A stretch of DNA of 64,000 bases. It comes from Candidatus Omnitrophota bacterium (lineage in GTDB: Bacteria; Omnitrophota; Omnitrophia; Omnitrophales; Aquincolibacteriaceae). A program made the translations under genes and the position numbers. The notes beneath the pieces were generated by a model. It was not told the origin of the DNA. It saw nothing but the letters and a program-made list of their open reading frames with translations, and ran no database searches. The stretch lies in contig DAOPYQ010000003.1 in the NCBI GenBank assembly GCA_035352955.1, positions 12,901 to 76,900 on the forward strand. Direction: 5' to 3'. Shown here one piece after another: positions 1 to 64,000 of this stretch. Positions within the stretch are counted from its first letter, which is position 1. Each line of letters begins with the position of its first letter.

Positions 1-186
1 TGCGTGGCAGGTGAAGCGGTTGTCGCCTTGAGAAACGCCTCTCGTTAAAGTTCCTGCCTGCCCGCCTTACGCTGGCCTGCCGACAGGTGTAGTCCCGCCT
101 TTGTTGCAGGCTAGGCTCACCGCGGCGCGAGCAGCTTTAGCCCAGAACCTTTCTTCGAAAGATCCTGGATCTAAAAAATGTTTGTA

Positions 187-585
187 TCATAGAAGCTCGA
201 ACGCTTCGCGAAGGGACAAGATAAGGGTCTGTTTGTGCTTTTTGAGCCCAAGGAGTTTTTTGTCACCCGTAACAAAATAATGAACGCCGCCGGCCTCTAG
301 CAAACGGAGGATGGGAATATCCTTAGGGTCCTCAAAATCAATGGGGCCTGCCTTTTCCGAAGGGTCAATCACGGTCATGCGAGCTCGGATATAACGAGCA
401 AAAACTTCGACTTCCCGTTCCGGGATTTTTAACTTTCCGGACAATTTTTCCACGGCTTCCCGGAGGATGTACTCCGAAACAAGGGTTTCATGATCCGCCA
501 AAACCCTGACAAAAAGCTGTTGGGCAATACCGTCCCGCGTCAAAAAAGCTGAGAGAAGGACATTGGCATCAAAAACGACTCTCAT
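187..585 (-). CDS. vapC: PIN-domain ribonuclease toxin (VapC-like) of a type II TA pair
   Basis: 132 aa. N-terminus 'MRVVFDANVLLSAF' and acidic residues are typical of PIN/VapC. Overlaps the upstream small RHH gene by 4 bp (ATGA). Confidence 0.75.
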   Translation of the reverse strand: MRVVFDANVLLSAFLTRDGIAQQLFVRVLADHETLVSEYILREAVEKLSGKLKIPEREVEVFARYIRARMTVIDPSEKAGPIDFEDPKDIPILRLLEAGGVHYFVTGDKKLLGLKKHKQTLILSLREAFELL

Positions 586-875
586 GAACCCAAAACCTGG
601 TCCACATCGTTTCCGGTGTAAATGCCTTTGGTCTGGGCGTAGGGAATGAGTTTTTCCCGGACACCTTGAAATTCCCGCTCAAGAAGAAACCGGCGAAGAG
701 CTTCGTTGATGATCTCGGTCCTTGTCATCCCTTCCCGACTCATGAGAGTCGCGACCATTTTTGCGATCTTGGGTCTCAACTGAACGGAAGTTAGGTTTTT
801 TCGTTTCATAGAAAACTCCTTTTTATGTAATACATCGTCCATATAAAGTATTACATGATCCATAAACCCTGTCAA
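582..875 (-). CDS. Ribbon-helix-helix (CopG/VapB-like) antitoxin
   Basis: Small basic protein; 'TSVQLRPKIAKMVATLMSREGMTRTEIINEALRRFL' is RHH-like. True start is probably the internal Met (MKRKN, ~812). 4-bp overlap with the PIN toxin gene. Confidence 0.6.
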   Translation of the reverse strand: MTGFMDHVILYMDDVLHKKEFSMKRKNLTSVQLRPKIAKMVATLMSREGMTRTEIINEALRRFLLEREFQGVREKLIPYAQTKGIYTGNDVDQVLGS

Positions 876-904
876 GCGATGGCGGCCACAGTCTGCGGGC
901 TATT

Positions 905-940
905 ATAAGCCATAAGCTATGAGCTATAAGCTATGGGCTT
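905..940. repeat. Tandem direct repeats (ataagctatgRgct x ~2.5) in the TA promoter region
   Basis: Seen directly: ataagcc / ataagctatgagct / ataagctatgggct, immediately upstream of the antitoxin start. Candidate operator. Confidence 0.45.
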
Positions 941-1359
941 CCGTCCGTTACCACGGTATCCGTATTCCCGCCTCGGCTCGGACGGGATTGTCAAAAATCC
1001 CGCTTTGCCGTAGGAGAAATCAATTCTTTCCGCGGCGTGGCACCTGCGCACAGGCGCAGGTACGAAGCCGTCCCAAACCGTTGGGGTTTGGGGCAAGACC
1101 TACCACGGGATCTTAATCCCGAATTCCCCGCGCGCTTCATCTACGGTCCGGACGAACCTCAGAAAAAGCTGCGCGTCACCGCCAAAAAGCTCCTTCGTTA
1201 GGACGAGCTCCAGGCCTAGCGGCTTTCCCGTGCGGCTGATAAGGTTGACCGAGATTTCATCAGGGAGAAGAGCCCGCACATCATTCCGAGGCTGGGTTTC
1301 AAAAGAAAGAGCCCCGGTCTCCTTGGGGTCGTCATCGGTGGCCTTTGTGATAAGCTTTT

Positions 1360-2190
1360 TCAGGTCAAGGTCCGCGCCAACCCTGATCTCGGACCTTCTG
1401 CCGTCCGCGTATTCGATCTCAAATGAAAGCGCAAGATCGTCCGAAAGCTTCCCTTCCCGAACAGAACGATCGTCTGCGTCAAACGCTTCTTCGCGCCGCG
1501 TGAAGTCTTATATTCCAGCCCCACTTGATAGCGGATCTCCCCCTCTTTCGCAAGAATATGCGAACTCTCGAATGTCCCACGGAACCGGAACGCGGAATCG
1601 CTGTCGATCCCGATGAGATATGTCAGCTTGTTCTCGTCGGAGACATCCCATTCACCTTTAAAAACAAGCCCCTGAGTGACTCTTGTAACACGGTGCCTTT
1701 TTTTTCCGGCGCCCTCAACAACTGACTTTGTGGTAAAAGAATAGACGACTTCGTGGTGCTCGTTAACTTCCCACGCCCCCTCGAACGTTAGAACAGAAGG
1801 ACCGCGCTCTTTGCCTGGCCCCTGGATCGTAGCCCGTGTCCCGACCGTAAACGTGATCCGGTTCTTGTCATCCAGTTCCCACTTACCCGCAAGCTTTACA
1901 AGTCCAGTCGTTTTTCTTTTTTGGTCCTCGTCAACCGTAACCGACACCACCAACGCATCCGGTTCCACCGCCACGATCTGCGCCTTGAACTCCGCTTCTT
2001 TCGATACCGTACGCGGCAATCTTTGAAAAGCGACGGCATCGCACTTGCGCATTGGTGCAAGTGTCGTGGCCCTTGTCCCGCCGCCCGTGTCCCGCTCTTT
2101 GTACGTCAACTCATGCTCCGGCGACAGCTTCCACTCCCCCGCGAGCGTTTCAATATCCCTTTGCAGATCAGCCAGCTTCTTGCAGCGCAT
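1360..2190 (-). CDS. Hypothetical protein with four ~45-aa internal repeats (GEW/LTY motif); apparently frameshifted, with the reading frame continuing to ~1099
   Basis: Repeats 'AGEWKLSPEHELTYK', 'AGKWELDDKNRITFTV', 'EGAWEVNEHHEVVYSF', 'KGEWDVSDENKLTYLI'. After ~1505 the annotated frame becomes R/T-rich junk. Another frame (no start codon) reads a plausible 'DFTRREEAFDADDRSVREGKLSDDLALSFEIEYADGRR...GIKIPW*' down to 1099. Confidence 0.5.
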   Translation of the reverse strand: MRCKKLADLQRDIETLAGEWKLSPEHELTYKERDTGGGTRATTLAPMRKCDAVAFQRLPRTVSKEAEFKAQIVAVEPDALVVSVTVDEDQKRKTTGLVKLAGKWELDDKNRITFTVGTRATIQGPGKERGPSVLTFEGAWEVNEHHEVVYSFTTKSVVEGAGKKRHRVTRVTQGLVFKGEWDVSDENKLTYLIGIDSDSAFRFRGTFESSHILAKEGEIRYQVGLEYKTSRGAKKRLTQTIVLFGKGSFRTILRFHLRSNTRTAEGPRSGLARTLT

Positions 2191-2275
2191 CTAGCGATCC
2201 TAGGACATTGCATACGTTTGCCCCATCCTTACTGCAACCCGGTTTCTCGTACTTTTAGGCCATCAGCTAAGAGCT

Positions 2276-3901
2276 CTATTGCCTACTGTTTGCGGCTCTC
2301 TTCAGAATATAAAATCCGTCCTGCTCAAAGGAAACCGCGTAACCGGATGCCCGAAGTTCGTCAAGAGCCGCCTCCGGAGATCCTTTTAAAAGCCCTCGAT
2401 CAATCGCCACGAGATCGGTATGGCGAGCCTTCCAGGAGCCACCTTCCTTCGGATGATCATTTTCAAATATATGAAGCTCCTTGCGGTTCGCCGCATGAGG
2501 AGCATAGAACTCATGAGTCCGGAGCGACGCCTCCGCAGGAAGGCTCCGCAGCTTTTCCCGGACCATAACAGTATGAGGCGTAATCGCAATCCAGTTACGG
2601 CGGATCGGATACGCTTCAGAAACTCCGCTTAGAAAAACAGAGGTCAAAAGGATCAAATAAGCCCAATAGCGACGAAACTTTCGGATCTTAGCCATCGCGG
2701 CGACGGACGCGATGAACACGAAAGGCGTCAGGGTCGCCGTATACTGAAAATAAAGAGAACGCGTCGTGATGCTGCGCGACAAGATATTCTGTGCCAAAGT
2801 CGGCAACGTCAACATCAACTGCAACGGCGCAAAAAAACTGGTAAACGCAAGCGGTCCGTACACCTTCGCAACATACGACAAGGTCGTTACGTTAATAACA
2901 TGCCTGCTCAAAGGCTTCCACCCCAGGCAAAGCCATTCGGTAAAATTTCCGGAAAGATAAAAATAAGGGGCCCCGGACAACACGGGAATGATCCAATGGA
3001 CAACGGCGTAGAAATAGACCGCAGAAAACACGATCCAGAAGGCCCCAAAACCGAGGGATCTGTCCTTTTTCAGACACGCATAAACCCCGAAAGCAAAAGC
3101 AACGGTCGCAATATTCTCTTTGGCTGCCAGTGCAAGAGCCAAGAAAACGGACGAAAGGAGAGTTCTTTTCTCTTCCAGAAAGCAAAACGCCCAGAACAGA
3201 AGCGGCATGGCAAGAACTTCCGGATGAAAGTCAAAACGGACAGAGTTCCTTACGGGAGAGTAAAGCGCAAAGCAAATACAGCACAGGATCGCCCAAGCGG
3301 GCGATTGTCCGGTCTTCCGGACGAATCTCGCCAGCGGAAACACACAGGATGCCGCCGCCAAAGCCTGCATCCCAAGCAAAAACTCGGGATGCGGCCAGAC
3401 CCTGTATGGGATCGCAAATACCGCAAGGATCGGCGCAAAATGATCTCCCAAAAGGCTGATACCTCCCTTGATGCTCGAATAGAACCAGTCCCCCTGAGTT
3501 GTATTCCAGATGGCCTGTGTGAAAATCGCCATGTCGAAACCGGCATCCATGGCCTCAAGGCGGAGGCAACTGGAGACCGCCCACCACAACCCGAAACCGG
3601 AGAACAAACCTAAACTCCAGGCAACAGAACGGGAGCGCATGCTTTCGACCATACGGCCCCAAACACACCGCGCATTGATGAAAGCGTCCCGCCTGGCCCA
3701 TTCAAACAGCAAAAGTCCTAAGACCGCAGCTCCGGACGCCGTAAAATTTAAAGATCGCTTATAAATTTTAGGAATTGCATCAAACACTGCCGACCATATC
3801 CCCGGACAAAAAGTAGCGACCCCGAAATAAAACCCGAGCAAAAAAAGCAACAGTGCCTCCCCCATCCGAAAAGCTGTTATCTTAAGCAATCCGTTGCGCA
3901 T
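2276..3901 (-). CDS. Polytopic membrane protein, possible GT-C-type glycosyltransferase (DUF2079-like)
   Basis: 541 aa with many predicted TM helices and an FHPE motif region. Lies in the context of GT-C/GT2 genes. Confidence 0.4.
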   Translation of the reverse strand: MRNGLLKITAFRMGEALLLFLLGFYFGVATFCPGIWSAVFDAIPKIYKRSLNFTASGAAVLGLLLFEWARRDAFINARCVWGRMVESMRSRSVAWSLGLFSGFGLWWAVSSCLRLEAMDAGFDMAIFTQAIWNTTQGDWFYSSIKGGISLLGDHFAPILAVFAIPYRVWPHPEFLLGMQALAAASCVFPLARFVRKTGQSPAWAILCCICFALYSPVRNSVRFDFHPEVLAMPLLFWAFCFLEEKRTLLSSVFLALALAAKENIATVAFAFGVYACLKKDRSLGFGAFWIVFSAVYFYAVVHWIIPVLSGAPYFYLSGNFTEWLCLGWKPLSRHVINVTTLSYVAKVYGPLAFTSFFAPLQLMLTLPTLAQNILSRSITTRSLYFQYTATLTPFVFIASVAAMAKIRKFRRYWAYLILLTSVFLSGVSEAYPIRRNWIAITPHTVMVREKLRSLPAEASLRTHEFYAPHAANRKELHIFENDHPKEGGSWKARHTDLVAIDRGLLKGSPEAALDELRASGYAVSFEQDGFYILKRAANSRQ

Positions 3902-3910
3902 AGATTTCCC

Positions 3911-5842
3911 CTATCTAACCGGAACCCTGAAAATAAAAAAAGTTTTTCCCACGCGAAATTCCGGAGGCCTGTTCTTAAACCAGGACTCCGAAGAACGCTG
4001 CTGCTCCACATAACATCGTATGCCCAGCGCATAATAACCGGGCCGTGGAGAAACAAAATCGTTCTTCTCCATCCTCATCCAAGGCATCCCGTAATAGTTA
4101 TAGACGTCCCCGTTTTCAGCCTCGGACGCGATTTTGATCATTGGAATTTTTTTCGCGATCACGAACTCGGCAAGACGTCCGTTGTCTTGTCCCCAGTTGA
4201 TATTGGAATCCGCGACAAACTTGGCTCCTTGCTCCGCGCCGCCAACAAATTCATTAAAAAATGCTAAATAATCCGGTGCCGCCGCAACCGTACGCGCCGC
4301 CGTCTCAACGATAAAGATAGCCAGTAAAACAAAAACACACCTTCGAAGAACAGTATGTTGTATTTGTTTTATCAGCGATCCAGCGTAGCCTGCAAGAAGG
4401 AACAGAAACGGATAAACAGGAAGGATATGGCGCAGTCCGATATGAATCTTGTTCGGGATAGCGGCACCCAAAAAGAATATGGCCGGCAGAAGAACCAGAG
4501 ATTTGACCAGAATTGATCGTTTGGAGTAGAGCAGAGCAATGGCTCCAATCACCGAAAGAATCAACGTCAAAAACGGGGTCTTTATCGCCATGAGAGCAGG
4601 AAAATAGCGCCAGTCGCATGTCACGAACGAGCCCTCCACGCAGGCTCCATGACCGCCCGCAGAGTGCGAGAGCACAATTCCGAGCGGCTTCATATAATTA
4701 CCAAACCCGATTAAGCGATAAAACTTATAAACGATATCCGTATAATCCAACACGATAAAAAGCGCCGCCAGCACAAATACCGTCAAAAAGCATTTCACCA
4801 AACGGACGCGGCTATCCTCTGACGGGAACCTTGCAAAAAACGCTGCTATTGTCAAAGCAATAAAGCTTCCAAACATCAGAAAAGCCGCCAGCGAAACGCT
4901 GTATTTCTTCTTCAGCTTCCATGAAAAAACAATACAAAGCAAGGCGCCGCCAAGCATAGTCGCCCGAAAAAAAATGCGCGCAACACTAGAACTGCGGATA
5001 AACGCAAGATCCCTCGCAAAAAGATAAACAGCGAACACACAAAACGGACCGAATAGAACCATCGCTTGTTTCTCTCCGATCGCGTTAGCAACAAGAAAAA
5101 GGGAAATGCCCAGGATCCATTTCTCAAACTGCAGAGGTAATGGCGGGAGCGAAGAATTTTTCACAGTGTCAAAATAATAGATTACAAATAGACAGGCAAT
5201 GACCGGAATCAGAACCAGACTGCTTATCTTGGACACAAAAGCAGCACCGCATGCCACACCAACCCAAACAGCGCGCCTACCGGACGGTTCGTCAAAAAAT
5301 CGCTTGCTCGCGTAAATAGCAAAAAAATAGAAAACCGCAAGCCCCATATCAGTCGTGTACAAGCTTCCATGGGCGATCATGTTGGGGTCAAAGGAAAACA
5401 AAGCGAGCGAAAGAAAAGCGCCCCAGGCACCAAAAAGCTCCCCGCAAAGGCAAAAAATACCAACGGCAAGTAGCAACGTTAATAAAATGATAGGGACCCG
5501 CTCCCAAAAAAGGATCTGCCGAGGCGTGTTCCCCACTTTGTAAAGGAACATGGCCCCGGTCCGCGAAATATCGACACTGTTGGTCCCCAAAAGGCGCACA
5601 TAGTTTTGGATGGGAAAAGCGGGTTGCAATAAGAGGAGCGGTAAGGCTCCTAATTGAATTAGAAAGGGCGGATGTTCTCCAAGAAATTCGTAATTGTTGT
5701 AACGGACCATTGGATATGCGCTTCCATTGTAGTATGTCTCATCCACGGTCTGGCTGGTTTCATAGGCGGCATAAATTGCTTGGATCCCGATGAAAATCAA
5801 AAGCGCGATAACGCAAAGCCAATACTTGAATCCTGCCTGCAT
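3911..5842 (-). CDS. GT-C fold membrane glycosyltransferase, family 39/83-like (ArnT/PMT-like)
   Basis: 643 aa polytopic. First loop 'VDETYYNGSAYPMVRY' resembles the DE-x-x-Y catalytic motif of ArnT/PMT. Confidence 0.6.
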   Translation of the reverse strand: MQAGFKYWLCVIALLIFIGIQAIYAAYETSQTVDETYYNGSAYPMVRYNNYEFLGEHPPFLIQLGALPLLLLQPAFPIQNYVRLLGTNSVDISRTGAMFLYKVGNTPRQILFWERVPIILLTLLLAVGIFCLCGELFGAWGAFLSLALFSFDPNMIAHGSLYTTDMGLAVFYFFAIYASKRFFDEPSGRRAVWVGVACGAAFVSKISSLVLIPVIACLFVIYYFDTVKNSSLPPLPLQFEKWILGISLFLVANAIGEKQAMVLFGPFCVFAVYLFARDLAFIRSSSVARIFFRATMLGGALLCIVFSWKLKKKYSVSLAAFLMFGSFIALTIAAFFARFPSEDSRVRLVKCFLTVFVLAALFIVLDYTDIVYKFYRLIGFGNYMKPLGIVLSHSAGGHGACVEGSFVTCDWRYFPALMAIKTPFLTLILSVIGAIALLYSKRSILVKSLVLLPAIFFLGAAIPNKIHIGLRHILPVYPFLFLLAGYAGSLIKQIQHTVLRRCVFVLLAIFIVETAARTVAAAPDYLAFFNEFVGGAEQGAKFVADSNINWGQDNGRLAEFVIAKKIPMIKIASEAENGDVYNYYGMPWMRMEKNDFVSPRPGYYALGIRCYVEQQRSSESWFKNRPPEFRVGKTFFIFRVPVR

Positions 5843-5843
5843 G

Positions 5844-7322
5844 CTACACGCTCTTGATGGTTGTGCGACGGGAAGGAAAAGCTTTCATCCACCATGATGT
5901 CAACAAACTTGGCCATTTCAAATGATAAAAAAAATACGCCGTAGTGATTAGCATCAAAGGTTCCAGCGGAAAACGATATTTTCTGTCTGGATAGATCACC
6001 ATATGCTCCGCGAACCAAAAAAGAAAACACAGCCCGAGAACACAAAGACAATTCCTTGTGATTGGCGATAAGGCTTTATGTTGTCTCACGAGAAGCATCA
6101 TGGCAATTAAAGAAGAGAAAAAAACGATATAGTAAAAAGCAAAGGCGTACTCTTCCAAAGATTTTCTAAGCTTGTCAGGCAGGGGGCGCCGCGAATCAAA
6201 AGAACCGGGATAATACTCATACCAAAGGGCCCAGATCCCGCTCTTCCGGTTGAAGCACATGAAATCGAGTAATCGAGCCGTCCCAAGTTGAAGGAACGAT
6301 AAAGGATGTTCCCGTATCCATTTTTTCATTTCACGTCCGGCGATCTGATGCATCTTCCCTTCGTTCCCCGATCGAAATGCAGCGTCCAATTCCGCGGAAT
6401 AACCCGGTTCCCCCTTTAGCGGAATGTGGCCGCCGCCCTCGGGGCCTGCGGTCGAATTCATTTGCGGATAAATATAATACGCGGTCGCCGTATAAAGTAC
6501 CGGCGTCTTCCAAACCTTGTAATTGCGGACGAGCCAAGGAAGATTGATGAGTTGCATGACGAGCGCCACGAGCAACAGTTTTCCAAGAACTTCCCGAAGA
6601 GGGCGTTTTAAAAGCCAGAAAGTGAAGCCCACGACAAATGGCATGAAGATGGTGTGTGTCCGTATCATGGTCGCATATCCAAAGATGAGACCAAGCCACA
6701 GCCAATCCAAACAGATCTTTCTCCCCTTCAAGATGCTGCATAGCATCCAGAGCCCCCCGTAAAAAAAAGGAAGGAATAAATGTTCATCCGTGATCAATTT
6801 AATGCTGTAAACGGACATGGGATAAATGGCGAACAAGAAACCGGAGATCAAAGCAATATTTTCATTGAAGATCATGCAGGCGATCTGAAAAAGAAAATAA
6901 AACGTAATTCCATACAGAATGAGGTTCAAAGTCCAGACCACTCCCAAATGCACGCCAAACAGTTTATAAAATAAGGCGAGAAACATCGGGTAACCGATGG
7001 GCCTCCGTCCGGAGGGCAGGCCATCGGGCCCATGAAACCATGTGCCATTCTGGGCTAATTCGATCGCTTGAACATTGATCCAATCATTTTCGAGCATGTG
7101 CCCGGCGTTCCAATGGCTCATGGGAGTGTGTGCGGAATAATGGAGCCATCCGATCCGCAGGGACAGCCCCAGGATAAAGATGAGCAGGAAAGCGGCCCAT
7201 TTTGAGATGGTGAAGCGGCTCTTGGGCAATAATCGGAACAGCAGGATCCCGCCCATGACGATTAGAAAAAATGTCGTGAATTTACCGAACTTCACATACT
7301 GATAGAGGTAGTGGAGGATCAT
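5844..7322 (-). CDS. GT-C fold membrane glycosyltransferase, family 39-like
   Basis: 492 aa polytopic. 'ENDWINVQAIELAQNGTWF' resembles the ArnT/PMT DE-loop. Adjacent to another GT-C gene. Confidence 0.55.
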   Translation of the reverse strand: MILHYLYQYVKFGKFTTFFLIVMGGILLFRLLPKSRFTISKWAAFLLIFILGLSLRIGWLHYSAHTPMSHWNAGHMLENDWINVQAIELAQNGTWFHGPDGLPSGRRPIGYPMFLALFYKLFGVHLGVVWTLNLILYGITFYFLFQIACMIFNENIALISGFLFAIYPMSVYSIKLITDEHLFLPFFYGGLWMLCSILKGRKICLDWLWLGLIFGYATMIRTHTIFMPFVVGFTFWLLKRPLREVLGKLLLVALVMQLINLPWLVRNYKVWKTPVLYTATAYYIYPQMNSTAGPEGGGHIPLKGEPGYSAELDAAFRSGNEGKMHQIAGREMKKWIREHPLSFLQLGTARLLDFMCFNRKSGIWALWYEYYPGSFDSRRPLPDKLRKSLEEYAFAFYYIVFFSSLIAMMLLVRQHKALSPITRNCLCVLGLCFLFWFAEHMVIYPDRKYRFPLEPLMLITTAYFFYHLKWPSLLTSWWMKAFPSRRTTIKSV

Positions 7323-7948
7323 GCGGCCCCTTTGGGTGTGGCGGTGATCAAAAGATATTTTGCCAGTCCGTTACGCGAATAAAAAAAGCGGGTCTTTGTA
7401 ATCTTTAGAGCGGTTTCGCAAAGCACCAGATAGGCCTCTTGGGTGCGGACGAACGGCCCTTGATCCATTTTGCATAATAGATTGTTGATCCAGTGATATC
7501 GCGAATAAACCGGCTCGGAAAAAACGATCTTGTTTTTCACAATGCGACTAAGTTCCGCCACCGCGGTTTTTGCGTCGTTGTCCGTGAGATGGTGAAGCAA
7601 ACCATAACCTAAGGCGGTGTCGAACGATTTTGACGCGAATGGCGTTCGAGTGATGCCGCTTGTCAAGAAGCGCCGATGAGGAGTCTCCCCGATCTTGCTT
7701 TTTGCCCACTGGATCCGCGTATCATCGATATCGATCCCCGTGTAATCACAGTGACTGGCGTGCCTTACAAAAACTCCGAACCCACAACCGGCGTCCAGGA
7801 GCTTTTCATCGGCTTTGAGCTCAAGTGCCTCCGAGATGGGACGGACCCGCAAACCCCAAAGGAACGCTTTACGGAGACCTTCATAAATCGCATGCGAATC
7901 CATGAAGGCCGCGATCATTTTTGAACCTGCAGGACCGTGTTCCAGCAA
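7319..7948 (-). CDS. Class I SAM-dependent methyltransferase
   Basis: 'LDAGCGFGVF' motif I; 'YGLLHHL' motif. Confidence 0.75.
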   Translation of the reverse strand: MLEHGPAGSKMIAAFMDSHAIYEGLRKAFLWGLRVRPISEALELKADEKLLDAGCGFGVFVRHASHCDYTGIDIDDTRIQWAKSKIGETPHRRFLTSGITRTPFASKSFDTALGYGLLHHLTDNDAKTAVAELSRIVKNKIVFSEPVYSRYHWINNLLCKMDQGPFVRTQEAYLVLCETALKITKTRFFYSRNGLAKYLLITATPKGAA

Positions 7949-8733
7949 AGGTAATTGGAAAAAGGAACATATTTAAGACAAAGATCATCCATACGCTGCA
8001 GCTTTTGGAAAAGACCGCGATATTCTTCGCCTGCCTCGATGACCTTTTTCCAGTACCGCACCTTGGAGGGATGCCACCGGCGAATAAAAAAGAAGTGGAG
8101 AAAGATCCCTAAGCTAAAAAGCCAGAATTCCCGGTGGCGGGACGAGAAAAAAAAGGAGGCGAAATCGCTGAGTTGTTTGAAGCTCAAGGGGCACTCATCG
8201 GCAGAGCGGACTTTGGACGCCATGGCGCGATAGATGTGAATGACGGGGTTGTAGGGCAAGGGTTCAATGAAAAAAGCTTTCCCGCCCGGCTTTAAAACAC
8301 GCCGGACTTCCCGGGCGGTCGCCGGTAGATCCACATGATGGAGTACGCCGTTTCCAAAAACAAAATCAAAGTGACCATCGGGATACGGGAGTGCGCTCGA
8401 AGACGCTACGGAAAATTGGGGGGCGACGCCGTAGTTAAGGGCTAATTGTTTGGCCAGAACCAATAACTCTTCGGCAACGTCACAACCTTCCACCTGTGCC
8501 CCCTGAAGAGCAAAATAGACCGCGGCCTCGCCTGCCCCGCAGCCGAGATCCAGGATCTTTTTTCCCTGGATCGGTCCCATGCTTTCGAGCGCAAAGCGGT
8601 TTTCCACGGCGGTAGGCGATTCGAAGGATTCCCGCACTAAGAGCGAAGCGATATCCATCCCTTGGGCCAACTGATTATGGAATTCCTTTTCACGCTGGAC
8701 CACGGAGTCGTTCGAGGGGGGCATCGGGGTCAA
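7915..8733 (-). CDS. Class I SAM-dependent methyltransferase
   Basis: 'ILDLGCGAGEAAVYFA' motif I; 'FDFVFGNGVLHHV'. Confidence 0.75.
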   Translation of the reverse strand: MTPMPPSNDSVVQREKEFHNQLAQGMDIASLLVRESFESPTAVENRFALESMGPIQGKKILDLGCGAGEAAVYFALQGAQVEGCDVAEELLVLAKQLALNYGVAPQFSVASSSALPYPDGHFDFVFGNGVLHHVDLPATAREVRRVLKPGGKAFFIEPLPYNPVIHIYRAMASKVRSADECPLSFKQLSDFASFFFSSRHREFWLFSLGIFLHFFFIRRWHPSKVRYWKKVIEAGEEYRGLFQKLQRMDDLCLKYVPFSNYLCWNTVLQVQK

Positions 8734-9716
8734 AAACCTTCTTTTTTCTGTATCAGATAGAGAGGCCGGTTCCGCGATTCGTCATAATTTCTGGCGAGAT
8801 AGCTTCCCAAGATGCCGAGTGTGATGAGTTGCACGCTGCCCAAGAAAAGAATGGCGACCATGAGCGATGCCCAGCCGGGAACCGCAATCTTGAGAACGAG
8901 CGAGACGTAAAGCGTGTGGATAAGTTCGATGGTGCAATAGACGAACGTTAAAAGGCCGATCCAAGTGGCGACATGCATCGGGAAAAAGGAAAAATGCGTG
9001 ATGCCGCTCCATGCGAACTGGAGCATTTTTAAAAGAGAAAACTTGGTTTTTCCGGCGAAGCGGGCTTCGCGCGTGATCAAAATTCCCGTTTGGCGGAAGC
9101 CCAGCCAGCTGATGAGCCCCCGAAGAAAAGGCCGTTTTTCGGTCATTTGTTTCAATACATCGGCCACGGGCCTTGAGATCAGACGAAAATCGCCCGTATC
9201 AAGGGGCATATCGATATGAGTCAGACGTTTCATCAGCCGGTAATACAGCGATGCTGTAGTTTTCTTAAAAAAGCTTTCCCCTTTTCTTTCGGCGCGAACG
9301 GCATACACGACATCGAATCCTTCTTTCCATTTGGCGATCATGTCGGGGATCGCTTCTGGAGGATCTTGAAGGTCGGCATCGATCGTGATCACAGCATCGC
9401 CGGTGGCATGGTCGATCCCCGCTTTAATGGCCGGCTGATGACCGAAATTTCTCGAAAACACAAGGACTTTGACGCGGGAGTCTTCACGATGAAGCCCGTT
9501 AAGGATCTCAGGGGAGCGGTCATGAGACCCATCGTCGACAAAGATCCACTCAACCTCTTCTTCGAGTGTCTTGGCGACCGCGAGTGTTTTACGGAAAAAT
9601 TCCTCGAGGCATTCCTCTTCATTGTAAACCGGAGCGACAATGCTGATCTTCATAGAGTCGTATTTTGCAACAGGAGACGATAGGATTCGAGGTTTTTTTT
9701 TGCGACCTGATGCCAT
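8730..9716 (-). CDS. GT2 polyprenol-phosphate sugar synthase (ArnC/GtrB/DPM1-like) with C-terminal TM helices
   Basis: 'ISIVAPVYNEEE', 'VDDGSHD' and 'IDADLQDPP' motifs, followed by two C-terminal TM segments. Probable start is MKISIV at 9653 (ATGA overlap with the upstream GT4 stop). Confidence 0.8.
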   Translation of the reverse strand: MASGRKKKPRILSSPVAKYDSMKISIVAPVYNEEECLEEFFRKTLAVAKTLEEEVEWIFVDDGSHDRSPEILNGLHREDSRVKVLVFSRNFGHQPAIKAGIDHATGDAVITIDADLQDPPEAIPDMIAKWKEGFDVVYAVRAERKGESFFKKTTASLYYRLMKRLTHIDMPLDTGDFRLISRPVADVLKQMTEKRPFLRGLISWLGFRQTGILITREARFAGKTKFSLLKMLQFAWSGITHFSFFPMHVATWIGLLTFVYCTIELIHTLYVSLVLKIAVPGWASLMVAILFLGSVQLITLGILGSYLARNYDESRNRPLYLIQKKEGF

Positions 9717-10717
9717 AAAAAGTTTTCGCGAATATGCGTTCGTAAGGAGGTAGAGCGTGGCCGGCTGAAAGCCGCTTCCACCTTGCGGCGGATATCATGG
9801 GGATCCGCTGGGTTCACATAGTCTGCGTAATCCGAAAAATATTCCTGAGTGGCGCCTTCACGAGTGATCACGACTTTTGCGCCGGCAAGTCCCGCTTCGA
9901 GCGCGGCTAGCCCTGGTGTCTCGAGCCAACTGGCGAGAAGAAACACGTTGCAAGCCGCATAAGCGGAACGAAGAAGCTCTGAATCGTGAGGAAGTCCACC
10001 CACGAAATGGATATTCGGTCCGGCCGCATCACGGCATGCCTTGTAATAATCCGGATAGGCCTTAACCGGATCTCCGATCAACACGAGATCGAGCGCGGAG
10101 CCATTGAGGGCCCGAACCATGCCCAACTGATTCTTTCGCGGTTCAATGCGCCCCACGCAGAGGATAAAATCCTTAAAGCCGAACTTGTTAATGAATAGAT
10201 CAGGCTTCGCGCTTTCAAAGATCGGATCTACGGCATTGGGGATCACCGTGATCTTGTCTTTGGGGATCCCAAAATAACGTTGAAGCTGGGCCGCTTCACT
10301 CCTCGAGTTCGGTAATAACAGATCCGCGAGTTCCATCATGTGTTTTCGGGATGACGGGATCATTGGGAAAAGCGACTTTGCGGCGTGGCGAAGGATGGCG
10401 CCGCTGCGTTTGGCGATGGACCCATGAATGTGGATCGCTGATTGCAAATTGTACCAACAGATCGTTGAAAGCACATTCTTGATCCCGGCGCGCTTTGCCG
10501 CCTGCATCATGGGAAGCGCATCCTTGACGGAACCGAAAGTGTGAAGAATATCGAAGTTTTCAAGCTGATCATGCCACGGATCGAATAATTTGATGCGGGC
10601 CCCTTCTTTTTCGAGGAATTCTTTTGTTTTAAGCAGGAGGATCTCCCCGCCCCCCGGAGATTGGAAGGCTGTCGGGTAAACATAAAACGCGACTGAGATA
10701 TCCTCGGCCTTAGTCAT
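9650..10717 (-). CDS. GT4 (GT-B fold) glycosyltransferase
   Basis: C-terminal 'ETPGLAALEAGLAGAKVVITREGATQEYF' (E-x7-E motif region). Confidence 0.75.
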   Translation of the reverse strand: MTKAEDISVAFYVYPTAFQSPGGGEILLLKTKEFLEKEGARIKLFDPWHDQLENFDILHTFGSVKDALPMMQAAKRAGIKNVLSTICWYNLQSAIHIHGSIAKRSGAILRHAAKSLFPMIPSSRKHMMELADLLLPNSRSEAAQLQRYFGIPKDKITVIPNAVDPIFESAKPDLFINKFGFKDFILCVGRIEPRKNQLGMVRALNGSALDLVLIGDPVKAYPDYYKACRDAAGPNIHFVGGLPHDSELLRSAYAACNVFLLASWLETPGLAALEAGLAGAKVVITREGATQEYFSDYADYVNPADPHDIRRKVEAAFSRPRSTSLRTHIRENFLWHQVAKKNLESYRLLLQNTTL

Positions 10718-11885
10718 TGTTTTGGAATTCGATCTTTCGTTTGGCCTTCAAGGATAAGGACTTGCCATCAAGGTATTTCGAAATGATGCGCAGAATCCTC
10801 TCGCAGGCTTTCCCATCGCCGTAAGGATTTGTGAGCGTCTTGGACCTCATTTGGGCGTAGGTTTGCGGCTTTACTAATAGTTGGGTCGTTTCTCTCACGA
10901 TCGTAACCGTATCTGTCCCCACCAATCGAGCCACCCCGCTATGGATCCCCTCAGTCCGTTCCGTCACATTTCGAAGCACGAGAACGGGTTTTTGAAAAGA
11001 CGGGGCTTCTTCCTGGATCCCGCCGGAATCCGTTAGAACAAGGTAGCAATGCCGCAGCATCCAAAACGTTTCCTCATAAGTCAGCGGACGGGTCAAATGC
11101 ACGCGTTGTATTCCACCCAGGATCTGGTGTGCGGGTTTGAAGACATTGGGATTCAGATGTACCGGATAGACGATCTCGACATCCGGGAATCGCTGCGCGA
11201 TCTTTTTGATGGCATGAAAGATTCCGTTCAGGCCTTGCCCGAAGCTTTCACGCCGATGCGCCGTCACAAAAAGAATGCGTTTTTGGGGATCAAGTTCACG
11301 GAATATCGGATACTGCGGATGAATATATTTTGAGGCCAATGAGACCGTATCCACGACCGTGTTCCCCACCTGATAGATGTCTTGCGCAGGAATCCGTTCT
11401 TTTAAAAGATTGCGGGTCGGCGTCCGCGTAGGCGTGAAATGAATGTCGGCGATATGGGATAACAAAGAGCGGTTCATTTCTTCCGGAAAGGGTTGAAATT
11501 TATTAAAAGTTCGAAGGCCTGCTTCCAGGTGGGCCAAAGGTTTGCGGGCGTAAAAACAGGCAATTCCGACCATGAGAGCGGTCGCGGTGTCTCCTTGCAC
11601 GAAGACAAGGTCTGGATCCCGGCGGCGAATGATCTCGCCAAAACGGGTAATGACCCTTCCGCTCACATAGGCAAGGGTCTGGTTGGTGCGCATAAGGTGC
11701 AGATCCTCATCAACTTTGATCTTAAAAAACCGGATCACTTGATCGACCATCTGGCGATGTTGCCCCGTGAGGCAGACATGGGTCTCAAATTCGCGGGAGT
11801 TATTTAAGGCGTGGATCAGGGGGACGAATTTTATGGCTTCAGGTCGTGTCCCAAACGCGATAAGGATCTTTTTTCTCATGGGCAC
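10710..11885 (-). CDS. wecB: UDP-N-acetylglucosamine 2-epimerase (non-hydrolysing)
   Basis: 'ILIAFGTRPEAIK', 'VQGDTATAL', 'HLEAGLRT', 'TDSGGIQEEAPSFQKPVLVLR' are canonical WecB/MnaA motifs. Confidence 0.85.
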   Translation of the reverse strand: MPMRKKILIAFGTRPEAIKFVPLIHALNNSREFETHVCLTGQHRQMVDQVIRFFKIKVDEDLHLMRTNQTLAYVSGRVITRFGEIIRRRDPDLVFVQGDTATALMVGIACFYARKPLAHLEAGLRTFNKFQPFPEEMNRSLLSHIADIHFTPTRTPTRNLLKERIPAQDIYQVGNTVVDTVSLASKYIHPQYPIFRELDPQKRILFVTAHRRESFGQGLNGIFHAIKKIAQRFPDVEIVYPVHLNPNVFKPAHQILGGIQRVHLTRPLTYEETFWMLRHCYLVLTDSGGIQEEAPSFQKPVLVLRNVTERTEGIHSGVARLVGTDTVTIVRETTQLLVKPQTYAQMRSKTLTNPYGDGKACERILRIISKYLDGKSLSLKAKRKIEFQNND

Positions 11886-11891
11886 CTTTGA

Positions 11892-13067
11892 TCAGATAAA
11901 AAAAGACATGTCGTAAGGCGCTTGCGAGTTCCGGAGTTCATCTTGGATGCACATGGCTTGGGCTGCGAACATCGTGACCCAGGCATTTACATGCTCATGG
12001 ACCGCTCCATTCTCCTCAGTTCCGTAGAGGAACCCTCCGGTCTGTGGCCCTTCTGTCATTTGGTAGGAATTCATCTTTGTTCGTAAACGGTCGAGGGCAT
12101 TCTCAAATCCGGTTAAAAGGCCACGGGACAGGCACACGGTCCCGATGCGAATTGCCTGCGCGAGAGTGTCGACGCGGATCGAAGGTTGAAAACGTCCGTT
12201 CCGAAAAAAGCAATAAAGAGAGCCGTCCGGATTTTGACGTTCAAGGATCCATTTCATGCCGCGCTCAACGGCGGGCCAAACCACGGCACGGTTGTCTGAA
12301 AGCCCATAGGATACAAGCCCTTCTAAGGTGTAGATAAAAGGATGCAGATGAGTGTTCTGCTCGTTATCTTGTGTGATAAAGCGACCGTCCGAAGTTTGGA
12401 TCGAAAGGGTCTTTGTAAGGAGCTGGTCGGCGGCTTTGCGATAGACGGCCGCCCCCGTCAGCTTAAATAAAAGCGCTAACGACATCAGGGCTTTAGCATG
12501 AAAGGACCCGGATTGCCGGGACCACTTATCGTTGAAAGCCTTGCTTTTTTTTTCTTTACAGTCATACAAAGGTTCGAAAAAACCGTCCGGTTTTTTCGTA
12601 TGGCGTAATAGAAAATCGGCAATGGAGACCGCAGCATTCAGAAAACGTTTTTCACCCGAGACGGCAGAAAGATTTGCGAGACCATAGACGATGACCCATT
12701 GGTCAAAAACAAAAAAACAATCATCGTAGTAGGCCTCGGACGTATTGCTCAGCCATTGTCGCGTTAAGACCAGCTCCGTCGTTGCGTCGCGGTTCTCAAT
12801 GAGCCATTGGCCCGCACGAATGGCGGCTGATAAATGTTTCTCGTTTTGGGTCCGGCGATAATAAAAAAGAAAAGCATTCACGGCATAGCCGGTGATCTCA
12901 GCGTAAATAAAAGGATACGACTTCGTCTTTAAGTCATACCAGGAGCAAACGCCTCCCTCCGTTTTCGGATCTTGGGATCGGACTTGAATGCCGGATTCAA
13001 GCAGCCACTGAAATGCTTTATGAACTGTCGGCGCCGTCACCGTTGAAAAACTATGCGAGGACATCAT
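11892..13067 (-). CDS. Hypothetical protein, possibly (alpha/alpha)6-barrel AGE-superfamily-like
   Basis: 391 aa soluble protein with weak resemblance to N-acylglucosamine-2-epimerase-like six-hairpin folds. Assignment is tentative. Confidence 0.3.
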   Translation of the reverse strand: MMSSHSFSTVTAPTVHKAFQWLLESGIQVRSQDPKTEGGVCSWYDLKTKSYPFIYAEITGYAVNAFLFYYRRTQNEKHLSAAIRAGQWLIENRDATTELVLTRQWLSNTSEAYYDDCFFVFDQWVIVYGLANLSAVSGEKRFLNAAVSIADFLLRHTKKPDGFFEPLYDCKEKKSKAFNDKWSRQSGSFHAKALMSLALLFKLTGAAVYRKAADQLLTKTLSIQTSDGRFITQDNEQNTHLHPFIYTLEGLVSYGLSDNRAVVWPAVERGMKWILERQNPDGSLYCFFRNGRFQPSIRVDTLAQAIRIGTVCLSRGLLTGFENALDRLRTKMNSYQMTEGPQTGGFLYGTEENGAVHEHVNAWVTMFAAQAMCIQDELRNSQAPYDMSFFI

Positions 13068-13068
13068 G

Positions 13069-13656
13069 TTAGCCTTTCTTTTTACAAAAGCCCCGAAGTG
13101 AAGGCCAGAGCGTTTTGCATTGCGGACACCGTTTTTTGGGGGTCTTCGTCAGTGATCTGTAGCCGCAGGTGCAGGTATAACCTTTAAATCTTGCGGGATT
13201 TCCATAAACCAAAGTGTGGGGCGGCACATTCTTGGTAACAACTGCGCCGGCGCCGATCGTGGCGTACTTGCCGATCGATACATCCGGAAGTACGGTAACG
13301 TTTGCCCCAATGACGGCTCCTTTTCCTACGATCCAAGAAACGCCTTTTAGATCACGCGTCGATCCGCTGCGCGGCCAAGGATCATTCGTAAAAACCGTTG
13401 CCGGACCGATGAAGACGTCATTTTCAATAACAACGCCGTGATAGAGCAACGCTTTGTTATGGATGCGAACGTGATCGCCTATCTTAACGTGGCGATCGAT
13501 GTAAACACCGTTACCGAGTATGCAATCCGTGCCGATGGAGGCATGCTCGGCAACTTGGCAAAAGGCCCAGATCTTGGTGCGTGACCCGACCTTGGCCGTC
13601 GGATGGATCAGCGCGGATGGCGCTATTAGGCTTTGACGCGATTTTGAAGATGCCAT
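13069..13656 (-). CDS. Left-handed beta-helix (hexapeptide) sugar N-acetyltransferase with C-terminal Cys4 zinc ribbon
   Basis: Hexapeptide repeats 'IGTDCILGNGVYIDRHVKIGDHVRIH...IGANVTVLPDVSIGKYATIGAGAVV'. C-terminus 'CTCGYRSLTKTPKKRCPQC'. Confidence 0.8.
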   Translation of the reverse strand: MASSKSRQSLIAPSALIHPTAKVGSRTKIWAFCQVAEHASIGTDCILGNGVYIDRHVKIGDHVRIHNKALLYHGVVIENDVFIGPATVFTNDPWPRSGSTRDLKGVSWIVGKGAVIGANVTVLPDVSIGKYATIGAGAVVTKNVPPHTLVYGNPARFKGYTCTCGYRSLTKTPKKRCPQCKTLWPSLRGFCKKKG

Positions 13657-14609
13657 TCGATATTTCTCTTGAGACCTTCCCGTATGCCGATCTCCGCTTT
13701 CCAGCCGAAAAGCTTGGAAGCAAGACGCGGGTCGCAGAGGAGTTTTTGAACTTCAGACATGCGCTTTTTAATGTGCGCGATCTTTGAGCTGCTGCCGCTT
13801 AGGGAAGTGATCAGTTCCGCGATCCGATTGATATTGATATGGGTTCCGGTACCGAAGTTAACAGCGCGTCCGATCGCCGCTTTGTGTTCTCCCATGACAA
13901 GGAACGCGCGGATCATATCATCCACATAAGTGAAATCCCGGCTCTGCTCCCCACTGCCATAGATCGTGATCGGCTGACCTTTGACTGCAAGATCGATGAA
14001 TTTAGGAATCACGTCATAAGTGTGTCTCGGTCCGTAAGTATTGAAAGGACGTATGATCGCCACGGGAAGACCATAGGTTAAATGATAGGAAAATGCGACG
14101 CGATCGGCCGCGACCTTTGACGCCGCATAAGGGGATGTCGGATTAAGAGGATGTTCCTCATTGATGGAGGGCTTTTGAGCCGTGCCATAGATCTCGCTGG
14201 AAGAAGTGCAGACGACGCGTTCTAAACGGCTGCATCGCATGGCGGCGTGCAGAATATTCATTGTACCGTGCAGATTCGTGGCCATCACTTCAAAGGGATG
14301 ATCGAACGAGTAAGGGACGTAAGCATCCGCGGCCAGATGAAAAATGACCTCCGGATTAAGTTTTTTGACCAAGGACACCGTATCATTACTTGAAATGTTC
14401 ACCGCGATGATCCGGGAGAGTTGCGGCTTAAGATGGGCGATATTCTTTAATTCGTATTTATACGTTCCACTGACGGAGGAACCGCGCACCAACACCGCAA
14501 CGCGCGCGCCTAACTGAAGCAACTTTTCAGTCAGATGGGACCCCATGAATCCATCCGCACCTGTAACAAGAACATTTTTGTTTTTCCAATGAGAGCTTTT
14601 AGAGGCCAT
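13626..14609 (-). CDS. NAD-dependent sugar epimerase/dehydratase (extended SDR)
   Basis: 'VLVTGADGFMGSHL' Rossmann motif and 'YAASK' catalytic motif. Confidence 0.8.
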   Translation of the reverse strand: MASKSSHWKNKNVLVTGADGFMGSHLTEKLLQLGARVAVLVRGSSVSGTYKYELKNIAHLKPQLSRIIAVNISSNDTVSLVKKLNPEVIFHLAADAYVPYSFDHPFEVMATNLHGTMNILHAAMRCSRLERVVCTSSSEIYGTAQKPSINEEHPLNPTSPYAASKVAADRVAFSYHLTYGLPVAIIRPFNTYGPRHTYDVIPKFIDLAVKGQPITIYGSGEQSRDFTYVDDMIRAFLVMGEHKAAIGRAVNFGTGTHININRIAELITSLSGSSSKIAHIKKRMSEVQKLLCDPRLASKLFGWKAEIGIREGLKRNIEWHLQNRVKA

Positions 14610-14752
14610 TTTTAACCCTTCGTGTAATATGCTGCTTTATGCTAATTCTTGCGCGAACAAACAGGGAATTCTAACAACTTCATGATGCTGGGGCAAGGTC
14701 AGAATACTGCCAATGGTTGGACCGTTCTCCTTTCCCCTTTTGCGTTGTTCTA

Positions 14753-15640
14753 TCAGGTTCTTTTGTAGCAAACGAATTGGATCTGAGCCGCGGTTGCCCA
14801 TGGCATGTATTTTTCGCACCAGCGCCCGATCGCCAATCCTACCCGATTCGCCTCATCGAAAGTTGTTTTATCTCGAAAGATATTTGAAAAAGAGATGACC
14901 GCGGCCGCATGATCCAAGGGATTGATCTCTTGAACATCAAATCCCTCTTTTTCGAGGACCGCGCGAAGTTCATTCCGATGAAAATATTGTTCCCAATAAT
15001 GAGAGTCCGCCGGCCGGCCGAATAACTTGCGCAGAACTTGATTACGCTTTAACCAGCGAAGCGGTGCCATGAGCTTCATGAAGAGATGATTTTGAGGTAC
15101 CGCGACCACGAAAACGGCGCCGGGTTTCAAAACCCGATGTGCTTCCCGGATCGCTTGTTGGGGGCCCGCCGTAAAGTGTTCAATGACGCCCAGAGAAATA
15201 TATCCGCCGAAATAGGCGTCCGGATAAGGGATGGCCGTGACATCCCCGACCTTAACCGGAAGTGACGGGTCATAGGCCAGTACTTTGGCGATGGGATCCT
15301 CATTGTAATCAATGCCTTCCACATCGAACCCGAGTTGCCTCAAGCGGATCAAATAAGGCGCAAGCCCGCAGCCGCCTTCCAGGATCTTTTCCCCTTTAGG
15401 AAGAACACGCAGAAAGATCTCCATTTGTTTTTGAACGCGCTCATAGAAAAAGATCTCGAGAATCTTCTCCATGGGAATGTCCTGCCAGTTCTTTTTCCAG
15501 GCATCCTTCGTGACTTGATCCGTCGCTTCGTTCTTTTGGGTTTTCATCGGGCCTAGTGCTTCAGGGTTTTTCCGTAATAAAGCGACAAGTTCAGCAGGCG
15601 TCTTAGACTCTTTAATACCGTGACGAACATGCGCCAGCAA
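14753..15640 (-). CDS. Class I SAM-dependent methyltransferase
   Basis: 'ILEGGCGLAPYL' motif I; 'GGYISLGVIEHF'. Confidence 0.7.
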   Translation of the reverse strand: MLAHVRHGIKESKTPAELVALLRKNPEALGPMKTQKNEATDQVTKDAWKKNWQDIPMEKILEIFFYERVQKQMEIFLRVLPKGEKILEGGCGLAPYLIRLRQLGFDVEGIDYNEDPIAKVLAYDPSLPVKVGDVTAIPYPDAYFGGYISLGVIEHFTAGPQQAIREAHRVLKPGAVFVVAVPQNHLFMKLMAPLRWLKRNQVLRKLFGRPADSHYWEQYFHRNELRAVLEKEGFDVQEINPLDHAAAVISFSNIFRDKTTFDEANRVGLAIGRWCEKYMPWATAAQIQFVCYKRT

Positions 15641-17004
15641 AACAAGGGATGCTTAAGGAGATACATGAGCTGTCTTAAGAGAAATGCCGGATTTTGATAG
15701 AACTTCTTATAGCTATAACAGTAAAAATCATGGATCTGCTGCGCGGTGACCGTGGGCAATTTCATGATAACGTTATAAAAATCATATTGAGCCCAGTCCT
15801 TGGTCGTGAGGTACCCGTGAGTGTCTGCCCACTTAAACATTTCGGTTCCCGGGTAAGGCGTGGTGATATTGAACTGTACAAGATCGGGTTTGGCGCTCAT
15901 TGCAAATTCCAATGTCTGTTTCATTGTCTCCGGAGTTTCACCCGGATTCCCGTACATAAAGGAAAGTCGCGTTCGGATGCCGGCTTTTTGCGTCATTTCT
16001 ACGACAGGCCGCACCTGGTTCAGATTGATGCCTTTACGGATATTCCGTAAGACGTCGAGATTTGCGCTTTCCACGCCGTAGCAGATCATATGGCAACCCA
16101 CTTTTGCCATTACCTTGAGCGTTTCCGGATCCGCATAATTGATCCGCGACATGCAGGTCCAAGTCACGTTGATCCTATTTTTTTCTAAAAGAGAACAGAA
16201 CGTGCGCACGCGGGCCGGATCCGAAGCAAAGGTGTCATCATAAAAACCGATCTCCTTGATCCCGAAACGCTGTTGCAACAGGGCGATCTCGTCGACAATA
16301 TTTTGTGGACTGCGGTAGCGCATGTGTTTGCTAAGAGAGCTGTGGCAATAGGTGCAGCGGCCCGGACAGCCGCGGCTTGAAAAGATCGAAATGCTCGGTT
16401 CTCTCAAAGCGCCTCCGAGCGGCGGATGGTAACGATGCATGGGAAGCAAATGATAGCTTGGGAAAGGCAGAGAATCGAGGTCTTTGATTTCATCGACCTC
16501 CGGATGTTCCCAATATTGGTCGTTTTCAAGCATCGAAAGGCCTTTGACGTTGATCTTATCCAAGCCCGCGAGAAGTTTTACGACGCTATGCTCCCCTTCT
16601 CCCCGGATCACAAAATCAGCAGCGCTTTCCCGCAGCACCTCTTCAGGAGCCAGGGTCGGATGGACGCCGCCAAAAACGATCCGAGTGTCCGGCCAAAGAG
16701 AACGTATGCGCTTTGAGATCGCATAAGCGCTTTTTGCCATCACAGTCGTGGTCGTGATCCCGACAAAGTCCGGCGCTTTTTCCGATGAGATATTTTCGTA
16801 AACGGATGGATCAGCTTGAAGGTCCATGATGCGGACTTCGGCCCCATATTTTTCAAGCGATGCGGCGATCAAAGCCAGCCCGATCGAAGGATAACAGCTC
16901 GCGACTTTGGCCCAGATGCTTTTAACCTGAATATTCCAAGCCGGATTGATCAGCAGAACGGACCTGCCTTTCAGATCCCACGTCTCCTGAACGGAAGAGT
17001 TCAT
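15553..17004 (-). CDS. B12-binding (class B) radical SAM enzyme
   Basis: N-terminal cobalamin-binding-like domain followed by 'SSRGCPGRCTYCHSS' (CxxxCxxC). Confidence 0.8.
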   Translation of the reverse strand: MNSSVQETWDLKGRSVLLINPAWNIQVKSIWAKVASCYPSIGLALIAASLEKYGAEVRIMDLQADPSVYENISSEKAPDFVGITTTTVMAKSAYAISKRIRSLWPDTRIVFGGVHPTLAPEEVLRESAADFVIRGEGEHSVVKLLAGLDKINVKGLSMLENDQYWEHPEVDEIKDLDSLPFPSYHLLPMHRYHPPLGGALREPSISIFSSRGCPGRCTYCHSSLSKHMRYRSPQNIVDEIALLQQRFGIKEIGFYDDTFASDPARVRTFCSLLEKNRINVTWTCMSRINYADPETLKVMAKVGCHMICYGVESANLDVLRNIRKGINLNQVRPVVEMTQKAGIRTRLSFMYGNPGETPETMKQTLEFAMSAKPDLVQFNITTPYPGTEMFKWADTHGYLTTKDWAQYDFYNVIMKLPTVTAQQIHDFYCYSYKKFYQNPAFLLRQLMYLLKHPLFCWRMFVTVLKSLRRLLNLSLYYGKTLKH

Positions 17005-17981
17005 GAGCGGTCCTTTTCGCCGGTCAGTGGTTGTCCGATCTTCGTTTGTTGGCAGGTCTTTGTAAGCACGCTGGTCATTTCAAGAATACGAAAATTCAAT
17101 GTGTGGATGATCGTTCCAGCGGAAATGAGAATGAGACAGGCTAAAATGCTCGCGGCAGACGTGATCATGTTAAAAAGACCGATGTTCTGCGATCCGCTTA
17201 AAACGCCCAAGACCACATGACTATGAGCAAAAACGCCGGCAAACAAAGCCAGGATCGCGAGAGTGCCGAAAAATGTCAGCGGTTTGTAAGCTTTGAATAT
17301 CCCGAGGATCTTTACGAGAACCCGGATGCCATCGCGGAACGTGCTTAACTTTGAACTGCTGCCCTCCGGTCTCTCTTTATAGGGGATCGGCACTTCTTGA
17401 ATAATGCAATGCCGATAGAGCAATTGAAGCGTCATTTCAGTCTCGAGATCGAAACCCGTTGCCACGACGGGTAAAGCGAGCGCGACTTCGCGCGTAAATG
17501 CGCGGTATCCTGACATGACATCCGATAATTTGGAGCCAAAAATCAAATTGATCAAATTGACGACGAGACGGTTACCAAAAACATGTAAGGGGCGGAAGGC
17601 CGTCATCGTGTAAGTAGACAGGCGCTGACCGACGGTCATATCGGCGCGGTTCAAAAAAAGAGGCTCGAGAAGTTTGCGGGCATTGTCTGCCGGATAAGTG
17701 TCATCCCCGTCGACCATGACATAATAGTCGGCCGCGATGGTGTTCAGCATCGTGGCGACGACAAACCCCTTCCCCTGTTTCTTCTCATGGAATACCGTCG
17801 CTCCGGCCTTGGCCGCGAGGGTCGCCGAATCATCGGTGCTGTTGTTATCAAAAACATAAATAGTAGCTTCCGGCAGCTCTTTTTGAAAATCTTTAACCAC
17901 TTTTCCGATCGTGAGGGCCTCGTTATAACAAGGTATCAGCACTGCAACGGATGGGGTCTTCATAAAACCTCCATTTGTCAT
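17001..17981 (-). CDS. GT2 glycosyltransferase (polyprenol-phosphate sugar synthase-like) with C-terminal TM helices
   Basis: 'VAVLIPCYNEALTI', 'FDNNSTDDS', 'VMVDGDDTY' motifs and C-terminal hydrophobic segments. 4-bp overlap with the upstream radical SAM gene. Confidence 0.8.
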   Translation of the reverse strand: MTNGGFMKTPSVAVLIPCYNEALTIGKVVKDFQKELPEATIYVFDNNSTDDSATLAAKAGATVFHEKKQGKGFVVATMLNTIAADYYVMVDGDDTYPADNARKLLEPLFLNRADMTVGQRLSTYTMTAFRPLHVFGNRLVVNLINLIFGSKLSDVMSGYRAFTREVALALPVVATGFDLETEMTLQLLYRHCIIQEVPIPYKERPEGSSSKLSTFRDGIRVLVKILGIFKAYKPLTFFGTLAILALFAGVFAHSHVVLGVLSGSQNIGLFNMITSAASILACLILISAGTIIHTLNFRILEMTSVLTKTCQQTKIGQPLTGEKDRS

Positions 17982-17988
17982 CCAAGGA

Positions 17989-19017
17989 TTAAGTCTTGGT
18001 TAAAAGGAATTCCGCGGTATCGCCACGATGTAACGTATTAACGAACCAGGCATAGGGAAAAAATAGCATTTTCAAGATCTCGCTGTTCCAAATGCGTTCG
18101 CACTGCATGAAATCGATCTTGCGGCGAAAGAAAGCGCCGAGAACAAAAATGATGCTAGCAAAAAAAGTGAATGAACCTTCCGCTGTCCGCGAGCAGACTA
18201 CATCAAAACCGGTCTTTTTGAAAAGTGTTTTAAGGTTCTGCACGGAAAACGCATAAACATGGCGAGGTACTTCCAGGGGCATCCAATATTTTCTGAAGAT
18301 CATGAACGTAAAAGAAGCGGCGTTCGGAACTTGGATCCGCAGAACGCCTCCTTTTTTGAGGACTCGATGCGCTTCCGCGAGCAACCGGTTGACATCAGGC
18401 ACATGTTCAATGACATGTGACATATTGATGACATCAAAAAAATCGTCGGGATAGTTCACATCCCATAGGTCCCCGCACCGCGTTTCGATCGCCGGTTGCC
18501 TGCTGTGTAGCCGATCTAAAGCGGCGCGACTGATATCGTTCCCAAAACAAAAGCAACCGGACTCGAATTTTTCGAGCAGGAACCTTCCGTCCCCGCACCC
18601 CACATCTAAAAGCCGGCAATCGCGGGGCGTGTCGAGCGGGCGGTTAAGATCAAGGAACTTTGAATACAAAAGGCAGTTACATGCTTCGATAGGATGCTTT
18701 AAAAAATGGAAGATCTTTTGCCGGCGGCTTTTGACAGGTTCCGCGCGGCGGGAGTTATCATAGGAGTAGTAGTCCTTGGGATAATATTGTTCCAGCGCTT
18801 TCCCTGTTAACGGCGGATAGAGAAAGATCAAACGGCATTTACGGCATTGATAAAGCTTGAACGATCCCGGGAGGTAATGCATCCGGTCTTTTCCATCGAA
18901 AAGGAAATCGAAATCTTCGTTGCCGCAGATCTTACATGGGGCGATGTTCACGCAACCTCCGGCACCATTGATACAAATCAGGGAAGAAACATTCCGCAAG
19001 GCCCAGGCATTTATCAA
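17989..19017 (-). CDS. Class I SAM methyltransferase with N-terminal Cys4 zinc ribbon
   Basis: 'CKICGNEDFDF...CRKCRLIF' followed by 'LLDVGCGDGRFL' and 'VIEHVPD'. Confidence 0.7.
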   Translation of the reverse strand: MINAWALRNVSSLICINGAGGCVNIAPCKICGNEDFDFLFDGKDRMHYLPGSFKLYQCRKCRLIFLYPPLTGKALEQYYPKDYYSYDNSRRAEPVKSRRQKIFHFLKHPIEACNCLLYSKFLDLNRPLDTPRDCRLLDVGCGDGRFLLEKFESGCFCFGNDISRAALDRLHSRQPAIETRCGDLWDVNYPDDFFDVINMSHVIEHVPDVNRLLAEAHRVLKKGGVLRIQVPNAASFTFMIFRKYWMPLEVPRHVYAFSVQNLKTLFKKTGFDVVCSRTAEGSFTFFASIIFVLGAFFRRKIDFMQCERIWNSEILKMLFFPYAWFVNTLHRGDTAEFLLTKT

Positions 19018-19891
19018 AAAGTGTATCTTTGCGAAGCCATAAATAGACGCGCAATAAAGATAAACGCTTTAAGAACGATTTTTTCTCGATGGAAGTGAAG
19101 AATTGTTCCACTCTTGGAAAATCCGCACCGAGACATGGCTTCAATAGCGCGAGCTCATTTTTCAGCTGACTCGCCGCCCTCTCAAAATCGGCAAAGGAAG
19201 GATAAAAGGCCCCAATATTATTGGCGGCATGTTGGCGGTATCGAACGAGGCGTTGGTTTGAAAAATCGATCTTTCCGCGAGTAGCGGCAAGGACGAAGGC
19301 CATGTGATCATGTATGAACGTGCTATGGGGCAACAATTTTATAAGAAGATCGCGGATCTCCTTGCGGAACATCATACAGCAGCCGGGGATAATATTTCTC
19401 AATAGGGCGAATTCTCCCCAAGGGCCTCCCCTGCGAGGGCGGATCCCTGCCATGCGCCAGAAAGACGCATGAAGGGTCCGAAGGTTTGAATCGCAGACCT
19501 CAAGGTCGGAATAAGCGAGCATCACGTTAGGGGCACGCATCAATGCAGCCAGAACCGAAAGCTTTTTGGACATCCAAACATCGTCCTGGTCCGCATAACA
19601 AATGAGCTCCCCTTGGCATAGAGATAATGCTTGGAGGAAATTTCCAACGATGCCTTTTTTGATTTCATTGCGGCGGACCTTGATCCTTGGGTCCGTTGCA
19701 GCGAATTTTTGAAGCAATTCAAAACTGCCATCGGTCGAAGCATCGTCGACCGCCACCAGTTCCCAGGAAACATGATCCTGCCCTAGGATGCTTTGAAGTT
19801 GTTCTTCAAGAAAGCGAGAACCGTTATAGACAGCCATCGCGATCGAGATGAGAGGCGCCTTTATGATTTCGGATCGCGCATTCCCATTCAT
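18932..19891 (-). CDS. GT2 glycosyltransferase (WbbL/rhamnosyltransferase-like)
   Basis: 'ISIAMAVYNGSRFLEEQLQSILGQ', 'VAVDDASTDGS', 'YADQDDVW' motifs. Confidence 0.75.
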   Translation of the reverse strand: MNGNARSEIIKAPLISIAMAVYNGSRFLEEQLQSILGQDHVSWELVAVDDASTDGSFELLQKFAATDPRIKVRRNEIKKGIVGNFLQALSLCQGELICYADQDDVWMSKKLSVLAALMRAPNVMLAYSDLEVCDSNLRTLHASFWRMAGIRPRRGGPWGEFALLRNIIPGCCMMFRKEIRDLLIKLLPHSTFIHDHMAFVLAATRGKIDFSNQRLVRYRQHAANNIGAFYPSFADFERAASQLKNELALLKPCLGADFPRVEQFFTSIEKKSFLKRLSLLRVYLWLRKDTLFDKCLGLAECFFPDLYQWCRRLREHRPM

Positions 19892-21444
19892 AACGCCGCT
19901 TCTTTCTCATTTTTGAATAATAGCTTCAATCGCCGGAAGATAAAACGAACCGCTCGAAAAGCAAAATAGACCATGACTGCGATCTTGCGGCTGAGCAAAA
20001 GCACCAGGGTGAGTATATGCGGATGGTCTTTAAAAAAACGGACCTTTGCGATCTGTAAAATGCGTTCGGTTGAGATGAAATCGATCTCGAAGAGATAATA
20101 AAGATTATCCCAGTACAAACTCTGCTTCGAGCGCTTTAAATCAAGTTTGGGCGTCCAACGCTCGTAAGACTTCTGTTGCCGATCTTCGACTTCTTCCTCT
20201 CCAATCAGTTTCTTGCTTAAAAGCATTTTGGTGAGATCCGTTTCAGGAAAATGCGTTAGCGTGTGCGTATGTAAGTGGAAGGGCCGCGGAAGTTTTGATA
20301 CCAGGTCGAAAGTCGCTTGTTGGTCTGCCTCGGATTCAAGTTTACTATCAAGGATGATGTCATAGGAACATTGGATGCCAAAACGATTCAGGATCCGAGC
20401 GGCATTGATAATGTCCTCGTTAGACTCGCGGCGGCCATAACATTCCCGGCGGATGAAAGAGGATCCGGATTGAATGCCCATGGTCATGCTAGTTGCGCCG
20501 GCATCTTTAAGCAGTTCAATGAGCGGGGCGGATACGACGCTGGGATAGCAATAACAGAAAAATGGTAGGCCGATCTGCTTCTTGTATTCAGGGGTAAAGG
20601 CTTTTAACCATTCCAAGTTCATGGCGAAGACATCGTCTTCGAACGCCAAAAATGACAGTCCCGGAAAGAGCGATTTTGCCAAAGTCAGTTCTGCAAGAAC
20701 ATTGTCAACGCTGCGGCGGCGGACATACGGTCCCTTGTCCTTATAGACTTTACGCAGAACGTTATTACAGCAATAAGAGCAGCTGTAGGGACAGCCCCGC
20801 GAAGTCATGATCCAATAGGTCTTTTTTTCGCTTGGATACGCTTTGATCTTTCCGTCTTCAAAGAGGTATTTGTCAGCGGAGGTAAAATCCGGGAACGGAA
20901 GGCGGTCCAGATCTTGGATCAAGGGACGCAGGTCATTTTTAATGATCGTGCCATTTTTATTTATCCAAAGATTCTTGATGTCATCGATAGGCGCGTGTTG
21001 ATGCAACCTTGCCGCCAATTCCACGATCGCATCTTCCCCTTCTCCTACGCAGACAATATCCGCATGTTGAATGCTTTGATCCGGCCGGATGGTGGCATGA
21101 ACCCCGCCCCAGAGGACAACGGCTCCGGTCTCTTGCCGGATCCTTCGAGATAATTCCGAAGCAAGCTCGAAATGAGTGGAACGGACGCTCATACCTACGA
21201 ACAGGGGTTGAGCGGCTTTAATGGCGCTGACGAAACAATCCATTTCGGATTCGCTGGGGAAAGTCATAGTGTTGTTCGGATTCAATTTTTTAAAGAAAAA
21301 GGACCTGACATCCCAGCCCGTTTTCTTGAGCACGGAATGGAGAGTGCAGACCGGAAATGAATCAATATCGTAAAAAGCTACAAGAATGATCGTTGGTTTT
21401 TCTTTTGCGGGCGCGCGCCGTTGTCCGATGGATGCGTTATTCAT
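19888..21444 (-). CDS. B12-binding (class B) radical SAM enzyme
   Basis: N-terminal B12-like domain and 'TSRGCPYSCSYCCNN' cluster. Confidence 0.8.
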   Translation of the reverse strand: MNNASIGQRRAPAKEKPTIILVAFYDIDSFPVCTLHSVLKKTGWDVRSFFFKKLNPNNTMTFPSESEMDCFVSAIKAAQPLFVGMSVRSTHFELASELSRRIRQETGAVVLWGGVHATIRPDQSIQHADIVCVGEGEDAIVELAARLHQHAPIDDIKNLWINKNGTIIKNDLRPLIQDLDRLPFPDFTSADKYLFEDGKIKAYPSEKKTYWIMTSRGCPYSCSYCCNNVLRKVYKDKGPYVRRRSVDNVLAELTLAKSLFPGLSFLAFEDDVFAMNLEWLKAFTPEYKKQIGLPFFCYCYPSVVSAPLIELLKDAGATSMTMGIQSGSSFIRRECYGRRESNEDIINAARILNRFGIQCSYDIILDSKLESEADQQATFDLVSKLPRPFHLHTHTLTHFPETDLTKMLLSKKLIGEEEVEDRQQKSYERWTPKLDLKRSKQSLYWDNLYYLFEIDFISTERILQIAKVRFFKDHPHILTLVLLLSRKIAVMVYFAFRAVRFIFRRLKLLFKNEKEAAL

Positions 21445-22924
21445 GGGGAGAGTCCGTGGTTTTCAGCCGGTTTAAAAAAAGCCGGATCAGATTGTATTTT
21501 TTCTCGATCTGAATGAGGAACGGAGCGTAGGCAACGATAAGGATCAACGTGCGAAGCAACCCCTGGCCGAGCGGTTGGGATAAACGAACATACTTTGAAA
21601 GGATGAAGAGCAAGCATAACAACCAGAGAAATTTCACGAAAACCATGAGATATTGCCGGACCGCAGCCGCGGAGAATCCAAGAAAGAAATTCGATAAAAA
21701 AAATAAGAGCGTGAAGTTAAACGCGAAGACCAAGATTTGTATCTGAGCGACCGAGGTGATGCCGCCCGCCGTGTGAACCGCCCAAAGATTGGCGCCGGCC
21801 GATAACGCCATGGTGAGGAACGTTGCGGGAAATAAGAACATTTGTTTGCGTATCACGACAATAAAGTTGCTATAAGCTTGCGCGATGGCCGTGAAAAAGG
21901 AACATAGAACAAGCCACTTCATGGCCACGATCCCGTTCGCGAATTTTGGGAGCACCCAATGAATGAATGGCGGCAGCAGGAACCAGGCCATGCCGATCAG
22001 GAGCGGCATGAGAACACAAAATATGTAATTGGATTCTTCAAGGTAACCTTTGAGATCGTGACGATTTTCGGTCCGGCCGAATTTTTCAGCGACCTTGGGC
22101 AGTAATACGACCCCGACGCTGTTTGGAAAGCTGTAGATGAATCCATTGACCATGGTCGCGATGCTATAGATCCCAAGCAATTCAAGCCCGCGATAACGGG
22201 AAATCACGATGCGGTCAAAAGTATAAAGAAAGGTCTCCCCGAGCGCCAAAAGCATCAGCGGGAAGCCGTACCCCATCAAATCCCGGATCAGAGAAAGATC
22301 CAGCTTAATGCGAATCGGAAAACGGAAGAGGACCTTTTCATGGTAAAAAATGTAACCGACGTTAAAAATGAAGCTTAGGCACATTGCCCACATGAAACCG
22401 TATAAACAAAAACGGTAACTCAAGAAAGCGATCAAGAGCGCGTTCATGATCGCGGACAGGAACATCTGTTTGCTCGCGAGTCCGAAGTTCATGAAGCATC
22501 GTAAAAGCGTGATCATGCAATTGTTCAGCTGCTGAAGAATGACAAGAGCGCTCGCGAACAGGAGTCCCCAGAACAGTTCGTGGCTGATCCGTGCGCGATT
22601 GATAAAGGCGTAGAGAGAAATTCCGAGAGCCAAAAGGAATGCCATCAGCATGACGAACTCGAATGCCGTCTGCTTAATCCTTGCAGCGGTCTCTGTTTCT
22701 CCCTTCCCGAGGCGAAATGGGATTTCTCGGGGCAGCGCATTTGCTAGGCCAAGTGTCGAGTATGATGCGTAAGATAAAAGGATCTGAACCAGGGCCCACA
22801 CCCCTACTTGTACCGGTCCTAAGAACCGGCGCGTTAATACCGCAGCGGTCATGGTCACGAATTGTGTGGCGGTATAGGCTGCGGCGTACCATCCGGCTTG
22901 ATGAATGACTTTTTGAGAGCTCAT
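21437..22924 (-). CDS. Wzx-like polysaccharide/oligosaccharide flippase (MOP superfamily)
   Basis: 495 aa, ~12-14 predicted TM helices. Typical position in a glycan cluster. Confidence 0.65.
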   Translation of the reverse strand: MSSQKVIHQAGWYAAAYTATQFVTMTAAVLTRRFLGPVQVGVWALVQILLSYASYSTLGLANALPREIPFRLGKGETETAARIKQTAFEFVMLMAFLLALGISLYAFINRARISHELFWGLLFASALVILQQLNNCMITLLRCFMNFGLASKQMFLSAIMNALLIAFLSYRFCLYGFMWAMCLSFIFNVGYIFYHEKVLFRFPIRIKLDLSLIRDLMGYGFPLMLLALGETFLYTFDRIVISRYRGLELLGIYSIATMVNGFIYSFPNSVGVVLLPKVAEKFGRTENRHDLKGYLEESNYIFCVLMPLLIGMAWFLLPPFIHWVLPKFANGIVAMKWLVLCSFFTAIAQAYSNFIVVIRKQMFLFPATFLTMALSAGANLWAVHTAGGITSVAQIQILVFAFNFTLLFFLSNFFLGFSAAAVRQYLMVFVKFLWLLCLLFILSKYVRLSQPLGQGLLRTLILIVAYAPFLIQIEKKYNLIRLFLNRLKTTDSPHE

Positions 22925-24822
22925 CGTTGCAATGTCCCTTGAGTGCCCGTGCGGCTAAGGTCTTGGCGCAAGCGATCTAAAATAATGTCGCCTGTTGTTT
23001 GCGTCGCTTTTCCAAAATTGTTTCCGAGATAATATTCTCGAAAAGGGTCATTTTGTCCTGAATGTTCTGCGGGAGCGTCCGTCTCCGCGGCGATCTTTTC
23101 AAGGGCATTACGGAGATGATCGGTCGAATCGATGTATTGGCATAAGCCATGGAAAGCGAATTCGATCACTGTCCGGTTATTTTGGGTATTAAGATCCATG
23201 AAAAGCACCGGGATCCGGCATAAGGCCGCCTCAATAAGACTTGTGGATAAACAGGGCAGGATCATTGCATGCGATTGGATAAGAAGGCTATGAAAGTCCT
23301 GAGAGTGTTTTAATATGCGGACGTTGCACTGCGACGGAATGTCGGCCCGCAGTTGTTCCCAGCGGTGATCATCGGAATCATAATGGGATTTAACCAGGAT
23401 CTCAAAAGGAAGACCTTCAGCGGCTTTTAGAAAGGCTTGGAATGCTTTGATCTGGTAAGAGCGATAGGCCACCATGTCGACACCCAAATAGCCCGGCGTG
23501 TCCGGCGAACTTGCGGCCAGGCTTCCTGCGCAGTAAAGGATCTTTTTGGGAAGGGGCTTCACGCGGCGGTTCTGAAGCTTCTGATAGAGTTGATCATAAC
23601 GAGGCGTCCCCGAAACCCTGATCCCCTCCCCATTCCAACCGCGGGAAATATACATTTTAATCTTTTCATGCTCCGAGTTGACGAAAGTCGTGGATTGCCA
23701 GAATGTTTGTTCTTCTTTCTTGGGCTCGAATTCAAAACCTCCATGGCCGTGAGAGATGCAAAACATCGGAACGTTCGCATGCTTTAAATATTCGCAAAAA
23801 TTTGCCCGGGCTCCGAAATCCTCCTCGACCAGGCAACCGGTTAGCGAAAGTCTCTTTAACATCTGCCCGCAACGGAGCCACTCAACGGCAGCTCGATAGA
23901 AATAGGCCTCCATGGTCGAAACGATCTTCTTGTCGATGAAATCGCAGAATTCATAATTCTGGTACTCGAAAAGTTTTTCGCGACGAGCGATCGTTAGTTT
24001 TGATTCGAATTGATACTGTAAGGACTTCGCCATTTCTCGAACTGCGTTCATAACAGGTGTCGGAAGCATGTCTGCCGTTAGGTAAGGGACCTGAAGCCGG
24101 GCGGCGAAGCGGAAAAACTCATCATGAAATTCGTGATCATAAATGAGGATCGGGATCTTCTTCTCATGAAGATAAACGGCCGTGGTCTCTAAGTGCCGCA
24201 AAGCGCCATAAACCAAAAAATACTTCCCCGAAATACTTTGAAATAGTTTTAGGTAAAGCGTAAGGAGCTTTTTATAGACCGTGCGGGCGAGCGCATAAAT
24301 GCCGTGTTTTGCTTTGACTGGAACAGTGGCCGGGCAGTGAGCTTGGAGCGATCGGACCTCGATCTTCTGACTTAGAGCGATCTCTTTTAAAAAATAATTC
24401 AAATAATCATTGCCGGAAAAATCGGGGTAAGAAACCTGACGCCTGTCTTCAAATACAAAAACGCGGGCGGGCTTAACTTTTTCCAGTATCCAGTTGGCAT
24501 AAGCCCTGTTCTTTGCCGCAGCGATCAAAAAACAGGAAAAATAAAGATGGATCCCCGGAAGGACATCGGGAGATCCAGGGGGTGTCGCGCTTCGGGATGC
24601 AGCGAGCCAACGACCGGATCGGCCGCAGCCCCAGGCATTGATCGCGGTCCATTGCTCGCGCAGAATGAATTCGTCGACCAGTTGAAAAGCGATCCCTCGT
24701 GCGGTCAGCTCAGGAAAAAGCGCCTCATTATCACAAAAGACCTGCGATGTTCTTAGCTCTTCGTGAAGCAGATAGGTGTTGAGCTGCTCGGATGTGGATA
24801 AAACAATAAGCGAAGTAATCAT
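22921..24822 (-). CDS. Hypothetical 633-aa soluble protein; possible GT-B-like transferase (TagF/KpsS-like) or surface carbohydrate biosynthesis protein
   Basis: No recognisable canonical motif. C-terminal half has Rossmann-like alternation ('ILYCAGSL...ILPCLSTSLIEAALCRIPVLFMD'). Flanked by the flippase and a radical SAM gene. Confidence 0.3.
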   Translation of the reverse strand: MITSLIVLSTSEQLNTYLLHEELRTSQVFCDNEALFPELTARGIAFQLVDEFILREQWTAINAWGCGRSGRWLAASRSATPPGSPDVLPGIHLYFSCFLIAAAKNRAYANWILEKVKPARVFVFEDRRQVSYPDFSGNDYLNYFLKEIALSQKIEVRSLQAHCPATVPVKAKHGIYALARTVYKKLLTLYLKLFQSISGKYFLVYGALRHLETTAVYLHEKKIPILIYDHEFHDEFFRFAARLQVPYLTADMLPTPVMNAVREMAKSLQYQFESKLTIARREKLFEYQNYEFCDFIDKKIVSTMEAYFYRAAVEWLRCGQMLKRLSLTGCLVEEDFGARANFCEYLKHANVPMFCISHGHGGFEFEPKKEEQTFWQSTTFVNSEHEKIKMYISRGWNGEGIRVSGTPRYDQLYQKLQNRRVKPLPKKILYCAGSLAASSPDTPGYLGVDMVAYRSYQIKAFQAFLKAAEGLPFEILVKSHYDSDDHRWEQLRADIPSQCNVRILKHSQDFHSLLIQSHAMILPCLSTSLIEAALCRIPVLFMDLNTQNNRTVIEFAFHGLCQYIDSTDHLRNALEKIAAETDAPAEHSGQNDPFREYYLGNNFGKATQTTGDIILDRLRQDLSRTGTQGTLQR

Positions 24823-24840
24823 TTTTTTATCGTTGAGGCC

Positions 24841-26229
24841 TTAAGTGTGGCGAAAGCCCCGAAAAGAAACGTCATGTTCCAGATAGAGTTGTCTCGCCTG
24901 CTCGATGTGAGATCGGAGTTTTTTCTCAAAGTAATTCGTCATCAGGCGGGAATTAGCTTCATAGAGCGCCGCATGGAATTCTTGATCCGTCATGTTCGTG
25001 AAATTGACCGCCAGTAAGTCCGAGTTGAGATGTTTATTCTCGTAAAAATCCTCAATGTCTTTCAAAAGGCCGCGCCGAATCGCTTCGTAATAGAGAGGCG
25101 AGCCGGGATAAGGTGTCACGGGCCGAATGGTACGCATTTGGGCGCCATCGTCATATTTAAGAAGAAACTCAACGCCCTTTTGCAATGTTTCCCGGCTTTC
25201 GCCGATATTGCCGAAAATGATATTAAAACCCGGGCTCATCCCTTCCGCTAAAGTCGCTTCGATCCCCTTGATAATCTGTTCCACGGTCAAGGCTTTGTGC
25301 ATGTTCTTCAGGATCTGATTATCCATCGCCTCGATCCCATAGTTAATAAAGACACAGCCGGCACGTTTCATGATCTTGAGAACATCGGGGGTGGCATAAT
25401 TGAGGCGGCCATTGCAATCCCAACGGATCTTAAGGTCATGTTTGATCATGCTTTCGCAAAGGGAAATGGTTCGCGCGACCGATGACATTAAGAGTTCATC
25501 CGAGAACGAAATAAAGGTAATACCGTAATCGCGTTGAAGCAGTTTAATCTCTTCGATAATGGACTCGGTGCTTCTCGGGCGAAAACCGTCATCCATGCGA
25601 TAACAAAAATTGCATTTAAAGGTACAGCCGCGGCCTGAAAGGACGGGCATGACAAAATCACGGTTTGTTGTGTGCGCCGCACGGACCAGCCGGTAATAAT
25701 GCATGGGAAAGAGGTGGTACGCAGGGAACGGAATGCTGTCGACGTCTTGGATCAGATCGCGCCTTTGATTCACGAAAACGTTCTCCCCTTCGCGATAGGC
25801 GATCCCGGCGATGTTCTTTAAAGGCTGCTTATTGACCAACGCCTGGAAAAGTTCGCGGACAGTTGCTTCCCCTTCGCCTAACACGGCGCAATCGGCCCCG
25901 GTTCTTTTTAAGAAGAATTCCGGGTCGGGAGAGGGACCATGCCCTCCGATCACATAGAACGGCCTGTCCTTTGCTGCCGCAATGGCTTTCGACAGGTTGA
26001 GCAATTTCCGATATTGATAATACCCCGCGATCACGCTGACCCCGACCACATCAAAATGCTTTTGATCGAGATATCGGGTGAGATGTTCGTCCGGATAATG
26101 GTGCATGTCCTGGTTGTAGATCTCCACTTCATGCCCGTCTTCAAGCATGATCGAGGCGATGTAGGCCAAACCTTGCGGGAACCAATGGATATAGGAATCA
26201 TTGTCATAAACCACTAAAAGAATTCGCAT
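24841..26229 (-). CDS. B12-binding (class B) radical SAM enzyme
   Basis: 'MRILLVVYDND...' B12-like domain and 'SGRGCTFKCNFCYR' cluster. Confidence 0.8.
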   Translation of the reverse strand: MRILLVVYDNDSYIHWFPQGLAYIASIMLEDGHEVEIYNQDMHHYPDEHLTRYLDQKHFDVVGVSVIAGYYQYRKLLNLSKAIAAAKDRPFYVIGGHGPSPDPEFFLKRTGADCAVLGEGEATVRELFQALVNKQPLKNIAGIAYREGENVFVNQRRDLIQDVDSIPFPAYHLFPMHYYRLVRAAHTTNRDFVMPVLSGRGCTFKCNFCYRMDDGFRPRSTESIIEEIKLLQRDYGITFISFSDELLMSSVARTISLCESMIKHDLKIRWDCNGRLNYATPDVLKIMKRAGCVFINYGIEAMDNQILKNMHKALTVEQIIKGIEATLAEGMSPGFNIIFGNIGESRETLQKGVEFLLKYDDGAQMRTIRPVTPYPGSPLYYEAIRRGLLKDIEDFYENKHLNSDLLAVNFTNMTDQEFHAALYEANSRLMTNYFEKKLRSHIEQARQLYLEHDVSFRGFRHT

Positions 26230-26269
26230 CGACTTTTCCTTTCAAATTAGCCTTCTAGGGCGCCTAAGA

Positions 26270-27268
26270 TTAGTAAATACCGCGCTGGCATACAGCGCAG
26301 GCTCCCAGTGTGTCTTCGAGAATGGCGTCACGGACTTTTTTCAATTGAGGAGAATGCCATGCTTCCTCAATGGTCATGGTTGCAATATTCCCAAGTTTTA
26401 AAACATCGCCGATAAACGCACAACACGGAAGAATGTCCCCATTAGCACGAACGGCCAAACGTCTCCAGGGTTCAATGCAGCAATAGAGACGCGGTTTTTT
26501 CAAGACTTCCGCGTTCATCGCGAGATCAGGTTTAACATATTTTTGGATATCAACATGGTCCACCCTGTCTTTCCAATAGGAGATGAAATCGTTCTTTTCA
26601 GATGCGTTTTCCTTCATCTCAATAAAGGATACGCGCACCCACGGCAAACGACCGGTGGCCCGGGGGCCGCGCATTTCCATGAATCGTAATAGATTTTTCT
26701 TTGCCATTTCATAGCCCTTTCCGCGAATAATACCGTAGGTTTCTGGCCGGAAAGCATCCAGGGATACATAGAGCCGCGTCAATCCGCATTCGAGAAGTTT
26801 CTGCGACATCTTTTCGTTAAGCAATAAGGCGTTCGTAATGAGGATCGAATCGATGATGCCGTGATCGCGGGCGTATTGGAGCATGGGAATAAGGTCCAGA
26901 TGGATCAAGGGTTCGGCATAGGCGCCGACATTGATGCTGACGGTTCCTTTTGGGGTGCATTCATCGATGACGCGGCAAAACTGCTCATAGCTTAATTTCT
27001 TCTTCGTATTGACGGTGACCGGAACAGGATAAAGATCGTAATGAGTTTTGTTCCGAGGACACATGATGCATTGCTGATTGCAAAGATCATTAAGTTCGAA
27101 ATCGATATGAATGGGAAAATCCAATGCTTGACCTTTCGTGACCGGAATATTCCACAATTCGCGATATTTCTTGAAAGGCTCGCCGAAATGGCGCGTGAGG
27201 TAATTTTCGACATTGTCATTCGTAAAGACATTCGTGACCAGGCTTTTGCTGCCCGTGTTTTTATTCAT
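26270..27268 (-). CDS. Radical SAM enzyme with SPASM/twitch-like C-terminal Cys cluster
   Basis: 'LNDLCNQQCIMCPR' (CxxxCxxC). C-terminus 'LPCCAFIGD...GACAVCQ'. Confidence 0.7.
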   Translation of the reverse strand: MNKNTGSKSLVTNVFTNDNVENYLTRHFGEPFKKYRELWNIPVTKGQALDFPIHIDFELNDLCNQQCIMCPRNKTHYDLYPVPVTVNTKKKLSYEQFCRVIDECTPKGTVSINVGAYAEPLIHLDLIPMLQYARDHGIIDSILITNALLLNEKMSQKLLECGLTRLYVSLDAFRPETYGIIRGKGYEMAKKNLLRFMEMRGPRATGRLPWVRVSFIEMKENASEKNDFISYWKDRVDHVDIQKYVKPDLAMNAEVLKKPRLYCCIEPWRRLAVRANGDILPCCAFIGDVLKLGNIATMTIEEAWHSPQLKKVRDAILEDTLGACAVCQRGIY

Positions 27269-28337
27269 GAGAGTTCTCTATCCTTAAGCCGCATTCGATC
27301 AAAGAAGGCCTGAGAGGGGTCCCGGCTTTTAGATCCAAGTGTGCCCTCTTGCCGAGGACTTTCCCCAAATATTTAGGTTTCAGACCGGAGGCCGGTCGGA
27401 TCGATGCGATGTTCTGTTCCGTGAATAACTCTCCTTTTTTTATATCGCGGACTACAAAGAGCGAGCGGCGGAAATGACAGAATCGTTTTTCATCTTGGGT
27501 GGGGCCATAGCGGACCGAGCCTAAAGCTTGTTCCGCTTGTCTGACCGCGACGACAAGATCTTTGAGCTCATGCGGCTCAAGCGAAAAAAAACTGTCCGGT
27601 GTTTTGATCTTTCGTGAAAGCGTAAAATGCTTTTCGATGAAGCAGGCGCCCAACGCCACGGATGCGACGGCGACAGCGATCCCAAGAGAATGATCCGAGA
27701 GACCGATCGGAAGTTTTGTTTTTTGTCTTAGGTCCGCAAGGGTCCGAAGGTTCATATCGCTGGCGTTCGCCGGATAACCGCTCACGCATTTAAGTAAGGT
27801 GATCGAACGCGCGCCGCCATGTTTTGCTGTTGCGACCGCTTCCTTGATCTCTTGGAAAGAGGCCATGCCTGTAGAAAGGATGAGGGGCTTTTTAGTTCTT
27901 GCGGCATAAGCGATCAACGGGAGGTCCACGAGTTCGAAGGATGCGATCTTGTGGCAAAAAACCCCGAGATCGTCGAGAAAATCCACCGAAGACCGGTCAA
28001 AGGCCGTGGAAAAAAAGGCCAGATCATGGTTTTCCGCTTCGCGTTTTAACTTTTTGAACCAGGACCACGGCGTGTAGGCCTGTTGATACAGCTCATAAAG
28101 CGTTTGCCCTCCCCACTTCGGATGCCGGATTCGAAAATACTTGTTGTCGGCCTTTAGGGTGAGCGTATCCGGAGTGTACGCCTGGAATTTAACAGCATCC
28201 ACCCCGCACTTTTTGGCAAGGTGTATCAGTTGAAGAGCGCGATTCAGGCTTTGACCGTGGTTCGCCGAGATCTCGGCAACAATAAAAACCTTTTGGGGAG
28301 GAAATGATCTCATAGCTGATCTTGGACGAAGTGCCAA
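27261..28337 (-). CDS. pseI: Nonulosonic acid synthase (NeuB family; pseudaminic acid synthase PseI-like) with C-terminal SAF domain
   Basis: 'IVAEISANHGQSL', 'KFQAYTPDTL', 'GLSDHSLG' and the C-terminal SAF region. Neighbouring pse genes support PseI rather than NeuB/LegI. Confidence 0.8.
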   Translation of the reverse strand: MALRPRSAMRSFPPQKVFIVAEISANHGQSLNRALQLIHLAKKCGVDAVKFQAYTPDTLTLKADNKYFRIRHPKWGGQTLYELYQQAYTPWSWFKKLKREAENHDLAFFSTAFDRSSVDFLDDLGVFCHKIASFELVDLPLIAYAARTKKPLILSTGMASFQEIKEAVATAKHGGARSITLLKCVSGYPANASDMNLRTLADLRQKTKLPIGLSDHSLGIAVAVASVALGACFIEKHFTLSRKIKTPDSFFSLEPHELKDLVVAVRQAEQALGSVRYGPTQDEKRFCHFRRSLFVVRDIKKGELFTEQNIASIRPASGLKPKYLGKVLGKRAHLDLKAGTPLRPSLIECGLRIENSHE

Positions 28338-29743
28338 GCCTCCTGACCGTGGATATTCTTGATATTGAGCGGGCGGAATCCGGCTTTCTGGAACGCTTTA
28401 ACGGAAGCATGATTCTCTTTTTTGATGAAAGCATCGACCATTTTGATCTCCGACCGGGTGCGGAGAACCTGATGAACGGCAGCGCGCAACACACGAGCAG
28501 CAAGCCCTTTCCCCCGATATTGAGGTGCAAGCACGACAGAAATGGTGGCGCGTTCCCCGCGGGCATCAAAGCGGATCTGCCCGATCGTACGATCGCGTAA
28601 CACAGCCTTTAGAAAGAGACAATCCGGATCACGGAGTTTTTCATTGAACCAACGGCAATGTTCCTTCCAGAGGATCTGAGCCGAGTGAAAAGAAACGGCG
28701 CGGACTTCCGGAGCGGAGGACCAATGATAGATAAGAGCTCGGTCAGCGGCCCGGACGGGTTGGAACCGGATGACTGCATCGCATAATGCCTTTGCAGAGC
28801 GCAGAGCGCCCCGGCCGTCGACCGCTTTCTGGCCGGCCCGGCTCATACGGCTCCTTGAGCGATGATCCAAACGGTGAAGCAGCAGAGCGATATTCCCGAT
28901 GATCTTCGGATCCTCGTGCGATCCGGCTTCCTTGAGCAAACCGGTTTTCCGCCAGCCCAGAAGATTCAGCCGCTGATTCGAGGCGAATCGAACGCCGATG
29001 ACCGGGAGACCGCAAGCCGCGAGTTCGTTCGTGGTTTGTCCCCCACCTGAAATAGCGGCATCGCAACGAAGCATCAGTGCCTTGATCTGACTTCCGGAAA
29101 GAGAACGGTAAAAATGAGCCCGAGGGAAAGCCCGCTTATTCGGAAAGGGATAAGCGGTAATGACGTGAAACCGGTATTGAGGGAAGGAAAGGCTCAGCCG
29201 GGTCAGAAGCTGTTGGATAAAACCGGTCCGCTCCATACCGCCGAATGTCAAAAGAAGGTCTCGAAATTTAGTCCGAACGGTTCGATGACCGACCTTCCAA
29301 AAATTCTTTCTTAAGAGAGCAAAGCGGGAACCGAGCAGCAAAGGAAGCGCTCGAAAACCATAACGGAGCTTTTCTGTTCCGATCGCGCCATTCAGGATAA
29401 TGCCTTCCGGATAAGCCAGGCGTTTGAAATCATCGAGGAATACAGGTACCGGGACCTGTTCTGACACATTCTTGTAAAAAGAACGGGGCGCAAGATAAGA
29501 GTCAACGATCACGATATCGGCCTTCTTCAATTCACTGCGGACTCGTCCCTGATCCTTGAGCCAATCAAAGACCGAGTTCAATTGCTTCCCGAATTGACGG
29601 CGCGCGGAGTTGTCGCCGTTAACGAATAAAAAAGCATCGATGCCTATTTCGGTGAGCGCATCACGCAAGGCAATACAGCGTGTGATATGGCCAAAGCCGA
29701 TGCGTTTGCCTCCTTCCGTGAAAATGACGGCGCGAAGCCTCAT
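28310..29743 (-). CDS. PseG (UDP-sugar hydrolase) fused to PseH-like GNAT N-acetyltransferase
   Basis: N-terminus 'FTEGGKRIGFGHITRCIALRDAL' matches the PseG signature. C-terminal ~160 aa is GNAT ('QYRGKGLAARVL...AFQKAGF'). Confidence 0.7.
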   Translation of the reverse strand: MRLRAVIFTEGGKRIGFGHITRCIALRDALTEIGIDAFLFVNGDNSARRQFGKQLNSVFDWLKDQGRVRSELKKADIVIVDSYLAPRSFYKNVSEQVPVPVFLDDFKRLAYPEGIILNGAIGTEKLRYGFRALPLLLGSRFALLRKNFWKVGHRTVRTKFRDLLLTFGGMERTGFIQQLLTRLSLSFPQYRFHVITAYPFPNKRAFPRAHFYRSLSGSQIKALMLRCDAAISGGGQTTNELAACGLPVIGVRFASNQRLNLLGWRKTGLLKEAGSHEDPKIIGNIALLLHRLDHRSRSRMSRAGQKAVDGRGALRSAKALCDAVIRFQPVRAADRALIYHWSSAPEVRAVSFHSAQILWKEHCRWFNEKLRDPDCLFLKAVLRDRTIGQIRFDARGERATISVVLAPQYRGKGLAARVLRAAVHQVLRTRSEIKMVDAFIKKENHASVKAFQKAGFRPLNIKNIHGQEAWHFVQDQL

Positions 29744-30531
29744 GCGCCCACCTTCCCCGGTTGATCTGTATGAGTTCCCCGGACATGAATGCCTTGCTTG
29801 CGTAAGTGCTCTTTGACTTCGAGCGGGGTTTTCTCGGTGAAATGAAAAATGCTGGCGGCGGCTATTGCCGCGGCTTTCCCTTGCAGGATGGCCGCGTAAA
29901 AATCATTCAAACAACCGGCGCCACCGGAGGCGATGACGGGAATGCTTACTTTTTGCGTTACGTGCCGGATCAGATCAAGGTCATAACCTTTCATGGTGCC
30001 GTCATGCTCGATGGATGTGATCAGAATCTCCCCAGCGCCACGTTTTTCGGCTTCGGCCGCCCATGCTCCGACTTCACGTCCCGTGGAGCGCGTACCACTG
30101 TGACTGTGACATTCATAAGAGCCGTCACTTTTACGGCGGGCATCAATGCTCACGATAATGCACTGGGAACCGAAGCGCTTTGCCGCCTGCGTGATAAATT
30201 CAGGATTCTCATAAGCGGCGCTATTGATCGTGATCTTATCGGCTCCGGACAAAAGAAGTTTCCGGATGACATCGAGATCCCCGACGCCTCCGCCCACCGT
30301 TAAGGGAACGAAACATTCAGCGGAAAATTCACTGACGGAACTGTAATCGGGTTCCCTTTTTTCAAGTGTGGCCGCGATATCGACGAGAATGAGTTCATCG
30401 ACGTCCCTGAGATTATAAACTTTGATCGCGGGAAGGACCGATCCGATGCGGCGCCAGCTGTCAAAGCCGATCCCTTTGACCAAGCATTCGTTTTTCCAGA
30501 GAAGCGTTGGAATCACACGGGTCTTCAGCAT
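29740..30531 (-). CDS. HisF-like cyclase subunit (WbuZ-type) of the sugar amidotransferase module
   Basis: 'RVIPTLLWKN...VKG', 'DELILVDI', 'VGGGVGD' are HisF (TIM barrel) motifs. Lies in the Pse cluster next to the HisH-like gene. Confidence 0.8.
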   Translation of the reverse strand: MLKTRVIPTLLWKNECLVKGIGFDSWRRIGSVLPAIKVYNLRDVDELILVDIAATLEKREPDYSSVSEFSAECFVPLTVGGGVGDLDVIRKLLLSGADKITINSAAYENPEFITQAAKRFGSQCIIVSIDARRKSDGSYECHSHSGTRSTGREVGAWAAEAEKRGAGEILITSIEHDGTMKGYDLDLIRHVTQKVSIPVIASGGAGCLNDFYAAILQGKAAAIAAASIFHFTEKTPLEVKEHLRKQGIHVRGTHTDQPGKVGA

Positions 30532-30532
30532 A

Positions 30533-31147
30533 TTAGAGGCTCAGAAAGTTGCGGATCAGGCGAAAGCCTGCCTTCGAGCTTTTTTCGGGATGAAATTGTG
30601 TGCCGAGGATATTTTTATGGGCGACTACGGACGTGAAGTGGCCGCAGTAGGGGGTTTGGGCCACCACATCCTCTTCGTTTAATGCCCGGAAGTGATAGCT
30701 GTGCACAAAATAGAAATCATCGCGGTCCTGGATGCCAGAGAGGATCGGATGCGGCCGAGTGATCGAGATCTCATTCCACCCAACGTGCGGCAGACGCTCC
30801 TCACCTGACGGAGGACTAAGTTTTTCAACCTTACCGGGGATGAGGCCGAGTCCCTCCATGTTACCGCCTTCTGTGCCATGGTCCGCAAGCAGCTGCATTC
30901 CGAGACAGATCCCTAAGAGAGGGATCTTCTCGACGAGAGCGGCCTGGCGGATCTCCTGGATCCAATCCATGGTGTTCAGATGCTGCATACCATCGTAGAA
31001 GGAGCCGACTCCTGGCAGCACAATTTTAGAGGCGCTGCGCAGTTCCGAGGGGGTCTGGCTGCAGGTCACTTGGGCGCCGCATTCCTCGAAGGAGCGACGG
31101 ACGGAGCCAAGATTTCCCATGTTGTAGTCAATGATCACGACATTCAT
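30533..31147 (-). CDS. HisH-like class I glutamine amidotransferase (WbuY-type)
   Basis: 'VVIIDYNMGNLGSV', 'LPGVGSF', 'GICLGMQLL' catalytic Cys region; 'HSY' near the C-terminus. Confidence 0.8.
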   Translation of the reverse strand: MNVVIIDYNMGNLGSVRRSFEECGAQVTCSQTPSELRSASKIVLPGVGSFYDGMQHLNTMDWIQEIRQAALVEKIPLLGICLGMQLLADHGTEGGNMEGLGLIPGKVEKLSPPSGEERLPHVGWNEISITRPHPILSGIQDRDDFYFVHSYHFRALNEEDVVAQTPYCGHFTSVVAHKNILGTQFHPEKSSKAGFRLIRNFLSL

Positions 31148-32300
31148 GGTCTAGGATTATCATCGTTGATCTTTTTGAGATTGCCGAGTCGGTCTTTGAG
31201 GAGGTTTCCGCGCGCATCGGCCAAAAAGATCTTTTTATTGGTGAACCGGTCGCAGATCTTGATGAAGTCTTCCACCGTGATGTTCAGGGGCTCGAGGATC
31301 TTTTCTAAAGGCTTTCCAAGATAGGTCCAGGGGAACTTTCCGTCATGCAATTTGATGAGTTCAAGTGCGTCCTGCCTTGTGATCCTTCCCCGCCGTACGT
31401 GAAGACATGCGATGTCCGTGGCGCGGCTGAAACCGAACTTCAGGAATTTGAAGTAATCATGGATCCCGGTCTGATGATTATCCACGTTCTCATAGTTGAC
31501 GATGGATCCTTCGACCGTGGCGGAGTGGGGTTCAAAGCCATGTGCTTGAGCCAGCAGCGCATTGGAATAACCGTCCCATCCCAGGTAGTATCCAGGAAGA
31601 TGCCGGTCACGCCGACCCGAGCAAGCTCTTCATCCGAAGGATACGTGTAAGGTATCAATTGTTCTTTCTTGATCCCGTCCTGCCCGATCATATCCGAAAC
31701 ACGAAGGCCAAGAAGCCCTCCGAATTCTTCAAGCCAGCGCCGATTCAGAACATTGTTGGAACTGGCGCTCGCAGGGCCGCCATATTCGTTCTGGGAATTC
31801 TCGCCCCAGATCAAAAGCGGAACGCCATATTGGACCGCGGCCCTTACCGGGATCGTAAAAATCCCGACATGCTCGGGCCACGAGACATCTCCCACTTGCA
31901 TGAGTCCGATCCGATTCAGTTTCCGTCGAACCACTTTGTTCGGCGAAAATTCAATATAGTCCACGCCAAGGCTCTTAATATTCTCAATGTTGCGTCTCCC
32001 GACCGGCGAAAGATCACAGGTGGTCGCCGTCACGCAAAGGGGGTTCATCCCAAGCTGAAGCATGCGGATCACCTGGTATGTGGAATCCTTGCCGCCGCTT
32101 ACCGGAACGATGCAGTCCCAGCGGGTGCCGTCCTTGGAGCGGTATTTATCGAGAACAACGCACAACTCCTTGCGACGGGCGTCCCAATCCACCACTTTGC
32201 GGGTCTCATAACTGCGGCATGCATTACAAATGCCTTCCTCATCGATGTGAAGATCGGGTTTGGTATGAGGCATGACGCATCGTGTGCAATATTTCAGCAT
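31144..32300 (-). CDS. N-acetyl sugar amidotransferase (WbuX/PseA-like PP-loop ATPase), split by an apparent frameshift near 31575-31630
   Basis: N-terminus 'MLKYCTRCVMP...CNAC' zinc ribbon and 'VPVSGGKDS' PP-loop. Start ~32300 has a good RBS. The C-terminal 'HQTGIHDYFKFLKFG...FPWTYLGKPLE' continues in another frame (ORFs 31440-32522 and 31144-31485). Confidence 0.7.
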
Positions 32301-32311
32301 AAAAATCCCTC

Positions 32312-32962
32312 CTAGGAATGTGCCGGCTTTTCCAGAAGAAACCAGGTGATATCGTCTTGAGGAAAGTGAAGGTCGCGATGATAACCGAAGCCGTAGTTTA
32401 AAAGCCGTAGGCCGGGATACCGGTCCAGCATTTCTCCGGCAAAGTCCCGTTTGAACAGCCGGTCTGTATGGCCGCGGTACGGGATAGTTGTCGGGCTTGG
32501 ATTGTAGTATTCGGCGATGCAAATATACCGGGCGCTCGAACGATAAAGCGTTTCATAGACCTTGGCGAGGTAATCAGGATTGATGTGGATCAGCACTCCC
32601 TTGATCAACACCATGTCCCATGTCCTCCTGGTTTTGAAATCAAGGATCGAAACCGGAAAAAGCTCGACGTCCTTCATGTTCTTTTTAAGCGCGGTATTGG
32701 CTTTTTGATTGATCTCAACGGAAGCAAGCGACGCTTCCGGTAAAAGCACTCGAAGCGCCTGGAGGTTCAATCCGATGTTGGCGCCAAATTCAATGACCGA
32801 ACCGATCTTTCCGGTGCCAGCAAGGACCTTTGCGAAAAGAGCGGTATTCGCCGCGATCCAGTTATTCCCCCGGTTGCGCGCAACGTACTCTTCTCCGAAT
32901 TTTCCGGCCCAGAACTTTTCCTGATCCGTTTTGTAATTGCGTGAATTACTCCTTGCCATCAA
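32312..32962 (-). CDS. Pseudaminic acid biosynthesis-associated methyltransferase-like protein
   Basis: 216 aa; 'SVIEFGANIGLNLQAL' motif I. Size and neighbourhood match the Pse-associated methylase family. Confidence 0.65.
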   Translation of the reverse strand: MMARSNSRNYKTDQEKFWAGKFGEEYVARNRGNNWIAANTALFAKVLAGTGKIGSVIEFGANIGLNLQALRVLLPEASLASVEINQKANTALKKNMKDVELFPVSILDFKTRRTWDMVLIKGVLIHINPDYLAKVYETLYRSSARYICIAEYYNPSPTTIPYRGHTDRLFKRDFAGEMLDRYPGLRLLNYGFGYHRDLHFPQDDITWFLLEKPAHS

Positions 32963-32979
32963 AATCCTCCTCGGGATCT

Positions 32980-34020
32980 TTAACGGGATTTCGCTCTTCT
33001 TGGTTTGGAAATTCCAAGGTCGTAGCCAAGACGGGTCAGTATTTTTCTCATTTGATCCACCGAAAGATGGCGCGGATTGTTGAGCGAGTCATATTCGAAA
33101 TCATCGCGCACCTGTTTTCCGCCCTTCATCTTGGAGGAGCGGAGTCCCCAGAACTCAAATTCGGGTTCAACGATGAAGAAATCATTGAATTCCAAGGAGT
33201 GACGGGCGTCGCTCACAGGCAAAAGAACTTCATGCAGCTTTTCGCCAGGGCGAATGCCCACGATCTTGGTTTTAATGCCGGGGGCAATGGCTTCAGCGAG
33301 CGCCATGATATTCATGCTCGGGATTTTAGGGATGAAGATCTCTCCCCCTGCCATGCGTTCAAGACATTTCAAAACGAAATGGGCGCCTTCTTCAAGGGTG
33401 ATCCAAAAACGTGTCATGCGAGGATCAGTGATGGGAAGGACCCCTTCATGCCGTTTTTCCATAAAAAAAGGAACCACGCTGCCGCGGCTGCCTAGGACGT
33501 TGCCATAGCGAACCACGCTGAATACGTCCTGATTGCCTCCGGCATAAGAGTTGCCATCGACAAAAAGTTTGTCCGAGCAAAGTTTCGTCGCTCCGTAAAG
33601 ATTGATGGGGTTCGCGGCTTTGTCAGTGCTGAGCGCAATCACCTTCTTGACCTTTTGGTCAATGGCGCAATCAATGATGTTCTGAGCGCCGATGATATTG
33701 GTTTTGACCGCCTCAAAGGGATTGTATTCAGCGGCGGGCACTTGTTTCATTGCGGCGGCATGAATGACGTAGTCCACGTTATGAAAGGCGCGCAACAGTC
33801 TTTCTTTATCGCGAACGTCGCCCAGGAAATAGCGGATCGCCGGGTATTTTTGAGGTGAAAAGGTCTGCGCCATTTCGAATTGCTTGAATTCGTCACGGCT
33901 AAAAATAATGATCCGCCGGGCGGCACATTGATCCAAAAGGATATTAGTCAGCATTTTTCCTAACGAACCGGTCCCTCCGGTGATTAAGATCGTTTTATTG
34001 TTTAAAAAATCGTAGCTCAC
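32980..34020 (-). CDS. pseB: UDP-N-acetylglucosamine 4,6-dehydratase (inverting), PseB
   Basis: 'KTILITGGTGSLGK', 'YGATKL', 'RYGNVLGSRGSVVPFF' are canonical PseB/FlaA1 motifs. Confidence 0.85.
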   Translation of the reverse strand: MSYDFLNNKTILITGGTGSLGKMLTNILLDQCAARRIIIFSRDEFKQFEMAQTFSPQKYPAIRYFLGDVRDKERLLRAFHNVDYVIHAAAMKQVPAAEYNPFEAVKTNIIGAQNIIDCAIDQKVKKVIALSTDKAANPINLYGATKLCSDKLFVDGNSYAGGNQDVFSVVRYGNVLGSRGSVVPFFMEKRHEGVLPITDPRMTRFWITLEEGAHFVLKCLERMAGGEIFIPKIPSMNIMALAEAIAPGIKTKIVGIRPGEKLHEVLLPVSDARHSLEFNDFFIVEPEFEFWGLRSSKMKGGKQVRDDFEYDSLNNPRHLSVDQMRKILTRLGYDLGISKPRRAKSR

Positions 34021-34061
34021 TTTGACCTCCTGGTTAATATGCGAACGGACTGCTTTTTCAG

Positions 34062-36131
34062 CTAAGATTGAGACGGTACGGCTCTGACAGTTCTAAAAAG
34101 ACTATGGACGTTCCCTACTCGCGTTATGATCTTGCTCAAAGCGCTGACGGAAGTCCCATAGCGCTTAAAAAGATCCTGGCGTGTTTTCATTTGCTCATCG
34201 GTATACTCAAAAACATAATGGATCTTCGCAGCGCCTGAGAAATGCGACAGCGGGGTTTGTTCCTCCGCTTTATGCCATTTTAAAAGGTCATAGGGGCTTA
34301 ACATGCTGATGGGTGAAGTGTCTGCTTCGCTGTCGATGCAGCCGGCGAGCCTGTTCTTTTCAAATGAAACGAGCGTATCGATCTCTTGGTGAAGTTGTTC
34401 GATCATTTTCTTGTGCGGCGGACGTTCGGAAACGATCTTTTTGATCGTGTTGCCGATATGTTCTGCCCAAAGGCCTGCGGCTAAAGCTAAGCCTAAGCTT
34501 TTGTATTTATAGATGAGGTTCCCTCCGAGCTCGCCGCGGAGAAGCTTTTCATAGTTCTCGTCCCGCATAAAAAATTCGATAAGGTCTTCCTCGGAATCCC
34601 AAAGCTCGTCCCGTGTTTCCTTCAAAAAGTCATTAACGATATCGCGGATCTTTTGGGGCGCTTCCGGAATGGCGGCGTAAAGACCTAGGATCATGTCGTC
34701 GGTCTTGATCCCAAGATCCCTGGCATAATGAAAAAGCATCTGGAACGGACTGTCGCTGTAAAGAGTTTCAACGAAAAGGCATAAACCGCGAAGCCATAAA
34801 TAATCTTCAAAGGGCATATCCTTCGTGGCGATGCCGACCTCTTCATAATCAAAGATCCGCTTGCCATCGTATTCTCCAAAGTTAAGCGGTACGATACGGA
34901 ACTTGCCTTGGATCCCGAATTTCTTCCGATATTCCGGGTCTTGAAACTCGGTCCCCTGAAGAAGCATGAGCGAATAAATGCACATGCTGGTGATCCCGGC
35001 ATCCATCAATTGACGTACCCCCCGCACGAAGGTTTCTTTGCTTTCACCGGGAAGCCCGATGATCATTTCGCCGCGAGTGATCCTTCCTTTTTTTTGAAGA
35101 TGCTTCGTAATGGCGGAAAAGTGTTCGATCTTGATATTGTCACGGTGAATGTTCTTTAGAACTTTCGGTTCCATGGATTGCACCGCCATGGTCACAGGGA
35201 AGGATTCCCCCATGAGATCGGTGATCTGGATCACTCTCTCCTTGTTATTCTTACCGGTCGAGGCAAGAATCTGCCGGGGCCATCCGTATTTTCTTTGGGT
35301 GCGATAGAGCGCTTCGGCGATCTCTTTGTCGCGAGGATACATGCCGAAATTCGTGTCCGCGATGTGCAGATTGACGATCCCGAGTTGACCCGCGCGCGGC
35401 GCGATGTAATCGATCTCGTTGACGATGCGCTCCACGGAAAACATGGCGATCGGATTGAAGTATTTATGACTTGTGTGGCAATAGGAACATGTGAACGGAC
35501 AACCGCGATTCGTTTCAATGAAAGGCGTCAGAACACCATCAAAAAAAGGATCCAGGAGGCCGGTCAGATAAGGAGATGGGATCTCATCGAGATTTTTTAG
35601 ACGCGGCGTGACACCGCCTGTGATGAGTTGCGGATGCTTGGACGTGCGTGAACCGGGTGCAAGATAAACACATCCGGCAAGGGGCTGTTTCAAAATGCCT
35701 TTTTCCGGATCCCGTTGCAAAAGTAATTGGCGGATCACATTGCAGAATGAGACCTCGCCTTCAAATTCGAGAAAGATATCCGTGTTCGGCCGCTGAAGTA
35801 CGAACGGAAGTTGGAGCGCATGATCATGCGGAAAGTTGGCCCCGCCTTGAAGGGTCACCATATTAGGGTTCAACCGTTTTCCAATGCCGGCAACGTGTTC
35901 TGAGAGATGACTATTCCAGCAATAATTGCTCAGCGCAAGAACATCGGGCGGTGAATCTTTGAGCGCTTGGATCGCTTTTAAGGGAAGTTTGAAAAGGGAT
36001 ATCTCAACGCTTTCGCCAAGTTGTTTTTTTAAATACGAGGCAATAAACGCGATATTCAGCGGGATCGTATCATTGACCACCATCTTCACATAATGCGTCA
36101 GGTCGCAGAGATAAATTCTGAGAGGTTTCAT
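34062..36131 (-). CDS. B12-binding (class B) radical SAM enzyme (689 aa) embedded in the pse operon
   Basis: N-terminal B12-like domain, 'TNRGCPFTCSYCHTS' cluster, and a ~250-aa C-terminal extension. Confidence 0.8.
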   Translation of the reverse strand: MKPLRIYLCDLTHYVKMVVNDTIPLNIAFIASYLKKQLGESVEISLFKLPLKAIQALKDSPPDVLALSNYCWNSHLSEHVAGIGKRLNPNMVTLQGGANFPHDHALQLPFVLQRPNTDIFLEFEGEVSFCNVIRQLLLQRDPEKGILKQPLAGCVYLAPGSRTSKHPQLITGGVTPRLKNLDEIPSPYLTGLLDPFFDGVLTPFIETNRGCPFTCSYCHTSHKYFNPIAMFSVERIVNEIDYIAPRAGQLGIVNLHIADTNFGMYPRDKEIAEALYRTQRKYGWPRQILASTGKNNKERVIQITDLMGESFPVTMAVQSMEPKVLKNIHRDNIKIEHFSAITKHLQKKGRITRGEMIIGLPGESKETFVRGVRQLMDAGITSMCIYSLMLLQGTEFQDPEYRKKFGIQGKFRIVPLNFGEYDGKRIFDYEEVGIATKDMPFEDYLWLRGLCLFVETLYSDSPFQMLFHYARDLGIKTDDMILGLYAAIPEAPQKIRDIVNDFLKETRDELWDSEEDLIEFFMRDENYEKLLRGELGGNLIYKYKSLGLALAAGLWAEHIGNTIKKIVSERPPHKKMIEQLHQEIDTLVSFEKNRLAGCIDSEADTSPISMLSPYDLLKWHKAEEQTPLSHFSGAAKIHYVFEYTDEQMKTRQDLFKRYGTSVSALSKIITRVGNVHSLFRTVRAVPSQS

Positions 36132-36868
36132 GCGTCCGCCTTAAAAGTTTTCTGTTGAACATGGGAATTGACGATTAATTCAGGCCGACGTCTGACAAGG
36201 GCCATGACCGAATCGATGCCAAAAAAATGGTCTTGAGCATAAAGCGCTTCGAATATTTCCTGAATGAACCTGAAATCCTCGGGAGTGTCCACGGTCACGC
36301 GCAGCGTCGGTTGCATCTGGTCAGATTTAGCGCGAACCTGGCCAAGTTTAAACCATGAAGGATGCTCCCAAATGTAAGGCGTTACATGTTCACGCTCGTA
36401 AGGGACGCGGGCCTCGGAAGCTGCCTTTTTGAGGCTCGCGAAAGTCATAACCTCCGTATCATACCCCCTTGGATAAGAGCGCTCCAGAGTATTGCTTGTG
36501 TAATCAAAACCGCCGTCTACATGCGTCTTGATGATCCGTTCAATGATGTTTGGATCAAGCATCGGACAGTCACCCGTGCAGCGGACCACATGTTGGGGCT
36601 TGTAACGATCGGCCGCTTGACAGTAGCGGTCCAAGACGTCATTTTCGCTTCCGGCGAACCCCTCGACTCCTTCGGCGCGGGCTAGCTCGAGGATCGGCTG
36701 ATTTTCTTTTCTATCGCCAGTCGCAATCACAATACGATCAAGCGAACGACATCGTTTTAGCCGAACGATGGAATGCAACAGCATGGGTTTCCCACACAAC
36801 GGCAAAAGCACTTTCCCCGGTAGCCTTTCAGAGCCCATCCTGGCTTGAATAATCGCAATCGTGCTCAT
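36128..36868 (-). CDS. pseF: CMP-pseudaminic acid synthetase-like cytidylyltransferase (PseF/SpsF family)
   Basis: 'IAIIQARMGSERLPGKVL' signature. Confidence 0.8.
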   Translation of the reverse strand: MSTIAIIQARMGSERLPGKVLLPLCGKPMLLHSIVRLKRCRSLDRIVIATGDRKENQPILELARAEGVEGFAGSENDVLDRYCQAADRYKPQHVVRCTGDCPMLDPNIIERIIKTHVDGGFDYTSNTLERSYPRGYDTEVMTFASLKKAASEARVPYEREHVTPYIWEHPSWFKLGQVRAKSDQMQPTLRVTVDTPEDFRFIQEIFEALYAQDHFFGIDSVMALVRRRPELIVNSHVQQKTFKADA

Positions 36869-38076
36869 GACCGGCGGCTCCGTGTTTTAGGTGATAATTT
36901 GTTCGCCGGTGATGACGCATAAGACAAGATGACCTCTTTGACGGTTCGAGATGTGAACTTGATCTCCTCATCCGTCAATTTTGGGAACATGGGCAGAGAA
37001 ATTGCGGAATCGTAGTAAGCGACGGCGTTAGGACAATCTTTTGAATTATAGCCAAGCGCTCGATAATAAGGTTGTGATGGGATCGGGATATAGTGGACCT
37101 GGACACCCAATCCCCTGCGTTGAAGCTCAATGAATATGTCTTTGCGCTTTGAAGCGAGTTCTTTATGAAGGCGCATGACAAAAAGATGATACACATGCTT
37201 GTAAGAAGGCTTTTCGACGGGTGTCGACACGGAAAGATCTTTGAAGGCCGCGCAATAGTTTCGCGCGATCTGACGACGACGTGCGACAAACTGGCTGAGT
37301 TTTTTTAGTTGTGCGCTGCCCATAGCCGCTTGAAGGTCGGTCAATCGATAATTAAAGCCCAAATGTTGCATTTCGTAATACCAGGGTCCGACATTCTTGT
37401 CTAAAAGTTTTTGAGGATCTCGAGTAACCCCATGAGTTCTGAGTTCCGATAGGCGCTCATAGAAAGCGCGATCGTTGGTTGTGATGGCTCCGCCTTCGCC
37501 CGTAGTAATGTGCTTGACTGGATGAAAACTGAAGATCGCCATATCGGAATGACGGCAAGCACCGACCTTGCATGATCCATAACTTGCCCCGAGCGCGTGA
37601 GCTGCGTCCTCAAGAACCTTAAGCCCATGTTTTTTCGCAATGCAGTGAATTATTTCTAGATCCGCCGCATGGCCGCCAAAGTCCGTGACGAAGATCGCTT
37701 TCGTTCTCGAAGAAATTTTTTTTTCAATGAGGTGCGTATCTATGCACTGCGTTTCGGGATCAATATCAACAAAGACCGGCTTTGCGCCCACGTAGAGAGC
37801 AGCGTTTGAAGTGGCAAGAAAGCTGATCGGAGTGGTAATAACTTCGTCGCCCGGTTTGAGCTCGAGTGCGAGGGCCGCAAGATGAAGAGCGGCAGTTCCA
37901 TTGGCCACAGCAACCGCATATTTAGCGCCCACGGTTTTTGCCAAAAGACATTCAAATTCACGCACTTTTGGCCCTTGTGTAAGGAAGTCGGATCTCAGGA
38001 CCTTACAAACGGCGTCAATTTCTTCTTTGCCTAGGCATTGCTTCCCATACGGAATGATTGTTGATCGTTTAGTCAC
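36865..38076 (-). CDS. pseC: DegT/DnrJ/EryC1-family PLP aminotransferase (PseC-like)
   Basis: 'IPYGKQCLGKEEIDAV', 'VANGTAALHLA', 'FSFHPVKHITTGEGG' (Lys-PLP region). Confidence 0.85.
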   Translation of the reverse strand: MTKRSTIIPYGKQCLGKEEIDAVCKVLRSDFLTQGPKVREFECLLAKTVGAKYAVAVANGTAALHLAALALELKPGDEVITTPISFLATSNAALYVGAKPVFVDIDPETQCIDTHLIEKKISSRTKAIFVTDFGGHAADLEIIHCIAKKHGLKVLEDAAHALGASYGSCKVGACRHSDMAIFSFHPVKHITTGEGGAITTNDRAFYERLSELRTHGVTRDPQKLLDKNVGPWYYEMQHLGFNYRLTDLQAAMGSAQLKKLSQFVARRRQIARNYCAAFKDLSVSTPVEKPSYKHVYHLFVMRLHKELASKRKDIFIELQRRGLGVQVHYIPIPSQPYYRALGYNSKDCPNAVAYYDSAISLPMFPKLTDEEIKFTSRTVKEVILSYASSPANKLSPKTRSRRS

Positions 38077-38112
38077 TACAACACCTGTTCGCCATGAGAA
38101 TTAAGCATAAGA

Positions 38113-38361
38113 TTAAAACTGGGGCAGTTCTTCATCATGAGCCCAGCGTCGAGCTCGGTTATAAGCTTTTCCGACACCATCTTCTAGTTTCGGAGAGAGA
38201 ATCCGCAAAAGCTCCTTTCCCATGATGCGGTATTGTTTACCGACTTTGGCTGCCCGAATGAGCCCACTTTTAATCATCCGGGTCATGGTGCTAGAACTGA
38301 TCTTTAGCAGCACCTGAGATTCTTTAGGCGTATATACCGAATTTTCGTGAATAGGATCCAT
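38113..38361 (-). CDS. Small helix-turn-helix DNA-binding protein (excisionase/MerR-like family)
   Basis: 82 aa. 'LLKISSSTMTRMIKSGLIRAAKVGKQYRI' resembles the excisionase-family HTH. First gene after a 160-bp AT-rich region and 36 bp upstream of pseC. Confidence 0.5.
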   Translation of the reverse strand: MDPIHENSVYTPKESQVLLKISSSTMTRMIKSGLIRAAKVGKQYRIMGKELLRILSPKLEDGVGKAYNRARRWAHDEELPQF

Positions 38362-38520
38362 TGAATAGCTCCTTGGACTTTTCGAAAAGATATATACGTA
38401 TAGCCCCTTTTAGCACTCACGTCAATAATAATCACGTCCAGTCATTACTAGTCATTAAATGTGCCTTAATATGACTATAAATGAATAAAATCATTATTTA
38501 TATGAGCGTCTTCGAAATAT
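38362..38520 (-). promoter_or_regulatory. AT-rich intergenic region with direct repeats and an imperfect palindrome; probable promoter/operator of the pse operon
   Basis: ~30% GC versus ~50% around it. 'agtcattactagtcattaaatg' direct repeat; 'ataaatgaataaaatcattatttat' imperfect palindrome; several TATA-like hexamers. Confidence 0.4.
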
Positions 38521-40389
38521 TTAGCGTGGAGTTTTGGGCGGGATCGGCACCATTTCGCCGATTTTCCAAAGCTCATAGACATAGCGTTCATTCCGACAAA
38601 CGAACTCGACGGTGGTTTCCAATGTTTTCTTATAATTTACGAACAGTTTTTCAGGGGTTAATAAAGTCTCAAAATGCCCATTCACGGAATAGTCCTTCAT
38701 ATACAGCATGTATTTTCCAAAACCTAACAACCTTAGATGTTCTTCCAAAGATTCTCCTTGGGGCCAGCACCCTTTCTCAAAAGGGTCTAGCTTGATCAAA
38801 TTAAGCATGGCAATGTCGCGGCGAAAATAGAACAGGCGCGGCTCATTAAGGTTGAGAACCTTCGCATCCTGCGGCAAATGGCTGTTCACATATTCTGCAA
38901 CATCATAACTGCGCTCATGTCCTCGAAGAAAATCCTCGCGTTTTTCCAGGCCAAAGGCCACACGGATTTTATCGACGTTGTGATAAACCGACAATGCAGC
39001 GCTGTAACAAAAAATCCCGATCAACAAGGCCGTTGCGACTTTTCGGACCCATGGATCCATTGAAAGTTCTTGATAAATAAAAGCGACAAGGATCGATAAA
39101 AAAATAAGCGTCGGGAAAAAAAAGCGCGTGTACTGGTAAACGATGAACCACGACGAATACAAACCCAGAGCGATCGCTAGAACATAAAGCATGAACTTTG
39201 GAAAAGATCGAACGAAAACCACCATGGGCAAAAAGATGAGAAAAACAACACCGAGACTCTCTCCCCCAAAGATGTCAGGCGACATCGTAAGAGGCCAAAG
39301 CATGAAAAAATAAGGAATGATTCCGAGGCCAAATCCTGCGGTGGTTTGATACCCGAGCACGCTCTCCGGATAGCCGTGTCCTCCGAAGAGCTTGGCCGCG
39401 AACGGATAGATAGGATTTCCTAGGATGATCCAGGACCGAATATACCAAATACAGCAGGCAAGGAACATCCCCCCGAGAAACAAGCCGGCGCCAAGAAATT
39501 TTTCTTTTTTAAACGGCATAGCCCGCATAGAAACAAAATAGAGAACAAGGATCAAGGCGGGAACGATTGCCGACGGAAGCTTAATACCCAACAAAAAACC
39601 TGACATGATGCCGGAAAGAGCGAACCAGGACATTTGCGAGGTATCCCGCCATACGAAAAAGCAATAAAAAGAGATAATCGTGTAAAAAGTCACGGCAAGA
39701 TCGGTGTAAGCGTAGGTTGTTACTGTAAAAATCGCGGGGGTCAGGGAAAAAATAGCCGCGGCCAACAAACAGGAACGCCGTGGTAAATAGCGGCGGCAAA
39801 GCGCATAAATCGCCAGAAAGGTCGTAACGTAGAAAGAAAAGTGAAAGAGCTTTGCAAGGATCACGCCTTTCAAACAAAGCGCAAAGGTGAAGAGGGTCTG
39901 GACAAAGAAAGGCCAAAGCGAATCTCTCGTGTAAGGAATGCGAAAGATCGCATGCGCCTGGACAAACAGTTTCGGATCCTGCATGTGATAAGCAGCGGAA
40001 TCCATGCCAAGCAACGGCGATAAAGAGCCGATCAAAGTGAAAAATGCCACAAAGCCGATCGCCGCGATCAAAAATCGTTCAAAAAATGAAACCTTGGCTT
40101 TCAAGAGGCCGAGTGAGAAAGTTTCAAGATCCTTCACGGTTTGGATCACGCTTTTGCGGAATAAAACGGCAAGAATAAGGACAACAGGCATCAGGGCCTC
40201 TCGATACAGAAGTCCCCCGAGGCCGATCAGAAGAACAGTCAGAACGAGCATTCCAATGCCCATGCCGTAGCCGATTAGGGATTTCTCCAAAACGGAGAGA
40301 GAGGATGTTTCAACTATGAGGCTAACGCATTTCCTTCCCGTTCCAGTGAGGACCACGGCGATGACAAGAAAGATAAGAAGATCGATCAT
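38521..40389 (-). CDS. GT-C fold membrane glycosyltransferase (family 39-like)
   Basis: 622 aa polytopic. 'DSAAYHMQDPKLF' loop resembles the D-E/S-x-x-Y motif. C-terminal soluble domain. Confidence 0.5.
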   Translation of the reverse strand: MIDLLIFLVIAVVLTGTGRKCVSLIVETSSLSVLEKSLIGYGMGIGMLVLTVLLIGLGGLLYREALMPVVLILAVLFRKSVIQTVKDLETFSLGLLKAKVSFFERFLIAAIGFVAFFTLIGSLSPLLGMDSAAYHMQDPKLFVQAHAIFRIPYTRDSLWPFFVQTLFTFALCLKGVILAKLFHFSFYVTTFLAIYALCRRYLPRRSCLLAAAIFSLTPAIFTVTTYAYTDLAVTFYTIISFYCFFVWRDTSQMSWFALSGIMSGFLLGIKLPSAIVPALILVLYFVSMRAMPFKKEKFLGAGLFLGGMFLACCIWYIRSWIILGNPIYPFAAKLFGGHGYPESVLGYQTTAGFGLGIIPYFFMLWPLTMSPDIFGGESLGVVFLIFLPMVVFVRSFPKFMLYVLAIALGLYSSWFIVYQYTRFFFPTLIFLSILVAFIYQELSMDPWVRKVATALLIGIFCYSAALSVYHNVDKIRVAFGLEKREDFLRGHERSYDVAEYVNSHLPQDAKVLNLNEPRLFYFRRDIAMLNLIKLDPFEKGCWPQGESLEEHLRLLGFGKYMLYMKDYSVNGHFETLLTPEKLFVNYKKTLETTVEFVCRNERYVYELWKIGEMVPIPPKTPR

Positions 40390-40527
40390 AAATTACGCCC
40401 TAGCGAAGCCAACTCCGAAAGAGGTGAAATTTCGGCAAAACAAAACGTTCGATAAAAACGATCAATGCAATGGATGACCATCCCATGAATGCGACCCGTT
40501 TCATCCATAAGAACAACGTTTGTCGAT

Positions 40528-42930
40528 TCATGATCTTCCTCGCGGAATTCCCCAAGGCGGATCGTATTTCATTTCAATGCGGTAATTCCCCTTTTGAGGG
40601 ATTGCAACGGCACGAAATATCCCGTAAGCCGGCAAAATTGTGACAGGAGCTCCATTGACGGTCGCTTTCCATCCTTCATCATAAAGGTCCGAAATGACAA
40701 AAAAACCTTTTCCCGGAGCATCGACATCCCAGGAAATGTTTTGAGAGGCCACTTTCAAGGGACGGATGACGGCCGTTCCAGCGGCATATTTTGCGTCAAA
40801 AAGGCCGGCGGTGAGCGGGAGATGCGATTGCTGTAGGAGTAAGGTGCGAGCAGGGTCAAACCCTTCTTTCAGGAAATCGTCCTTAAGTGTTTTCCAATCC
40901 GGCTCCATTTTAAAGGACTGAATAAAATATGTCCGTGCATGGTTTCGCCGCAGCTCGTAGAGATAGCTTCCGGACTTCGGTTCCGTAAAGATAAGAATAA
41001 GGTCGGGATGGTTCAATTTTTCGGTCGAAAGAATATGCGAAACATCCAGGAAATCAAGAAGTGCCAAACGTTGGATCATAAATGCCGGGGTCGGAGTTAC
41101 GGCATAATTGGAATCATTAATATTTCCAAAAAGCCCGACGGTTTGATAGTAAGCCGATTCCACGAACGGTGAATAGGCCCCGATATCTTCGATCCCGTAG
41201 AGAATGTTTTGGCTTGGCTTTATGGGAAGGGTCTGGTTCGGAGAACGAAAACCGTAAATCCTGCCCAGGCGACCCGCGGCCTGTTCTTTTTTTAAGACCT
41301 CAATCAGCGATGACGGCGCCGCGGCCGATCCATAACGAGAAAGATCTCCGCGAATATCGAGAAAGGACGCCGCATAAAGGTCCGCGACTAAAAAAGCGAC
41401 CCCAACTGCCAACAAATATTTTGGGGGCCTTTTGGTTCGCAAAAAAGCCGCTATGAGGAATAGGCAAACGCCCGTGACGATGATTGCGCCCCAATTGGCC
41501 GAATGGCTGAACGAAATGTATTTCAAAAGGCCTTCGCGATACTGCTCAACGACCGAAAGATAAAATTGAAAGGAATAGGGATGCCCCGGCTGGCCATAAA
41601 CAAAGTGCCGCACAAACCATTCGCCCCATTGAAGGGCAAGCCCTTTTCCGGCAGTCAGAAACAAATTCCCGATGGCGAGCAATGCGAAAAAGAAAAGGAC
41701 CAAGCCAAGAAATATCTTGGAAGCTTTTCTAAAGAGCGTTTGGCTGAAGCGCATCTGCCAAAGGGATTGAAATCCGATCGCGCTGATAATGGCAAGCCCG
41801 AAGGATGCAAAGCCGATGAATTTTGAAGGGAATCGAAACGAATAAAACTTTGTAACCTTGATCAGAAATACATAAAGAGGACTCCATTGTCCTAAGGCGA
41901 GCAGAAGTGCCAATGCCGTCATGGCGGCCCAAAGTCTAAAGACGTTGCTTTTACGAATGTCCTTCGAAGAGAACGCAAAGACGATGAGAAAAAGACCGAA
42001 GGAGCCTGCGTAAAGGTTATTGCTTCTAAGTATGGCGGCGATGTTCGGAAAGATAAGCGTGCTAAAGGCCAAGGGCGACATGGATCCGAGATAGGCATAA
42101 CCTTCTTGAATACCTGTCCGGTTTGACATCATCGCTAGCCGGAACGTGAGAGAAAGTTGCGGCCAAGCAAGAAGAATGGCGAAAAGACCGGTGAGGACCA
42201 ACTGGCCTAGCAGAGCCCCTTTGTCTTTAGCGGAGTTTTGTTTGGCCGGAAAAATAAAGATTCGAAGAAGCGCATACGATGAAAAAATAAATAAGGCGAG
42301 GGCTGCCATTTGAAGATAACCGGCTACGAGAGACTGGCTGGAAACAAGGGCCAATGAAAATAAAAAAACCGCTTTTGATTTTTCAAGGACCTTTTCGAGC
42401 AAAAACAACAAAACCGGGAACCAACACAGCGTTTTCAACGACGTCATGTTGTAATAGGCGCCGCCATAAGCGGAACCAAAAACGAAAATGATAGCCGCTA
42501 CAAAAGAAGGCAGAATCCCGAGCTTCATTTGTTTTCCATACGCATAAGTCCCCCATCCTGCGATGAGCCAGTGAACGAGGTTCATATAAGAATAAGCGGT
42601 ATGGAAAGGGAGAAGGAAATAAAGAAAAAGATTGGGAAGATAAAAAGCACCGATCTGGCTTTCTGCGACCAGTGGGAAGCCGCAGTGAATGAGAGGCGTC
42701 CAAAACGGAAGATGAAAGTCTTTAACGGCAGAAGCGAGTAAAAAAGCCCAGGGATAATGCTGTTCTAAATGGTCCCCTGTCAGAGGGGCTGCTTTAATGA
42801 AAAAAACATCGGGATAAAAAACAAACAACAGTCCAAGGATTCCTAAGATCGCAACAGCATCCTTCGTAATTTTTTCGCGGATCCAACGAAATCGAACGTT
42901 CAGAAGGGCGATGCGGGAACTTTCAAGCAT
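40528..42930 (-). CDS. YfhO-family GT-C membrane glycosyltransferase
   Basis: 800 aa with many TM helices. C-terminus '[43 protein letters not shown]' matches the characteristic YfhO C-terminal signature. Confidence 0.7.
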
Positions 42931-43684
42931 GGGGTGCAGTCGTTTTGGAATAAAAAATCGGAAATCGAGAAAGGCCGAGTTTTTGTAATCGGAATTGGAG
43001 GCTTGTCTTCAGCACGCCCAAGCCATAGACAAGGGATCGGCGCAAATTAATCGAGGACGCCTCAGGAAAATACTTCGTCGGACAAGAAATCTCGCCTATA
43101 CGGAAATTAAAATAAGCGCATTGGGCGAGCATTTGATTATCGAATAGAAAATCGTCGCTATTTTTATGGAGAGGCAACGCTTCCAGTACCCGCCGGTGAA
43201 AGGCCCGGTAACCCGTGTGAAATTCCGACAGCTTTGTTCCCATTAGTAAATTTTGAATAAGTGTCAGCAGGCGGTTGGATACATATTTGTAAAGCGGCAT
43301 TCCCCCTTTGAGTGTTTGATTGCCGAGGATTCGCGACCCGAGCACGACGTCATAAACGCCGGAAGCCACCATGCTCGCCATCGCGACAATAAGGCGTGGG
43401 TCGTATTGATAATCCGGATGAAGCATCACAACAATATCCGCCTTTTTCTCTAAAGCGATCCGATAGCAAGTCTTCTGATTACCACCGTATCCTGTATTCA
43501 TAGCATGAGCTACGGAAGTTATCCCGAGGCGCTTGGCATGAGCAATCGTTTCATCCTGCGAAGCATCATCGACGAGAATAACTTCATCCACATATTCATG
43601 CGGAATTTCACGATACGTTTTCTCGAGAGTCTTTGCCGCATTATAGGCCGGCATGACAACAATAAGCCGCTGATTTGCTATCAT
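42923..43684 (-). CDS. GT2 polyprenol-phosphate sugar synthase (DPM1/CsbB-like), soluble
   Basis: '[14 protein letters not shown]', 'VDDASQDET', 'HPDYQYDP' motifs. 8-bp overlap with the YfhO gene. Confidence 0.8.
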
Positions 43685-45309
43685 TTTTCAGCTTTCGGTT
43701 GGGGGTGTTTTAACCTTGCAGCAGCAAATTCCTGAGGAGCGGCGTAAACCAATAAATGGCTGTAAGTCACCTGCGCTAACGGTTTAAATTCCCGTACCCA
43801 TTCAAGCTCCGCCTCGTCAAAAACGCCGACGTAACTATTTGCCGACAAAAGATAAAAGCCGGGCTTCGGGCTAAAGAGCGCATCGAAAGCTGATTGCGCA
43901 TGAATATTCGGATGGTTCTTTTCCCACTGATGTATGTAATACGACTTATCTTCCCAGTCTAGATTGGAATCTGCTAAATATTTATAAGCGTTGATGCGAT
44001 CGCCAACAATTTCGTTGAAATAAGACATGTAGTGAGGATGATAAGAAAGAGTAGAAAAAACGTACCAAAACAACGTGGCCCCCATTACAGCAGCTTTTCT
44101 TCGAGTTTTGATATCATTGAAGGCTTTTCCGACGTAGATAATGAGAAACACATACCCTGGCAGCACATAACGAATGCCCACTTGAATATCACAAAACGAA
44201 CTAAAAAACAAAAGCCAGACGGCAAAAGGTAGCCAGAGATAAAGCTCCGAAATACTCAAACCCATCATTGGGTCTTTTTTACGGATGGATGCGACAAGCG
44301 CAGTGATCAATAGCACAAAAAAAGCTAACGGAGATTTCAACAAGATCATGGCCGGAACCGCATAATCACGGCCTTTGCGGTGCCGATGGCCGAAGATGTA
44401 ATTATTCCCCCGCCCGAGCTCAGGATGTTCAGAAATGAAATGAGAATAATCGAGCCCTCGTACAAAAATTCTTGGCAAAGGAACAAGAAAATCCGTTTTC
44501 TTTGATATCATTTGATAAAAGCGGCTTTGCCAGGCCTGTGAGCGAATGTTTTCAAAAGAGCCTTGAAACAAATACGCCGCGTTGATCACGAACCAAACGA
44601 TGATCGCAAAAGCGGCGGATCTAAGAATGATCACTCCCAAGCCTTTTAAGCTTAAGCGGACGCTTCGCCGAATCACGGCTTCCAAAACCACAATGAGCGG
44701 AAGAATGACAAAAAGCAGTACCGAACTGTATTTACTTACGATAGCAAAGCCAGTAGCGACCGCACACGCATAAAAGAATCGCGCGCGCCTGTCATGGCGC
44801 CAGGACCACAAAAAATAAACCGCCAGAACAACAAAGAAGGTTGTCACTACATCGGACGTGACCTGTTTCCCATGGGCGAGCAGCGTCGGATTGAACACAA
44901 ATAAAAATGACGCGCCCATTGCAGCTTTTGGCCCGAACATTTTTCGTGTCCAATGCCAAATGAGTAGTCCTAAGGCTAGGGTGAAAACAAGCGTCGGAAA
45001 GCGTACCCAAAACCTGGTCCATGGGCTATTTTCAAGATCCAAACAACCCATTTTTTTACAAGCCAAAGCATTGAGAACAAAAACCGGCATGCGTTGCCCG
45101 TCGGTTTCGACAAGCGGCCCCTTGGTCAAGACATCATATCCGTACCTCAGATTATGAGGTTCATCATACGATAGGTTCTTATGCCAAGCGCTAAGACTCA
45201 TCAAAATAAACATGAGAAAAAAAAGGAAGGACATCCAAAATTTTTCCCGGGTTTCTATCTTGGGAAAATCGAAAAGCGAAGATTGAATGTTAGACAGGAT
45301 TGATTTCAT
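43681..45309 (-). CDS. GT-C fold membrane glycosyltransferase family 39 (ArnT/PMT-like)
   Basis: '[12 protein letters not shown]' DE-loop motif, polytopic. 4-bp overlap with the GT2 gene. Confidence 0.65.
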
Positions 45310-45388
45310 AGAATTCTGTGTCGGAATAGTAGCACAATCACCGCATCCCTAACATAAAAAAAACAATTGTGGACCGCGCTCGCGCACA

Positions 45389-46150
45389 TTGACTTTGATG
45401 TCGAAAAACATTAATCTTACGGCTATGAATTCAAACCCATTTATCAGCTTCATCACGCCGGTTTATAATGAGGAGGAGAACATCGCGAGGATGCTCGCGA
45501 ATCTCTTCGCCGTCCTGAAGTCCCATCCGGAATGGCATTGGGAGGTCATCCTGATCGAGGACGGGTCGAAAGACAAGACCCTCGAGGTTCTCCGGACGGA
45601 AGTCAAAAAATACCCGAACACGACGCTCCTGGTCCACGAAAAGAACCAGGGATACACGCGCTCGCTCAAGGACGGGATCGCCGCCGCCAAAGGCCAATAC
45701 CTGATGTACGTCGGCGCCGATGAAGAGTTCGATTCTTCCGAAATCCCCGATTTCGTGGAGATCTTCCGGCGAGATGAGGCGGACGTTGTCCTGGGGGTCC
45801 GCTGGCAGCGGAACGCCTACCAGCTTTTCCGGTTCTTCCTGTCCGTGATCTATATCTTCTTCCTGAACTGGCTCTTCAAGGTCCGGATCAACGATTACAA
45901 CTGGTCGCAGGCTTGGAGCCGCAAAGTCCTCGATCGGATCGACCTCACGTCGCGCTCGCTTTTCGTCCTTCCCGAGATCATCATCAAAGCCCATGACCTC
46001 GGCTTCCGCATCAAAGAGATCCCTTCCAACCACCGCGGCCGCCAATGGGGAAAATCCTCCCTCAACATGAAGATCATGGGATTTGCCCTGTGGGAAGGCA
46101 TGACGTTCTGGCGTTACCGCTGCTCGAAAAAATACAGCGCGGGAAAATAG
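45389..46150 (+). CDS. GT2 polyprenol-phosphate sugar synthase (DPM1-like); the only confident plus-strand gene
   Basis: 'ISFITPVYNEEENI', 'IEDGSKD', 'VGADEE' motifs. Probable start MNSNPF at ~45425. Confidence 0.8.
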   Translation: MTLMSKNINLTAMNSNPFISFITPVYNEEENIARMLANLFAVLKSHPEWHWEVILIEDGSKDKTLEVLRTEVKKYPNTTLLVHEKNQGYTRSLKDGIAAAKGQYLMYVGADEEFDSSEIPDFVEIFRRDEADVVLGVRWQRNAYQLFRFFLSVIYIFFLNWLFKVRINDYNWSQAWSRKVLDRIDLTSRSLFVLPEIIIKAHDLGFRIKEIPSNHRGRQWGKSSLNMKIMGFALWEGMTFWRYRCSKKYSAGK

Positions 46151-46219
46151 CCCTTCCCCTCGCAGACCGACCTTTCACCCCCGAAAAGCCGGGGTTTCCC
46201 GGAGTTACTCTGAGGGATC
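46151..46219. terminator. Hairpin between convergent GT2 genes; putative bidirectional terminator
   Basis: 'cccccgaaaagccgggg' stem-loop at ~46177-46194, flanked by T/A runs. Confidence 0.3.
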
Positions 46220-47032
46220 TTAAACGAGAACGGGACCTTGTCCTTCTCCGGAAGCTTGTGCCGCACCGCGAAGAGCCGACCTGATACGCCCCCGTTGAAA
46301 GAGCAAGGATCCGACATAGCACATAGATTCATAAATAACCCGGTGCGAGATCTTGGAACGGCCCCGGGTCCGGTCGCTGAAAACAATCGGGATCTCCACG
46401 CAACGCGCCCCACGGAGCACCGCCAGGAACTTGAGTTCAACCAGAAACGCATATCCCTCCGTGCGGATGCTGTTGTTCAATATTTTCCTCAGCAGCACTG
46501 TCCGGAAACAATGAAACCCGCTCGTAAGGTCACAAAACGGCATCCCCGTCAGGACTTTGGCGTACCCATTTGCGAACCGGCTTAGGAATTTCCTATGAAG
46601 CGGCCAATTCTGAAGTTCTCCCCCTCGAACGTAACGCGAACCTATAACGAGATCATAGTCCGCAATATACCGGATCATTTTCAAAAGATACCGGGGATGA
46701 TGCGAAAAATCCGCATCCATCGTGATCAGGCAATCATAGGGCCTAGCCAGGACCCACTCCATCCCCTCAAGGTAAGCACGCCCGAGCCCCAATTTCGCGG
46801 GTTGCCGGATCAGGTGGATCGAAGAATCCTTCGCTTGAAGTTCCAGAACCTTTTCGGCCGTCCCGTCAGGAGAGGCGCTATCCACCACCAGAACATCCAG
46901 CGGGACACCTCCCATTTCAAGACGGATGGAGGAAATCAGGTCTTCGATATTCGCCTTTTCATTGTAAGTCGGAATACAAACGATCGTCTTCATCGCACCA
47001 AGCTTTCCCCTAAGTTCATCCAGACGCCCCAA
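46220..47032 (-). CDS. GT2 polyprenol monophosphate sugar synthase (DPM1/Ppm1-like)
   Basis: 'MKTIVCIPTYNEKANI', 'VVDSASPDGT', 'MDADFSHHP' motifs. Likely start at 46990. Confidence 0.8.
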   Translation of the reverse strand: MGRLDELRGKLGAMKTIVCIPTYNEKANIEDLISSIRLEMGGVPLDVLVVDSASPDGTAEKVLELQAKDSSIHLIRQPAKLGLGRAYLEGMEWVLARPYDCLITMDADFSHHPRYLLKMIRYIADYDLVIGSRYVRGGELQNWPLHRKFLSRFANGYAKVLTGMPFCDLTSGFHCFRTVLLRKILNNSIRTEGYAFLVELKFLAVLRGARCVEIPIVFSDRTRGRSKISHRVIYESMCYVGSLLFQRGRIRSALRGAAQASGEGQGPVLV

Positions 47033-47065
47033 AACCCTGCCCCGCGCAAACCGGCCGAGCGCGCC

Positions 47066-47965
47066 TCATCCTTCTTTGCGAAACAACATCACGACACGAT
47101 TCTCCATACGGAAAACACGCCCTGCCCACAAAACCGCGGCGGCGATGACCCTTTTGTACCACGGAAAGTCATACCGGGCGAGATCCGTACTGGTATAAAA
47201 ATAATCAACCTCCCGGAATCCATGGAGGTCAAGCATCCGCCGAAGTGTCGGACGGCTGAAGTAGGAGACATGTTCGAGAAAATAGAGCGTTTCGATCCCC
47301 GCCCGGAAAAGCCCCCCGCTCAACCGGTAGGCCAATTCGCCGCAGTAACGCAGGAACGAACGGTCATTCGGGACCGCCATGAGCAAAAGGCCGCCTGGAA
47401 CAAGGATCCGGGTGATCTTCCGCAAGACCGCCCGGGGATCGGAAAAATGTTCGATCACATCCCACAGAGAAACGACGTCAAAAACCGGGTCTTCCGGAAC
47501 CTCTCGTTCGAAGTCCCCCGCTCTCAGCGCGAGTTTGAATTTTTTACGGCTCAGTTCAAGATTTTTTGTGCTCGTATCGATCCCATCCGGAACCCATCCC
47601 CGGGATCGTGCGAGCGCCAAAAAAAACCCGCTCCCGTATCCGATATCAAAGATCCTTTTGGGACGGCCGGCCGGAAGAGCCGCCTCGGCAAGCTCAATCC
47701 CCCGCATAAAATCATTCCGGGTCTTACCGGGCTCGTCCAGATCGCCATAATCATAATAGCGGGCGTTCGACCCGCGAATCGCCGTCAACGTTTCGTCGGA
47801 CGCGTAGGCCGCCGCCATCGCTTCCGGGGATAAACAGGGATCAAGATAGCGGAGCCTGCACTCTGCGCATTGGAAGACACCGGATTGAGAGATCTTGAAA
47901 AGGAAGGTCCTCGTTTTACTCAGGCATGCGGGACAATGGTCAAGACTTACAAGGCCCGGGTTCAT
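47066..47965 (-). CDS. Class I SAM methyltransferase with N-terminal Cys4 zinc ribbon
   Basis: 'CPACLSKTR...CAECRLRY' followed by 'IFDIGYGSGFF' and 'WDVIEHF'. Paralogous architecture to the 17989-19017 gene. Confidence 0.7.
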   Translation of the reverse strand: MNPGLVSLDHCPACLSKTRTFLFKISQSGVFQCAECRLRYLDPCLSPEAMAAAYASDETLTAIRGSNARYYDYGDLDEPGKTRNDFMRGIELAEAALPAGRPKRIFDIGYGSGFFLALARSRGWVPDGIDTSTKNLELSRKKFKLALRAGDFEREVPEDPVFDVVSLWDVIEHFSDPRAVLRKITRILVPGGLLLMAVPNDRSFLRYCGELAYRLSGGLFRAGIETLYFLEHVSYFSRPTLRRMLDLHGFREVDYFYTSTDLARYDFPWYKRVIAAAVLWAGRVFRMENRVVMLFRKEG

Positions 47966-49002
47966 TTCGGATCTTGTTCCGGAACAGTCCCCGTCATTGA
48001 TAGCCCTCCCTGGTACCTTTTTATATCGGAATCGACCATCATGCGCACAAGATCCACAAAACCGACCGTTGGTTTCCAGTGAAGGACCTTGCGGGCCTTA
48101 CTGTAGTCCCCTTTTAACTCAAAGATCTCGGCCGGCCGGAAAAATAACTCGTCCTGTCTGACATGACGCTGCCAATCCAGCCCTACATGGCCAAAAGCTA
48201 TCTCGAGAAATTCCCGAACCGTATGGGTTTCTCCCGTCGCCACCACAAAATCATCCGGCGCGTCCAGCTGAAGCATGGTCCACATCGCCTCAACATAATC
48301 CCCCGCAAATCCCCAGTCCCGCTTGGCCTCAAGATTTCCGATCAGAAGTTCATCCTGAAGTCCCATCTTGATCCGGACTACCGCATCCGTGATCTTCCGT
48401 GTCACGAACTCAAACCCGCGACGCGGCGACTCATGGTTGAAAAGGATCCCGCTGCAGGCGAACATTTTATAGGCCTCGCGATAATTCCGCGTTAGGTGAA
48501 ATCCGGCAAGCTTGGAGATCCCATAAGGGGATCGAGGGAAAAGGGGCGTTGCCTCATTCTGCGGGCTCTGCGGTGCGACCCCGAACATTTCACTGGATCC
48601 CGCAAAGTAGAACCGGCACTTCGGCACCCTCTCCTTAAGCGCCGACAGAACCGTATGAGTTCCGCTAATGTTCGTATTCAGGGTTGAAAATTCATCCTCG
48701 AAAGAATAACTTACGAAGCTTTGGGCCGCCAGGTGGTAACATTCGTCCGGCCGGATCCTTTCGATCACGTTAAAAATGCTGGCGTAGTTCTCAAGAGATG
48801 CAGAATGCAATTTAAGCTTTGGGCAAATCCCATTGATCCGCCAGGTCCTGTGCATCGGATCTTCCAGAGCTACGCGACGCACGATCCCATGAACTTCATA
48901 CCCCTTGGAAAGCAAAAATTCCGCTAAATACGAACCGTCCTGGCCCGTGATCCCTGTAATCAACGCCCGCTTTGGCATGGAAAACTCTCCGGCTATTTTC
49001 AA
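47962..49002 (-). CDS. gmd: GDP-mannose 4,6-dehydratase
   Basis: 'ALITGITGQDGSYLAEFLL', 'YGISKL', 'NHESPRRG' are canonical Gmd motifs. Confidence 0.9.
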   Translation of the reverse strand: MKIAGEFSMPKRALITGITGQDGSYLAEFLLSKGYEVHGIVRRVALEDPMHRTWRINGICPKLKLHSASLENYASIFNVIERIRPDECYHLAAQSFVSYSFEDEFSTLNTNISGTHTVLSALKERVPKCRFYFAGSSEMFGVAPQSPQNEATPLFPRSPYGISKLAGFHLTRNYREAYKMFACSGILFNHESPRRGFEFVTRKITDAVVRIKMGLQDELLIGNLEAKRDWGFAGDYVEAMWTMLQLDAPDDFVVATGETHTVREFLEIAFGHVGLDWQRHVRQDELFFRPAEIFELKGDYSKARKVLHWKPTVGFVDLVRMMVDSDIKRYQGGLSMTGTVPEQDPK

Positions 49003-49040
49003 AAAGAACTTCTCAGTACGCTAACACAACGTCACAGCAC

Positions 49041-49065
49041 TTTTAAAAAAGGGCGGGAACGCCCC
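49041..49065 (-). terminator. Rho-independent terminator downstream of the oxidoreductase gamma-subunit gene
   Basis: Minus strand reads 'gggcgttcccgccc' followed by 'ttttttaaaa'. Preceded by a second hairpin 'ccccggttttaccgggg'. Confidence 0.45.
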
Positions 49066-49083
49066 ACCCCGGTAAAACCGGGG

Positions 49084-49794
49084 TTATTCTGAGGGGGTCT
49101 TGTACTTCCGGGGCAGGATCCGGGCAATGATCTCGGCGAATGTTTTCCGGAGGGATTCGAGCGAAGACGGCGCCTTATCCTCCTCCAAAAGTTTCTGCTT
49201 CATGAGCTCGGCACCCGCCCACAGGGCCTTTTCATTGACGTAGATCAGGTCCTTGCGCAGCCCTTTGAACACTTTCCCGAGGACCTTCACGGCATGCCGC
49301 ATCTGGACGATCCCGGTCTTCTCGATCGCCGCGCCCAACATGATCATATTCGTGACCTTTTCGTTCCCCATATCTTTGGCCAGCTGCGTCGCCGGGATCT
49401 CGATCACCTGTCCCGTCGTATTCTTCCGGTCGACGTTGTGTACCAGGGACGAATCGACGAAAAGAACGCCGTCTTTACGCGTGGTCGTCTTGAATTTTTC
49501 GTAGGCTTCCTGGCTCAGCACGAACCCGAGCGTCGCCTCATTGATGATCGGACAGTCGATCTCCTCATCCGAGATGATCACAAAGCTGTGGGACGCCCCG
49601 CCGCGCACTTCGACGCCGTAGGAAACCATCCCGAGGATGTGCTTCCCTTCTTCAAGCGCCGCGTGGGCAAGGATATTCCCCGCCACCACCACGCCCTGTC
49701 CGCCGAACCCGGCCACAAATATTTTTTGTTCCATTCGATTGATTCCTATTTGTTCATCGTCCGCCGTTGCGAGACCTGATTCTTGCGAAAACAA
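49084..49794 (-). CDS. 2-oxoacid:ferredoxin oxidoreductase gamma subunit (Kor/Por/Vor family)
   Basis: 'KIFVAGFGGQGVVVAG' signature. Likely start MEQKIF at ~49734. Confidence 0.8.
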   Translation of the reverse strand: MFSQESGLATADDEQIGINRMEQKIFVAGFGGQGVVVAGNILAHAALEEGKHILGMVSYGVEVRGGASHSFVIISDEEIDCPIINEATLGFVLSQEAYEKFKTTTRKDGVLFVDSSLVHNVDRKNTTGQVIEIPATQLAKDMGNEKVTNMIMLGAAIEKTGIVQMRHAVKVLGKVFKGLRKDLIYVNEKALWAGAELMKQKLLEEDKAPSSLESLRKTFAEIIARILPRKYKTPSE

Positions 49795-49879
49795 GAATCA
49801 GGTCGAAGAATCTCGAGAAAAGATCCCTCTCTGTCCGGCAGGCAGACTTCGCAGCGCTCAGGATGACGCGCCACAACCT

Positions 49880-50614
49880 TTACACACTCGCATCCCGGAA
49901 CTTCCCCAAGGGGAAATGGCTCATCATCTCGTTGCCGACGAACTGGCAGGCTTCCTTGCCGCCCATCCTCCAATGCGTCGGACACATGGAAAGCACCTCC
50001 ACGAACGAGAATCCCTTTCCTTCGATCTGATTTAAAAAAGCCTTCCGGAGCGCCTGCTTCGTCCGCTCGACATGCGGGGCGTCGTGGACGGCGACCCGTT
50101 CGATATAAACCGGACGCGTCAATGTCGCCAGCATCTCGCAGATCTTGATCGGCGCGCCGGTCGTTCCCGCCATGCGCCCGTCCGGCGTCGTGACCGTTTT
50201 CTGCCCGATCAGCGTCGTCGGAGCCATCTGCCCGCCGGTCATGCCGTAAACGGCATTGTTGATGAAGATCATGGTCAGATTTTCGCCACGGTTCGCGCAA
50301 TGGATCGTTTCCGCCATGCCGATCGACAATAGGTCGCCGTCGCCGCCGTAGCCGAACACGATCTTGTCCGGCTGGACACGTTTGATCCCGGTCGCCACCG
50401 CGGGGATCCTTCCGTGAGGGCATTCGATAATGTCACAATTAAAATAATTATAGAGAAGGACCGCACACCCCACCGGGGCGGTCCCGATGGTCTTCTCACG
50501 GATCCCGAGATCATCGATCACCTGCGCCACCAAACGCTGGACGATCGCATGACCGCAGACCGGACAATAATGCATCCGAACGTTCCTGAGCGCCTTCTCA
50601 CCGAGATTTAACAT
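49880..50614 (-). CDS. 2-oxoacid:ferredoxin oxidoreductase beta subunit (TPP-binding)
   Basis: 'CPVCGH' and 'GYGGDGD' TPP motif. Confidence 0.85.
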   Translation of the reverse strand: MLNLGEKALRNVRMHYCPVCGHAIVQRLVAQVIDDLGIREKTIGTAPVGCAVLLYNYFNCDIIECPHGRIPAVATGIKRVQPDKIVFGYGGDGDLLSIGMAETIHCANRGENLTMIFINNAVYGMTGGQMAPTTLIGQKTVTTPDGRMAGTTGAPIKICEMLATLTRPVYIERVAVHDAPHVERTKQALRKAFLNQIEGKGFSFVEVLSMCPTHWRMGGKEACQFVGNEMMSHFPLGKFRDASV

Positions 50615-51699
50615 GACGCGATCTCCTTGATCCGCGCAAGCAGTTCCGCAGGCTTGGGATACCAGCCTCCGCCGCGGCCCATGAACTCAATCTTCGGGTC
50701 CACGGAGGTCGCGGGAATTCTCGCAAGCCGCACATCCTCGATCATCTGGCCCTGGCTCATTTCGACCACCAGAAGCTTCCGGCAATGCGCCGTAATCTTC
50801 CGGAGTTCGACGGCCGGGAACGGCCAAAGCGTGATCGGGCGGAAAAGTCCGACCTTCACACCAGCCTCCCGCGCGCGTTTCACGGCCCAATGAGCGATCC
50901 TCGCCGACGTCCCGTAAGCGATCACGGCGATCTCCGCATCCTCCCCGAAGCGGGTCTCGGAAAGCTGCGATTCCGCGGTGATCTTTTCATATTTCGCCGT
51001 AAGTTCCAGGTTCTTTTCTTCAAGCGCGTCTTTTTGCTGAAGATAAAGCGTCCGTATGACGTTGGGCTTCCGGCCCGCACACCCGGTGAGCGCCCACTCT
51101 TTCGGCATCGCCTTGGATTTCACAGGCTCTTTCAGCTCAATCGACTCCGCCATCTGCCCCAAAATTCCGTCCGCCAAAAGCATTACCGGATTGCGGTACC
51201 GGTCCCCCAGTTCGAACGCAAGGCATGTAAGATCATACATTTCCTGCACCGACCACGGCGCCAACACAATGAGACGGTAATCCCCGTGCCCGCCCCCGCG
51301 GGTCGCCTGAAAATAATCCGATTGAGAGCCCTGGATATTGCCGAGGCCCGGACCCCCGCGCATGACATTGGCAATGAGACAGGGGATCTGCGCCGCCGCG
51401 ATATAGGAGATCGCCTCCTGCATCAGGCTGATGCCGGGGCTCGACGACGAGGTCATAGCACGAACGCCCGTGGCCGCCGCACCGAAGATCATATTGATCG
51501 CGGCAAGCTCGGACTCGGCCTGGACAAAGACGCCGCCAGCTTCGGGAAGCCGTTTGGCAAGATATTCGCTGACCTCATTCTGGGGCGTGATCGGATAGCC
51601 CGCGTAAAAACGGCATCCGGCCCGCACCACGGCTTCCGCCATGGCCACGTTCCCCATCATAAGCACTTTTTCTTTTTCAACAGACGTCTTTGTTTTCAT
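50608..51699 (-). CDS. 2-oxoacid:ferredoxin oxidoreductase alpha subunit
   Basis: 'GNVAMAEAVVRAGCRFYAGYPITPQNEV' signature. Confidence 0.85.
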   Translation of the reverse strand: MKTKTSVEKEKVLMMGNVAMAEAVVRAGCRFYAGYPITPQNEVSEYLAKRLPEAGGVFVQAESELAAINMIFGAAATGVRAMTSSSSPGISLMQEAISYIAAAQIPCLIANVMRGGPGLGNIQGSQSDYFQATRGGGHGDYRLIVLAPWSVQEMYDLTCLAFELGDRYRNPVMLLADGILGQMAESIELKEPVKSKAMPKEWALTGCAGRKPNVIRTLYLQQKDALEEKNLELTAKYEKITAESQLSETRFGEDAEIAVIAYGTSARIAHWAVKRAREAGVKVGLFRPITLWPFPAVELRKITAHCRKLLVVEMSQGQMIEDVRLARIPATSVDPKIEFMGRGGGWYPKPAELLARIKEIASC

Positions 51700-51778
51700 A
51701 GGTTCTCGATTCTAACCGTTTTCCGCCCCAACGAAAACTTTTTTTATGCACTTCTTCCCCGCCCGGAGCCGCCGAAGC
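51700..51778 (-). promoter_or_regulatory. Putative sigma70-like promoter of the oxidoreductase operon
   Basis: Minus strand has 'gttttcgttggggcggaaaacggttagaat' (-35-like, ~17-18 nt spacer, TAGAAT) upstream of the alpha-subunit start. Confidence 0.25.
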
Positions 51779-53566
51779 CTAACGCAGCCTGTAGATCTCG
51801 ATCGTATAACCATTCCGCTCGCGAGCAATAATGTCCTTCCAACGGAACGGTCCTCCGGTCAAGATGATCCCGTCGAACGCCGGTTCAACCCGCCCGTCAC
51901 GAAAGGGTGAAATAGCCTGAACAAGAACCGCTTTATTTTTCAGCTCAATCGCAAAAGGATCCCGTTCCGTTCCCGGCGTAACCGCCGTCACCACATATTG
52001 GAACCCTTCCGCCCGAAGGGTCGGGAGATCGCGAAGGACCCCCGGTTCCGCAAAGAAGAACCGCGAAGCGCGCGGTTCGGCCGTCAGGAATCCGAGACGG
52101 TAAAACGGCCCTCGCGTCCTGCCAAGATACGCATCAACGCGACGTTTCTGAATTCCGCTCGCATTCTCTTTTTTAGCTTCCAGTTGTGCTGGCGTGAACG
52201 CGAGCCGCGGCACATGAAATTCCTGATCGATCGCAACCGCACTTCCTCCGGGGATATTCCTTTCGATCCATTCCTTCGCAAGCGTCCGGGTATCGGGCCG
52301 GGCCATAAGCCGGTCCCACATCAAAATCTTCGCCAGCGGCGGGAAAGCAACGAGCACGATCAACCCTGCGAACAAGAGAGGTCTCACCCCTTCCAGCCTC
52401 CCTCCCTTTGTCCCGCGCTCCCCGAGATCAGCCCCGGGCGTTAAACGCCGGTTGATCGCTCCCACCATGTCCGCCAACGCAATGCACAGGAACGGGATCA
52501 ACGGAAGAACATACCGATCATACGGCTGGCCCCATTTCACGAGGACCAGAAAGTAACCGGCAACAAAAAGGACCATGGCTTCCGCAACCGGCTTCCGGGA
52601 AAACGCCATCCGGACACCGCCGAGTACCGCTCCGGCAAGTCCGATCGCTCCCATAGCGCCGGTCAAGGAATACCGGAAGTGATGGAAAAAAGGCATTCCC
52701 CCGCTGTTCGAAGCCTTTTGTTCAAGGATCTCTTTGATGAAAAATCCGTGATCCAAAAGCGCGTAAGGGTTCAGCGCAAGGAATGTCACGGCAGACCCCA
52801 CGCCAGCCGCAAGCCAAGCGGTGAGCCACTTCGAAGGCGGGACGGTGCGGAGGCATATCCAGACATATGGAACCGCCAGGAAAATGCCGTTGTATTTCAC
52901 CGCCGCCGCAAGTCCGATCATCACGCCGGAAAGCCAATGAACCCCGGCTCCTTCAGGACCCGTCCCCTCCTCGCATTGAACTCCGGGAGCCGAATTTCCG
53001 GGAATGCGCAGAAAAACGCCCATCCCCGACACCAAAACCAAAAGAAGCGGGATGTCCGTATAAAGATAGTGCGAATCGCGAGCGTGAAGAAAATTAACGG
53101 CCAGAAACAGCGCCGCCAGAAGCGCCTGCTCCGCGTCCCGGAACCGTTTCACCAGACGATACAACGCCCCAACCGTCGCAGTCCCGAGCAGAACACCGAA
53201 GACGCCGCGCGCGATCAGATAAAAAACGGACGGATCGAGATAAAAAAGCGTTTCAAGATCACGAACCGAGTGAAAATAGCCGGTCCCTAACCCCACGGCA
53301 TAAAAGATCCCGTAGCAGACAAAGAGCAAATAACTGACAAGCGGCGGGATATTGAAAAAATGCGGGTTCAGATCGCCCGAACCGTACGCAAGCGCGTGGT
53401 TGACCACGACCGGTTCATCCGCGTGGTAAAGATACGGAAGGCCGAAACCGACGCCCCAGACCCGCACGGCAAAGGCCAGCCCCAAAATTCCCAAAAGGAG
53501 AAGACCGTCACGCGTCCAGCGTCCCTCAATGTTGCGCATCATATCCGAAACCATACTTTCCCCCAC
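51779..53566 (-). CDS. GT-C fold membrane glycosyltransferase family 39 (ArnT/PMT-like)
   Basis: 'YHADEPVVVNHALAY' DE-loop motif, polytopic, 595 aa. Confidence 0.65.
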   Translation of the reverse strand: MGESMVSDMMRNIEGRWTRDGLLLLGILGLAFAVRVWGVGFGLPYLYHADEPVVVNHALAYGSGDLNPHFFNIPPLVSYLLFVCYGIFYAVGLGTGYFHSVRDLETLFYLDPSVFYLIARGVFGVLLGTATVGALYRLVKRFRDAEQALLAALFLAVNFLHARDSHYLYTDIPLLLVLVSGMGVFLRIPGNSAPGVQCEEGTGPEGAGVHWLSGVMIGLAAAVKYNGIFLAVPYVWICLRTVPPSKWLTAWLAAGVGSAVTFLALNPYALLDHGFFIKEILEQKASNSGGMPFFHHFRYSLTGAMGAIGLAGAVLGGVRMAFSRKPVAEAMVLFVAGYFLVLVKWGQPYDRYVLPLIPFLCIALADMVGAINRRLTPGADLGERGTKGGRLEGVRPLLFAGLIVLVAFPPLAKILMWDRLMARPDTRTLAKEWIERNIPGGSAVAIDQEFHVPRLAFTPAQLEAKKENASGIQKRRVDAYLGRTRGPFYRLGFLTAEPRASRFFFAEPGVLRDLPTLRAEGFQYVVTAVTPGTERDPFAIELKNKAVLVQAISPFRDGRVEPAFDGIILTGGPFRWKDIIARERNGYTIEIYRLR

Positions 53567-53624
53567 TAAAAGGAAGCCCCTGCGAAAAACTCGTCGGACA
53601 TCGTGCGAGGTAGCCCCAGGGCTA

Positions 53625-54344
53625 TCACTTGGAATGGAGCCGCCGGATCTTCAGAACGTCGAGAAACATCACGAAAGGATCGCGGAGCACCCTCACGCGA
53701 CTTTGCGAGGAGTTGCGCCAGATCACCGGAAGCTCCAGGACCCGGTAACCCAACTTTTGGGCCAGGAAAAGGATCTCGACATCAAAGCTGAATCCGTCGA
53801 GTTTCTGCATGCCAAAAAGCCTGTGCGCCGCCTCCTTGCGGAACCCCTTGAATCCGCACTGCGAATCCCGGATCCCCCGAAACGCGAACATACAGGCAAT
53901 GCGATTGAAGACTTTCCCCATCGTTTCGCGGAGAAAATTCTGATGGACCTCAACCCTGGAGTCCGGGAGATCGCGGGAAGCGATCACGACGTCCTGGTCT
54001 TTTTCAAGCCGCGCAAGGAAACGCACCACTTCTTCGATCGGCGTAGAAAGGTCCGCGTCCGTAAAAAGAACGTATTCCCCTGTCGCCGCAAGCATTCCCC
54101 TGCGGACCGCGCTTCCCTTCCCGCCATTTCGCGTAACGGTCAGGACCTGATGCGGGAACCCAGCCAATTTCTCGCGCGCGAGCGCAACCGTGCGGTCCTG
54201 ACTTCCGTCGTCGGAAACGATGATCTCGGAAGCGTAGGACTGCCGTTCGAGGAAAGCAAGTACCGAATCCAGGCTCTGAGGAAGACGCTTTTCCTCGTTG
54301 AAGGCGGGGATGACAACGGAAAGATACGGGGCTGCCGTCGCCAT
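53625..54344 (-). CDS. GT2 polyprenol-phosphate sugar synthase (DPM1/dolichyl-P-glucose synthase-like), soluble
   Basis: 'LSVVIPAFNEEKRL', 'VSDDGSQDRT', 'FTDADLSTP' motifs. Confidence 0.8.
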   Translation of the reverse strand: MATAAPYLSVVIPAFNEEKRLPQSLDSVLAFLERQSYASEIIVSDDGSQDRTVALAREKLAGFPHQVLTVTRNGGKGSAVRRGMLAATGEYVLFTDADLSTPIEEVVRFLARLEKDQDVVIASRDLPDSRVEVHQNFLRETMGKVFNRIACMFAFRGIRDSQCGFKGFRKEAAHRLFGMQKLDGFSFDVEILFLAQKLGYRVLELPVIWRNSSQSRVRVLRDPFVMFLDVLKIRRLHSK

Positions 54345-54345
54345 A

Positions 54346-55293
54346 TCAGACCCCGAGCATTTCCCTAAAATACGCGGCCGTACGCTTCAGACCTTCTTCA
54401 AGCGAGACCGAAGGTTCCCAGGAAAGATACTTCCTGGCTTTGGCAATGTCTGGCTGGCGGACCTTCGGGTCGTCCACCGGAAGATCTTTATGCTCGATCC
54501 CGCTCCGGCTGCCCGTGGCCTTGATCACCCTTTTCGCAAGATCAAGCATCGAGATCTCTTCCGGATTCCCAACGTTCACCGGCTCGTTGATACCGGACAA
54601 GAGCAGTTTTTCGATCCCGTTCACCATGTCGTCAATATAACAAAGGCTGCGCGTCTGCCGGCCGTCCCCAAAAACCGTCAAAGACTTTCCCGTCAGGGCC
54701 TGGGAGAAAAACGCCGGGATCGCGCGACCGTCGCGGAGCCGCATCCGGGGCCCGTACGTATTAAAAATACGGATGATCCGGGTGTCCACCTGATGCGTCC
54801 TGTAATAGGCCATGGTCATGGCCTCCGCGAAACGCTTGGCCTCGTCATACACGCCCCGGGGGCCGATGGGGTTCACATTCCCCCAGTAGCTTTCCGGCTG
54901 CGGATGGATCAGGGGATCCCCGTAAACTTCGGAAGTGGACGCAAGTAAAAACACCGCTTTTTTCTCTTTGGCCAGCCCGAGGGCATTATGCGTTCCGAGG
55001 GCGCCAACTTTGAGCGTCTGGATGGGAAATTCGAGATAATCAAGCGGACTGGCCGGTGAAGCAAAATGAAGGATATAGTGGACCGGCCCCGGAATATCGA
55101 TGTACTGGCAAACATTATGCCGGACCAGCTCGAAAGCAGGATTTTTCTCAAGAGGCGCGATGTTCTTTTCGTTCCCGGTAAGGAAATTATCAACCGCGAT
55201 CACCCGGCACCCGCGCTCAAGAAAGCGCTCACAAAGATGGGACCCGAGGAAACCGCCGCCCCCGGTAACAAGACAAACCTTTTTTTCGGACAT
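54346..55293 (-). CDS. UDP-glucuronate decarboxylase (UDP-xylose synthase, SDR family)
   Basis: '[15 protein letters not shown]', 'YDEAKR', '[19 protein letters not shown]' motifs. Confidence 0.8.
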
Positions 55294-56273
55294 CAGGGCT
55301 CATTCTCCTTCGCGGCCGCCTCGGCCGTCTGTTTCGACTCGAGCGCAAGCTTTTCTTCTTTCCACTCCGAAAGAAATTCGCGCGCGGCTTCTTCCCAGGA
55401 CCGGAGTTGAAGGCCCAAAACGGATCCGCTCTTTTCAAGCGACAGGACAGAATTAAGTGGCCGGGGCGCCGGCCTCGTCAACTGGGTGCTCGGAATGTCC
55501 TCGACCTTCACCTGATCGAGACCCGACTCTTTTACAATAAACCTAGCAAAATCCGCCCAGTTCACCGTCCCCGAGTTCCCCAAATGGAAGATCTGCCGGT
55601 CGCGGGCGAACACCACTTCTTTTTTCGCGAGAAGTAGCTGGCGCATCGCCTGGGCCACATCCCGGGTATACGTCGGCCGGCCGGTCTGGTCATTCACAAC
55701 GGTCATTTTTTTTACCTCCGCGGCCTGGCACAGGATCGCTTTCGGAAAACAGCGCCCGTAGACACCGAACAGCCACGTGATACGGAAGATCAGCGCGCGG
55801 GAGGCCTTTTCCATCAAATACCGCTCGGCGCGGAGCTTCGTCTCACCGTAAAAATTCACGGGGTCCGGAACGTCCGTTTCAAGATACTCCCCCTTTTTCG
55901 AGCCCCGGAACACATAGTCCGTGCTGTAAAAGATGACCGGGGCATCGATCTCATGGGAAGCGTCGACGATATTCTTGGTGGCCTCAAAATTATGCTCCAG
56001 GGCCTCCTCGTGATGCTCCTCACAATAATCCACGTCGGTCAGCGCCGCCGTGTGAATCACCACCGCGGGCCGGTGGTCCAGGATCGCGTCGCGCGTCTTC
56101 CGCGCCTGGGTGAGGTCGCAAAGGTCATGGGGTACCGTCAGATGGGTCACGCGGCGTTTCTCAAGCCCTACGATCTCGAAGTCCCCCTTCAGGGCCTTCG
56201 CAAGATCGGTCCCGAGCATTCCGCCGACCCCCGTGATAAGGATCTTGGGACGGTCCTGGGTCGTCATGGTCAT
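55293..56273 (-). CDS. rfbD: dTDP-4-dehydrorhamnose reductase
   Basis: '[12 protein letters not shown]', 'STDYVFRG', 'YGETKL' motifs, with a ~70-aa charged C-terminal extension. Confidence 0.8.
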
Positions 56274-57373
56274 TTCACCGTGTATTTGTCTTTTTTAAGA
56301 CGCTGCCACCAACCGGTGTTCTCCCGATACCACTTCACCGTCGCAGCCAATCCCCTGGTAAAATCCCAACGTGTCTTGAACCCGAGCTTCTTGAGCTTGT
56401 TGTAATTGAGCGCGTAACGGAGGTCATGTCCTAAACGGTCCGGCACATAACGGATCATTTCCTTGCCTTTCCCGAAATATTTCAGGATCGCCTTCGTAAG
56501 TTCGAGGTTGCTCATTTCATGATGCGCCCCGACGTTATAGATCTCTCCCGCCTTCCCTTTTTCGAGGACCAACAGGACCGCCCGACAGGCGTCTTCGACA
56601 AAGATCCAGTCCCGGCGGTTCTTCCCGTTCCCGTAAAGCGGCACGGTCTTCCCCGCGAGAAGGTTCGTCACAAAAAGCGGGATGACCTTTTCGGGAAACT
56701 GATAGGGCCCGTAATTGTTCGTGCACCGGACGATCATGGCCGGATGACCGAAGGTCTCCTGGAAGGACCGGACCAGCAGGTCCGCGCCGGTTTTAGAAGC
56801 AGCATACGGGCTGTTCGGCAAAAGCCTCGCCTGTTCGTCCACAAACCCTCTTTTGATCGACCCGTAAACTTCATCCGTCGACATGTGCACATAACGTTTG
56901 ATGCCGCAGGCAAGCGACGCCTCGAGCATCGATGAGGTCCCGAGGATATTGGTCGTCAGGAACTCATCCGCGCTCTCGATCGAACGGTCGACGTGGGTTT
57001 CCGCCGCAAAATGCACCACCGCCGCAGCTCTTTTCATAAGGGAAAGGACAAGTTTCTTGTCCGTAATGTCCCCTTTGACGAACTCGTAACGGGGGGACTT
57101 CGCAAAATCCCGAAGATTCTCGGGATTCCCAGAATAGCTGAGTTTGTCGAGATTGATCACACCCCATCCTGGGCGGTTCTTGAGAAAATAGCGGATAAAA
57201 TTAGACCCGATGAACCCGCAACCGCCGGTCACTAAAAGTCTTTTCATGTGTGTTTGTACCTCTCCTGCCGGGCCACCAGCATATTCGCGCGATGAAGCGA
57301 CTCGAACGTTCCGGCGTCGGTCCAGTAGCCCTTCAGCACGTCGTATTCCAACGCGCCGCGCTTCAGGTACCAA
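56270..57373 (-). CDS. rfbB: dTDP-glucose 4,6-dehydratase
   Basis: 'LLVTGGCGFIGSNF', 'STDEVYG', 'YAASK' motifs. True start is likely MKRLL at 57244 (ATGA overlap with rfbA). Confidence 0.9.
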   Translation of the reverse strand: MVPEARRVGIRRAEGLLDRRRNVRVASSREYAGGPAGEVQTHMKRLLVTGGCGFIGSNFIRYFLKNRPGWGVINLDKLSYSGNPENLRDFAKSPRYEFVKGDITDKKLVLSLMKRAAAVVHFAAETHVDRSIESADEFLTTNILGTSSMLEASLACGIKRYVHMSTDEVYGSIKRGFVDEQARLLPNSPYAASKTGADLLVRSFQETFGHPAMIVRCTNNYGPYQFPEKVIPLFVTNLLAGKTVPLYGNGKNRRDWIFVEDACRAVLLVLEKGKAGEIYNVGAHHEMSNLELTKAILKYFGKGKEMIRYVPDRLGHDLRYALNYNKLKKLGFKTRWDFTRGLAATVKWYRENTGWWQRLKKDKYTVK

Positions 57374-57975
57374 TTGTTCACATCCGTGATCTCGAGTTCG
57401 CCGCGGCGCGAGGGCTTCAGCGTCTTGATATAATCAAAAACGTCGGCATCGTAAAGATAGATCCCCACGACGGCAAAACAACTTTTCGGCTTTTTGGGTT
57501 TCTCGACGATCTCCGTGATCTTCGGGCCCTTCAAGGTCGCCACCCCGAACCGCTCCGGGTCCGGAACCTTCTTGAGCAGCAACCGAGCGCCGGCCCCCTG
57601 AGCTTCAAACGCCCGGACCGAAGCACTGATGTCGTCCTGGATGATGTTGTCGCCGAGAATCACCACAATTTTATCCCGTGCCGCAAAATGCTCGGCAAGC
57701 CCCAGCGCCTGGGCGATCCCGCCTTCGCCCTCCTGGTAGGTGTAGTTGATATGTTTCAGGCCGAACTGCTTGCCGTTGCCGAGAAGTTTCAGGAAATCCC
57801 CCGAGGAATTTCCGCCCGTCACGACCAGGATGTCGCGGATGCCCGCCTTCACGAGGGTCTCGATCGGATAGTAGATCATGGGCTTGTGATAGACCGGCAG
57901 GAGATGCTTGTTGGTGACCTTGGTCAACGGATGCAGCCGACTGCCAAGGCCGCCAGCGAGAATAACGCCTTTCAT
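57244..57975 (-). CDS. rfbA: Glucose-1-phosphate thymidylyltransferase (short-form RmlA-like nucleotidyltransferase)
   Basis: 'MKGVILAGGLGSRLHPLT' signature. Confidence 0.8.
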   Translation of the reverse strand: MKGVILAGGLGSRLHPLTKVTNKHLLPVYHKPMIYYPIETLVKAGIRDILVVTGGNSSGDFLKLLGNGKQFGLKHINYTYQEGEGGIAQALGLAEHFAARDKIVVILGDNIIQDDISASVRAFEAQGAGARLLLKKVPDPERFGVATLKGPKITEIVEKPKKPKSCFAVVGIYLYDADVFDYIKTLKPSRRGELEITDVNNWYLKRGALEYDVLKGYWTDAGTFESLHRANMLVARQERYKHT

Positions 57976-57985
57976 GGTTCCTCCT

Positions 57986-59284
57986 TTATGCGGACGGACG
58001 GCCGATACTGATGTACTGAAAACCGTTCTTCTTCATATCCACCGGCTGGAACATGTTCCGGCCGTCAAAAAAGAACCGGCCTTTCATCAGGCGGCGAAAC
58101 CGCGGCCAATCCAGGTTCAGGAATTCGCTCCATTCCGTAAGAACCGCCACCGCATCCGCTCCCCGGACCGCTTCGTACGGATCCACCGTATAATGGACAC
58201 CCTTAAAGATGTCGCGGCATTTAACGACGGCCTGCGGGTCGTAGGCCTGGATACGAGCCCCGTCCTTCTGCAACATCTGAAGGATGGGAACCGACGGCGC
58301 CGAACGCATGTCGTCCGTATCCGGCTTGAACGCAAGCCCCAGAACCCCGATCGTCTTCCCCTTCAGGGATCTCAGGGAATTCCGGATCTTTTCGACAAAA
58401 TATTTCGCCTGCAGGTCATTGATCTTCAGAACGTCCGCCAAAAGTTCAAAACGGACCCCCAGCTGCTCGGAAATATGCAGGAACGCGCTCAGATCTTTCG
58501 GAAAACACGAGCCACCGAAACCGATCCCGGCCTTGAGGAACTGCGGGCCGATACGGGGATCGAGGCCCATCCCGAGCGAAACCTTATCCACATCCGCGCC
58601 TACCGCGTCACAGACGCGCGACAACGCGTTCGCGAACGAGATCTTGGCGGCAAGGAACGAGTTGGAGGCATGTTTGATGAGTTCGGCGCTCTTGATGTCC
58701 GTCACGACGATCGGCGCCTTCAGCGGGCTGTAGATCTTGCGCAGAATCTTTTCGGCACGGGCGCTCGCGACCCCGATCACGATCCGGTCCGGCGACGAGA
58801 AGTCATGGATCGCCGACCCCTCCCGCAGGAACTCCGGGTTCGACGCCACGTCAAACTCGACACCTTTTCGAACGTTCCGCTTGATCGTGTTCCGGACCCA
58901 TTCCCCCGTTTCGACGGGGACCGTGCTCTTCTCAACGATCAGGCAGTATTTTTTCAGCTGCGTCGCAATCTGTTTGGCGACCTTTTCGACAAAGCTCAGA
59001 TCCGCGCCGCCGTCAGGCCGGGGAGGCGTATGGACGCAGATGAAAAGAACTTCGCAACGGTTGACGATCTTCGCGATCTCGGTCGTGAACTTGAGCCGCT
59101 TCGCCCCGACGTTCTCGAGGACCATTTCCATCAGCCCCGGTTCATAGAACGGGATCTTACCGTTCTTGAGCGTGCGGACCTTCTCCGCGTCATGGTCCAC
59201 GCAAGTCACCGTGTGCCCAAGATGCGCGAAACACGCGCCCGTTACAAGCCCGACATAACCCGCCCCGACGATCCCTATTTTCAT
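57986..59284 (-). CDS. ugd: UDP-glucose 6-dehydrogenase
   Basis: 'KIGIVGAGYVG', 'GFGGSCFPKD' catalytic Cys motif. Confidence 0.9.
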   Translation of the reverse strand: MKIGIVGAGYVGLVTGACFAHLGHTVTCVDHDAEKVRTLKNGKIPFYEPGLMEMVLENVGAKRLKFTTEIAKIVNRCEVLFICVHTPPRPDGGADLSFVEKVAKQIATQLKKYCLIVEKSTVPVETGEWVRNTIKRNVRKGVEFDVASNPEFLREGSAIHDFSSPDRIVIGVASARAEKILRKIYSPLKAPIVVTDIKSAELIKHASNSFLAAKISFANALSRVCDAVGADVDKVSLGMGLDPRIGPQFLKAGIGFGGSCFPKDLSAFLHISEQLGVRFELLADVLKINDLQAKYFVEKIRNSLRSLKGKTIGVLGLAFKPDTDDMRSAPSVPILQMLQKDGARIQAYDPQAVVKCRDIFKGVHYTVDPYEAVRGADAVAVLTEWSEFLNLDWPRFRRLMKGRFFFDGRNMFQPVDMKKNGFQYISIGRPSA

Positions 59285-59317
59285 GAGTTATTTACCCTTA
59301 GCCTGAAGGTTGTAGCG

Positions 59318-61900
59318 TTAGGCCCGCAGAGAGGCAAGCTGGTTATCGGTCACCGTCGCGAGGCGTCCCGCACCCTCGTTCGCCCCCGCAACGGTCTCAC
59401 CGATGCGCGGCTCCGAGAACTCCGCACGTCCCCCGCCGCCGCTGATCGCATACGACGGGAACGCTTTCATACGGAAGTTGAAGAAAAGCTCGTTGTTATA
59501 ATCGTTGATCAGGGAATTGCGGACGTTGTAGCCGAAATCGAGGATAAAATCGTGGAGGTCCCGCGACGCAGAAACCTGCCATTCTCCCAAATTGCCGGTC
59601 TCCGTGTCCCACCGGATGTACCCGCCGACATCCCACAAGGGGTTGATCTTATAGCGCGTATCAAAAACAAACTGGGTGCTCTGCTCAATCGTTTCCTCGG
59701 AATACCAGTCGTAGTATCCCCCGGTATACCGGAACCCGAAGAGGAACTTCCACTTTCCCTTCCGGATCATAAAATCCTGGTTGATGTATCTGAAATCGGT
59801 CCAAGCAAAATTATAATCCACGCGCGTCTGGACCTGGAGCCACTCGTAAGGCCGGAGCGTCAGGTCCCCTTTGAGGTCGGTGAACTGGTTCTTCCCGATC
59901 GTGGGATCGACCGGATTGACCGCGTAATAGAGATAGGTATTGAGACTCACGATATCAACGCGCTTGGGCTTACCGCCGACGATCCGTTTGGTCTGGAGAC
60001 GGTTCTCAAGACCCATGGCGACTTCATTAGAATCATCGATCGCATCAACCGTATCAAAACGGGTCAGGCGGTTCATATTGACCGAGGTCTGCGATCCTTC
60101 CAGGCGGACCACCGGTTCCGCAATGTGCCTAAGCTGATTGACCTCGATCCCCATCTTGTCAAACGAAACGTCAAACGTCTTGTAGACCTGCGTCCGGAGG
60201 TCCGCGCCGTACGCGACTACGTTCCGGTAAGCCGCAGAATCCTTGGTCGCCTGCTGGCTGTACTCGGTCCCGCGGTATCCGACGAACGGCAAAAGTTTGA
60301 TCTCCTGCCATTTCAGGGGGGCGTACCAGTTGCTGTACGCGTCCGTCCGGACCGCCGACTGTTTCTTGGTCAACCGTTTGTACCGCATCGTCAAGCTATC
60401 GAACTGCACGCGGCTTTCGTTATAGACCTTGTCCGTAAAGAACGGCTGGTTCTTCCAGTCGAGACGAACCTCGGGCAACCGCTCCACCAGCGATTCAAAA
60501 CTGTTCATCCGTTTCGTCACATGGGCCATGATGCCGTAGCGCTCGGTATTGTGGGTCGCTGTCACGAACGAATGCAGCTCCGTTTCGGAACGGTACTCTT
60601 TTTCAAAAAATTCCTGGAGAAAATATTCGTCGGCAAGGCGGTCGTAGCGCAAAATAACATTGGTGTTCTCATCAATGTCGGTCCGGTGCCGCCAGCTGAT
60701 CCTGCCGCGCGTCCGGTCTTCCGTCGTCGCGAACGGGTCAAAGCTGTCATCCTGGACCTGATAAAAATCCCCCGGCGTCGGGGCCTTCTTGTCCTGGGTC
60801 ACGTACAGCTTGATGTTCCCGTGCCCGAGTTTGTTGAAATCATAGTACTGGTCCCAGCCGCCGCCGATCCCGCGCTTGGCGCGCCAATCAACATGCGCGC
60901 GTCCCCAGAGATATTGATTGATCGTGATCCCTTTGGTCAGCTCGATGTACGCACCGAACCGGGTGTTGTACCCGGCCGCAACCTGCAGCGGGATATTCGG
61001 CCAGTTGATCGGCACGCTCATGAACGGCCACCAAAACACGGGTTTCCCGAGAACGTAGATCGTGACGCCGTACATGTTGACCTTTTGGTCCGCGTAAAGC
61101 GTGGCCTTCTTGGCCCTCAACTCATAATGCGGTTTTTCCAGATTACAGGTCGTAATTCCGCCTTCCCGGATCTTCGTCACGCCCTCGCGGATCTGCTGGA
61201 CGTCTTTTCCCCGGGCATAAAAAGGCTCGCTGATCGAGCGGGCATCCGGAAAGCTTCCCGTATGGTTCCCAAAATCATAGTAGACCTCTTCGCCCTGAAG
61301 CCGCGGTTCGCCGGTCTTGAAGATCATGACGTGGCCCTTGGCGTAAGCCTTTTTGGCGTCGCTATCCACTTCCGCGTAATCGGCAAGCATCTTGACGTTC
61401 TGGTACGTGATCACGGCGTTGCCTCTCGCGATAAGTTTCCGGGTATCCTTGTCATATTCGAGGCTGTCCGCAACCGCTTCGACCTTGCCCTGGCTCCGGT
61501 CAAAAAAATCCTTGATCGGCTCAGGGCGCTTGGCGGGAACGGGCGAAGTTTTTTCCGGAACCTTGGCCGGGGCAACGGCTGCGGAAGGCTGAACGACGGA
61601 AGTTTTTTCGGAAGTTTGAGCCTCGGAGGATTTTGCCGAAGGATCGGACTTTGAGGACTCGGCGGATCCGGCCGCGAAACCGGCAAGAGGCAGAGCCAAA
61701 ACGCCCCAAAGAACACCGGCAACGGCGAACTTCTTAAGAGCTACCCCACAAACGTCATTCTGACCCACGCGGTTTTGCTTCGCCGAGCGAAGCTGCGTGG
61801 GGAAGAATCTCAAAACGAGATCCTTCGCGACGCTCAGGATGACCGAAACTCCTGGAATTTTCTTAATCGCGGTAAACCTTGAAGATAGGATCAATTTCAC
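59318..61900 (-). CDS. lptD: LPS-assembly outer-membrane protein LptD (OstA family)
   Basis: N-terminal OstA domain ('LIARGNAVITYQNVKMLADYAEVDSDAKKAYAKGHV') and a long beta-barrel. The ATG at 61900 overlaps the upstream gene by 4 bp. The first ~44 codons cover a palindromic element, so an internal GTG at 61768 preceding a signal peptide (KKFAVAGVLWGVLALPLAGFAAG) may be the true start. Confidence 0.75.
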   Translation of the reverse strand: MKLILSSRFTAIKKIPGVSVILSVAKDLVLRFFPTQLRSAKQNRVGQNDVCGVALKKFAVAGVLWGVLALPLAGFAAGSAESSKSDPSAKSSEAQTSEKTSVVQPSAAVAPAKVPEKTSPVPAKRPEPIKDFFDRSQGKVEAVADSLEYDKDTRKLIARGNAVITYQNVKMLADYAEVDSDAKKAYAKGHVMIFKTGEPRLQGEEVYYDFGNHTGSFPDARSISEPFYARGKDVQQIREGVTKIREGGITTCNLEKPHYELRAKKATLYADQKVNMYGVTIYVLGKPVFWWPFMSVPINWPNIPLQVAAGYNTRFGAYIELTKGITINQYLWGRAHVDWRAKRGIGGGWDQYYDFNKLGHGNIKLYVTQDKKAPTPGDFYQVQDDSFDPFATTEDRTRGRISWRHRTDIDENTNVILRYDRLADEYFLQEFFEKEYRSETELHSFVTATHNTERYGIMAHVTKRMNSFESLVERLPEVRLDWKNQPFFTDKVYNESRVQFDSLTMRYKRLTKKQSAVRTDAYSNWYAPLKWQEIKLLPFVGYRGTEYSQQATKDSAAYRNVVAYGADLRTQVYKTFDVSFDKMGIEVNQLRHIAEPVVRLEGSQTSVNMNRLTRFDTVDAIDDSNEVAMGLENRLQTKRIVGGKPKRVDIVSLNTYLYYAVNPVDPTIGKNQFTDLKGDLTLRPYEWLQVQTRVDYNFAWTDFRYINQDFMIRKGKWKFLFGFRYTGGYYDWYSEETIEQSTQFVFDTRYKINPLWDVGGYIRWDTETGNLGEWQVSASRDLHDFILDFGYNVRNSLINDYNNELFFNFRMKAFPSYAISGGGGRAEFSEPRIGETVAGANEGAGRLATVTDNQLASLRA
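61754..61844. repeat. Nested palindromic (multi-hairpin) element between the GGDEF gene and lptD
   Basis: The element consists of: gtcattctga / cccacgc-gg-ttttgcttcg-ccgag-cgaagc-t-gcgtggg / gaagaatctc-aaaac-gagatccttc / tcaggatgac. The outer inverted repeat pairs gtcattctga with tcaggatgac. There are two internal stem-loops. Confidence 0.4.
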
Positions 61901-63260
61901 GATCTTTTGATATCCTTATAAAGACAAACGCGGTTCCGGCCTTCTTCCTTCGCCTTGTACATCGCATCATCCGCCTGACGGATCAGGTCCATCGCAATGG
62001 CCCGGGTATCCAGGGTCCCATCGTCCGCGATCGACTCCCCGTCAAAGATCGCAAGTCCTTGGCTTACCGTAACTTTGGTCATGTCGTTATAGACCTGGAA
62101 ATCATGCCGCGCGATATTGGACCGGATACGTTCGGCGACTTCCGCGGCATTCGCCAGCTTGGTCTCCGGCATTGCGATGACAAACTCCTCTCCTCCGTAA
62201 CGCCCGAGGAGATCGACGCGGCGGAGGTTCTTCCGGAGAAGATCGGCGACATCTTTAAGCGTCGCGTCCCCCACCAAGTGTCCGAAGTCGTCATTATATC
62301 TTTTGAAATGATCGATGTCTAACATTAATACCGCCATCGGGAGCTTGAAACGGATACTGCGCTTCAATTCCTCTTCCAAACGCTCGACAAAGTGGTGGCG
62401 GACGAACACCTGGGTCAATTCGTCCACGATCGCAAGCTCCCGGACGGTCTCGTAAAGCTTGATCTTCTTGATCAGAAGCACCAAATAGGCCGTCAAGACC
62501 TCCACGCGCGCGAGATCGTCCTCCCGGATGCCCTGCATTGAAAAAACCGCGCTGAGTTCTTCCCCCTCAAGGATCGGAAAGTACCAACGGTCCGCGCGCC
62601 GAGCCATCGTCTTGTTCTGCGTGAGCGCCCGGAAGTCCTCGCGTTCCTCGTCCGTCAAAAGCCGCGTCTCCACGCCGACGCCTTCCTGCCCCATATCGTA
62701 GACTTTGGCCAAACGGGATCCGTCGGAGGCCGCAGCCTTGAAGAAAAGGAAGATCTGCATTTTCTGGAACGTGATCTCAGGCCGCAGTTTCTTCAGCAGA
62801 AACTCAGCCAGCGTTCCGAAGTCCATGCAATCGCTGAAATCTCGGGCGATCTCAAAAAGGTTCGTCAGGCTGCCGACTTGGACCTCCAGATGCCGCAGGC
62901 TGCTCAGGCGCATCTGGTATTTGCTCTGCAAATTTTCCAGACTCCCGCGCACCTCTTCCTTCCGCGCATACGCCTGTTCAAAAAAACGCCGGAGCGCAAA
63001 AAGATAAACGCAGAGCACAGAAAATAACGCCGCCTGAACGGCCCAGAGCACCCCGATCCGCACATGCGGGTCCCGGGAAAAGAACCAACCGTGAAAGAAC
63101 GCAAGCGTGACAAGCGTCACGCCAAGGAAGACGAACGCACGTTCCTTTAAAAAATAAAATACGGGGAAAAGCAACAGCGGCGACAAAAGATAATAGACCA
63201 GGATCAGGTCCCCGGTCTGGTGCGTGACGAACCCCACCGTGCCGGCAAAGATCGCCAGGA

Positions 63261-63279
<19 letters not shown>
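61897..63279 (-). CDS. Membrane-anchored GGDEF diguanylate cyclase
   Basis: N-terminal TM helices. C-terminus has 'RYGGEEF' active site and 'DHFKRYNDDFGH'. Confidence 0.8.

Positions 63280-64000
<721 letters not shown>

Follow-up and report, generated by a model that had tools for sequence, protein, structure and literature searches.

In the Arn pathway, ArnC and ArnT place L-Ara4N on the lipid A/core of LPS. Multi-component transmembrane glycosylation is represented by GtrA/GtrB/GtrC of Shigella and Salmonella and by CsbB/GtcA/YfhO, GtlA/GtlB, and CsdAB/CD/EF of Firmicutes, and in such systems several GT-A/GT-C pairs can share a flippase encoded elsewhere, as with CflA of L. lactis (PMC8035078). 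RgtE and RgtA-D add GalA to LPS, and Rhizobium has four GT-C paralogues and one GT2 for this purpose (PMC7663294). The assembly of lipoglycan, lipomannan, LAM, and arabinan in mycobacteria and corynebacteria involves Ppm1 with PimE and MptA-D, and DPA with EmbA-C and AftA-D (PMC3485146, PMC12041525). Kelly et al. (2024, PMC11127046) describe GT136 three-component systems for pentofuranose in Citrobacter O antigens, where a GT-C whose C-terminal domain is of the carbohydrate-binding type takes a pentose from a polyprenyl-phosphate donor and adds it to the O antigen extracytoplasmically.

The window analyzed here, 64 kb from a Candidatus Omnitrophota MAG, is an envelope-glycan super-locus of an uncultivated Omnitrophota bacterium (Table 1). 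Its tight packing is real: between 2276 and 38076, neighboring genes overlap or are separated by at most 143 bp, except at a frameshift in WbuX. All seven GT-C genes are on the minus strand, and GT2e alone is on the plus strand; the minus-strand ORF overlapping it had no matches. We propose, with a probability of about 0.55, that several lipid-carrier glycosylation modules encoded here serve to decorate or assemble a lipid-linked envelope glycan that is conserved, LPS being the most likely one.

Table 1 Features of the locus, with positions counted from the first nucleotide of the window
Feature	Position	Strand	Assignment and basis
GTC1	2276-3901	-	DUF2079-family GT-C membrane protein, 541 aa; Pfam
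GTC2	3911-5842	-	PMT_2 GT-C, 643 aa, about 12 TM; Pfam, TM scan
GTC3	5844-7322	-	PMT_2 GT-C, 492 aa; Pfam
Two SAM methyltransferases	7319-7948, 7915-8733	-	Pfam Methyltransf_11/25
GT2a	8730-9716	-	GtrB/ArnC-type polyprenyl-phosphate-hexose synthase, C-terminal TM segment, 328 aa
Cytoplasmic glycan-unit genes	9650-14609	-	GT4, WecB UDP-GlcNAc 2-epimerase, uncharacterized 391-aa protein, hexapeptide acetyltransferase, LegB-like SDR
GT4	9650-10717	-	Profile match
Methyltransferase; B12-binding radical SAM enzyme	14753-15640; 15553-17004	-	
GT2b	17001-17981	-	AglJ/DPMS-like GT2, two C-terminal TM segments, 326 aa
SAM methyltransferase	17989-19017	-	342 aa
GT2c	18932-19891	-	Ordinary soluble GT2 glycan transferase; NCBIfam, PDB matches
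B12-binding radical SAM enzyme	19888-21444	-	
Wzx-type flippase	21437-22924	-	
LIC12162-family transferase	22921-24822	-	
B12-binding radical SAM enzyme	24841-26229	-	
SPASM radical SAM enzyme	26270-27268	-	
Pseudaminic-acid-type nonulosonic acid pathway	27261-38076	-	Profile matches
HTH_17 small DNA-binding protein	38113-38361	-	ORF; Pfam HTH_17 on identical gene in L001
GTC4	38521-40389	-	PMT_2/PMT GT-C, 622 aa, about 12 TM
GTC5	40528-42930	-	YfhO-like GT-C, C-terminal beta-sandwich domain, 800 aa
GT2d	42923-43684	-	Short DPM1/PpgS-like GT2, 253 aa
GTC6	43681-45309	-	PMT_2/PMT GT-C, 542 aa
GT2e	45389-46150	+	ArnC/GtrB/DPMS-like GT2, 253 aa
GT2f	46220-47032	-	DPMS-like polyprenyl-phosphate-hexose synthase, 270 aa
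MT6 methyltransferase; GDP-mannose 4,6-dehydratase (Gmd)	47066-47965; 47962-49002	-	
Three-subunit 2-oxoacid:ferredoxin oxidoreductase	49084-51699	-	
GTC7	51779-53566	-	PMT/PMT_2 GT-C, 595 aa
GT2g	53625-54344	-	Short DPMS/ArnC-like GT2, 239 aa
UDP-glucuronate decarboxylase (UDP-xylose synthase, UXS)	54346-55293	-	Full-length UXS1 match
RmlD, RmlB, RmlA, Ugd (UDP-glucose 6-dehydrogenase, 57986-59284)	55293-59284	-	Nucleotide-sugar supply
LptD outer-membrane LPS insertase	59318-61900	-	Pfam LptD 56 bits; beyond the span of the sequence-only reading

The sequence-only reading had counted seven GT-C proteins, and all seven were borne out, six by matches to GT39/PMT/PMT_2/DUF2079 models and GTC5 by its GT-C fold and its YfhO-positive homologues. 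GTC1 scored 200 bits against Pfam DUF2079, GTC2 and GTC3 scored 48.8 and 50.7 bits against PMT_2 (cutoff 26.1), and GTC7 scored 30.6 bits against PMT and 27.9 bits against PMT_2, while GTC4 and GTC6 each match both PMT_2 and PMT. A hydropathy scan placed 7-12 TM segments in six of the seven proteins and just three, at the stringent threshold, in GTC1. In support of GT-C status, a conserved acidic residue or DE motif behind TM1 was located in GTC1 (D123, from a small alignment), GTC2 (D33-E34), GTC4 (D130, conserved in 34 sequences), GTC5 (D53, invariant), GTC6 (D49-E50), and GTC7, whose H-A-D50-E51-P motif puts a DE pair in loop 1 as in PMTs. Pfam and NCBIfam searches, the Pfam YfhO model included, gave no match for GTC5 itself; it has 169 homologues, mostly from Omnitrophota, and eight of 35 relatives match Pfam YfhO. 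Its structure model (pLDDT 86.8) has a GT-C fold with AftA and AftD as nearest neighbors, a superfamily-level likeness at 9-12% identity. The model of GTC7 (539 homologues; pLDDT 88.9) has GT-C proteins as all of its best 34 Foldseek matches, led by OST/ALG enzymes with ArnT just slightly weaker. A GT-C fold does not tell lipid, glycan, and protein acceptors apart, and no MIR or TPR domains were found on the GT-Cs. The paralogues are deeply divergent, with 25% identity in the closest pair, and are therefore neither recent duplicates nor an assembly artifact.

Each of the seven GT2 genes scores above the Pfam Glycos_transf_2 cutoff, and none classifies as a processive polysaccharide synthase. 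The suggestion that all seven make polyprenol-phosphate-sugars applies to six, whose best matches are GtrB, ArnC, DPMS, AglJ, or PpgS, with the GtrB/ArnC/DPMS matches spanning the catalytic domain; no GT2 reached an NCBIfam equivalog cutoff. GT2a matches Synechocystis GtrB sll0501 over its full length (303 bits) and ArnC at 173 bits; in NCBIfam it scores 249 bits with PgfS, its best model, and 192 bits with ArnC, and a TM segment lies at 285-303. GT2b scores 228 bits with AglJ (below the cutoff of 325) and 86 bits with the dolichyl-P-hexose transferase model, has DPMS as a weak top PDB match, and carries TM segments at 243-285. GT2d matches PpgS, AglJ, and dolichyl-P-hexose transferase in NCBIfam and only DPMS in the PDB (33 bits). 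GT2e matches ArnC, GtrB, and DPMS over residues 19-229, GT2f matches Pyrococcus DPMS 5mlz over its full length (127.5 bits), and GT2g matches DPMS (70.9 bits) and ArnC (66.6 bits) in the PDB, with ArnC as its top NCBIfam model. GT2c was rejected as a polyprenyl-phosphate-sugar synthase, as it matches no lipid-carrier synthase and lacks a TM segment. Its best NCBIfam matches are TuaG, WcaA, and EpsE, and its PDB matches, to chondroitin and heparosan synthases and SpsA, cover the N-terminal half only; by these matches it is an ordinary Leloir enzyme.

The proposed pairing of seven GT-Cs with seven GT2s proved loose rather than one to one, although direct coupling was seen at GTC6-GT2d-GTC5, where GT2d overlaps its two neighbors by 4 and 8 bp and is translationally coupled to each, and GT2g and GTC7 are adjacent (gap of 58 bp). 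In the left block, the single GtrB-type GT2a lies upstream of three GT-Cs; GT2a, GTC1-3, and the two SAM methyltransferases between them are operonic, with overlapping gene ends. Neither GT2b nor GT2c adjoins a GT-C. In one relative, a GT2g-like domain (60% identity) and a full-length GTC7-like GT-C (41% identity) form a single natural fusion protein, P0226. In the orthologous locus L072, the GT2 and the orthologue of GTC7 flank a gene for PF03706, the MprF flippase domain that is often fused to GT-A domains, and on another contig a PF03706 flippase-like gene adjoins the YfhO-like gene. At the sequence level, the fusion and the MprF-type domain between GT2 and GT-C offer independent support for functional coupling. 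Together with the family tests, they favor the predicted periplasmic transfer of lipid-linked monosaccharides, and we consider a lipid-carrier/GT-C mechanism likely.

The density of GT-Cs, which had seemed unusual, is not peculiar to this genome but is conserved across the phylum. Dozens of Omnitrophota genomes share the order LptD–Ugd–UDP-xylose synthase–GT2–GT-C–…–YfhO-like GT-C–PMT_2 GT-C–methyltransferase–DPMS-like GT2–HTH–nonulosonic-acid genes–Wzx. In a survey of 50 Omnitrophota-type loci, a GTC7 homologue lies upstream in 23 of 31 and a DPM1-type GT2 in 28 of 31; UXS was found in 10 of 17 and downstream nonulosonic-acid genes in 10 of 22. The core conserved in the phylum and linked to lptD comprises GTC7, GTC5, GTC4, GT2g/e/d/f, and MT6; its GT-Cs and their GT2s are orthologues of 40-60% identity that keep their synteny. 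Among partners of the YfhO-like gene, GTC7 is conserved most widely, and GTC4 is also conserved beside that gene. The order LptD-Ugd-...-GT2-PMT also occurs in L006, L031, L049, L071, and the P0126 contig; at least five contigs besides the present one have LptD and Ugd linked. GT2f is linked to MT6, and UXS lies upstream of GT2g, in many loci; the opposite orientation of GT2e is kept in most. The HTH_17 gene, at the junction of the GT-C and nonulosonic-acid blocks, holds the same position in eight other loci. GTC6 and the left block GTC1-3 are patchy among relatives. Clear orthologues of GTC6 are few (L011 and L016), homologues of GTC1 lie within the GT-C block of L014, L019, and L034, those of GTC2 adjoin GTC7/GTC5 in L048, L051, and L053, and those of GTC3, scoring 345-497 bits, immediately precede GTC7-like genes on the upstream side in L046, L054, and L056.

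The earlier counts of one Wzx flippase, one GT4, six SAM methyltransferases, and five radical SAM enzymes were likewise borne out by profile matches; of the radical SAM enzymes, four are of the B12-binding and one of the SPASM type. A pseudaminic-acid, Wzx-type pathway, left unnamed in the sequence-only reading, fills about one-third of the span. It encodes PseI/NeuB, a PseG-PseH fusion, a HisF/HisH-like amidotransferase pair, WbuX (with a 1-bp frameshift in the present assembly), a Pse-associated methylase, a PseB-like dehydratase, a KedN5-like B12-binding radical SAM enzyme, a CMP-transferase, and a PseC-like aminotransferase. The methylase (Pse_Me-ase, 296 bits) and WbuX (236 bits) score above their cutoffs, as do WecB (431 bits), RmlD (242 bits), and RmlB (429 bits), whereas PseG (122 bits) and Gmd (386 bits, cutoff 415) fall below. 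UXS, 1 bp from GT2g, matches human UXS1 (4gll, 2b69) over its full length at 331 bits and ArnA at about 60 bits. The radical SAM gene at 15553-17004 overlaps GT2b by 4 bp, and pairing of a radical SAM enzyme with a DPM1-like GT2 recurs in six other loci. The 2-oxoacid:ferredoxin oxidoreductase, found at the same position in five related loci, probably lies outside the glycan machinery.

In the preferred reading, the locus has three functional layers. Nucleotide sugars would be supplied by Ugd, UDP-xylose synthase, RmlA/B/D, Gmd, WecB, and the pseudaminic-acid pathway. A cytoplasmic Wzx-type branch, with GT4, GT2c, the LIC12162-family transferase, and many methyl-modifying enzymes, would produce a strain-variable, Pse-containing oligosaccharide. 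The third layer would consist of several "multi-component transmembrane glycosylation" modules, in which the six GtrB/ArnC/DPMS-type GT2s load polyprenyl phosphate with single sugars on the cytoplasmic face, the lipid-linked sugars are flipped, and the seven GT-Cs perform the final transfer on the periplasmic face. No GtrA, ArnE/F, or PF03706-type flippase is encoded in the window, whose intergenic gaps are too small to hold one; flipping could be the task of a PF03706/GtrA-type protein with its gene elsewhere or of the Wzx-family protein. Sugars and acceptor are assigned here from gene adjacency. The Ugd-UXS-GT2g-GTC7 module would most likely make and use polyprenyl-phosphate-xylose, although Gmd and an SDR lie between UXS and GT2g in L024, L026, and L049, so GT2g could instead use a GDP-6-deoxyhexose, and we give xylose even odds. 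The earlier reading saw no evident acceptor; we still infer it, now with a hint from the conserved linkage to lptD, ugd, and the Wzx-type glycan cluster. Because the GT-C core is phylum-conserved and lptD-linked, the acceptor would most likely be an envelope glycan that is both conserved and lipid-anchored, namely LPS (its lipid A-core, its Pse-containing chain, or both). Since WaaL, Wzy, an initiating phosphoglycosyltransferase, and lipid A (lpx) genes were not detected in the 64 kb, it is LptD/Ugd synteny that makes the link to LPS, and we name LPS tentatively.

Rather than merely decorating a glycan, the GT-Cs could act in sequence as a periplasmic assembly line that polymerizes or builds a conserved lipoglycan or LPS core from polyprenyl-phosphate-monosaccharides, after the manner of mycobacterial lipomannan, LAM, and arabinan. 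Three to five contiguous orthologous GT-Cs are conserved phylum-wide, unlike strain-variable Gtr-type decorations, and in L006 five GT-Cs in a row accompany only two GT2s, suggesting that several transferases share one donor. The structural proximity of GTC5 to AftA and AftD and the undetected Wzy and WaaL also fit. However, this likeness is superfamily-level only, no primer or anchor synthase (e.g., PimA/B-like) was seen in the window, and LptD with the Wzx-type pathway argues for conventional LPS as well, so we consider an assembly line unlikely.

Actinobacterial Pmt, streptococcal PgfS/PgfM, and Pseudomonas TfpW mediate protein O-glycosylation from polyprenyl-phosphate-sugars, and giant adhesin-like proteins are typical of Omnitrophota. 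The PMT/PMT_2-type GT-Cs might likewise use such donors to modify Ser/Thr-rich surface proteins (pilins or giant adhesin-like proteins), consistent with their Pfam PMT matches and loop 1 DE motif, and streptococcal GT-C systems do glycosylate Ser/Thr-rich regions (PMC12041528). PgfS is the best NCBIfam model of GT2a, but its score is far under the cutoff of 500 and weaker than that of GtrB. No acceptor protein, pilin, or Sec/pilus gene occurs in the window or recurs in 64 related loci, the GT-Cs lack MIR and TPR domains, and the conserved neighbors are LptD, Ugd, and the Wzx-type glycan cluster, which makes a protein acceptor somewhat less likely still.

Horizontally acquired accessory GT2/GT-C pairs that attach side-branch sugars once a variable O antigen has been polymerized, as in Gtr-like serotype conversion, would suit the patchy GTC6 and GTC1-3, the varying gene content of the nonulosonic-acid block among relatives, and the GC content, which is 0.45-0.53 left of about 46 kb and 0.55-0.58 to the right. 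Such an origin is improbable for a syntenic, orthologous core, the opposite of the accessory phage-borne gtr pattern, around which no integrase, tRNA, or phage genes were found. That independent glycan gene sets stand side by side by chance, making the GT-C density meaningless, is very improbable despite the interrupting oxidoreductase operon and the divergence of the GT-Cs, given the same set and order in dozens of genomes, the packing of 2276-38076, and GTC2/GTC3 with GT2a directly against GTC7-GTC5-GTC4 in deep lineages (L046, L048, L051).

Read as lipid-carrier modules acting on a conserved envelope glycan, the locus resembles the Gtr/CsbB systems in having a GtrB/CsbB-type GT-A-fold GT2 (GT2a above all) beside a polytopic PMT_2/YfhO-type GT-C, several pairs per genome, and a flippase possibly encoded elsewhere and shared. 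However, the bacterium is a didermic member of the PVC group with seven GT-Cs in a single locus, its core pairs are phylum-conserved rather than strain-variable, GtrA is missing, most GT2s are short, DPM1-like, and without TM segments, and GTC5 is too divergent for the Pfam YfhO model. As in the Arn and Rgt systems, Ugd supplies UDP-GlcA, an SDR acts on it, an ArnC-like GT2 would load bactoprenyl phosphate, and at least one ArnT/PMT_2-like GT-C would carry out the periplasmic transfer to LPS. Here, however, the SDR is a UXS-type decarboxylase, and the formyltransferase domain, aminotransferase, and deformylase are lacking, so the sugar would be neutral xylose rather than Ara4N or GalA; no lpxE/lpxF phosphatase was seen in the window, and the LPS acceptor is putative. 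Mycobacterial lipoglycan assembly likewise combines many GT-C paralogues with polyprenyl-phosphate-monosaccharide donors from a DPM1-like GT2, and its AftA and AftD lead the structural neighbors of GTC5, whereas the phylum and envelope differ (LptD here), identity is only 9-12%, and PI-anchor and DPA (UbiA/DprE) genes are absent here. The GT136 systems share the extracytoplasmic pentose transfer from a polyprenyl-phosphate donor that is proposed here, and their flippase belongs to the MOP superfamily, as does Wzx (PMC11127046), but the GT136 donor comes from PRPP via a UbiA-like synthase, which is absent here, instead of from UDP-pentose and a GT2. Finally, PseB/C/G-H/I/F-like genes, the Pse-associated methylase, the WbuX/HisH/HisF amidotransferase trio, and Wzx recall Pse/Wzx O-antigen clusters, from which the locus differs in having no Wzy, WaaL, or initiating transferase within 64 kb, a frameshifted WbuX, and four interleaved B12-dependent radical SAM enzymes. 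Overall, the parts are of known kinds, and their scale and phylum-wide conservation appear to be undescribed.

Profile searches with Pfam (53 ORFs plus the ORF of a small HTH_17 protein) and NCBIfam (key ORFs), together with structure prediction, reveal that the locus encodes seven membrane proteins of the GT-C glycosyltransferase superfamily, as the sequence-only reading had proposed. Six of the seven score above the Pfam gathering threshold, and the seventh, GTC5, is a GT-C protein by its predicted fold. The same scans bear out the Wzx, the GT4, six SAM methyltransferases, and five radical SAM enzymes counted before. In a hydropathy scan, the seven GT-Cs are the only polytopic proteins in the window besides Wzx; six of them have 7 to 12 transmembrane (TM) segments, close to the superfamily norm of 8 to 13, and the DUF2079 protein GTC1 shows only 3 segments at the stringent threshold. 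An acidic residue follows TM1 in GTC5 (D53, just past the segment and invariant in 35 sequences) and in GTC7 (D50-E51 in at least 90% of 36 sequences, with the family motif H-A-D-E-P). Other conserved acidic residues are D49-E50 of GTC6, D130 of GTC4, and D123 of GTC1; D33-E34 is present in GTC2's own sequence, and GTC3 is less clear, with D179-E180 conserved among 4 sequences only. Identity among the seven proteins is 25% or less, so they represent old paralogues and not recent duplications.

The predicted structures of GTC5 and GTC7 are both helical bundles, and neither protein matches any PDB sequence. For the GTC7 model (pLDDT 88.9), the best 34 Foldseek matches are all GT-C proteins, including ArnT, Pmt4, ALG9/12, STT3, AftA/B, and PimE. 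OST subunits top this list; an STT3/PglB-type oligosaccharyltransferase was nevertheless ruled out, because GTC7 lacks the WWDxG motif and ArnT, ALG, and PMT proteins score alike. The motif, searched as WW[DE]xG / WxD[YWF]G, is absent from all 54 window proteins tested.

The 800-aa protein GTC5 has no match in Pfam or NCBIfam, even at E 0.1. Its model (pLDDT 86.8, pTM 0.87) carries a C-terminal beta-sandwich domain, and Foldseek comparison with the PDB returned AftD, STT3, EmbA/B, AftA, DPY19, and PglB. Among the 35 aligned homologues, 8 match Pfam YfhO (PF09586; best E 1.7e-11) and 3 match PTPS_related. Because of these GT-C fold matches and YfhO-positive relatives, we regard GTC5 as a GT-C enzyme distantly related to YfhO; judged by its sequence, it appears to be a distant relative and not a demonstrable member of the YfhO family. 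The family is currently annotated as "hypothetical protein", and its predicted identity as a GT-C glycosyltransferase would be a gain in annotation.

All seven GT2 genes, previously described as polyprenol-phosphate-sugar synthases, encode genuine GT2 enzymes, and searches of PDB sequences and NCBIfam place six of them in the lipid-carrier type, defined by a GT-A domain with DxD and best full-domain matches to DPMS, ArnC, or GtrB. The exception is GT2c, by its matches an ordinary Leloir GT2. The four short GT2s (239-270 aa) have no C-terminal TM anchor, as in anchor-less DPM1-type enzymes. All GT2 scores stay below the NCBIfam equivalog cutoffs (for example, PgfS 249 versus 500, ArnC 192 versus 529, AglJ 228 versus 325), and no GT2 can be given the name of a particular known enzyme.

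Coordinates and assignments of features in the glycan locus and its flanks
Feature	Position	Strand	Assignment or matches
PIN/VapC-like toxin ORF	187-585		putative, judged from sequence
Antitoxin ORF	582-875		putative, 97 aa
276-aa ORF	1360-2190		no family match
GTC1	2276-3901	minus	Pfam DUF2079, 200 bits
GTC2	3911-5842	minus	Pfam PMT_2
GTC3	5844-7322	minus	Pfam PMT_2
GT2a	8730-9716		303 bits full-length to Synechocystis GtrB, 173 bits to ArnC; C-terminal TM 285-303
391-aa protein	11892-13067		sub-threshold matches only, to alpha/alpha-toroid glycoside hydrolases (GH76, GH127, GH47)
B12-binding radical SAM enzyme with GT2b	15553-17981		4-bp overlap
GT2b	17001-17981		PDB top match DPMS, weak (34 bits); NCBIfam AglJ, 228 bits; TM 243-285
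GT2c	18932-19891		TuaG, WcaA, EpsE, chondroitin/heparosan synthases, SpsA; N-terminal half only; no TM
Wzx	21437-22924		candidate flippase
Pse-type block	27261-38076		PseB-like dehydratase, PseC-like aminotransferase, CMP-transferase, PseG-PseH fusion, NeuB/PseI, Pse-associated methylase, WbuX/HisH/HisF amidotransferase trio
WbuX	31147-32522		N-acetyl-sugar amidotransferase, split gene
HTH_17 protein	38113-38361		82 aa, excisionase/MerR-like
GTC4	38521-40389	minus	Pfam PMT_2 and PMT
GTC5	40528-42930		YfhO-like
GT2d	42923-43684		sole PDB match DPMS, weak (33 bits); NCBIfam PpgS, AglJ
GTC6	43681-45309	minus	Pfam PMT_2 and PMT
GT2e	45389-46150	plus	PDB matches ArnC, GtrB, DPMS
GT2f	46220-47032		127 bits to Pyrococcus DPMS
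2-oxoacid:ferredoxin oxidoreductase	49084-51699		three subunits: POR_N/PFOR_II, TPP_enzyme_C, POR gamma
GTC7	51779-53566	minus	Pfam PMT_2 and PMT
GT2g	53625-54344		PDB matches DPMS, ArnC
UXS	54346-55293		331 bits full-length to human UXS1, ~60 bits to ArnA
RmlA, RmlB, RmlD	55293-57975		
Diguanylate cyclase genes	61897-63989		GGDEF, GAF-GGDEF

The proposed pairing of GT-Cs with GT2s holds for part of the set. Overlaps of 4 and 8 bp connect GTC6, GT2d, and GTC5, and gaps of 1 and 58 bp separate UXS, GT2g, and GTC7, whereas GT2b and GT2c adjoin no GT-C. In the left block, a single GT2 precedes two methyltransferases and three GT-Cs. Coupling is also seen in a natural fusion, the 863-aa homologue P0226, which joins a GT2g-like domain (60% identity) to a full-length GTC7-like GT-C (41% identity). 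From family membership and from this adjacency and fusion to DPM1-type GT2s, we infer that the GT-Cs use polyprenyl-phosphate-linked donors on the extracytoplasmic side. GT2b has another partner, the radical SAM enzyme that it overlaps. Such pairs also occur in the related loci L018, L021, L023, L024, L029, and L035, where a YfhO-like or PMT_2 GT-C usually follows them, which hints that a lipid-linked sugar is modified by the radical SAM enzyme, perhaps by C-methylation.

The Pfam scan detected no GtrA, ArnE/F, or PF03706 flippase gene in the window, where no intergenic gap exceeds 300 bp and there is no room for a small ORF. In relatives, a protein with PF03706, the MprF flippase domain that is frequently fused to GT-A domains, lies between a GT2 and the GTC7 orthologue (locus L072, 952-1893) or adjoins the YfhO-like gene (the contig of homologue P0126). 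These relatives therefore have the full synthase-flippase-GT-C triad, with the PF03706 protein as a candidate flippase for lipid-linked sugars. In known systems, a single unlinked flippase can serve several GT-A/GT-C pairs (PMC8035078), and some employ flippases of the Wzx or MOP type (PMC11127046); in the window, Wzx is an alternative candidate.

A synteny comparison shows that the core recurs as a phylum-wide block among related loci. The loci came from homologue look-ups and from a survey that took a single genome for each species (64 loci), and we annotated them by phmmer with the window proteins. The block begins with the GAF-GGDEF and GGDEF genes and proceeds through LptD, Ugd, in some cases Rml genes, UXS, GT2g, GTC7, in some cases the 2-oxoacid:ferredoxin oxidoreductase, and GT2e on the opposite strand; it continues with an optional GT2d, the YfhO-like GTC5, GTC4, the methyltransferase MT6 (47066-47965 in the window), GT2f, HTH_17, nonulosonic-acid genes, and Wzx. 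Counts were taken from 50 Omnitrophota-type loci, with those having enough flank as denominators: 23 of 31 carry a GTC7 homologue upstream of the YfhO-like gene, 28 of 31 a DPM1-type GT2, 10 of 17 UXS, and 10 of 22 nonulosonic-acid genes on the downstream side. Relatives carry two more polytopic families, weakly PMT_2-like, so 3 to 5 GT-Cs per 20 kb are normal in the phylum. In the window, the variable nonulosonic-acid block sits between the left-hand GT-Cs and GTC7-GTC5-GTC4. In deeper lineages (L046, L048, L051, L054, and L056), homologues of the left-hand GT-Cs and GT2a directly abut GTC7-GTC5-GTC4, an arrangement that speaks for a single system across the whole span. In true Planctomycetota (L062-L068), the YfhO-like matches are only remote and lack the synteny.

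Several accessory genes keep their positions in relatives. The oxidoreductase, between GTC7 and the remaining GT-C block, does so in L004, L008, L013, L021, and L023, and the two diguanylate cyclase genes upstream of lptD do so in L006 and the P0126 contig. The HTH_17 gene lies where the GT-C and nonulosonic-acid blocks meet, as it does in many relatives, and its product, a DNA-binding protein, could control the operon downstream. An SGNH/GDSL hydrolase-like, membrane-anchored protein (~373 aa, 1 TM), which has no counterpart in the window, is encoded in L004, L005, L007, and 12 other loci, directly upstream of the PMT_2 gene preceding the YfhO-like gene. In L071, a CDP-alcohol phosphatidyltransferase gene (20040-20864) follows the GTC4-like gene, suggesting a phospho-alcohol substituent on the same glycoconjugate.

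Within the window, minus-strand genes run nearly unbroken from 2276 to 63989. GC content is 0.45-0.53 left of ~46 kb and 0.55-0.58 right of it. A mobile island, suggested by this step, was ruled out: the core is vertically conserved, and no tRNA, integrase, or phage genes were found. The overlapping toxin and antitoxin ORFs form the left boundary of the glycan locus, followed by the 276-aa ORF; the 391-aa protein lies in the glycan-unit block.

The sequence-only reading had left unnamed two donor pathways, the Rml and Gmd genes, and LptD. One of the pathways is a pseudaminic acid (Pse)-type pathway, for which profile searches gave candidates for all six functions (PseB, PseC, PseH, PseG, PseI, and PseF). 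The Pse-associated methylase scores above its cutoff (296 bits, cutoff 112), whereas PseG (122 versus 154) and PseH (32 versus 93) fall below theirs, so the product could be a related nonulosonic acid rather than Pse. Beside this block lie a LIC12162-family transferase, Wzx, GT4, and WecB. Compared with L002, a 99.8% identical contig from another metagenome, the WbuX gene is broken in two by a 1-bp indel, and the window is identical to L001 at this site; WbuX may be a true pseudogene, or the assembly may be in error here.

The other is the UDP-xylose branch. UXS is a UDP-glucuronate decarboxylase, Ugd (57986-59284) lies a few genes beyond it, and LptD (59318-61900) comes directly after Ugd. 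The most economical reading of this arrangement is that Ugd and UXS yield UDP-xylose, which GT2g and then GTC7 would use. An Arn-type Ara4N pathway, which the combination of Ugd, an SDR, an ArnC-like GT2, and a GT-C brings to mind, was ruled out: the SDR is UXS, and ArnA-N, ArnB, and ArnD are absent. Formyltransferase and deformylase are likewise absent from the window, and its sole DegT aminotransferase belongs to the Pse block. RmlA, RmlB, RmlD, and Gmd are also encoded, but no RmlC (3,5-epimerase) was found in the window, and the dTDP-sugar may therefore not be L-rhamnose.

What the analysis shows is enzyme family and fold, gene order with its overlaps, the phylum-wide conservation, and the fusion protein. 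In the mechanism we propose, six GT2s would load single sugars onto polyprenyl phosphate, with xylose as the best-supported donor; the lipid-linked sugars would be flipped across the membrane, and the seven GT-Cs would transfer them on the periplasmic side. The most likely acceptor is a conserved lipid-anchored envelope glycan, with LPS favored, because six or more lineages show the core GT-Cs linked to lptD and ugd, and these GT-Cs always adjoin a Wzx-type glycan cluster. Against LPS, lpx, waaL, wzy, and an initiating phosphoglycosyltransferase were not found within the 64 kb, where Wzx is the sole Wzx/Wzy-pathway component, and the GT-C fold does not tell acceptor classes apart.

A periplasmic assembly line of the mycobacterial kind would be consistent with AftA and AftD among the Foldseek matches of GTC5; we consider it unlikely, although it fares best among the alternatives. 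In its boldest form, which we regard as just as speculative, Omnitrophota would assemble a conserved lipoglycan of the outer envelope, or an LPS core, mostly at the periplasmic face, with 5 to 7 GT-Cs as an assembly line fed by polyprenyl-phosphate-monosaccharides; among these donors would be a polyprenyl-phosphate-xylose not described so far and lipid-linked sugars that cobalamin-dependent radical SAM enzymes have modified. Such a line would be a didermic counterpart of mycobacterial LM/LAM/arabinan assembly. Protein O-glycosylation, to which the Pfam PMT matches might point, seems less probable still: when we sought a conserved non-enzymatic gene as an acceptor candidate among the unlabelled ORFs of 51 related loci, none recurred, and the recurring ones were only PMT_2-like membrane proteins, the SGNH/GDSL hydrolase, a TylF-like methyltransferase, and AbiE-type genes. 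Accessory serotype conversion would also employ GT2/GT-C pairs, but the core GT-Cs are conserved as orthologues, in contrast to serotype converters of the Gtr type; this favors the lipid-anchored glycan and makes conversion improbable. Chance juxtaposition of gene sets, to which the oxidoreductase genes within the locus might speak, is very hard to credit beside the gene overlaps and the recurring gene order.

The Omnitrophota, a widespread phylum of ultra-small bacteria that are uncultivated and perhaps predatory, have a surface chemistry that is, to our knowledge, undescribed. Literature searches on Omnitrophota with glycosyltransferase or LPS, and on UDP-xylose, undecaprenyl, and ArnT, returned no earlier description of such a locus. 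The main genomic survey of the phylum makes no mention of glycosylation or LPS (PMC10066038). The lptD-linked block with its 3 to 7 GT-Cs provides a testable handle on the Omnitrophota envelope and a synteny marker for annotation; it offers candidate donors (UDP-xylose to lipid-phosphate-xylose being the best supported), a GT2::GT-C fusion suited to biochemistry, and an MprF-type flippase candidate. Should the enzymes construct a glycan and not just decorate one, periplasmic GT-C assembly lines would extend past Mycobacteriales. Overall, the locus is a solid lead, with familiar enzymology and a putative acceptor, into the envelope of an uncultivated phylum.

Its parts are of known kinds, namely multi-component transmembrane glycosylation systems, Arn-/Rgt-type LPS modification, mycobacterial GT-C assembly lines, and GT136 pentofuranose systems, although no part can be assigned to one specific characterized enzyme. 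Compared with these systems, the novelty lies in how many modules a single locus combines, in a core conserved throughout the Omnitrophota, in a UXS-linked module that implies lipid-phosphate-xylose as a donor, and in the way B12-dependent radical SAM enzymes repeatedly pair with DPM1-like GT2s.

Follow-up and report, generated by a model that had tools for sequence, protein, structure and literature searches.

A pseudaminic acid island of a Candidatus Omnitrophota bacterium carries four separate families of B12-binding radical SAM enzymes, one a predicted TokK/CysS-type C-methylase

What are four radical SAM enzymes with B12-binding domains, together with a fifth of the SPASM type, doing within a single ~45-kb, single-strand glycan island? 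The question is raised by a 64,000-nucleotide stretch of a Candidatus Omnitrophota contig (DAOPYQ010000003.1, assembly GCA_035352955.1; hereafter the window), in which the ORF list places all four genes on the minus strand (RS1 to RS4 in order of coordinates, Table 1). The exact RS4 sequence is on record as a protein of a Candidatus Omnitrophota MAG, and PFOR and LptD are both encoded in the window, indicating an anaerobic, outer-membrane-bearing host. The region is best explained as the core of a cell-surface glycan island; besides the Pse genes it encodes a Wzx-type flippase together with GT2 and GT-C transferases. The genes are co-directional and many share start/stop overlaps of 4-8 bp, in line with the operonic arrangement with GT2, methyltransferase and pse genes proposed by a first-pass annotation, whose count of six SAM methyltransferases agrees with the six class I enzymes found by Pfam (7319-7948, 7915-8733, 14753-15640, 17989-19017, 32312-32962 and 47066-47965).

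Table 1. Features of the glycan island, in window coordinates.
Feature	Coordinates	Strand	Basis
Class I SAM methyltransferase, RS1 partner	14753..15547	-	Pfam Methyltransf_23/11; gene callers
RS1, B12-binding radical SAM, 483 aa	15553..17004	-	Pfam, NCBIfam, homologues, AF2/Foldseek
GT2, polyprenyl-phosphate hexose synthase type (AglJ/Dpm1/PpgS-like), directly upstream of RS1	17001..17981	-	Pfam Glycos_transf_2
Class I SAM methyltransferase	17989..19017	-	Pfam Methyltransf_23 89.9 bits
GT2 glycosyltransferase, downstream of RS2	18932..19891	-	Pfam 90.5 bits; NCBIfam weak TuaG/WcaA-like
RS2, B12-binding radical SAM, 518 aa	19888..21444	-	Pfam, NCBIfam, neighbour census
Wzx-type flippase	21437..22924	-	Pfam Polysacc_synt, Polysacc_synt_3
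Candidate glycosyltransferase, 633 aa, directly downstream of RS3	22921..24822	-	LIC12162-family transferase match, faint, 6.6e-5
RS3, B12-binding radical SAM, 462 aa	24841..26229	-	Pfam, homologues, contexts, PDB
SPASM-domain radical SAM, 332 aa, directly downstream of pseI	26270..27268	-	Pfam Radical_SAM 56.4, SPASM 48.1 bits; motif at C63
PseI, pseudaminic acid synthase	27261..28337	-	NCBIfam TIGR03586 454.6 bits vs 340.25; Pfam NeuB, SAF
PseG-like hydrolase fused to GNAT acetyltransferase (PseH-like)	28310..29743	-	NCBIfam PseG 121.8, PseH 31.9, both under cut-off; Pfam GNAT
WbuZ/HisF-like + HisH-like pair	29740..31147 (29740-30531, 30533-31147)	-	Pfam; NCBIfam WbuZ 286.7, AglZ/HisF2 262.4, HisH 230.9
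WbuX-type N-acetyl sugar amidotransferase, two frames	31144..32522 (31440-32522, 31144-31485)	-	NCBIfam TIGR03573
Pseudaminic acid biosynthesis-associated methylase	32312..32962	-	NCBIfam TIGR03587 296.2 bits vs 112.05
PseB, inverting UDP-GlcNAc 4,6-dehydratase	32980..34020	-	NCBIfam TIGR03589 504.7 bits vs 407.75
RS4, three-domain TokK/CysS-type B12-binding radical SAM, 689 aa	34062..36131	-	Pfam, NCBIfam, PDB, AF2/Foldseek
CMP-sugar cytidylyltransferase (PseF role), directly upstream of RS4	36128..36868	-	Pfam CTP_transf_3 123.4 bits
PseC aminotransferase	36865..38076	-	NCBIfam TIGR03588 507.8 bits vs 423.5

Family models identify a genuine CMP-pseudaminic acid pathway in the island, comprising PseB, PseC, PseG/H-like, PseI and cytidylyltransferase functions, the last of these reaching none of the NCBIfam equivalog cut-offs. 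Acetamidino tailoring (WbuX, HisH and WbuZ) and a Pse-associated methylase are encoded in the same island, with the WbuZ/HisF-like and HisH-like pair as the predicted ammonia-delivering part of the tailoring system. The WbuX gene is frameshifted (236.5 bits on TIGR03573 profile positions 2-235 and 58 bits on 271-343), so the pathway may be partly inactive or the assembly imperfect. A broader decay or recent acquisition of the island, leaving some of its genes non-functional in this organism, would be consistent with the split WbuX, with a GC content of 0.49 in the island versus 0.56 in the flank, and with the surroundings of an RS4 orthologue at another locus (L006), which lies amid transposases and gene fragments. 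We consider this very unlikely, as none of the four radical SAM ORFs is truncated and each keeps its cluster motif, independent assemblies carry RS1 with identical protein sequence and gene order, and the WbuX frameshift may itself be an assembly error.

The first-pass annotation described the four enzymes as paralogues in which a cobalamin-binding-like domain at the N terminus precedes a CxxxCxxC motif. The architecture is borne out, with motifs starting at C213, C218, C202 and C211 in RS1 to RS4, and with Pfam scores for RS1 (B12-binding 91.6 bits, Radical_SAM 90.9), RS2 (53.7 and 55.8) and RS3 (68.7 and 78.5) of which the B12-binding values all exceed the gathering score of 32.1 for that domain. 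RS4 remains under that score (26.3 bits, with 46.8 for Radical_SAM), and its N-terminal domain is accepted on the basis of precomputed PF02310 matches for members of its family, a profile match to TokK and superposition of its AlphaFold model on full-length TokK. The SPASM enzyme is likewise present with both of its Pfam domains. The description as paralogues does not hold: RS1 and RS3 are 31% identical, every other pair reaches 21-25% or aligns only locally, and each enzyme is much closer to relatives in other phyla than to the others in this genome. Sequence comparison thus shows four separate, widespread and uncharacterised families, and none of the four attains an NCBIfam equivalog or subfamily cut-off.

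The clearest functional indications concern RS4, whose first bases overlap the end of the cytidylyltransferase gene. Searches against PDB sequences return TokK (1.7e-41) and CysS (3.9e-36), matches that strengthen to 8.8e-64 and 9.9e-52 with a profile of 52 RS4-family sequences, and the NCBIfam KedN5 family scores 198.8 bits against a cut-off of 700. The AF2 model (pLDDT 88.7) superposes in Foldseek on TokK across all three domains (TM 0.74-0.78) and on CysS (0.69-0.78), with 0.42-0.58 for OxsB and TsrM. Furthermore, RS4 orthologues are found inside pseudaminic/legionaminic acid clusters across many phyla, SAR11 included, and within legionaminic-type clusters of one deltaproteobacterial and one betaproteobacterial MAG. 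NeuB is encoded within 10 kb at 12 of 17 loci whose RS4 relative is at least 45% identical, at 8 of 16 in the 35-44% range and at 5 of 34 below 35%, versus 1 of 40 in the comparison set. Among 131 ORFs within 3.5 kb at 23 loci, Pfam recovers NeuB (8), CTP_transf_3 (8), CBS-NTP_transferase (7), DegT (6), Epimerase_2 (5) and PglD_N (5).

From sequence, model and gene context we infer that RS4 shares the TokK/CysS structural type and works as a cobalamin-dependent radical SAM C-methylase, its substrate being a nonulosonic acid intermediate that may be nucleotide-linked. Since RS4 orthologues are found in pseudaminic-type as well as legionaminic-type clusters, the enzyme probably targets a feature that the two sugars share. 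One SAM would methylate cob(I)alamin, and cleavage of a second at the [4Fe-4S] cluster would yield a 5'-deoxyadenosyl radical, which would remove hydrogen from an sp3 carbon, either in the sugar itself or in its N-acyl/amidino substituent; the methyl group of methylcobalamin would then pass to the substrate radical, perhaps more than once. Neither cobalamin biosynthesis or uptake genes nor a cobalamin riboswitch are found within the window, and our literature search returned no C-methylated nonulosonic acid.

RS3 shares the association with such clusters. Its family is 69-81% identical across several phyla and exactly 462 aa long in 114 of the 120 best matches, and at other loci, where tblastn gives 70-74% identity, NeuB and/or CTP_transf_3 lie near the orthologue in 4 of 6 cases. 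An unannotated ORF of 412-680 aa follows RS3 orthologues at all six of these loci, as the 633-aa ORF (no match in the Pfam scan) does here; these ORFs have no significant pairwise similarity to one another. The SPASM enzyme, whose top PDB match is BtrN (1.4e-7), has counterparts of 26-28% identity adjoining CTP_transf_3 at two other loci (L088 and L172), the latter also encoding a CTP_transf_3-rSAM-SPASM fusion. RS3 and the SPASM enzyme would thus represent additional modifiers specific to nonulosonic acid clusters. The co-occurrence of the RS3 and RS4 families with sialic-acid-like sugar genes points to sugar modifications not yet described chemically.

RS1 belongs to a different module. According to gene callers on identical contigs, its partner methyltransferase starts 5 nt past the RS1 stop, with the mechanical ORF reaching 15640; the adjacent GT2 matches AglJ (228 bits), dolichyl-phosphate hexose transferase (85.8) and PpgS (60.5) in NCBIfam. 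RS1 recurs elsewhere with a class I methyltransferase, a GT2 of the polyprenyl-phosphate-sugar type and GT-C transferases: three distant loci, including one in a DPANN archaeon, carry the radical SAM, methyltransferase, GT2 and PMT_2 genes as a module. The pairing with the methyltransferase is seen again at L089 and L091, and a fusion protein (P0325) unites the two in the domain order of the window genes. RS1 and its methyltransferase would act on a sugar loaded on polyprenyl phosphate by the adjacent GT2 and carried out of the cytoplasm by a GT-C enzyme. The RS2 gene overlaps its neighbours at both ends, the Wzx flippase gene on one side and a GT2 gene on the other. RS2 has TIGR04013 as its best NCBIfam model (101 versus 251) and belongs to a large, diverse family (2968 cluster representatives at E<=1e-30). 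Its relatives occupy generic glycan loci, the neighbours in a census of 22 relatives of only 27-38% identity being chiefly GT2, methyltransferases, NDP-sugar epimerases and further B12-radical SAM genes. RS2 would tailor another sugar of the repeat unit.

Overall, a sugar-tailoring role is well founded, as glycan clusters are the setting both of these enzymes and of their relatives at other loci. Action on non-sugars, such as the polyprenyl carrier lipid, a phosphonate/phosphinate decoration (Sden_1168/PhpK-type P-methylation), a peptide (SPASM/RiPP-type) or a cofactor, with the island position reflecting co-regulation or chance, could be suggested from matches of RS1 and RS3 to Sden_1168, PhpK P-methyltransferase and RiPP C-methyltransferase models, and from the frequent role of SPASM enzymes as peptide maturases. 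This we regard as highly improbable: the P-methyltransferase and RiPP matches are far under the family cut-offs, the island ORFs covered by the Pfam scan include neither PEP mutase nor any other phosphonate gene, synteny of RS4, RS3 and RS1 with sugar genes recurs across phyla, and the fusion partners are a cytidylyltransferase and a class I methyltransferase rather than peptide-handling domains.

Which reaction RS1 to RS3 carry out is a separate matter. The first-pass annotation took all four enzymes for methylators of unactivated carbons, a reading that is justified for RS4 and fails to extend to the other three, for which no characterised methylase family gives a match. Methylation is the reaction most often met in class B, and characterised class B enzymes are mostly methylases (PMC9204698, PMC12931638); for RS1-RS3 the reaction is predicted at most. 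One or more of them may instead catalyse deoxygenation/dehydration (AprD4-like), ring contraction (HpnJ-like), oxidation or epimerisation on sugars, with cobalamin optional and methyl groups supplied by the class I methyltransferases, a possibility that we entertain tentatively. Their closest named relatives are the non-methylases HpnJ, BchE (PMC9204698) and a ladderane enzyme, with HpnJ and BchE the best NCBIfam models for RS1 and RS3 (233 for RS1 against HpnJ, cut-off 577.6; 205 and 139 versus 481.35). These scores are far under the cut-offs and no hopanoid or chlorophyll genes lie near the radical SAM genes, so that the outcome named by the first-pass annotation as counting against it, closest homologues among Mg-protoporphyrin cyclases or hopanoid C-methylases, does not arise. 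AprD4, which dehydrates sugar diols and does so without binding cobalamin (PMC12931638), is the top PDB sequence match for RS1 (2.4e-23), RS2 (6.7e-9) and RS3 (3.8e-16, followed by OxsB at 2.1e-10 and MgmA at 2e-9), and AprD4 is also the best superposition of the RS1 structural model (pLDDT 94; TM 0.75-0.81), with lower values for the methylase MgmA (0.60/0.69). RS1 is moreover paired, and at another locus fused, with a conventional methyltransferase, and HpnJ acts on lipid-linked glucosamine made by a GT2, paralleling RS1 and its GT2. However, the AprD4 family model aligns with RS1 only from residue 171, over the radical SAM core, and the top rank of AprD4 may merely reflect that HpnJ, BchE, Fom3 and MoeK5 are without solved structures. 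The N-terminal domains of RS1-RS3, besides their Pfam scores, align with the N-terminal parts of cobalamin-dependent models (HpnJ, BchE, PhpK, HpnR and BzaD).

Cobalamin-dependent sugar C-methylation is therefore a well-founded prediction for RS4 only, and the island is probably best read as a Pse island with an RS4 C-methylase, RS3 and SPASM modifiers of nonulosonic acids, an RS1 module for lipid-linked sugar and RS2 tailoring. For RS4, the substrate-contacting Arg280 and Trp215 of TokK are not kept (L289 and T220 as read from the alignment), so that substrate and site of attack are not deducible from TokK. Trp76 of TokK, which sits beneath the cobalt, is shared only with ThnK and CysS (bioRxiv 10.1101/2021.07.10.451909); it aligns with W72 of RS4, which is invariant in the 52 RS4-family sequences.

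All four B12-domain radical SAM ORFs (RS1 to RS4) singled out by the first-pass annotation do combine an N-terminal B12-binding domain with a CxxxCxxC motif, as confirmed by Pfam and motif searches, and the accompanying radical SAM enzyme with a SPASM domain was also recovered (PF04055 56.4 and PF13186 48.1 bits, with no NCBIfam equivalog reached). The Radical_SAM domain (PF04055) scores 90.9, 55.8, 78.5 and 46.8 bits in RS1, RS2, RS3 and RS4, respectively, and each protein features a single motif just past its N-terminal domain, starting at C213, C218, C202 and C211, with the cluster cysteines invariant in family alignments. The Rossmann-like B12-binding module expected from the sequence is borne out by profile search, as RS1 (91.6 bits), RS2 (53.7) and RS3 (68.7) exceed the gathering threshold of PF02310 (32.1); RS4 falls below it (26.3 bits), and its domain is backed by PF02310 matches in family members and by superposition on the cobalamin domain of the carbapenem methylase TokK. 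The description of the four as paralogues, on the other hand, had to be abandoned: RS1 and RS3 share 31% identity, every other pair 21-25% or local matches alone, and each protein has much nearer relatives in other phyla than among the other three. As none of them reaches an NCBIfam cut-off and their mutual identity is low, RS1 to RS4 represent four distinct, uncurated families.

Kinship to hopanoid or bacteriochlorophyll enzymes unrelated to sugars, raised in the same annotation as the competing reading, finds little footing, with scores far under the cut-offs for both HpnJ (TIGR03471, cut-off 577.6; RS1 233, RS3 121.9, RS2 72.1 bits; hopanoid genes absent from the window) and BchE (TIGR02026, cut-off 481.35; RS1 204.8, RS3 139.1 bits; photosynthesis gene context absent). 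HpnR, PhpK/Sden_1168, BzaD, the ladderane enzyme, MgmA and AprD4 were ruled out as families for all four on scores far under cut-offs and unfit contexts, and phosphonate or phosphinate decoration was rejected, a PEP mutase or related gene being absent among the Pfam-scanned ORFs of the island, the ~45-kb glycan gene stretch in which the enzymes lie. Gene annotation and an Rfam scan revealed no cobalamin gene or cobalamin riboswitch in the window, where Rfam and tRNA scans gave no match at all.

The island itself is coherent, with all sizeable ORFs between ~1.4 and 45.3 kb on the minus strand and start/stop overlaps of 4-8 bp in many of them, and its lower GC content (0.492 over 1-45309 vs 0.563 for the flank, 46000-64000) is compatible with horizontal acquisition. 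PseB (504.7 vs a cut-off of 407.75), PseC (507.8 vs 423.5) and PseI (454.6 vs 340.25) all exceed their NCBIfam equivalog cut-offs, so that the pseudaminic acid pathway is real. One fusion protein is PseG-like/GNAT (PseG 121.8 vs 153.55, PseH 31.9 vs 93.1 in NCBIfam), and the cytidylyltransferase is matched by Pfam CTP_transf_3 only, among Pfam and NCBIfam models. The island further encodes an acetamidino system (WbuX, HisH, WbuZ), a 'pseudaminic acid biosynthesis-associated methylase' (296 bits, NCBIfam), a Wzx flippase, several GT2 and GT4 glycosyltransferases, several GT-C (PMT_2) proteins and the six SAM methyltransferases counted earlier, which Pfam assigns to class I. The WbuX-type N-acetyl sugar amidotransferase gene consists of two overlapping ORFs in different frames (see table), a frameshift that reflects a pseudogene or else an error in assembly, and GT-C/PMT_2-type membrane glycosyltransferase genes are unusually numerous in the window. 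The flank carries PFOR and LptD, and the exact RS4 sequence is labelled a Candidatus Omnitrophota MAG protein in one public source, together indicating an anaerobic diderm. Independent metagenome assemblies carry an identical RS1 with gene order unchanged.

Coordinates of features discussed in the text (window positions, except where a locus label precedes them; L086, L087, L088, L172 and L173 are outside loci with RS3 orthologues)
Feature	Position	Strand	Remark
RS1	15553-17004	-	483 aa
RS2	19888-21444	-	518 aa
RS3	24841-26229	-	462 aa
RS4	34062-36131	-	689 aa
Radical SAM + SPASM enzyme	26270-27268	-	directly downstream of pseI
WbuX-type amidotransferase, whole	31144-32522	-	
WbuX part 1	31440-32522	-	profile positions 2-235
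WbuX part 2	31144-31485	-	profile positions 271-343
GT-C/PMT_2-type gene	3911-5842		
GT-C/PMT_2-type gene	5844-7322		
GT-C/PMT_2-type gene	38521-40389		
GT-C/PMT_2-type gene	43681-45309		
GT-C/PMT_2-type gene	51779-53566		
DUF2079 membrane protein	2276-3901		
800-aa ORF	40528-42930		no family match
2-oxoacid:ferredoxin oxidoreductase subunit genes	49084-51699		between two glycan gene blocks; marks an anaerobe
ORF after RS3	22921-24822		unannotated
ORF after RS3 orthologue	L086:10448-12490		
ORF after RS3 orthologue	L087:10504-12378		
ORF after RS3 orthologue	L088:10454-12403		
ORF after RS3 orthologue	L172:3163-4536		
ORF after RS3 orthologue	L173:10410-11648		
CTP_transf_3-Radical_SAM-SPASM fusion	L172:5942-7663		573 aa

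Among the four enzymes, RS4 offers the clearest link to known chemistry. Searched by sequence against solved structures, it matched only TokK (1.7e-41) and CysS (3.9e-36), and a profile built from 52 RS4-family sequences strengthened both matches (8.8e-64 and 9.9e-52). The AlphaFold model (pLDDT 88.7, pTM 0.89) superposes on full-length TokK with a TMq of 0.74-0.75 and a TMt of 0.77-0.78 over ~730 alignment columns, and on CysS with 0.69-0.72 and 0.75-0.78, respectively, as opposed to merely 0.42-0.58 for OxsB and TsrM. A large C-terminal domain has been termed distinct to TokK (bioRxiv 10.1101/2021.07.10.451909), and the extent of the superposition implies that RS4 has one too. The same work places Trp76 at 3.8 Å beneath the cobalt and finds it kept in TokK, ThnK and CysS alone (bioRxiv 10.1101/2021.07.10.451909); within the TokK stretch S72-C73-Y74-V75-W76-N77 this residue aligns with a conserved tryptophan in the RS4-family profile, namely RS4 W72, which is invariant in all 52 sequences. 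Where TokK contacts its substrate through Arg280 and Trp215, RS4 has L289 and T220 by our reading of the profile alignment, a loss that would be expected if the two enzymes act on differing substrates. RS4 scores 198.8 bits against the KedN5 family model (NF033712, cut-off 700), and is judged from its sequence to form a family related to, but separate from, that one. Relatives of ~700 aa and 49-64% identity occur in Omnitrophota, Deltaproteobacteria, Elusimicrobia, Latescibacterota and Betaproteobacteria.

The genomic surroundings of these relatives point to nonulosonic acids. We sampled 79 RS4 loci from species-representative genomes and counted those that are well flanked: a NeuB homologue is present within 10 kb at 12 of the 17 loci with 45% identity or more, at 8 of the 16 with 35-44% (often at just 57-503 bp) and at 5 of the 34 below 35%, compared with 1 of 40 RS2-type loci. 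Cytidylyltransferases were under-detected by tblastn in this sample, which a Pfam census of neighbours set right: among 131 ORFs within 3.5 kb at 23 RS4 loci, nonulosonic acid pathway families dominate (NeuB 8, CTP_transf_3 8, CBS-NTP_transferase 7, DegT 6, Epimerase_2 5, PglD_N 5). Short-chain dehydrogenases (adh_short, 13 of the 131 ORFs) are the commonest neighbours bar epimerases, and three TonB-dependent receptor Plug domains were also seen, both among the neighbour ORFs of loci L007-L036. A deltaproteobacterial orthologue is flanked by a UDP-GlcNAc 2-epimerase-type gene and by PIG-L, HisH and HisF genes, with NeuB, a PglD-like acetyltransferase and CTP_transf_3 in the same cluster, and a betaproteobacterial one sits between GFO_IDH and CTP_transf_3 genes of a legionaminic-type cluster where two extra B12-radical SAM genes occur alongside a SPASM gene. 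SAR11-type single-cell genomes also carry orthologues of 47-53% identity, in most cases near NeuB or other amino-sugar genes; the carriers are Pelagibacteraceae and other alphaproteobacterial SAGs or MAGs (L011-L013, L015, L016, L018, L021, L042, L079) and a Prochlorococcus SAG (L017). Locus GC follows the host, at a host-typical 0.25-0.34 across these carriers, with 0.25-0.33 for several Pelagibacteraceae single-cell genomes, vs 0.69 in an Elusimicrobia MAG, and the RS4 gene therefore has host base composition. A B12-type enzyme within SAR11 glycan islands would be notable.

Fold and context together lead us to infer for RS4 a cobalamin-dependent C-methylase activity directed at a feature common to pseudaminic and legionaminic acids. 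One SAM would serve to make methylcobalamin, as established for TokK (bioRxiv 10.1101/2021.07.10.451909), a second would yield the 5'-deoxyadenosyl radical, and the methyl group would then be picked up by the substrate radical. The start of RS4 overlaps the stop of the cytidylyltransferase gene, and CTP_transf_3 is among the commonest near neighbours of its orthologues, making a CMP-linked substrate a candidate, as a lead only.

Outside loci with RS3 were fewer, six in all. RS3 homologues share 69-81% identity, are exactly 462 aa long in 114 of the 120 best matches, and come, where named, from Omnitrophota, Thermodesulfovibrionales, Nitrospirae, Dehalococcoidales, Brocadiaceae and Syntrophaceae; this unusually high conservation across phyla suggests a tightly constrained reaction, probably spread by transfer together with nonulosonic acid clusters. 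The window's own sequence was not among the RS3 matches (best 81%); the RS4 and RS1 searches gave exact or partial self-matches. NeuB and/or CTP_transf_3 lie near the RS3 orthologue in four of the six loci. Among named families RS3 comes closest to BchE and the ladderane enzyme (139 bits for each, NCBIfam), and among PDB entries to AprD4, OxsB and MgmA. An unannotated ORF of 412-680 aa follows the RS3 orthologue in all six loci, as it does in the window. Orthology of the ~630-aa proteins at this position was rejected (BLAST E 0.49 and 0.003; 16-18% identity by MAFFT), and faint matches only were obtained, to the putative polysaccharide transferase families LIC12162, PFTS and BFO_1060; the downstream ORF is a positional regularity, not a family. 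SPASM genes 26-28% identical to that of the window adjoin cytidylyltransferase genes in two RS3 loci, and a Nitrospirae MAG (L172, GCA_015233655) encodes a CTP_transf_3-Radical_SAM-SPASM fusion three genes from its RS3 orthologue, which suggests that such SPASM enzymes of nonulosonic acid clusters may handle CMP-activated sugars. Other glycan loci are richer still in such enzymes: a Thermodesulfovibrionales MAG (L086) holds four B12-radical SAM genes together with a SPASM gene in ~19 kb, and a Betaproteobacteria MAG (L005) three alongside a SPASM gene.

RS1 belongs to a different kind of module. Its homologues (42-76% identity) occur in Glassbacteria, DPANN archaea, Planctomycetes, CPR bacteria and Anaerolineales, and the three outside loci that make up our small context sample (44-59% identity), one of them from a DPANN archaeon, share a compact arrangement of radical SAM, class I methyltransferase, GT2 and PMT_2-type GT-C genes. 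The metagenomic protein P0325 (701 aa) joins an RS1-like radical SAM region (residues 3-438, 45% identity) to a class I methyltransferase (~499-635), in the order of the window genes, RS1 then methyltransferase. Directly upstream of RS1 is a GT2 similar to AglJ, dolichyl-phosphate hexose transferases and PpgS, enzymes that load a sugar onto polyprenyl phosphate, and we infer that RS1 and the methyltransferase modify a sugar brought by a lipid-phosphate carrier and the GT-C enzyme. Found from DPANN archaea to Omnitrophota, the module flags an uncharacterised lipid-linked sugar modification. As to the chemistry, AprD4, the radical SAM enzyme that serves as 1,2-diol dehydratase in apramycin biosynthesis (PDB 6fd2), is the best PDB sequence match of RS1, RS2 and RS3, is of similar size and takes an aminosugar substrate. 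It is also the best superposition for the RS1 model (pLDDT 94), with TM 0.75-0.81 compared with 0.60/0.69 for the methylase MgmA. Cobalamin is not bound by AprD4, and together with ArsL it shows that having an N-terminal Rossmann-like domain is no guarantee of cobalamin binding (PMC12931638). However, RS1 to RS3 differ from AprD4 in their canonical Pfam B12-binding domains, and the AprD4 family model (NF033070, cut-off 500; RS1 103.1, RS3 74.9, RS2 32.4 bits) aligns only from the radical SAM core on, whereas models of cobalamin-dependent families align to RS1 from the N-terminal domain on.

RS2 is a member of a large family (2968 cluster representatives at E<=1e-30), and its context could be read from relatives of 27-38% identity only. 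Among 121 neighbour ORFs at 22 such loci, the most frequent are additional radical SAM and B12 genes, along with GT2, class I methyltransferases and NDP-sugar epimerases/dehydratases, a pattern weakly consistent with a glycan tailoring role. For the set as a whole, the earlier proposal of extensive cobalamin-dependent sugar tailoring is thus upheld in part: a role in glycan tailoring is strongly supported and cobalamin-dependent methylase activity reasonably so for RS4, but RS1 to RS3 cannot yet be called methylases.

Nonulosonic acids such as pseudaminic and legionaminic acid decorate flagella, capsules and lipopolysaccharide and shape phage, predator and immune recognition, and their known diversity consists of N-acyl, amidino and O-substituents from ordinary enzymes. 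A TokK-like enzyme that is conserved and lies within the gene clusters for these sugars predicts in addition a carbon-carbon bond-forming modification, and the RS3 and SPASM families predict further radical steps. We tentatively propose, as a possibility that falls somewhat short of probable, that the RS4 clade constitutes new, nonulosonic-acid-dedicated cobalamin radical SAM methylases making chemically undescribed C-alkylated pseudaminic and legionaminic acids, that it forms with RS3 and the SPASM enzymes a radical toolkit spread over many phyla, and that, through the SAR11 single-cell genomes with their native base composition, it ties the surface-glycan diversity of very abundant marine bacteria to the availability of B12. 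Radical SAM enzymology would gain a substrate class that is new, can be tested and comes with defined candidate intermediates, and glycan chemists a genomic marker for finding unusual sugars; should cobalamin prove to be needed, the make-up of surface glycans would hinge on B12 supply in organisms often unable to make it. Our literature searches, of incomplete coverage, found no report that places class B enzymes in gene clusters for nonulosonic acids or other cell-surface glycans, none on radical SAM enzymes with pseudaminic acid (with or without cobalamin) or nonulosonic acids, and none joining SAR11, radical SAM, cobalamin and hypervariable regions; for radical SAM and legionaminic acid, titles and term counts point to passing co-mention only, in two papers that use each term 1-4 times and neither of them in title or abstract. 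An Omnitrophota genome survey held nothing relevant, and polysaccharides, glycans and sugars go unmentioned in a 2026 review of B12-radical SAM enzymes.

The canonical PseB, C, H, G, I, F pathway with PseA/WbuXYZ acetamidino tailoring is exemplified by Campylobacter and Helicobacter. The window resembles it in its PseB, PseC and PseI equivalogs, WbuX, WbuZ, HisH and the Pse-associated methylase, and departs from it in its radical SAM enzymes, without which the characterised pseudaminic acid pathways are described. Fom3, a class B methylase, acts on cytidylyl-2-hydroxyethylphosphonate and would be a precedent for such an enzyme with a CMP-linked substrate, with no specific sequence relationship to RS4. 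Cobalamin-dependent radical SAM C-methylation of sugar carbons, the chemistry put forward in the first-pass annotation, has precedent in GenK, GenD1/GntE, Fms7 and MoeK5, class B enzymes of aminoglycoside and moenomycin biosynthesis (PMC9204698, PMC12931638); these belong to actinomycete secondary metabolism and are likened to RS1 to RS4 by reported chemistry, not by sequence. HpnJ, the best named RS1 match, is a B12-type radical SAM enzyme of hopanoid glucosamine-to-cyclitol ring contraction, remodelling a lipid-linked sugar set by the GT2 HpnI, much as RS1 is accompanied by GT2 and GT-C genes, and it does so without methyl transfer (PMC9204698); unlike HpnJ, RS1 has a paired or fused class I methyltransferase and GT-C transferases alongside. 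Finally, TokK, ThnK and CysS, of the KedN5 family, are three-domain cobalamin-dependent radical SAM iterative C-methylases, responsible for carbapenem C6 alkylation (TokK, ThnK) and cystobactamid alkoxy extension (CysS). RS4 shares with TokK and CysS the Rossmann cobalamin domain, the radical SAM barrel, the large C-terminal domain, a similar length and the tryptophan beneath the cobalt, and differs from them in its ~19-20% identity in structural alignment, in the loss of the Arg280 and Trp215 counterparts and in its setting, which is that of nonulosonic acid genes and a cell-surface glycan rather than a pantetheine- or carrier-linked antibiotic intermediate.

Follow-up and report, generated by a model that had tools for sequence, protein, structure and literature searches.

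A pseudaminic acid operon with radical SAM genes in an uncultured Omnitrophota bacterium and the probable tailoring of its nonulosonic acid

Introduction

One of the questions raised by this stretch of 64,000 nucleotides of Omnitrophota DNA (the window) is why genes for radical SAM enzymes lie among genes for the synthesis of pseudaminic acid (Pse), and what these enzymes may do to the sugar. A first-pass annotation had proposed a Pse-type pathway decorated with an amidotransferase trio, a methylase and two radical SAM enzymes, and had guessed that the product is C-methylated. In this paper we assigned the proteins to families by the NCBIfam equivalog cut-offs, with Pfam alongside, and looked at structural models and related loci. 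In the literature library that was searched, no paper links radical SAM enzymes to nonulosonic acids.

The pseudaminic acid operon

Profile searches against Pfam and NCBIfam recovered every gene named in the first-pass annotation, on the minus strand and where it had placed them (Table 1). The nucleotide-sugar genes occupy 26270-38076 and are part of a larger glycan gene string of ~48 kb, in which glycosyltransferases, class I methyltransferases and GT-C membrane proteins are numerous. From 38076 down to 26270 the order is PseC, cytidylyltransferase, 689-aa B12 radical SAM, PseB, Pse-associated methylase, WbuX, HisH, HisF, PseG-GNAT, PseI and 332-aa radical SAM. The cytidylyltransferase gene overlaps both its neighbours, pseC and the 689-aa gene, by 4 nt, and the 332-aa gene overlaps pseI by 8 nt. 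The number of radical SAM genes had to be corrected, as the cluster holds five and not two, the additional three all being B12-binding.

Table 1. Features of the operon and of the genes downstream of it, with window coordinates.
Feature	Position	Strand	Family evidence
PseC, UDP-4-amino-4,6-dideoxy-N-acetyl-beta-L-altrosamine transaminase	36865-38076	-	TIGR03588 507.8 bits (cut-off 423.5); Pfam DegT_DnrJ_EryC1 396 bits
CMP-sugar cytidylyltransferase, PseF role	36128-36868	-	Pfam CTP_transf_3 123.4 bits
689-aa cobalamin-dependent radical SAM, TokK/ThnK/CysS structural class	34062-36131	-	Pfam Radical_SAM and weak B12-binding
PseB, inverting UDP-GlcNAc 4,6-dehydratase	32980-34020	-	TIGR03589 504.7 bits (cut-off 407.75)
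Pse-associated class I methyltransferase	32312-32962	-	TIGR03587 296.2 bits (cut-off 112)
WbuX-type N-acetyl sugar amidotransferase, interrupted	31144-32300	-	TIGR03573
HisH-type glutaminase subunit (WbuY role)	30533-31147	-	TIGR01855 230.9 bits; Pfam GATase
HisF-type subunit (WbuZ / AglZ-HisF2 role)	29740-30531	-	TIGR03572 WbuZ 286.7 (cut-off 299.7); NF038364 AglZ_HisF2 262.4
PseG-like hydrolase fused to GNAT acetyltransferase (PseH role)	28310-29743	-	TIGR03590, TIGR03585, Pfam GNAT families
PseI, pseudaminic acid synthase	27261-28337	-	TIGR03586 454.6 bits (cut-off 340.25)
332-aa radical SAM, BtrN-like twitch (truncated SPASM) domain	26270-27268	-	Pfam Radical_SAM 56.4, SPASM 48.1 bits
462-aa B12-binding radical SAM	24841-26229	-	Pfam B12-binding 68.7, Radical_SAM 78.5 bits
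633-aa protein, weak LIC12162-family transferase match	22921-24822	-	TIGR04331 21.8 bits
Wzx-type flippase	21437-22924	-	Pfam Polysacc_synt; 69% identical at same position in L172
518-aa B12-binding radical SAM, last of conserved block	19888-21444	-	Pfam B12-binding and Radical_SAM; 75% identical, same position in L172
Further B12-binding radical SAM gene, downstream in same string	15553-17004

The NeuB, PseB and PseC homologues score as PseI, PseB and PseC above the equivalog cut-offs and not as Leg or Neu types, which bears out the Pse-type assignment; the synthase stays below the cut-off of the NeuB model (TIGR03569 317.2 against 399.65). The start of pseI is likely at 28313, giving 350 aa, as in the gene calls of sibling contigs (L001/L002). 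The genes proposed as a PseG-PseH fusion and as PseF are present, but they do not reach the equivalog cut-offs of these families: the PseG part gives 121.8 bits to TIGR03590 on aa 6-259 (cut-off 153.55), the PseH part 31.9 bits to TIGR03585 on aa 326-460 (cut-off 93.1), and the cytidylyltransferase 34.9 to TIGR03584 (cut-off 205.7). The same PseG-GNAT fusion is found in the Pse-type clusters L089 and L171, and the cytidylyltransferase is 37% identical to its counterpart in L089, from Maridesulfovibrio.

Compared with the PseB/C/H/G/I/F set of Campylobacter jejuni and Helicobacter pylori, the operon likewise brings together PseB, PseC and PseI above the cut-offs with PseG-like, GNAT and cytidylyltransferase functions. 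It differs in the fused, below cut-off PseG and PseH, in a cytidylyltransferase that is KdsB-like and not of the TIGR03584 type, and in being interleaved with the amidotransferase trio, the methylase and the radical SAM genes, none of which, to our knowledge, belongs to the six-enzyme core of that pathway. This is a real pseudaminic-acid operon of an uncultured Omnitrophota bacterium. Applying the established Pse pathway to the family assignments, PseB, PseC, the GNAT and PseG domains, PseI and the cytidylyltransferase would lead from UDP-GlcNAc to CMP-activated pseudaminic acid. On balance we favour a reading of the region as the nucleotide-sugar part of a large surface-glycan operon, with radical SAM tailoring of the nonulosonic acid.

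The 689-aa cobalamin-dependent radical SAM protein

TokK and ThnK, which alkylate carbapenems at C6, and CysS, which extends the cystobactamid alkoxy group, are cobalamin-dependent radical SAM methylases. The family profile of the 689-aa protein matches TokK (7kdx, E=7e-64) and CysS (9n1b, E=2e-52), and its AF2 model (pLDDT 88.6) is similar to both in Foldseek over about 720 columns (TM 0.74-0.79 to TokK and 0.69-0.77 to CysS). It is built of the same three domains, the large C-terminal one among them, and shares the ETNRGCP-x-C-x2-C motif and the Trp under the corrin, yet it is only about 20% identical to these enzymes. The cluster cysteines C211/C215/C218 and W72, at the position of TokK Trp76, are invariant among 24 homologues. 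On the strength of this model comparison the protein is a predicted sp3-carbon methyltransferase, and the full-length similarity to TokK and CysS strengthens the earlier guess of C-methylation.

Cobalamin radical SAM chemistry is varied, and the protein misses the KedN5 subfamily cut-off (198.8 against 700), so that non-methylating reactions have to be weighed too, e.g., rearrangements or the ring chemistry of OxsB. We consider them improbable, as the TM to OxsB or TsrM is below 0.5 on the query, far under the 0.69-0.79 to the methylases, and the invariant Trp is one that is common only to TokK, ThnK and CysS.

Another question is what carries the carbon that would be methylated. The substrates of TokK and CysS are pantetheine-linked and not sugars, and are bound via the N- and C-terminal domains; GNAT or PglD-type acyltransferases are always near genes of the 689-aa family. 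The enzyme might thus methylate a carrier- or CoA-bound acyl group that is later moved to N5 or N7, which would place the novelty in the N-acyl side chain rather than the sugar skeleton. Yet acyl carrier proteins, CoA ligases and related genes are absent from the conserved neighbours, 26270-38076 has no space for an unlisted carrier gene, and the context is nucleotide-sugar biosynthesis, without nearby pantetheine-carrier genes, in contrast to the antibiotic clusters of TokK, ThnK and CysS. We hold such a route to be rather unlikely, with about the same small weight as a non-methylating reaction.

Methylation of the sugar or of its nucleotide-linked precursor has precedents in Fom3, GenK and GenD1, cobalamin radical SAM methylases with a CMP-linked substrate or aminoglycoside sugars, which C-methylate sugar carbons and a cytidylylated substrate. 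The translational coupling of the 689-aa gene to the cytidylyltransferase gene recalls these systems, but they are not the closest to it by sequence or structure, and PhpK/Fom3-type models give only 45-53 bits.

The amidotransferase module and the twitch radical SAM protein

The trio of HisH, HisF and WbuX is present as three families side by side, as in WbuX/WbuY/WbuZ of E. coli O145, WbpG/HisH2/HisF2 of P. aeruginosa and AglXYZ of Methanococcus, but wbuX is split in the window by a 1-base deletion into two ORFs (31440-32300 and 31144-31485). One ORF matches TIGR03573 at profile positions 2-235 (236.5 bits) and the other at 271-343. The deletion lies between 31594 and 31593, where alignment with the siblings L002 and L005 shows one C to be missing. 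Gene calling gives an intact wbuX, of 376-385 aa, in four contigs (L002, L003, L005 and L006) and a split one in two others (L001 and L004). By analogy with WbuXYZ of E. coli O145 and WbpG of P. aeruginosa, WbuX, HisH and HisF would convert one acetamido to an acetamidino group in strains with intact wbuX; the assembled sequence, being frameshifted, may not make this group. The recurrence of the deletion in two other assemblies could be taken to mean decay of the module in this strain, with a non-functional operon. We find this very unlikely: all remaining genes are intact, four sibling contigs of otherwise near-identical sequence have an intact wbuX, and the missing base could be due to misassembly or to a phase-like polymorphism.

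The 332-aa protein had been labelled SPASM, and Pfam does match SPASM, but its cysteines (C63/C67/C70, plus C264, C282/C283 and C324-x2-C327) are only those of the BtrN-like set, with one auxiliary cluster. The AF2 model has a pLDDT of 89.4. BtrN is the best sequence match of the C-terminal region, which aligns to it, and the best fold matches include DesII; both act on amino sugars or aminocyclitols and share the radical SAM core and the C-terminal four-cysteine pattern. The identity is only 16-18% and the TM about 0.5-0.68, and the conserved partner here, unlike in BtrN and DesII, is the amidotransferase module. The best NCBIfam match of the 332-aa protein reaches 81 bits, under that model's cut-off of 380, and neither this protein nor the 689-aa protein has a curated family.

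The gene order HisF-HisH-WbuX-twitch radical SAM recurs in other loci. The window and many related loci add a fourth conserved member to the module, and we know of no such radical SAM member in characterised acetamidino-forming systems. The uncharacterised TIGR04321 spiro-SPASM family, which joins a cytidylyltransferase-like domain to a radical SAM/SPASM part, weakly matches both the window cytidylyltransferase and the twitch radical SAM, and a 574-aa fusion of this type is found in the nonulosonic-acid locus L090; the window protein shares only 20% identity with the radical SAM part of this fusion, however, and in the window the two functions are on separate genes ~9 kb apart.

The 462-aa B12 radical SAM gene downstream of the twitch gene belongs to a block that is conserved along with it: in L172 its counterpart, 76% identical at the protein level, directly follows the twitch orthologue. 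The 633-aa protein has a 48% identical counterpart at the same position in L172, and a Pfam LIC12162 protein is found in the nonulosonic-acid locus L088; it is a candidate transferase for the modified sugar.

Association with nonulosonic-acid genes

The first-pass annotation had raised the co-conservation of the radical SAM genes with pse genes as a point to check. Both families are co-conserved with nonulosonic-acid genes in related loci, although the link is to nonulosonic-acid operons generally, mostly of legionaminic type, and is not Pse-specific. The 689-aa family is large. A NeuB-family gene is found <=10 kb from the homologue in 10/14 loci at >=45% identity, 7/17 at 35-44% and 5/37 below 35%. 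The synthases beside them were NeuB/LegI-type in all 23 cases tested, and diamino-pathway markers are present in 18 of the 21 loci with a clustered NeuB gene. The closest members lie mostly in legionaminic-type operons, so the family is not Pse-specific; a 64% identical orthologue is found in a second Pse-type cluster.

For the twitch family, nonulosonic-acid genes are present in 20/24 loci at >=38% identity and in 4/24 at 28-37%. Orthologues nearly always adjoin HisF-HisH-WbuX, NeuB-family and cytidylyltransferase genes, and in a Maridesulfovibrio genome the gene is within the Pse-type cluster. The two families occur together in eight loci (L094, L102, L108, L120, L144, L145, L151 and L172).

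It can be asked whether this proximity comes from glycan clustering alone, the enzymes modifying other sugars of the polysaccharide or a lipid or protein acceptor. The genes are in one long glycan string, B12 radical SAM genes are common in such clusters, and many of the more distant homologues in both families lack nonulosonic-acid neighbours. Yet the 689-aa gene sits between core genes, e.g., NeuB and NeuC, in operons of Acidobacteriota, Deltaproteobacteria, SAR324, Alphaproteobacteria, Omnitrophota, Planctomycetia and Pelagibacterales, and the twitch gene adjoins WbuX in many loci. The steep drop of the association with sequence distance also argues for a subfamily-specific link, and we therefore regard these other targets as unlikely, the strongest of the alternatives nonetheless. 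Given the distant homologues, the substrate is not fixed by family membership alone, and with so many other sugar-modifying genes in the cluster some of the radical SAM enzymes may act on other glycan residues.

A possible C-methylated nonulosonic acid

Our best guess for the radical SAM chemistry, which we infer from the above, is that a carbon of the sugar, or of its nucleotide-linked precursor, is methylated. The 689-aa enzyme, a three-domain TokK/CysS-type protein, would most likely use one SAM to form methylcobalamin and a second to form the 5'-deoxyadenosyl radical. This radical would abstract hydrogen at an unactivated sp3 carbon, either in the nonulosonic acid or in its nucleotide-linked precursor, and the carbon would then be methylated, possibly more than once. 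TokK substrate-binding residues Arg280 and Trp215 are not conserved, and the target atom is thus not readable from the sequence. Orthologues in Leg-type and Pse-type operons alike suggest that the target is probably a feature common to 5,7-diacylamido-3,5,7,9-tetradeoxy sugars, with the C9 methyl group or an N-acyl methyl group as candidates. The twitch enzyme may work with the amidotransferase module and oxidise, epimerise or deaminate an amino sugar in the manner of BtrN and DesII. The class I methylase and the three further B12 radical SAM enzymes would probably methylate this sugar, or other parts of the glycan, further.

The recurrence of both families by nonulosonic-acid genes in many phyla suggests a set of unstudied, probably C-methylated surface sugars. 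If C-methylation is true, it could explain unassigned ten-carbon ulosonic acids that were reported by mass spectrometry.

The Pse-type gene cluster

From ~1360 to 49002 the window holds a single minus-strand gene string for glycan synthesis, and assemblies of at least six metagenomes contain this locus. Pseudaminic acid (Pse) is made as its CMP form by PseB, PseC, PseH, PseG and PseI together with a cytidylyltransferase. The first-pass annotation had proposed a complete set of these enzymes, and for PseB, PseC, PseI and the Pse-associated methylase this is borne out, all of them scoring above their NCBIfam equivalog cut-offs (see the table). The PseC protein reaches 243 bits on the LegC model, whose cut-off is 420. 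The PseI protein passes its own cut-off and fails that of the NeuB model TIGR03569 (317.2, under 399.65), so the synthase is of the Pse type and not of the Neu or legionaminic acid (Leg) type. The proposed PseG-PseH fusion and PseF can be recognised by their domains, but their scores lie under the equivalog cut-offs. The PseG model is matched over almost its entire profile in the PseG-GNAT fusion, the GNAT Pfam domains are clear, and the fusion recurs in other Pse-type clusters. The cytidylyltransferase is a CTP_transf_3 protein that misses the PseF equivalog (TIGR03584, 34.9 against a cut-off of 205.7), so that its PseF role is assigned from context only. Judged by their family assignments, the core enzymes would yield CMP-pseudaminic acid. 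Several genes of the Pse region overlap by 4–8 nt, which suggests translational coupling.

Genes of the glycan cluster, from PseC to the 332-aa radical SAM protein in the order of transcription, followed by the genes downstream (scores in bits)
Product	Position	Strand	Remarks
PseC	36865-38076	(-)	TIGR03588 507.8, cut-off 423.5
CTP_transf_3 cytidylyltransferase, PseF role	36128-36868	(-)	Pfam 123.4
689-aa B12-binding radical SAM	34062-36131	(-)	
PseB, inverting UDP-GlcNAc 4,6-dehydratase	32980-34020	(-)	TIGR03589 504.7, cut-off 407.75
Pse-associated methylase	32312-32962	(-)	above NCBIfam equivalog cut-off
WbuX-type amidotransferase	31144-32300	(-)	split into two ORFs
HisH	30533-31147	(-)	TIGR01855 230.9
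HisF/WbuZ	29740-30531	(-)	TIGR03572 286.7, cut-off 299.7; AglZ_HisF2 262.4
PseG-GNAT fusion	28310-29743	(-)	PseG model 121.8, cut-off 153.55; PseH model 31.9, cut-off 93.1
PseI	27261-28337	(-)	TIGR03586 454.6, cut-off 340.25
332-aa radical SAM with SPASM-type domain	26270-27268	(-)	
462-aa B12 radical SAM	24841-26229	(-)	downstream of the 332-aa radical SAM
633-aa protein	22921-24822	(-)	weak LIC12162-family match; no Pfam match
Wzx flippase		(-)	between the 633-aa and 518-aa genes
518-aa B12 radical SAM	19888-21444	(-)	
483-aa B12 radical SAM	15553-17004	(-)	further downstream

The G+C content is 0.45–0.53 in the glycan cluster and rises, from ~0.47, to 0.55–0.58 to the right of 46 kb. The right flank encodes 2-oxoacid:ferredoxin oxidoreductase subunits (49084-51699), sugar-nucleotide enzymes, UDP-glucose dehydrogenase and LptD (59318-61900); the presence of LptD indicates that the organism is a diderm with LPS transport. 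Five PMT_2-type GT-C and one DUF2079 membrane proteins are encoded in one glycan region (3911-7322, 38521-40389, 43681-45309, 51779-53566 and 2276-3901), an unusually large set of polyprenol-dependent transferases, and an 800-aa product (40528-42930) is without any family match. Scanned against Rfam, the window gave no match over its whole length, and promoter-like and terminator-like sites between 24000 and 40600 were no commoner than in shuffled sequence.

The TokK-like cobalamin radical SAM protein

The 689-aa protein is 100% identical to an NCBI entry from a Candidatus Omnitrophota MAG, and no curated NCBIfam family covers it. Its best model, KedN5 (NF033712), gives 198.8 bits against a cut-off of 700 and matches only residues 21–408. 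With a profile of 24 homologues, the closest solved structures are TokK (E=7e-64) and CysS (E=2e-52), both iterative methylases of sp3 carbons. An AlphaFold2 model with a mean pLDDT of 88.6 was compared by Foldseek, and this predicted fold resembles TokK with a TM-score of 0.74–0.79 over ~720 columns and CysS with 0.69–0.77; on the query, OxsB, TsrM and MgmA do not reach 0.5. Since the match spans ~720 columns, the large C-terminal domain that was described as distinct to TokK is common to the 689-aa protein. Pfam B12-binding scores weakly (26.3 against 32.1), yet the N-terminal Rossmann cobalamin domain is aligned in the fold search. The CX3CX2C motif (C211, C215 and C218 in ETNRGCPFTCSYC) is invariant across the 24 homologues. 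W72, also invariant in the family, is aligned with TokK Trp76, a residue which lies under the corrin and has been reported as common to TokK, ThnK and CysS only.

The 689-aa protein is thus like TokK and CysS in its cluster motif, in W72 and in the C-terminal domain, and unlike TokK in the residues that contact the substrate: TokK Trp215 and Arg280 are not kept, the aligned positions being I205 and L289, as is expected if the substrate differs. From these residues and the predicted fold, the protein is probably a radical SAM enzyme that uses methylcobalamin to methylate an unactivated sp3 carbon, and its substrate appears to differ from those of TokK and CysS. It may instead carry out a non-methylating chemistry, against which stand the closer fold match to TokK and CysS and the invariant W72. 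As a methylase, the enzyme would act on a carbon of the sugar or of a nucleotide-linked precursor, possibly iteratively. In GenK, GenD1 and Fom3 there are earlier examples of B12 radical SAM enzymes that methylate sugars or a cytidylylated substrate.

One of the questions raised by this protein is whether its place in the operon is accidental. The TokK-like family has over 3000 members at E<=1e-10, whose usual length is ~707 aa. A scan with one genome per species gave 581 confirmed relatives, and 79 loci were examined together with flanks that reached 10 kb at most. When NeuB-family genes within 10 kb were counted by tblastn with the window's proteins, they were found in 10 of the 14 loci whose TokK-like protein is at least 45% identical to the 689-aa protein, in 7 of 17 at 35–44%, and in 5 of 37 below 35%. 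The link to nonulosonic-acid operons is real and subfamily-specific. The commonest companions among the clustered neighbour ORFs are a LegB-like dehydratase, a PtmE-like nucleotidyltransferase, NeuB, CTP_transf_3, DegT, NeuC/LegG and a PglD-like acetyltransferase. All 23 neighbouring synthases that were tested are of the NeuB/LegI type and none is PseI, and the 21 loci with a clustered NeuB gene carry diamino-pathway markers in 18 cases and Leg-specific ones in 15. The gene lies between NeuB and NeuC in several Acidobacteriota, between LegG and a PIG-L/HisH/HisF/WbuX group in a Deltaproteobacteria MAG, and, with an orthologue at 64% identity, in a second Pse-type cluster (L171). Co-conservation of the 689-aa gene therefore holds for 5,7-diamino nonulosonic-acid operons in general and not for Pse alone. 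Because TokK-like genes occur in both Leg and Pse operons, their distribution points to a target that is common to Leg and Pse or to their precursors.

The substrate of the TokK-like enzyme may also be an acyl group bound to a carrier, but no carrier protein or CoA ligase is found among the conserved neighbours of these genes; the additional conserved neighbours are parts of ABC exporters, a pyruvyl transferase, a carbamoyltransferase and oxidoreductases.

Two TokK-like copies are present in one cluster in three loci (129-1982 and 9983-12124 in L010; also L016 and L026). L010 is a Magnetovibrio MAG in which both lie in a Leg-type cluster. Such duplicates suggest that separate enzymes methylate in succession or that their targets differ. 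Homologues at 47–53% identity, often beside NeuB/NeuC, are encoded by single-cell and metagenome genomes that carry the labels Pelagibacteraceae, Pelagibacter, uncultured Alphaproteobacteria and Prochlorococcus (L011-L013, L015-L018, L021, L042); SAR11 is not known to make cobalamin. Just upstream of pseC an 82-aa HTH_17 (excisionase-like) ORF (38113-38361) is kept in all six sibling contigs of the locus, and in L087 a TokK-like homologue (6973-8388) stands alone amid an integrase, an HTH_17 gene and transposases. These settings hint that TokK-like modules move horizontally.

The acetamidino module and the twitch radical SAM protein

WbuX together with HisH and HisF forms an acetamidino group, and in the window the HisH-like and HisF-like genes adjoin wbuX and overlap. 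The amidotransferase trio had been proposed at first pass; its families do stand side by side, but wbuX is frameshifted in the window. The N-terminal ORF still scores 236.5 on TIGR03573 (cut-off 203.2), and alignment with the sibling contigs L002 and L005, in which the extra base is seen directly, shows that the window is without one C between 31594 and 31593. The site is outside any homopolymer run (TTCCTCGG vs TTCCTGG). Four sibling contigs from other samples (L002, L003, L005 and L006) have an intact gene call of 376–385 aa, and in L001 and L004 the gene is split. The deletion may reflect an error of assembly, a pseudogene or polymorphism within the population. Decay of the operon in this strain may also account for the split gene; the intact copies in the four sibling contigs weigh on the other side. 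By analogy with known systems, a functional trio would form the acetamidino group of the sugar. The Pse core and the trio are both already known systems. PIG-L or polysaccharide deacetylase genes recur near the radical SAM genes (L086 12154-12837; L088 13287-14231; and 10404-11273 in L089, a Maridesulfovibrio cluster of the Pse type), and L088 holds a formyltransferase as well as the deacetylase. In Ca. Kuenenia, CMP-nonulosonic acids with a free amine or a formyl group have been described along with a deacetylase/formyltransferase pair (preprint).

The gene that abuts pseI had been taken for a SPASM radical SAM. The gene is there, and Pfam SPASM is matched (48.1 vs 21.5), but the domain is of the twitch type: after the radical SAM motif CX3CX2C (C63/C67/C70) there are five conserved C-terminal cysteines (C264, C282/C283 and C324-x2-C327) and not the full seven-cysteine SPASM motif with its two auxiliary clusters. 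The best C-terminal sequence match is BtrN, whose cysteine pattern for a single auxiliary 4Fe-4S cluster is fitted by the twitch protein. No curated NCBIfam model exists for it. A fold search with the predicted structure finds generic SPASM/twitch relatives only (SuiB, DesII, SkfB, BtrN, MoaA and viperin) at a TM-score of ~0.5–0.68, which is too little to name the reaction.

The family is small, with 64 proteins at E<=1e-10. In all three annotated contexts, one of them the Pse-type cluster of a Maridesulfovibrio genome (GCA_048612815.1), the gene lies beside HisH, HisF, WbuX-like, NeuB-family and CTP_transf_3 genes. In a metagenome scan of loci with at least 3 kb of flank, nonulosonic-acid genes accompany it in 20 of 24 loci at 38% identity or more and in 4 of 24 at 28–37%. 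The order HisF-HisH-WbuX-radical SAM recurs across many loci, and both radical SAM families occur together in L094, L102, L108, L120, L144, L145 and L151, as also in L172. On gene neighbourhood, the twitch radical SAM can be called a conserved fourth partner of the acetamidino module, and it may perform a radical oxidation, epimerisation or deamination tied to the amidotransferase step. A 574-aa fusion of CTP_transf_3 with a radical SAM/SPASM domain (spiro-SPASM-like; L090 2344-4068) lies in a nonulosonic-acid locus that further holds a twitch radical SAM, a carbamoyltransferase and an MbnB/TglH-family gene. As a Rosetta-stone argument this fusion is weak, being only 20% identical to the twitch radical SAM of the window, and we set it aside.

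Further radical SAM genes of the cluster

The first reading counted two radical SAM enzymes, whereas the gene string holds five. None of the three further proteins (462, 518 and 483 aa) reaches any NCBIfam cut-off, and genes for class I methyltransferases and GT2 glycosyltransferases stand in between theirs. Part of this block is conserved: in L172 the order is TokK-like, twitch (60% identity), B12 radical SAM (76%), 633-aa protein (48%), Wzx (69%) and B12 radical SAM (75%), and from the twitch radical SAM onward it is the same as in the window from 19888 to 27268. The 633-aa protein, conserved beside the radical SAM block (4354-6261 in L172), could on its context be a transferase for the modified sugar; a Pfam LIC12162 protein is present in another nonulosonic-acid locus (L088 14228-15880). 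Further methylation would be the task of the three additional B12 radical SAM enzymes and of the class I methylase.

With so many modifying enzymes in one glycan gene string, other residues of the glycan may be the substrates of the radical SAM enzymes; against this stands the concentration of the closest TokK-like and twitch homologues next to nonulosonic-acid genes. We consider it rather probable that the TokK-like and twitch enzymes both tailor the nonulosonic acid, and each of the alternatives is less well supported than this reading.

Implications for nonulosonic-acid biosynthesis

In bacteria, nonulosonic acids are capping sugars of flagella, capsules, lipopolysaccharides and S-layers, and shape phage and immune recognition. 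The tailoring of them known to us consists of acyl, amidino, O-acetyl and N-/O-methyl groups, added by conventional enzymes. In the literature library that we searched, no paper links radical SAM, cobalamin or SPASM enzymes to nonulosonic, pseudaminic or legionaminic acids, and the conserved placement of both radical SAM families in such operons is, as far as we found, undescribed.

Two papers describe ulosonic acids of the Pse/Leg type whose backbone is longer by one carbon, in Magnetospirillum gryphiswaldense and, weakly, in Methanococcus, from a C10 marker fragment at m/z 311.10 in place of 297.09 and from CMP-linked species, and no enzyme was proposed for them (PMC8157484; bioRxiv 10.64898/2026.04.20.719630). 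A TokK-like C-methylase in nonulosonic-acid operons is an obvious candidate. With the Magnetovibrio orthologue as query, no Magnetospirillum homologue was found among the best 120 of 1876 hits. A bolder reading, which we regard as unlikely when its parts are taken jointly, is that the TokK-like enzyme extends the Pse/Leg-type carbon skeleton, for instance by one or more methylations of the C9 methyl in a CMP- or NDP-linked sugar, and that the twitch radical SAM is a previously unrecognised fourth member of the acetamidino-forming module. The skeleton extension, itself a doubtful proposal, would if true give ulosonic acids of ten or more carbons.

These operons are spread over several phyla, among them abundant lineages of sea and soil, and the two radical SAM families within them imply a chemistry that is undescribed for such sugars. 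They also offer a specific candidate gene for the ten-carbon ulosonic acids that mass spectrometry has revealed and that are still without explanation. If the role suggested for the TokK-like enzyme is true, cobalamin radical SAM methylation would extend beyond antibiotic pathways, into the primary synthesis of cell-surface glycans.
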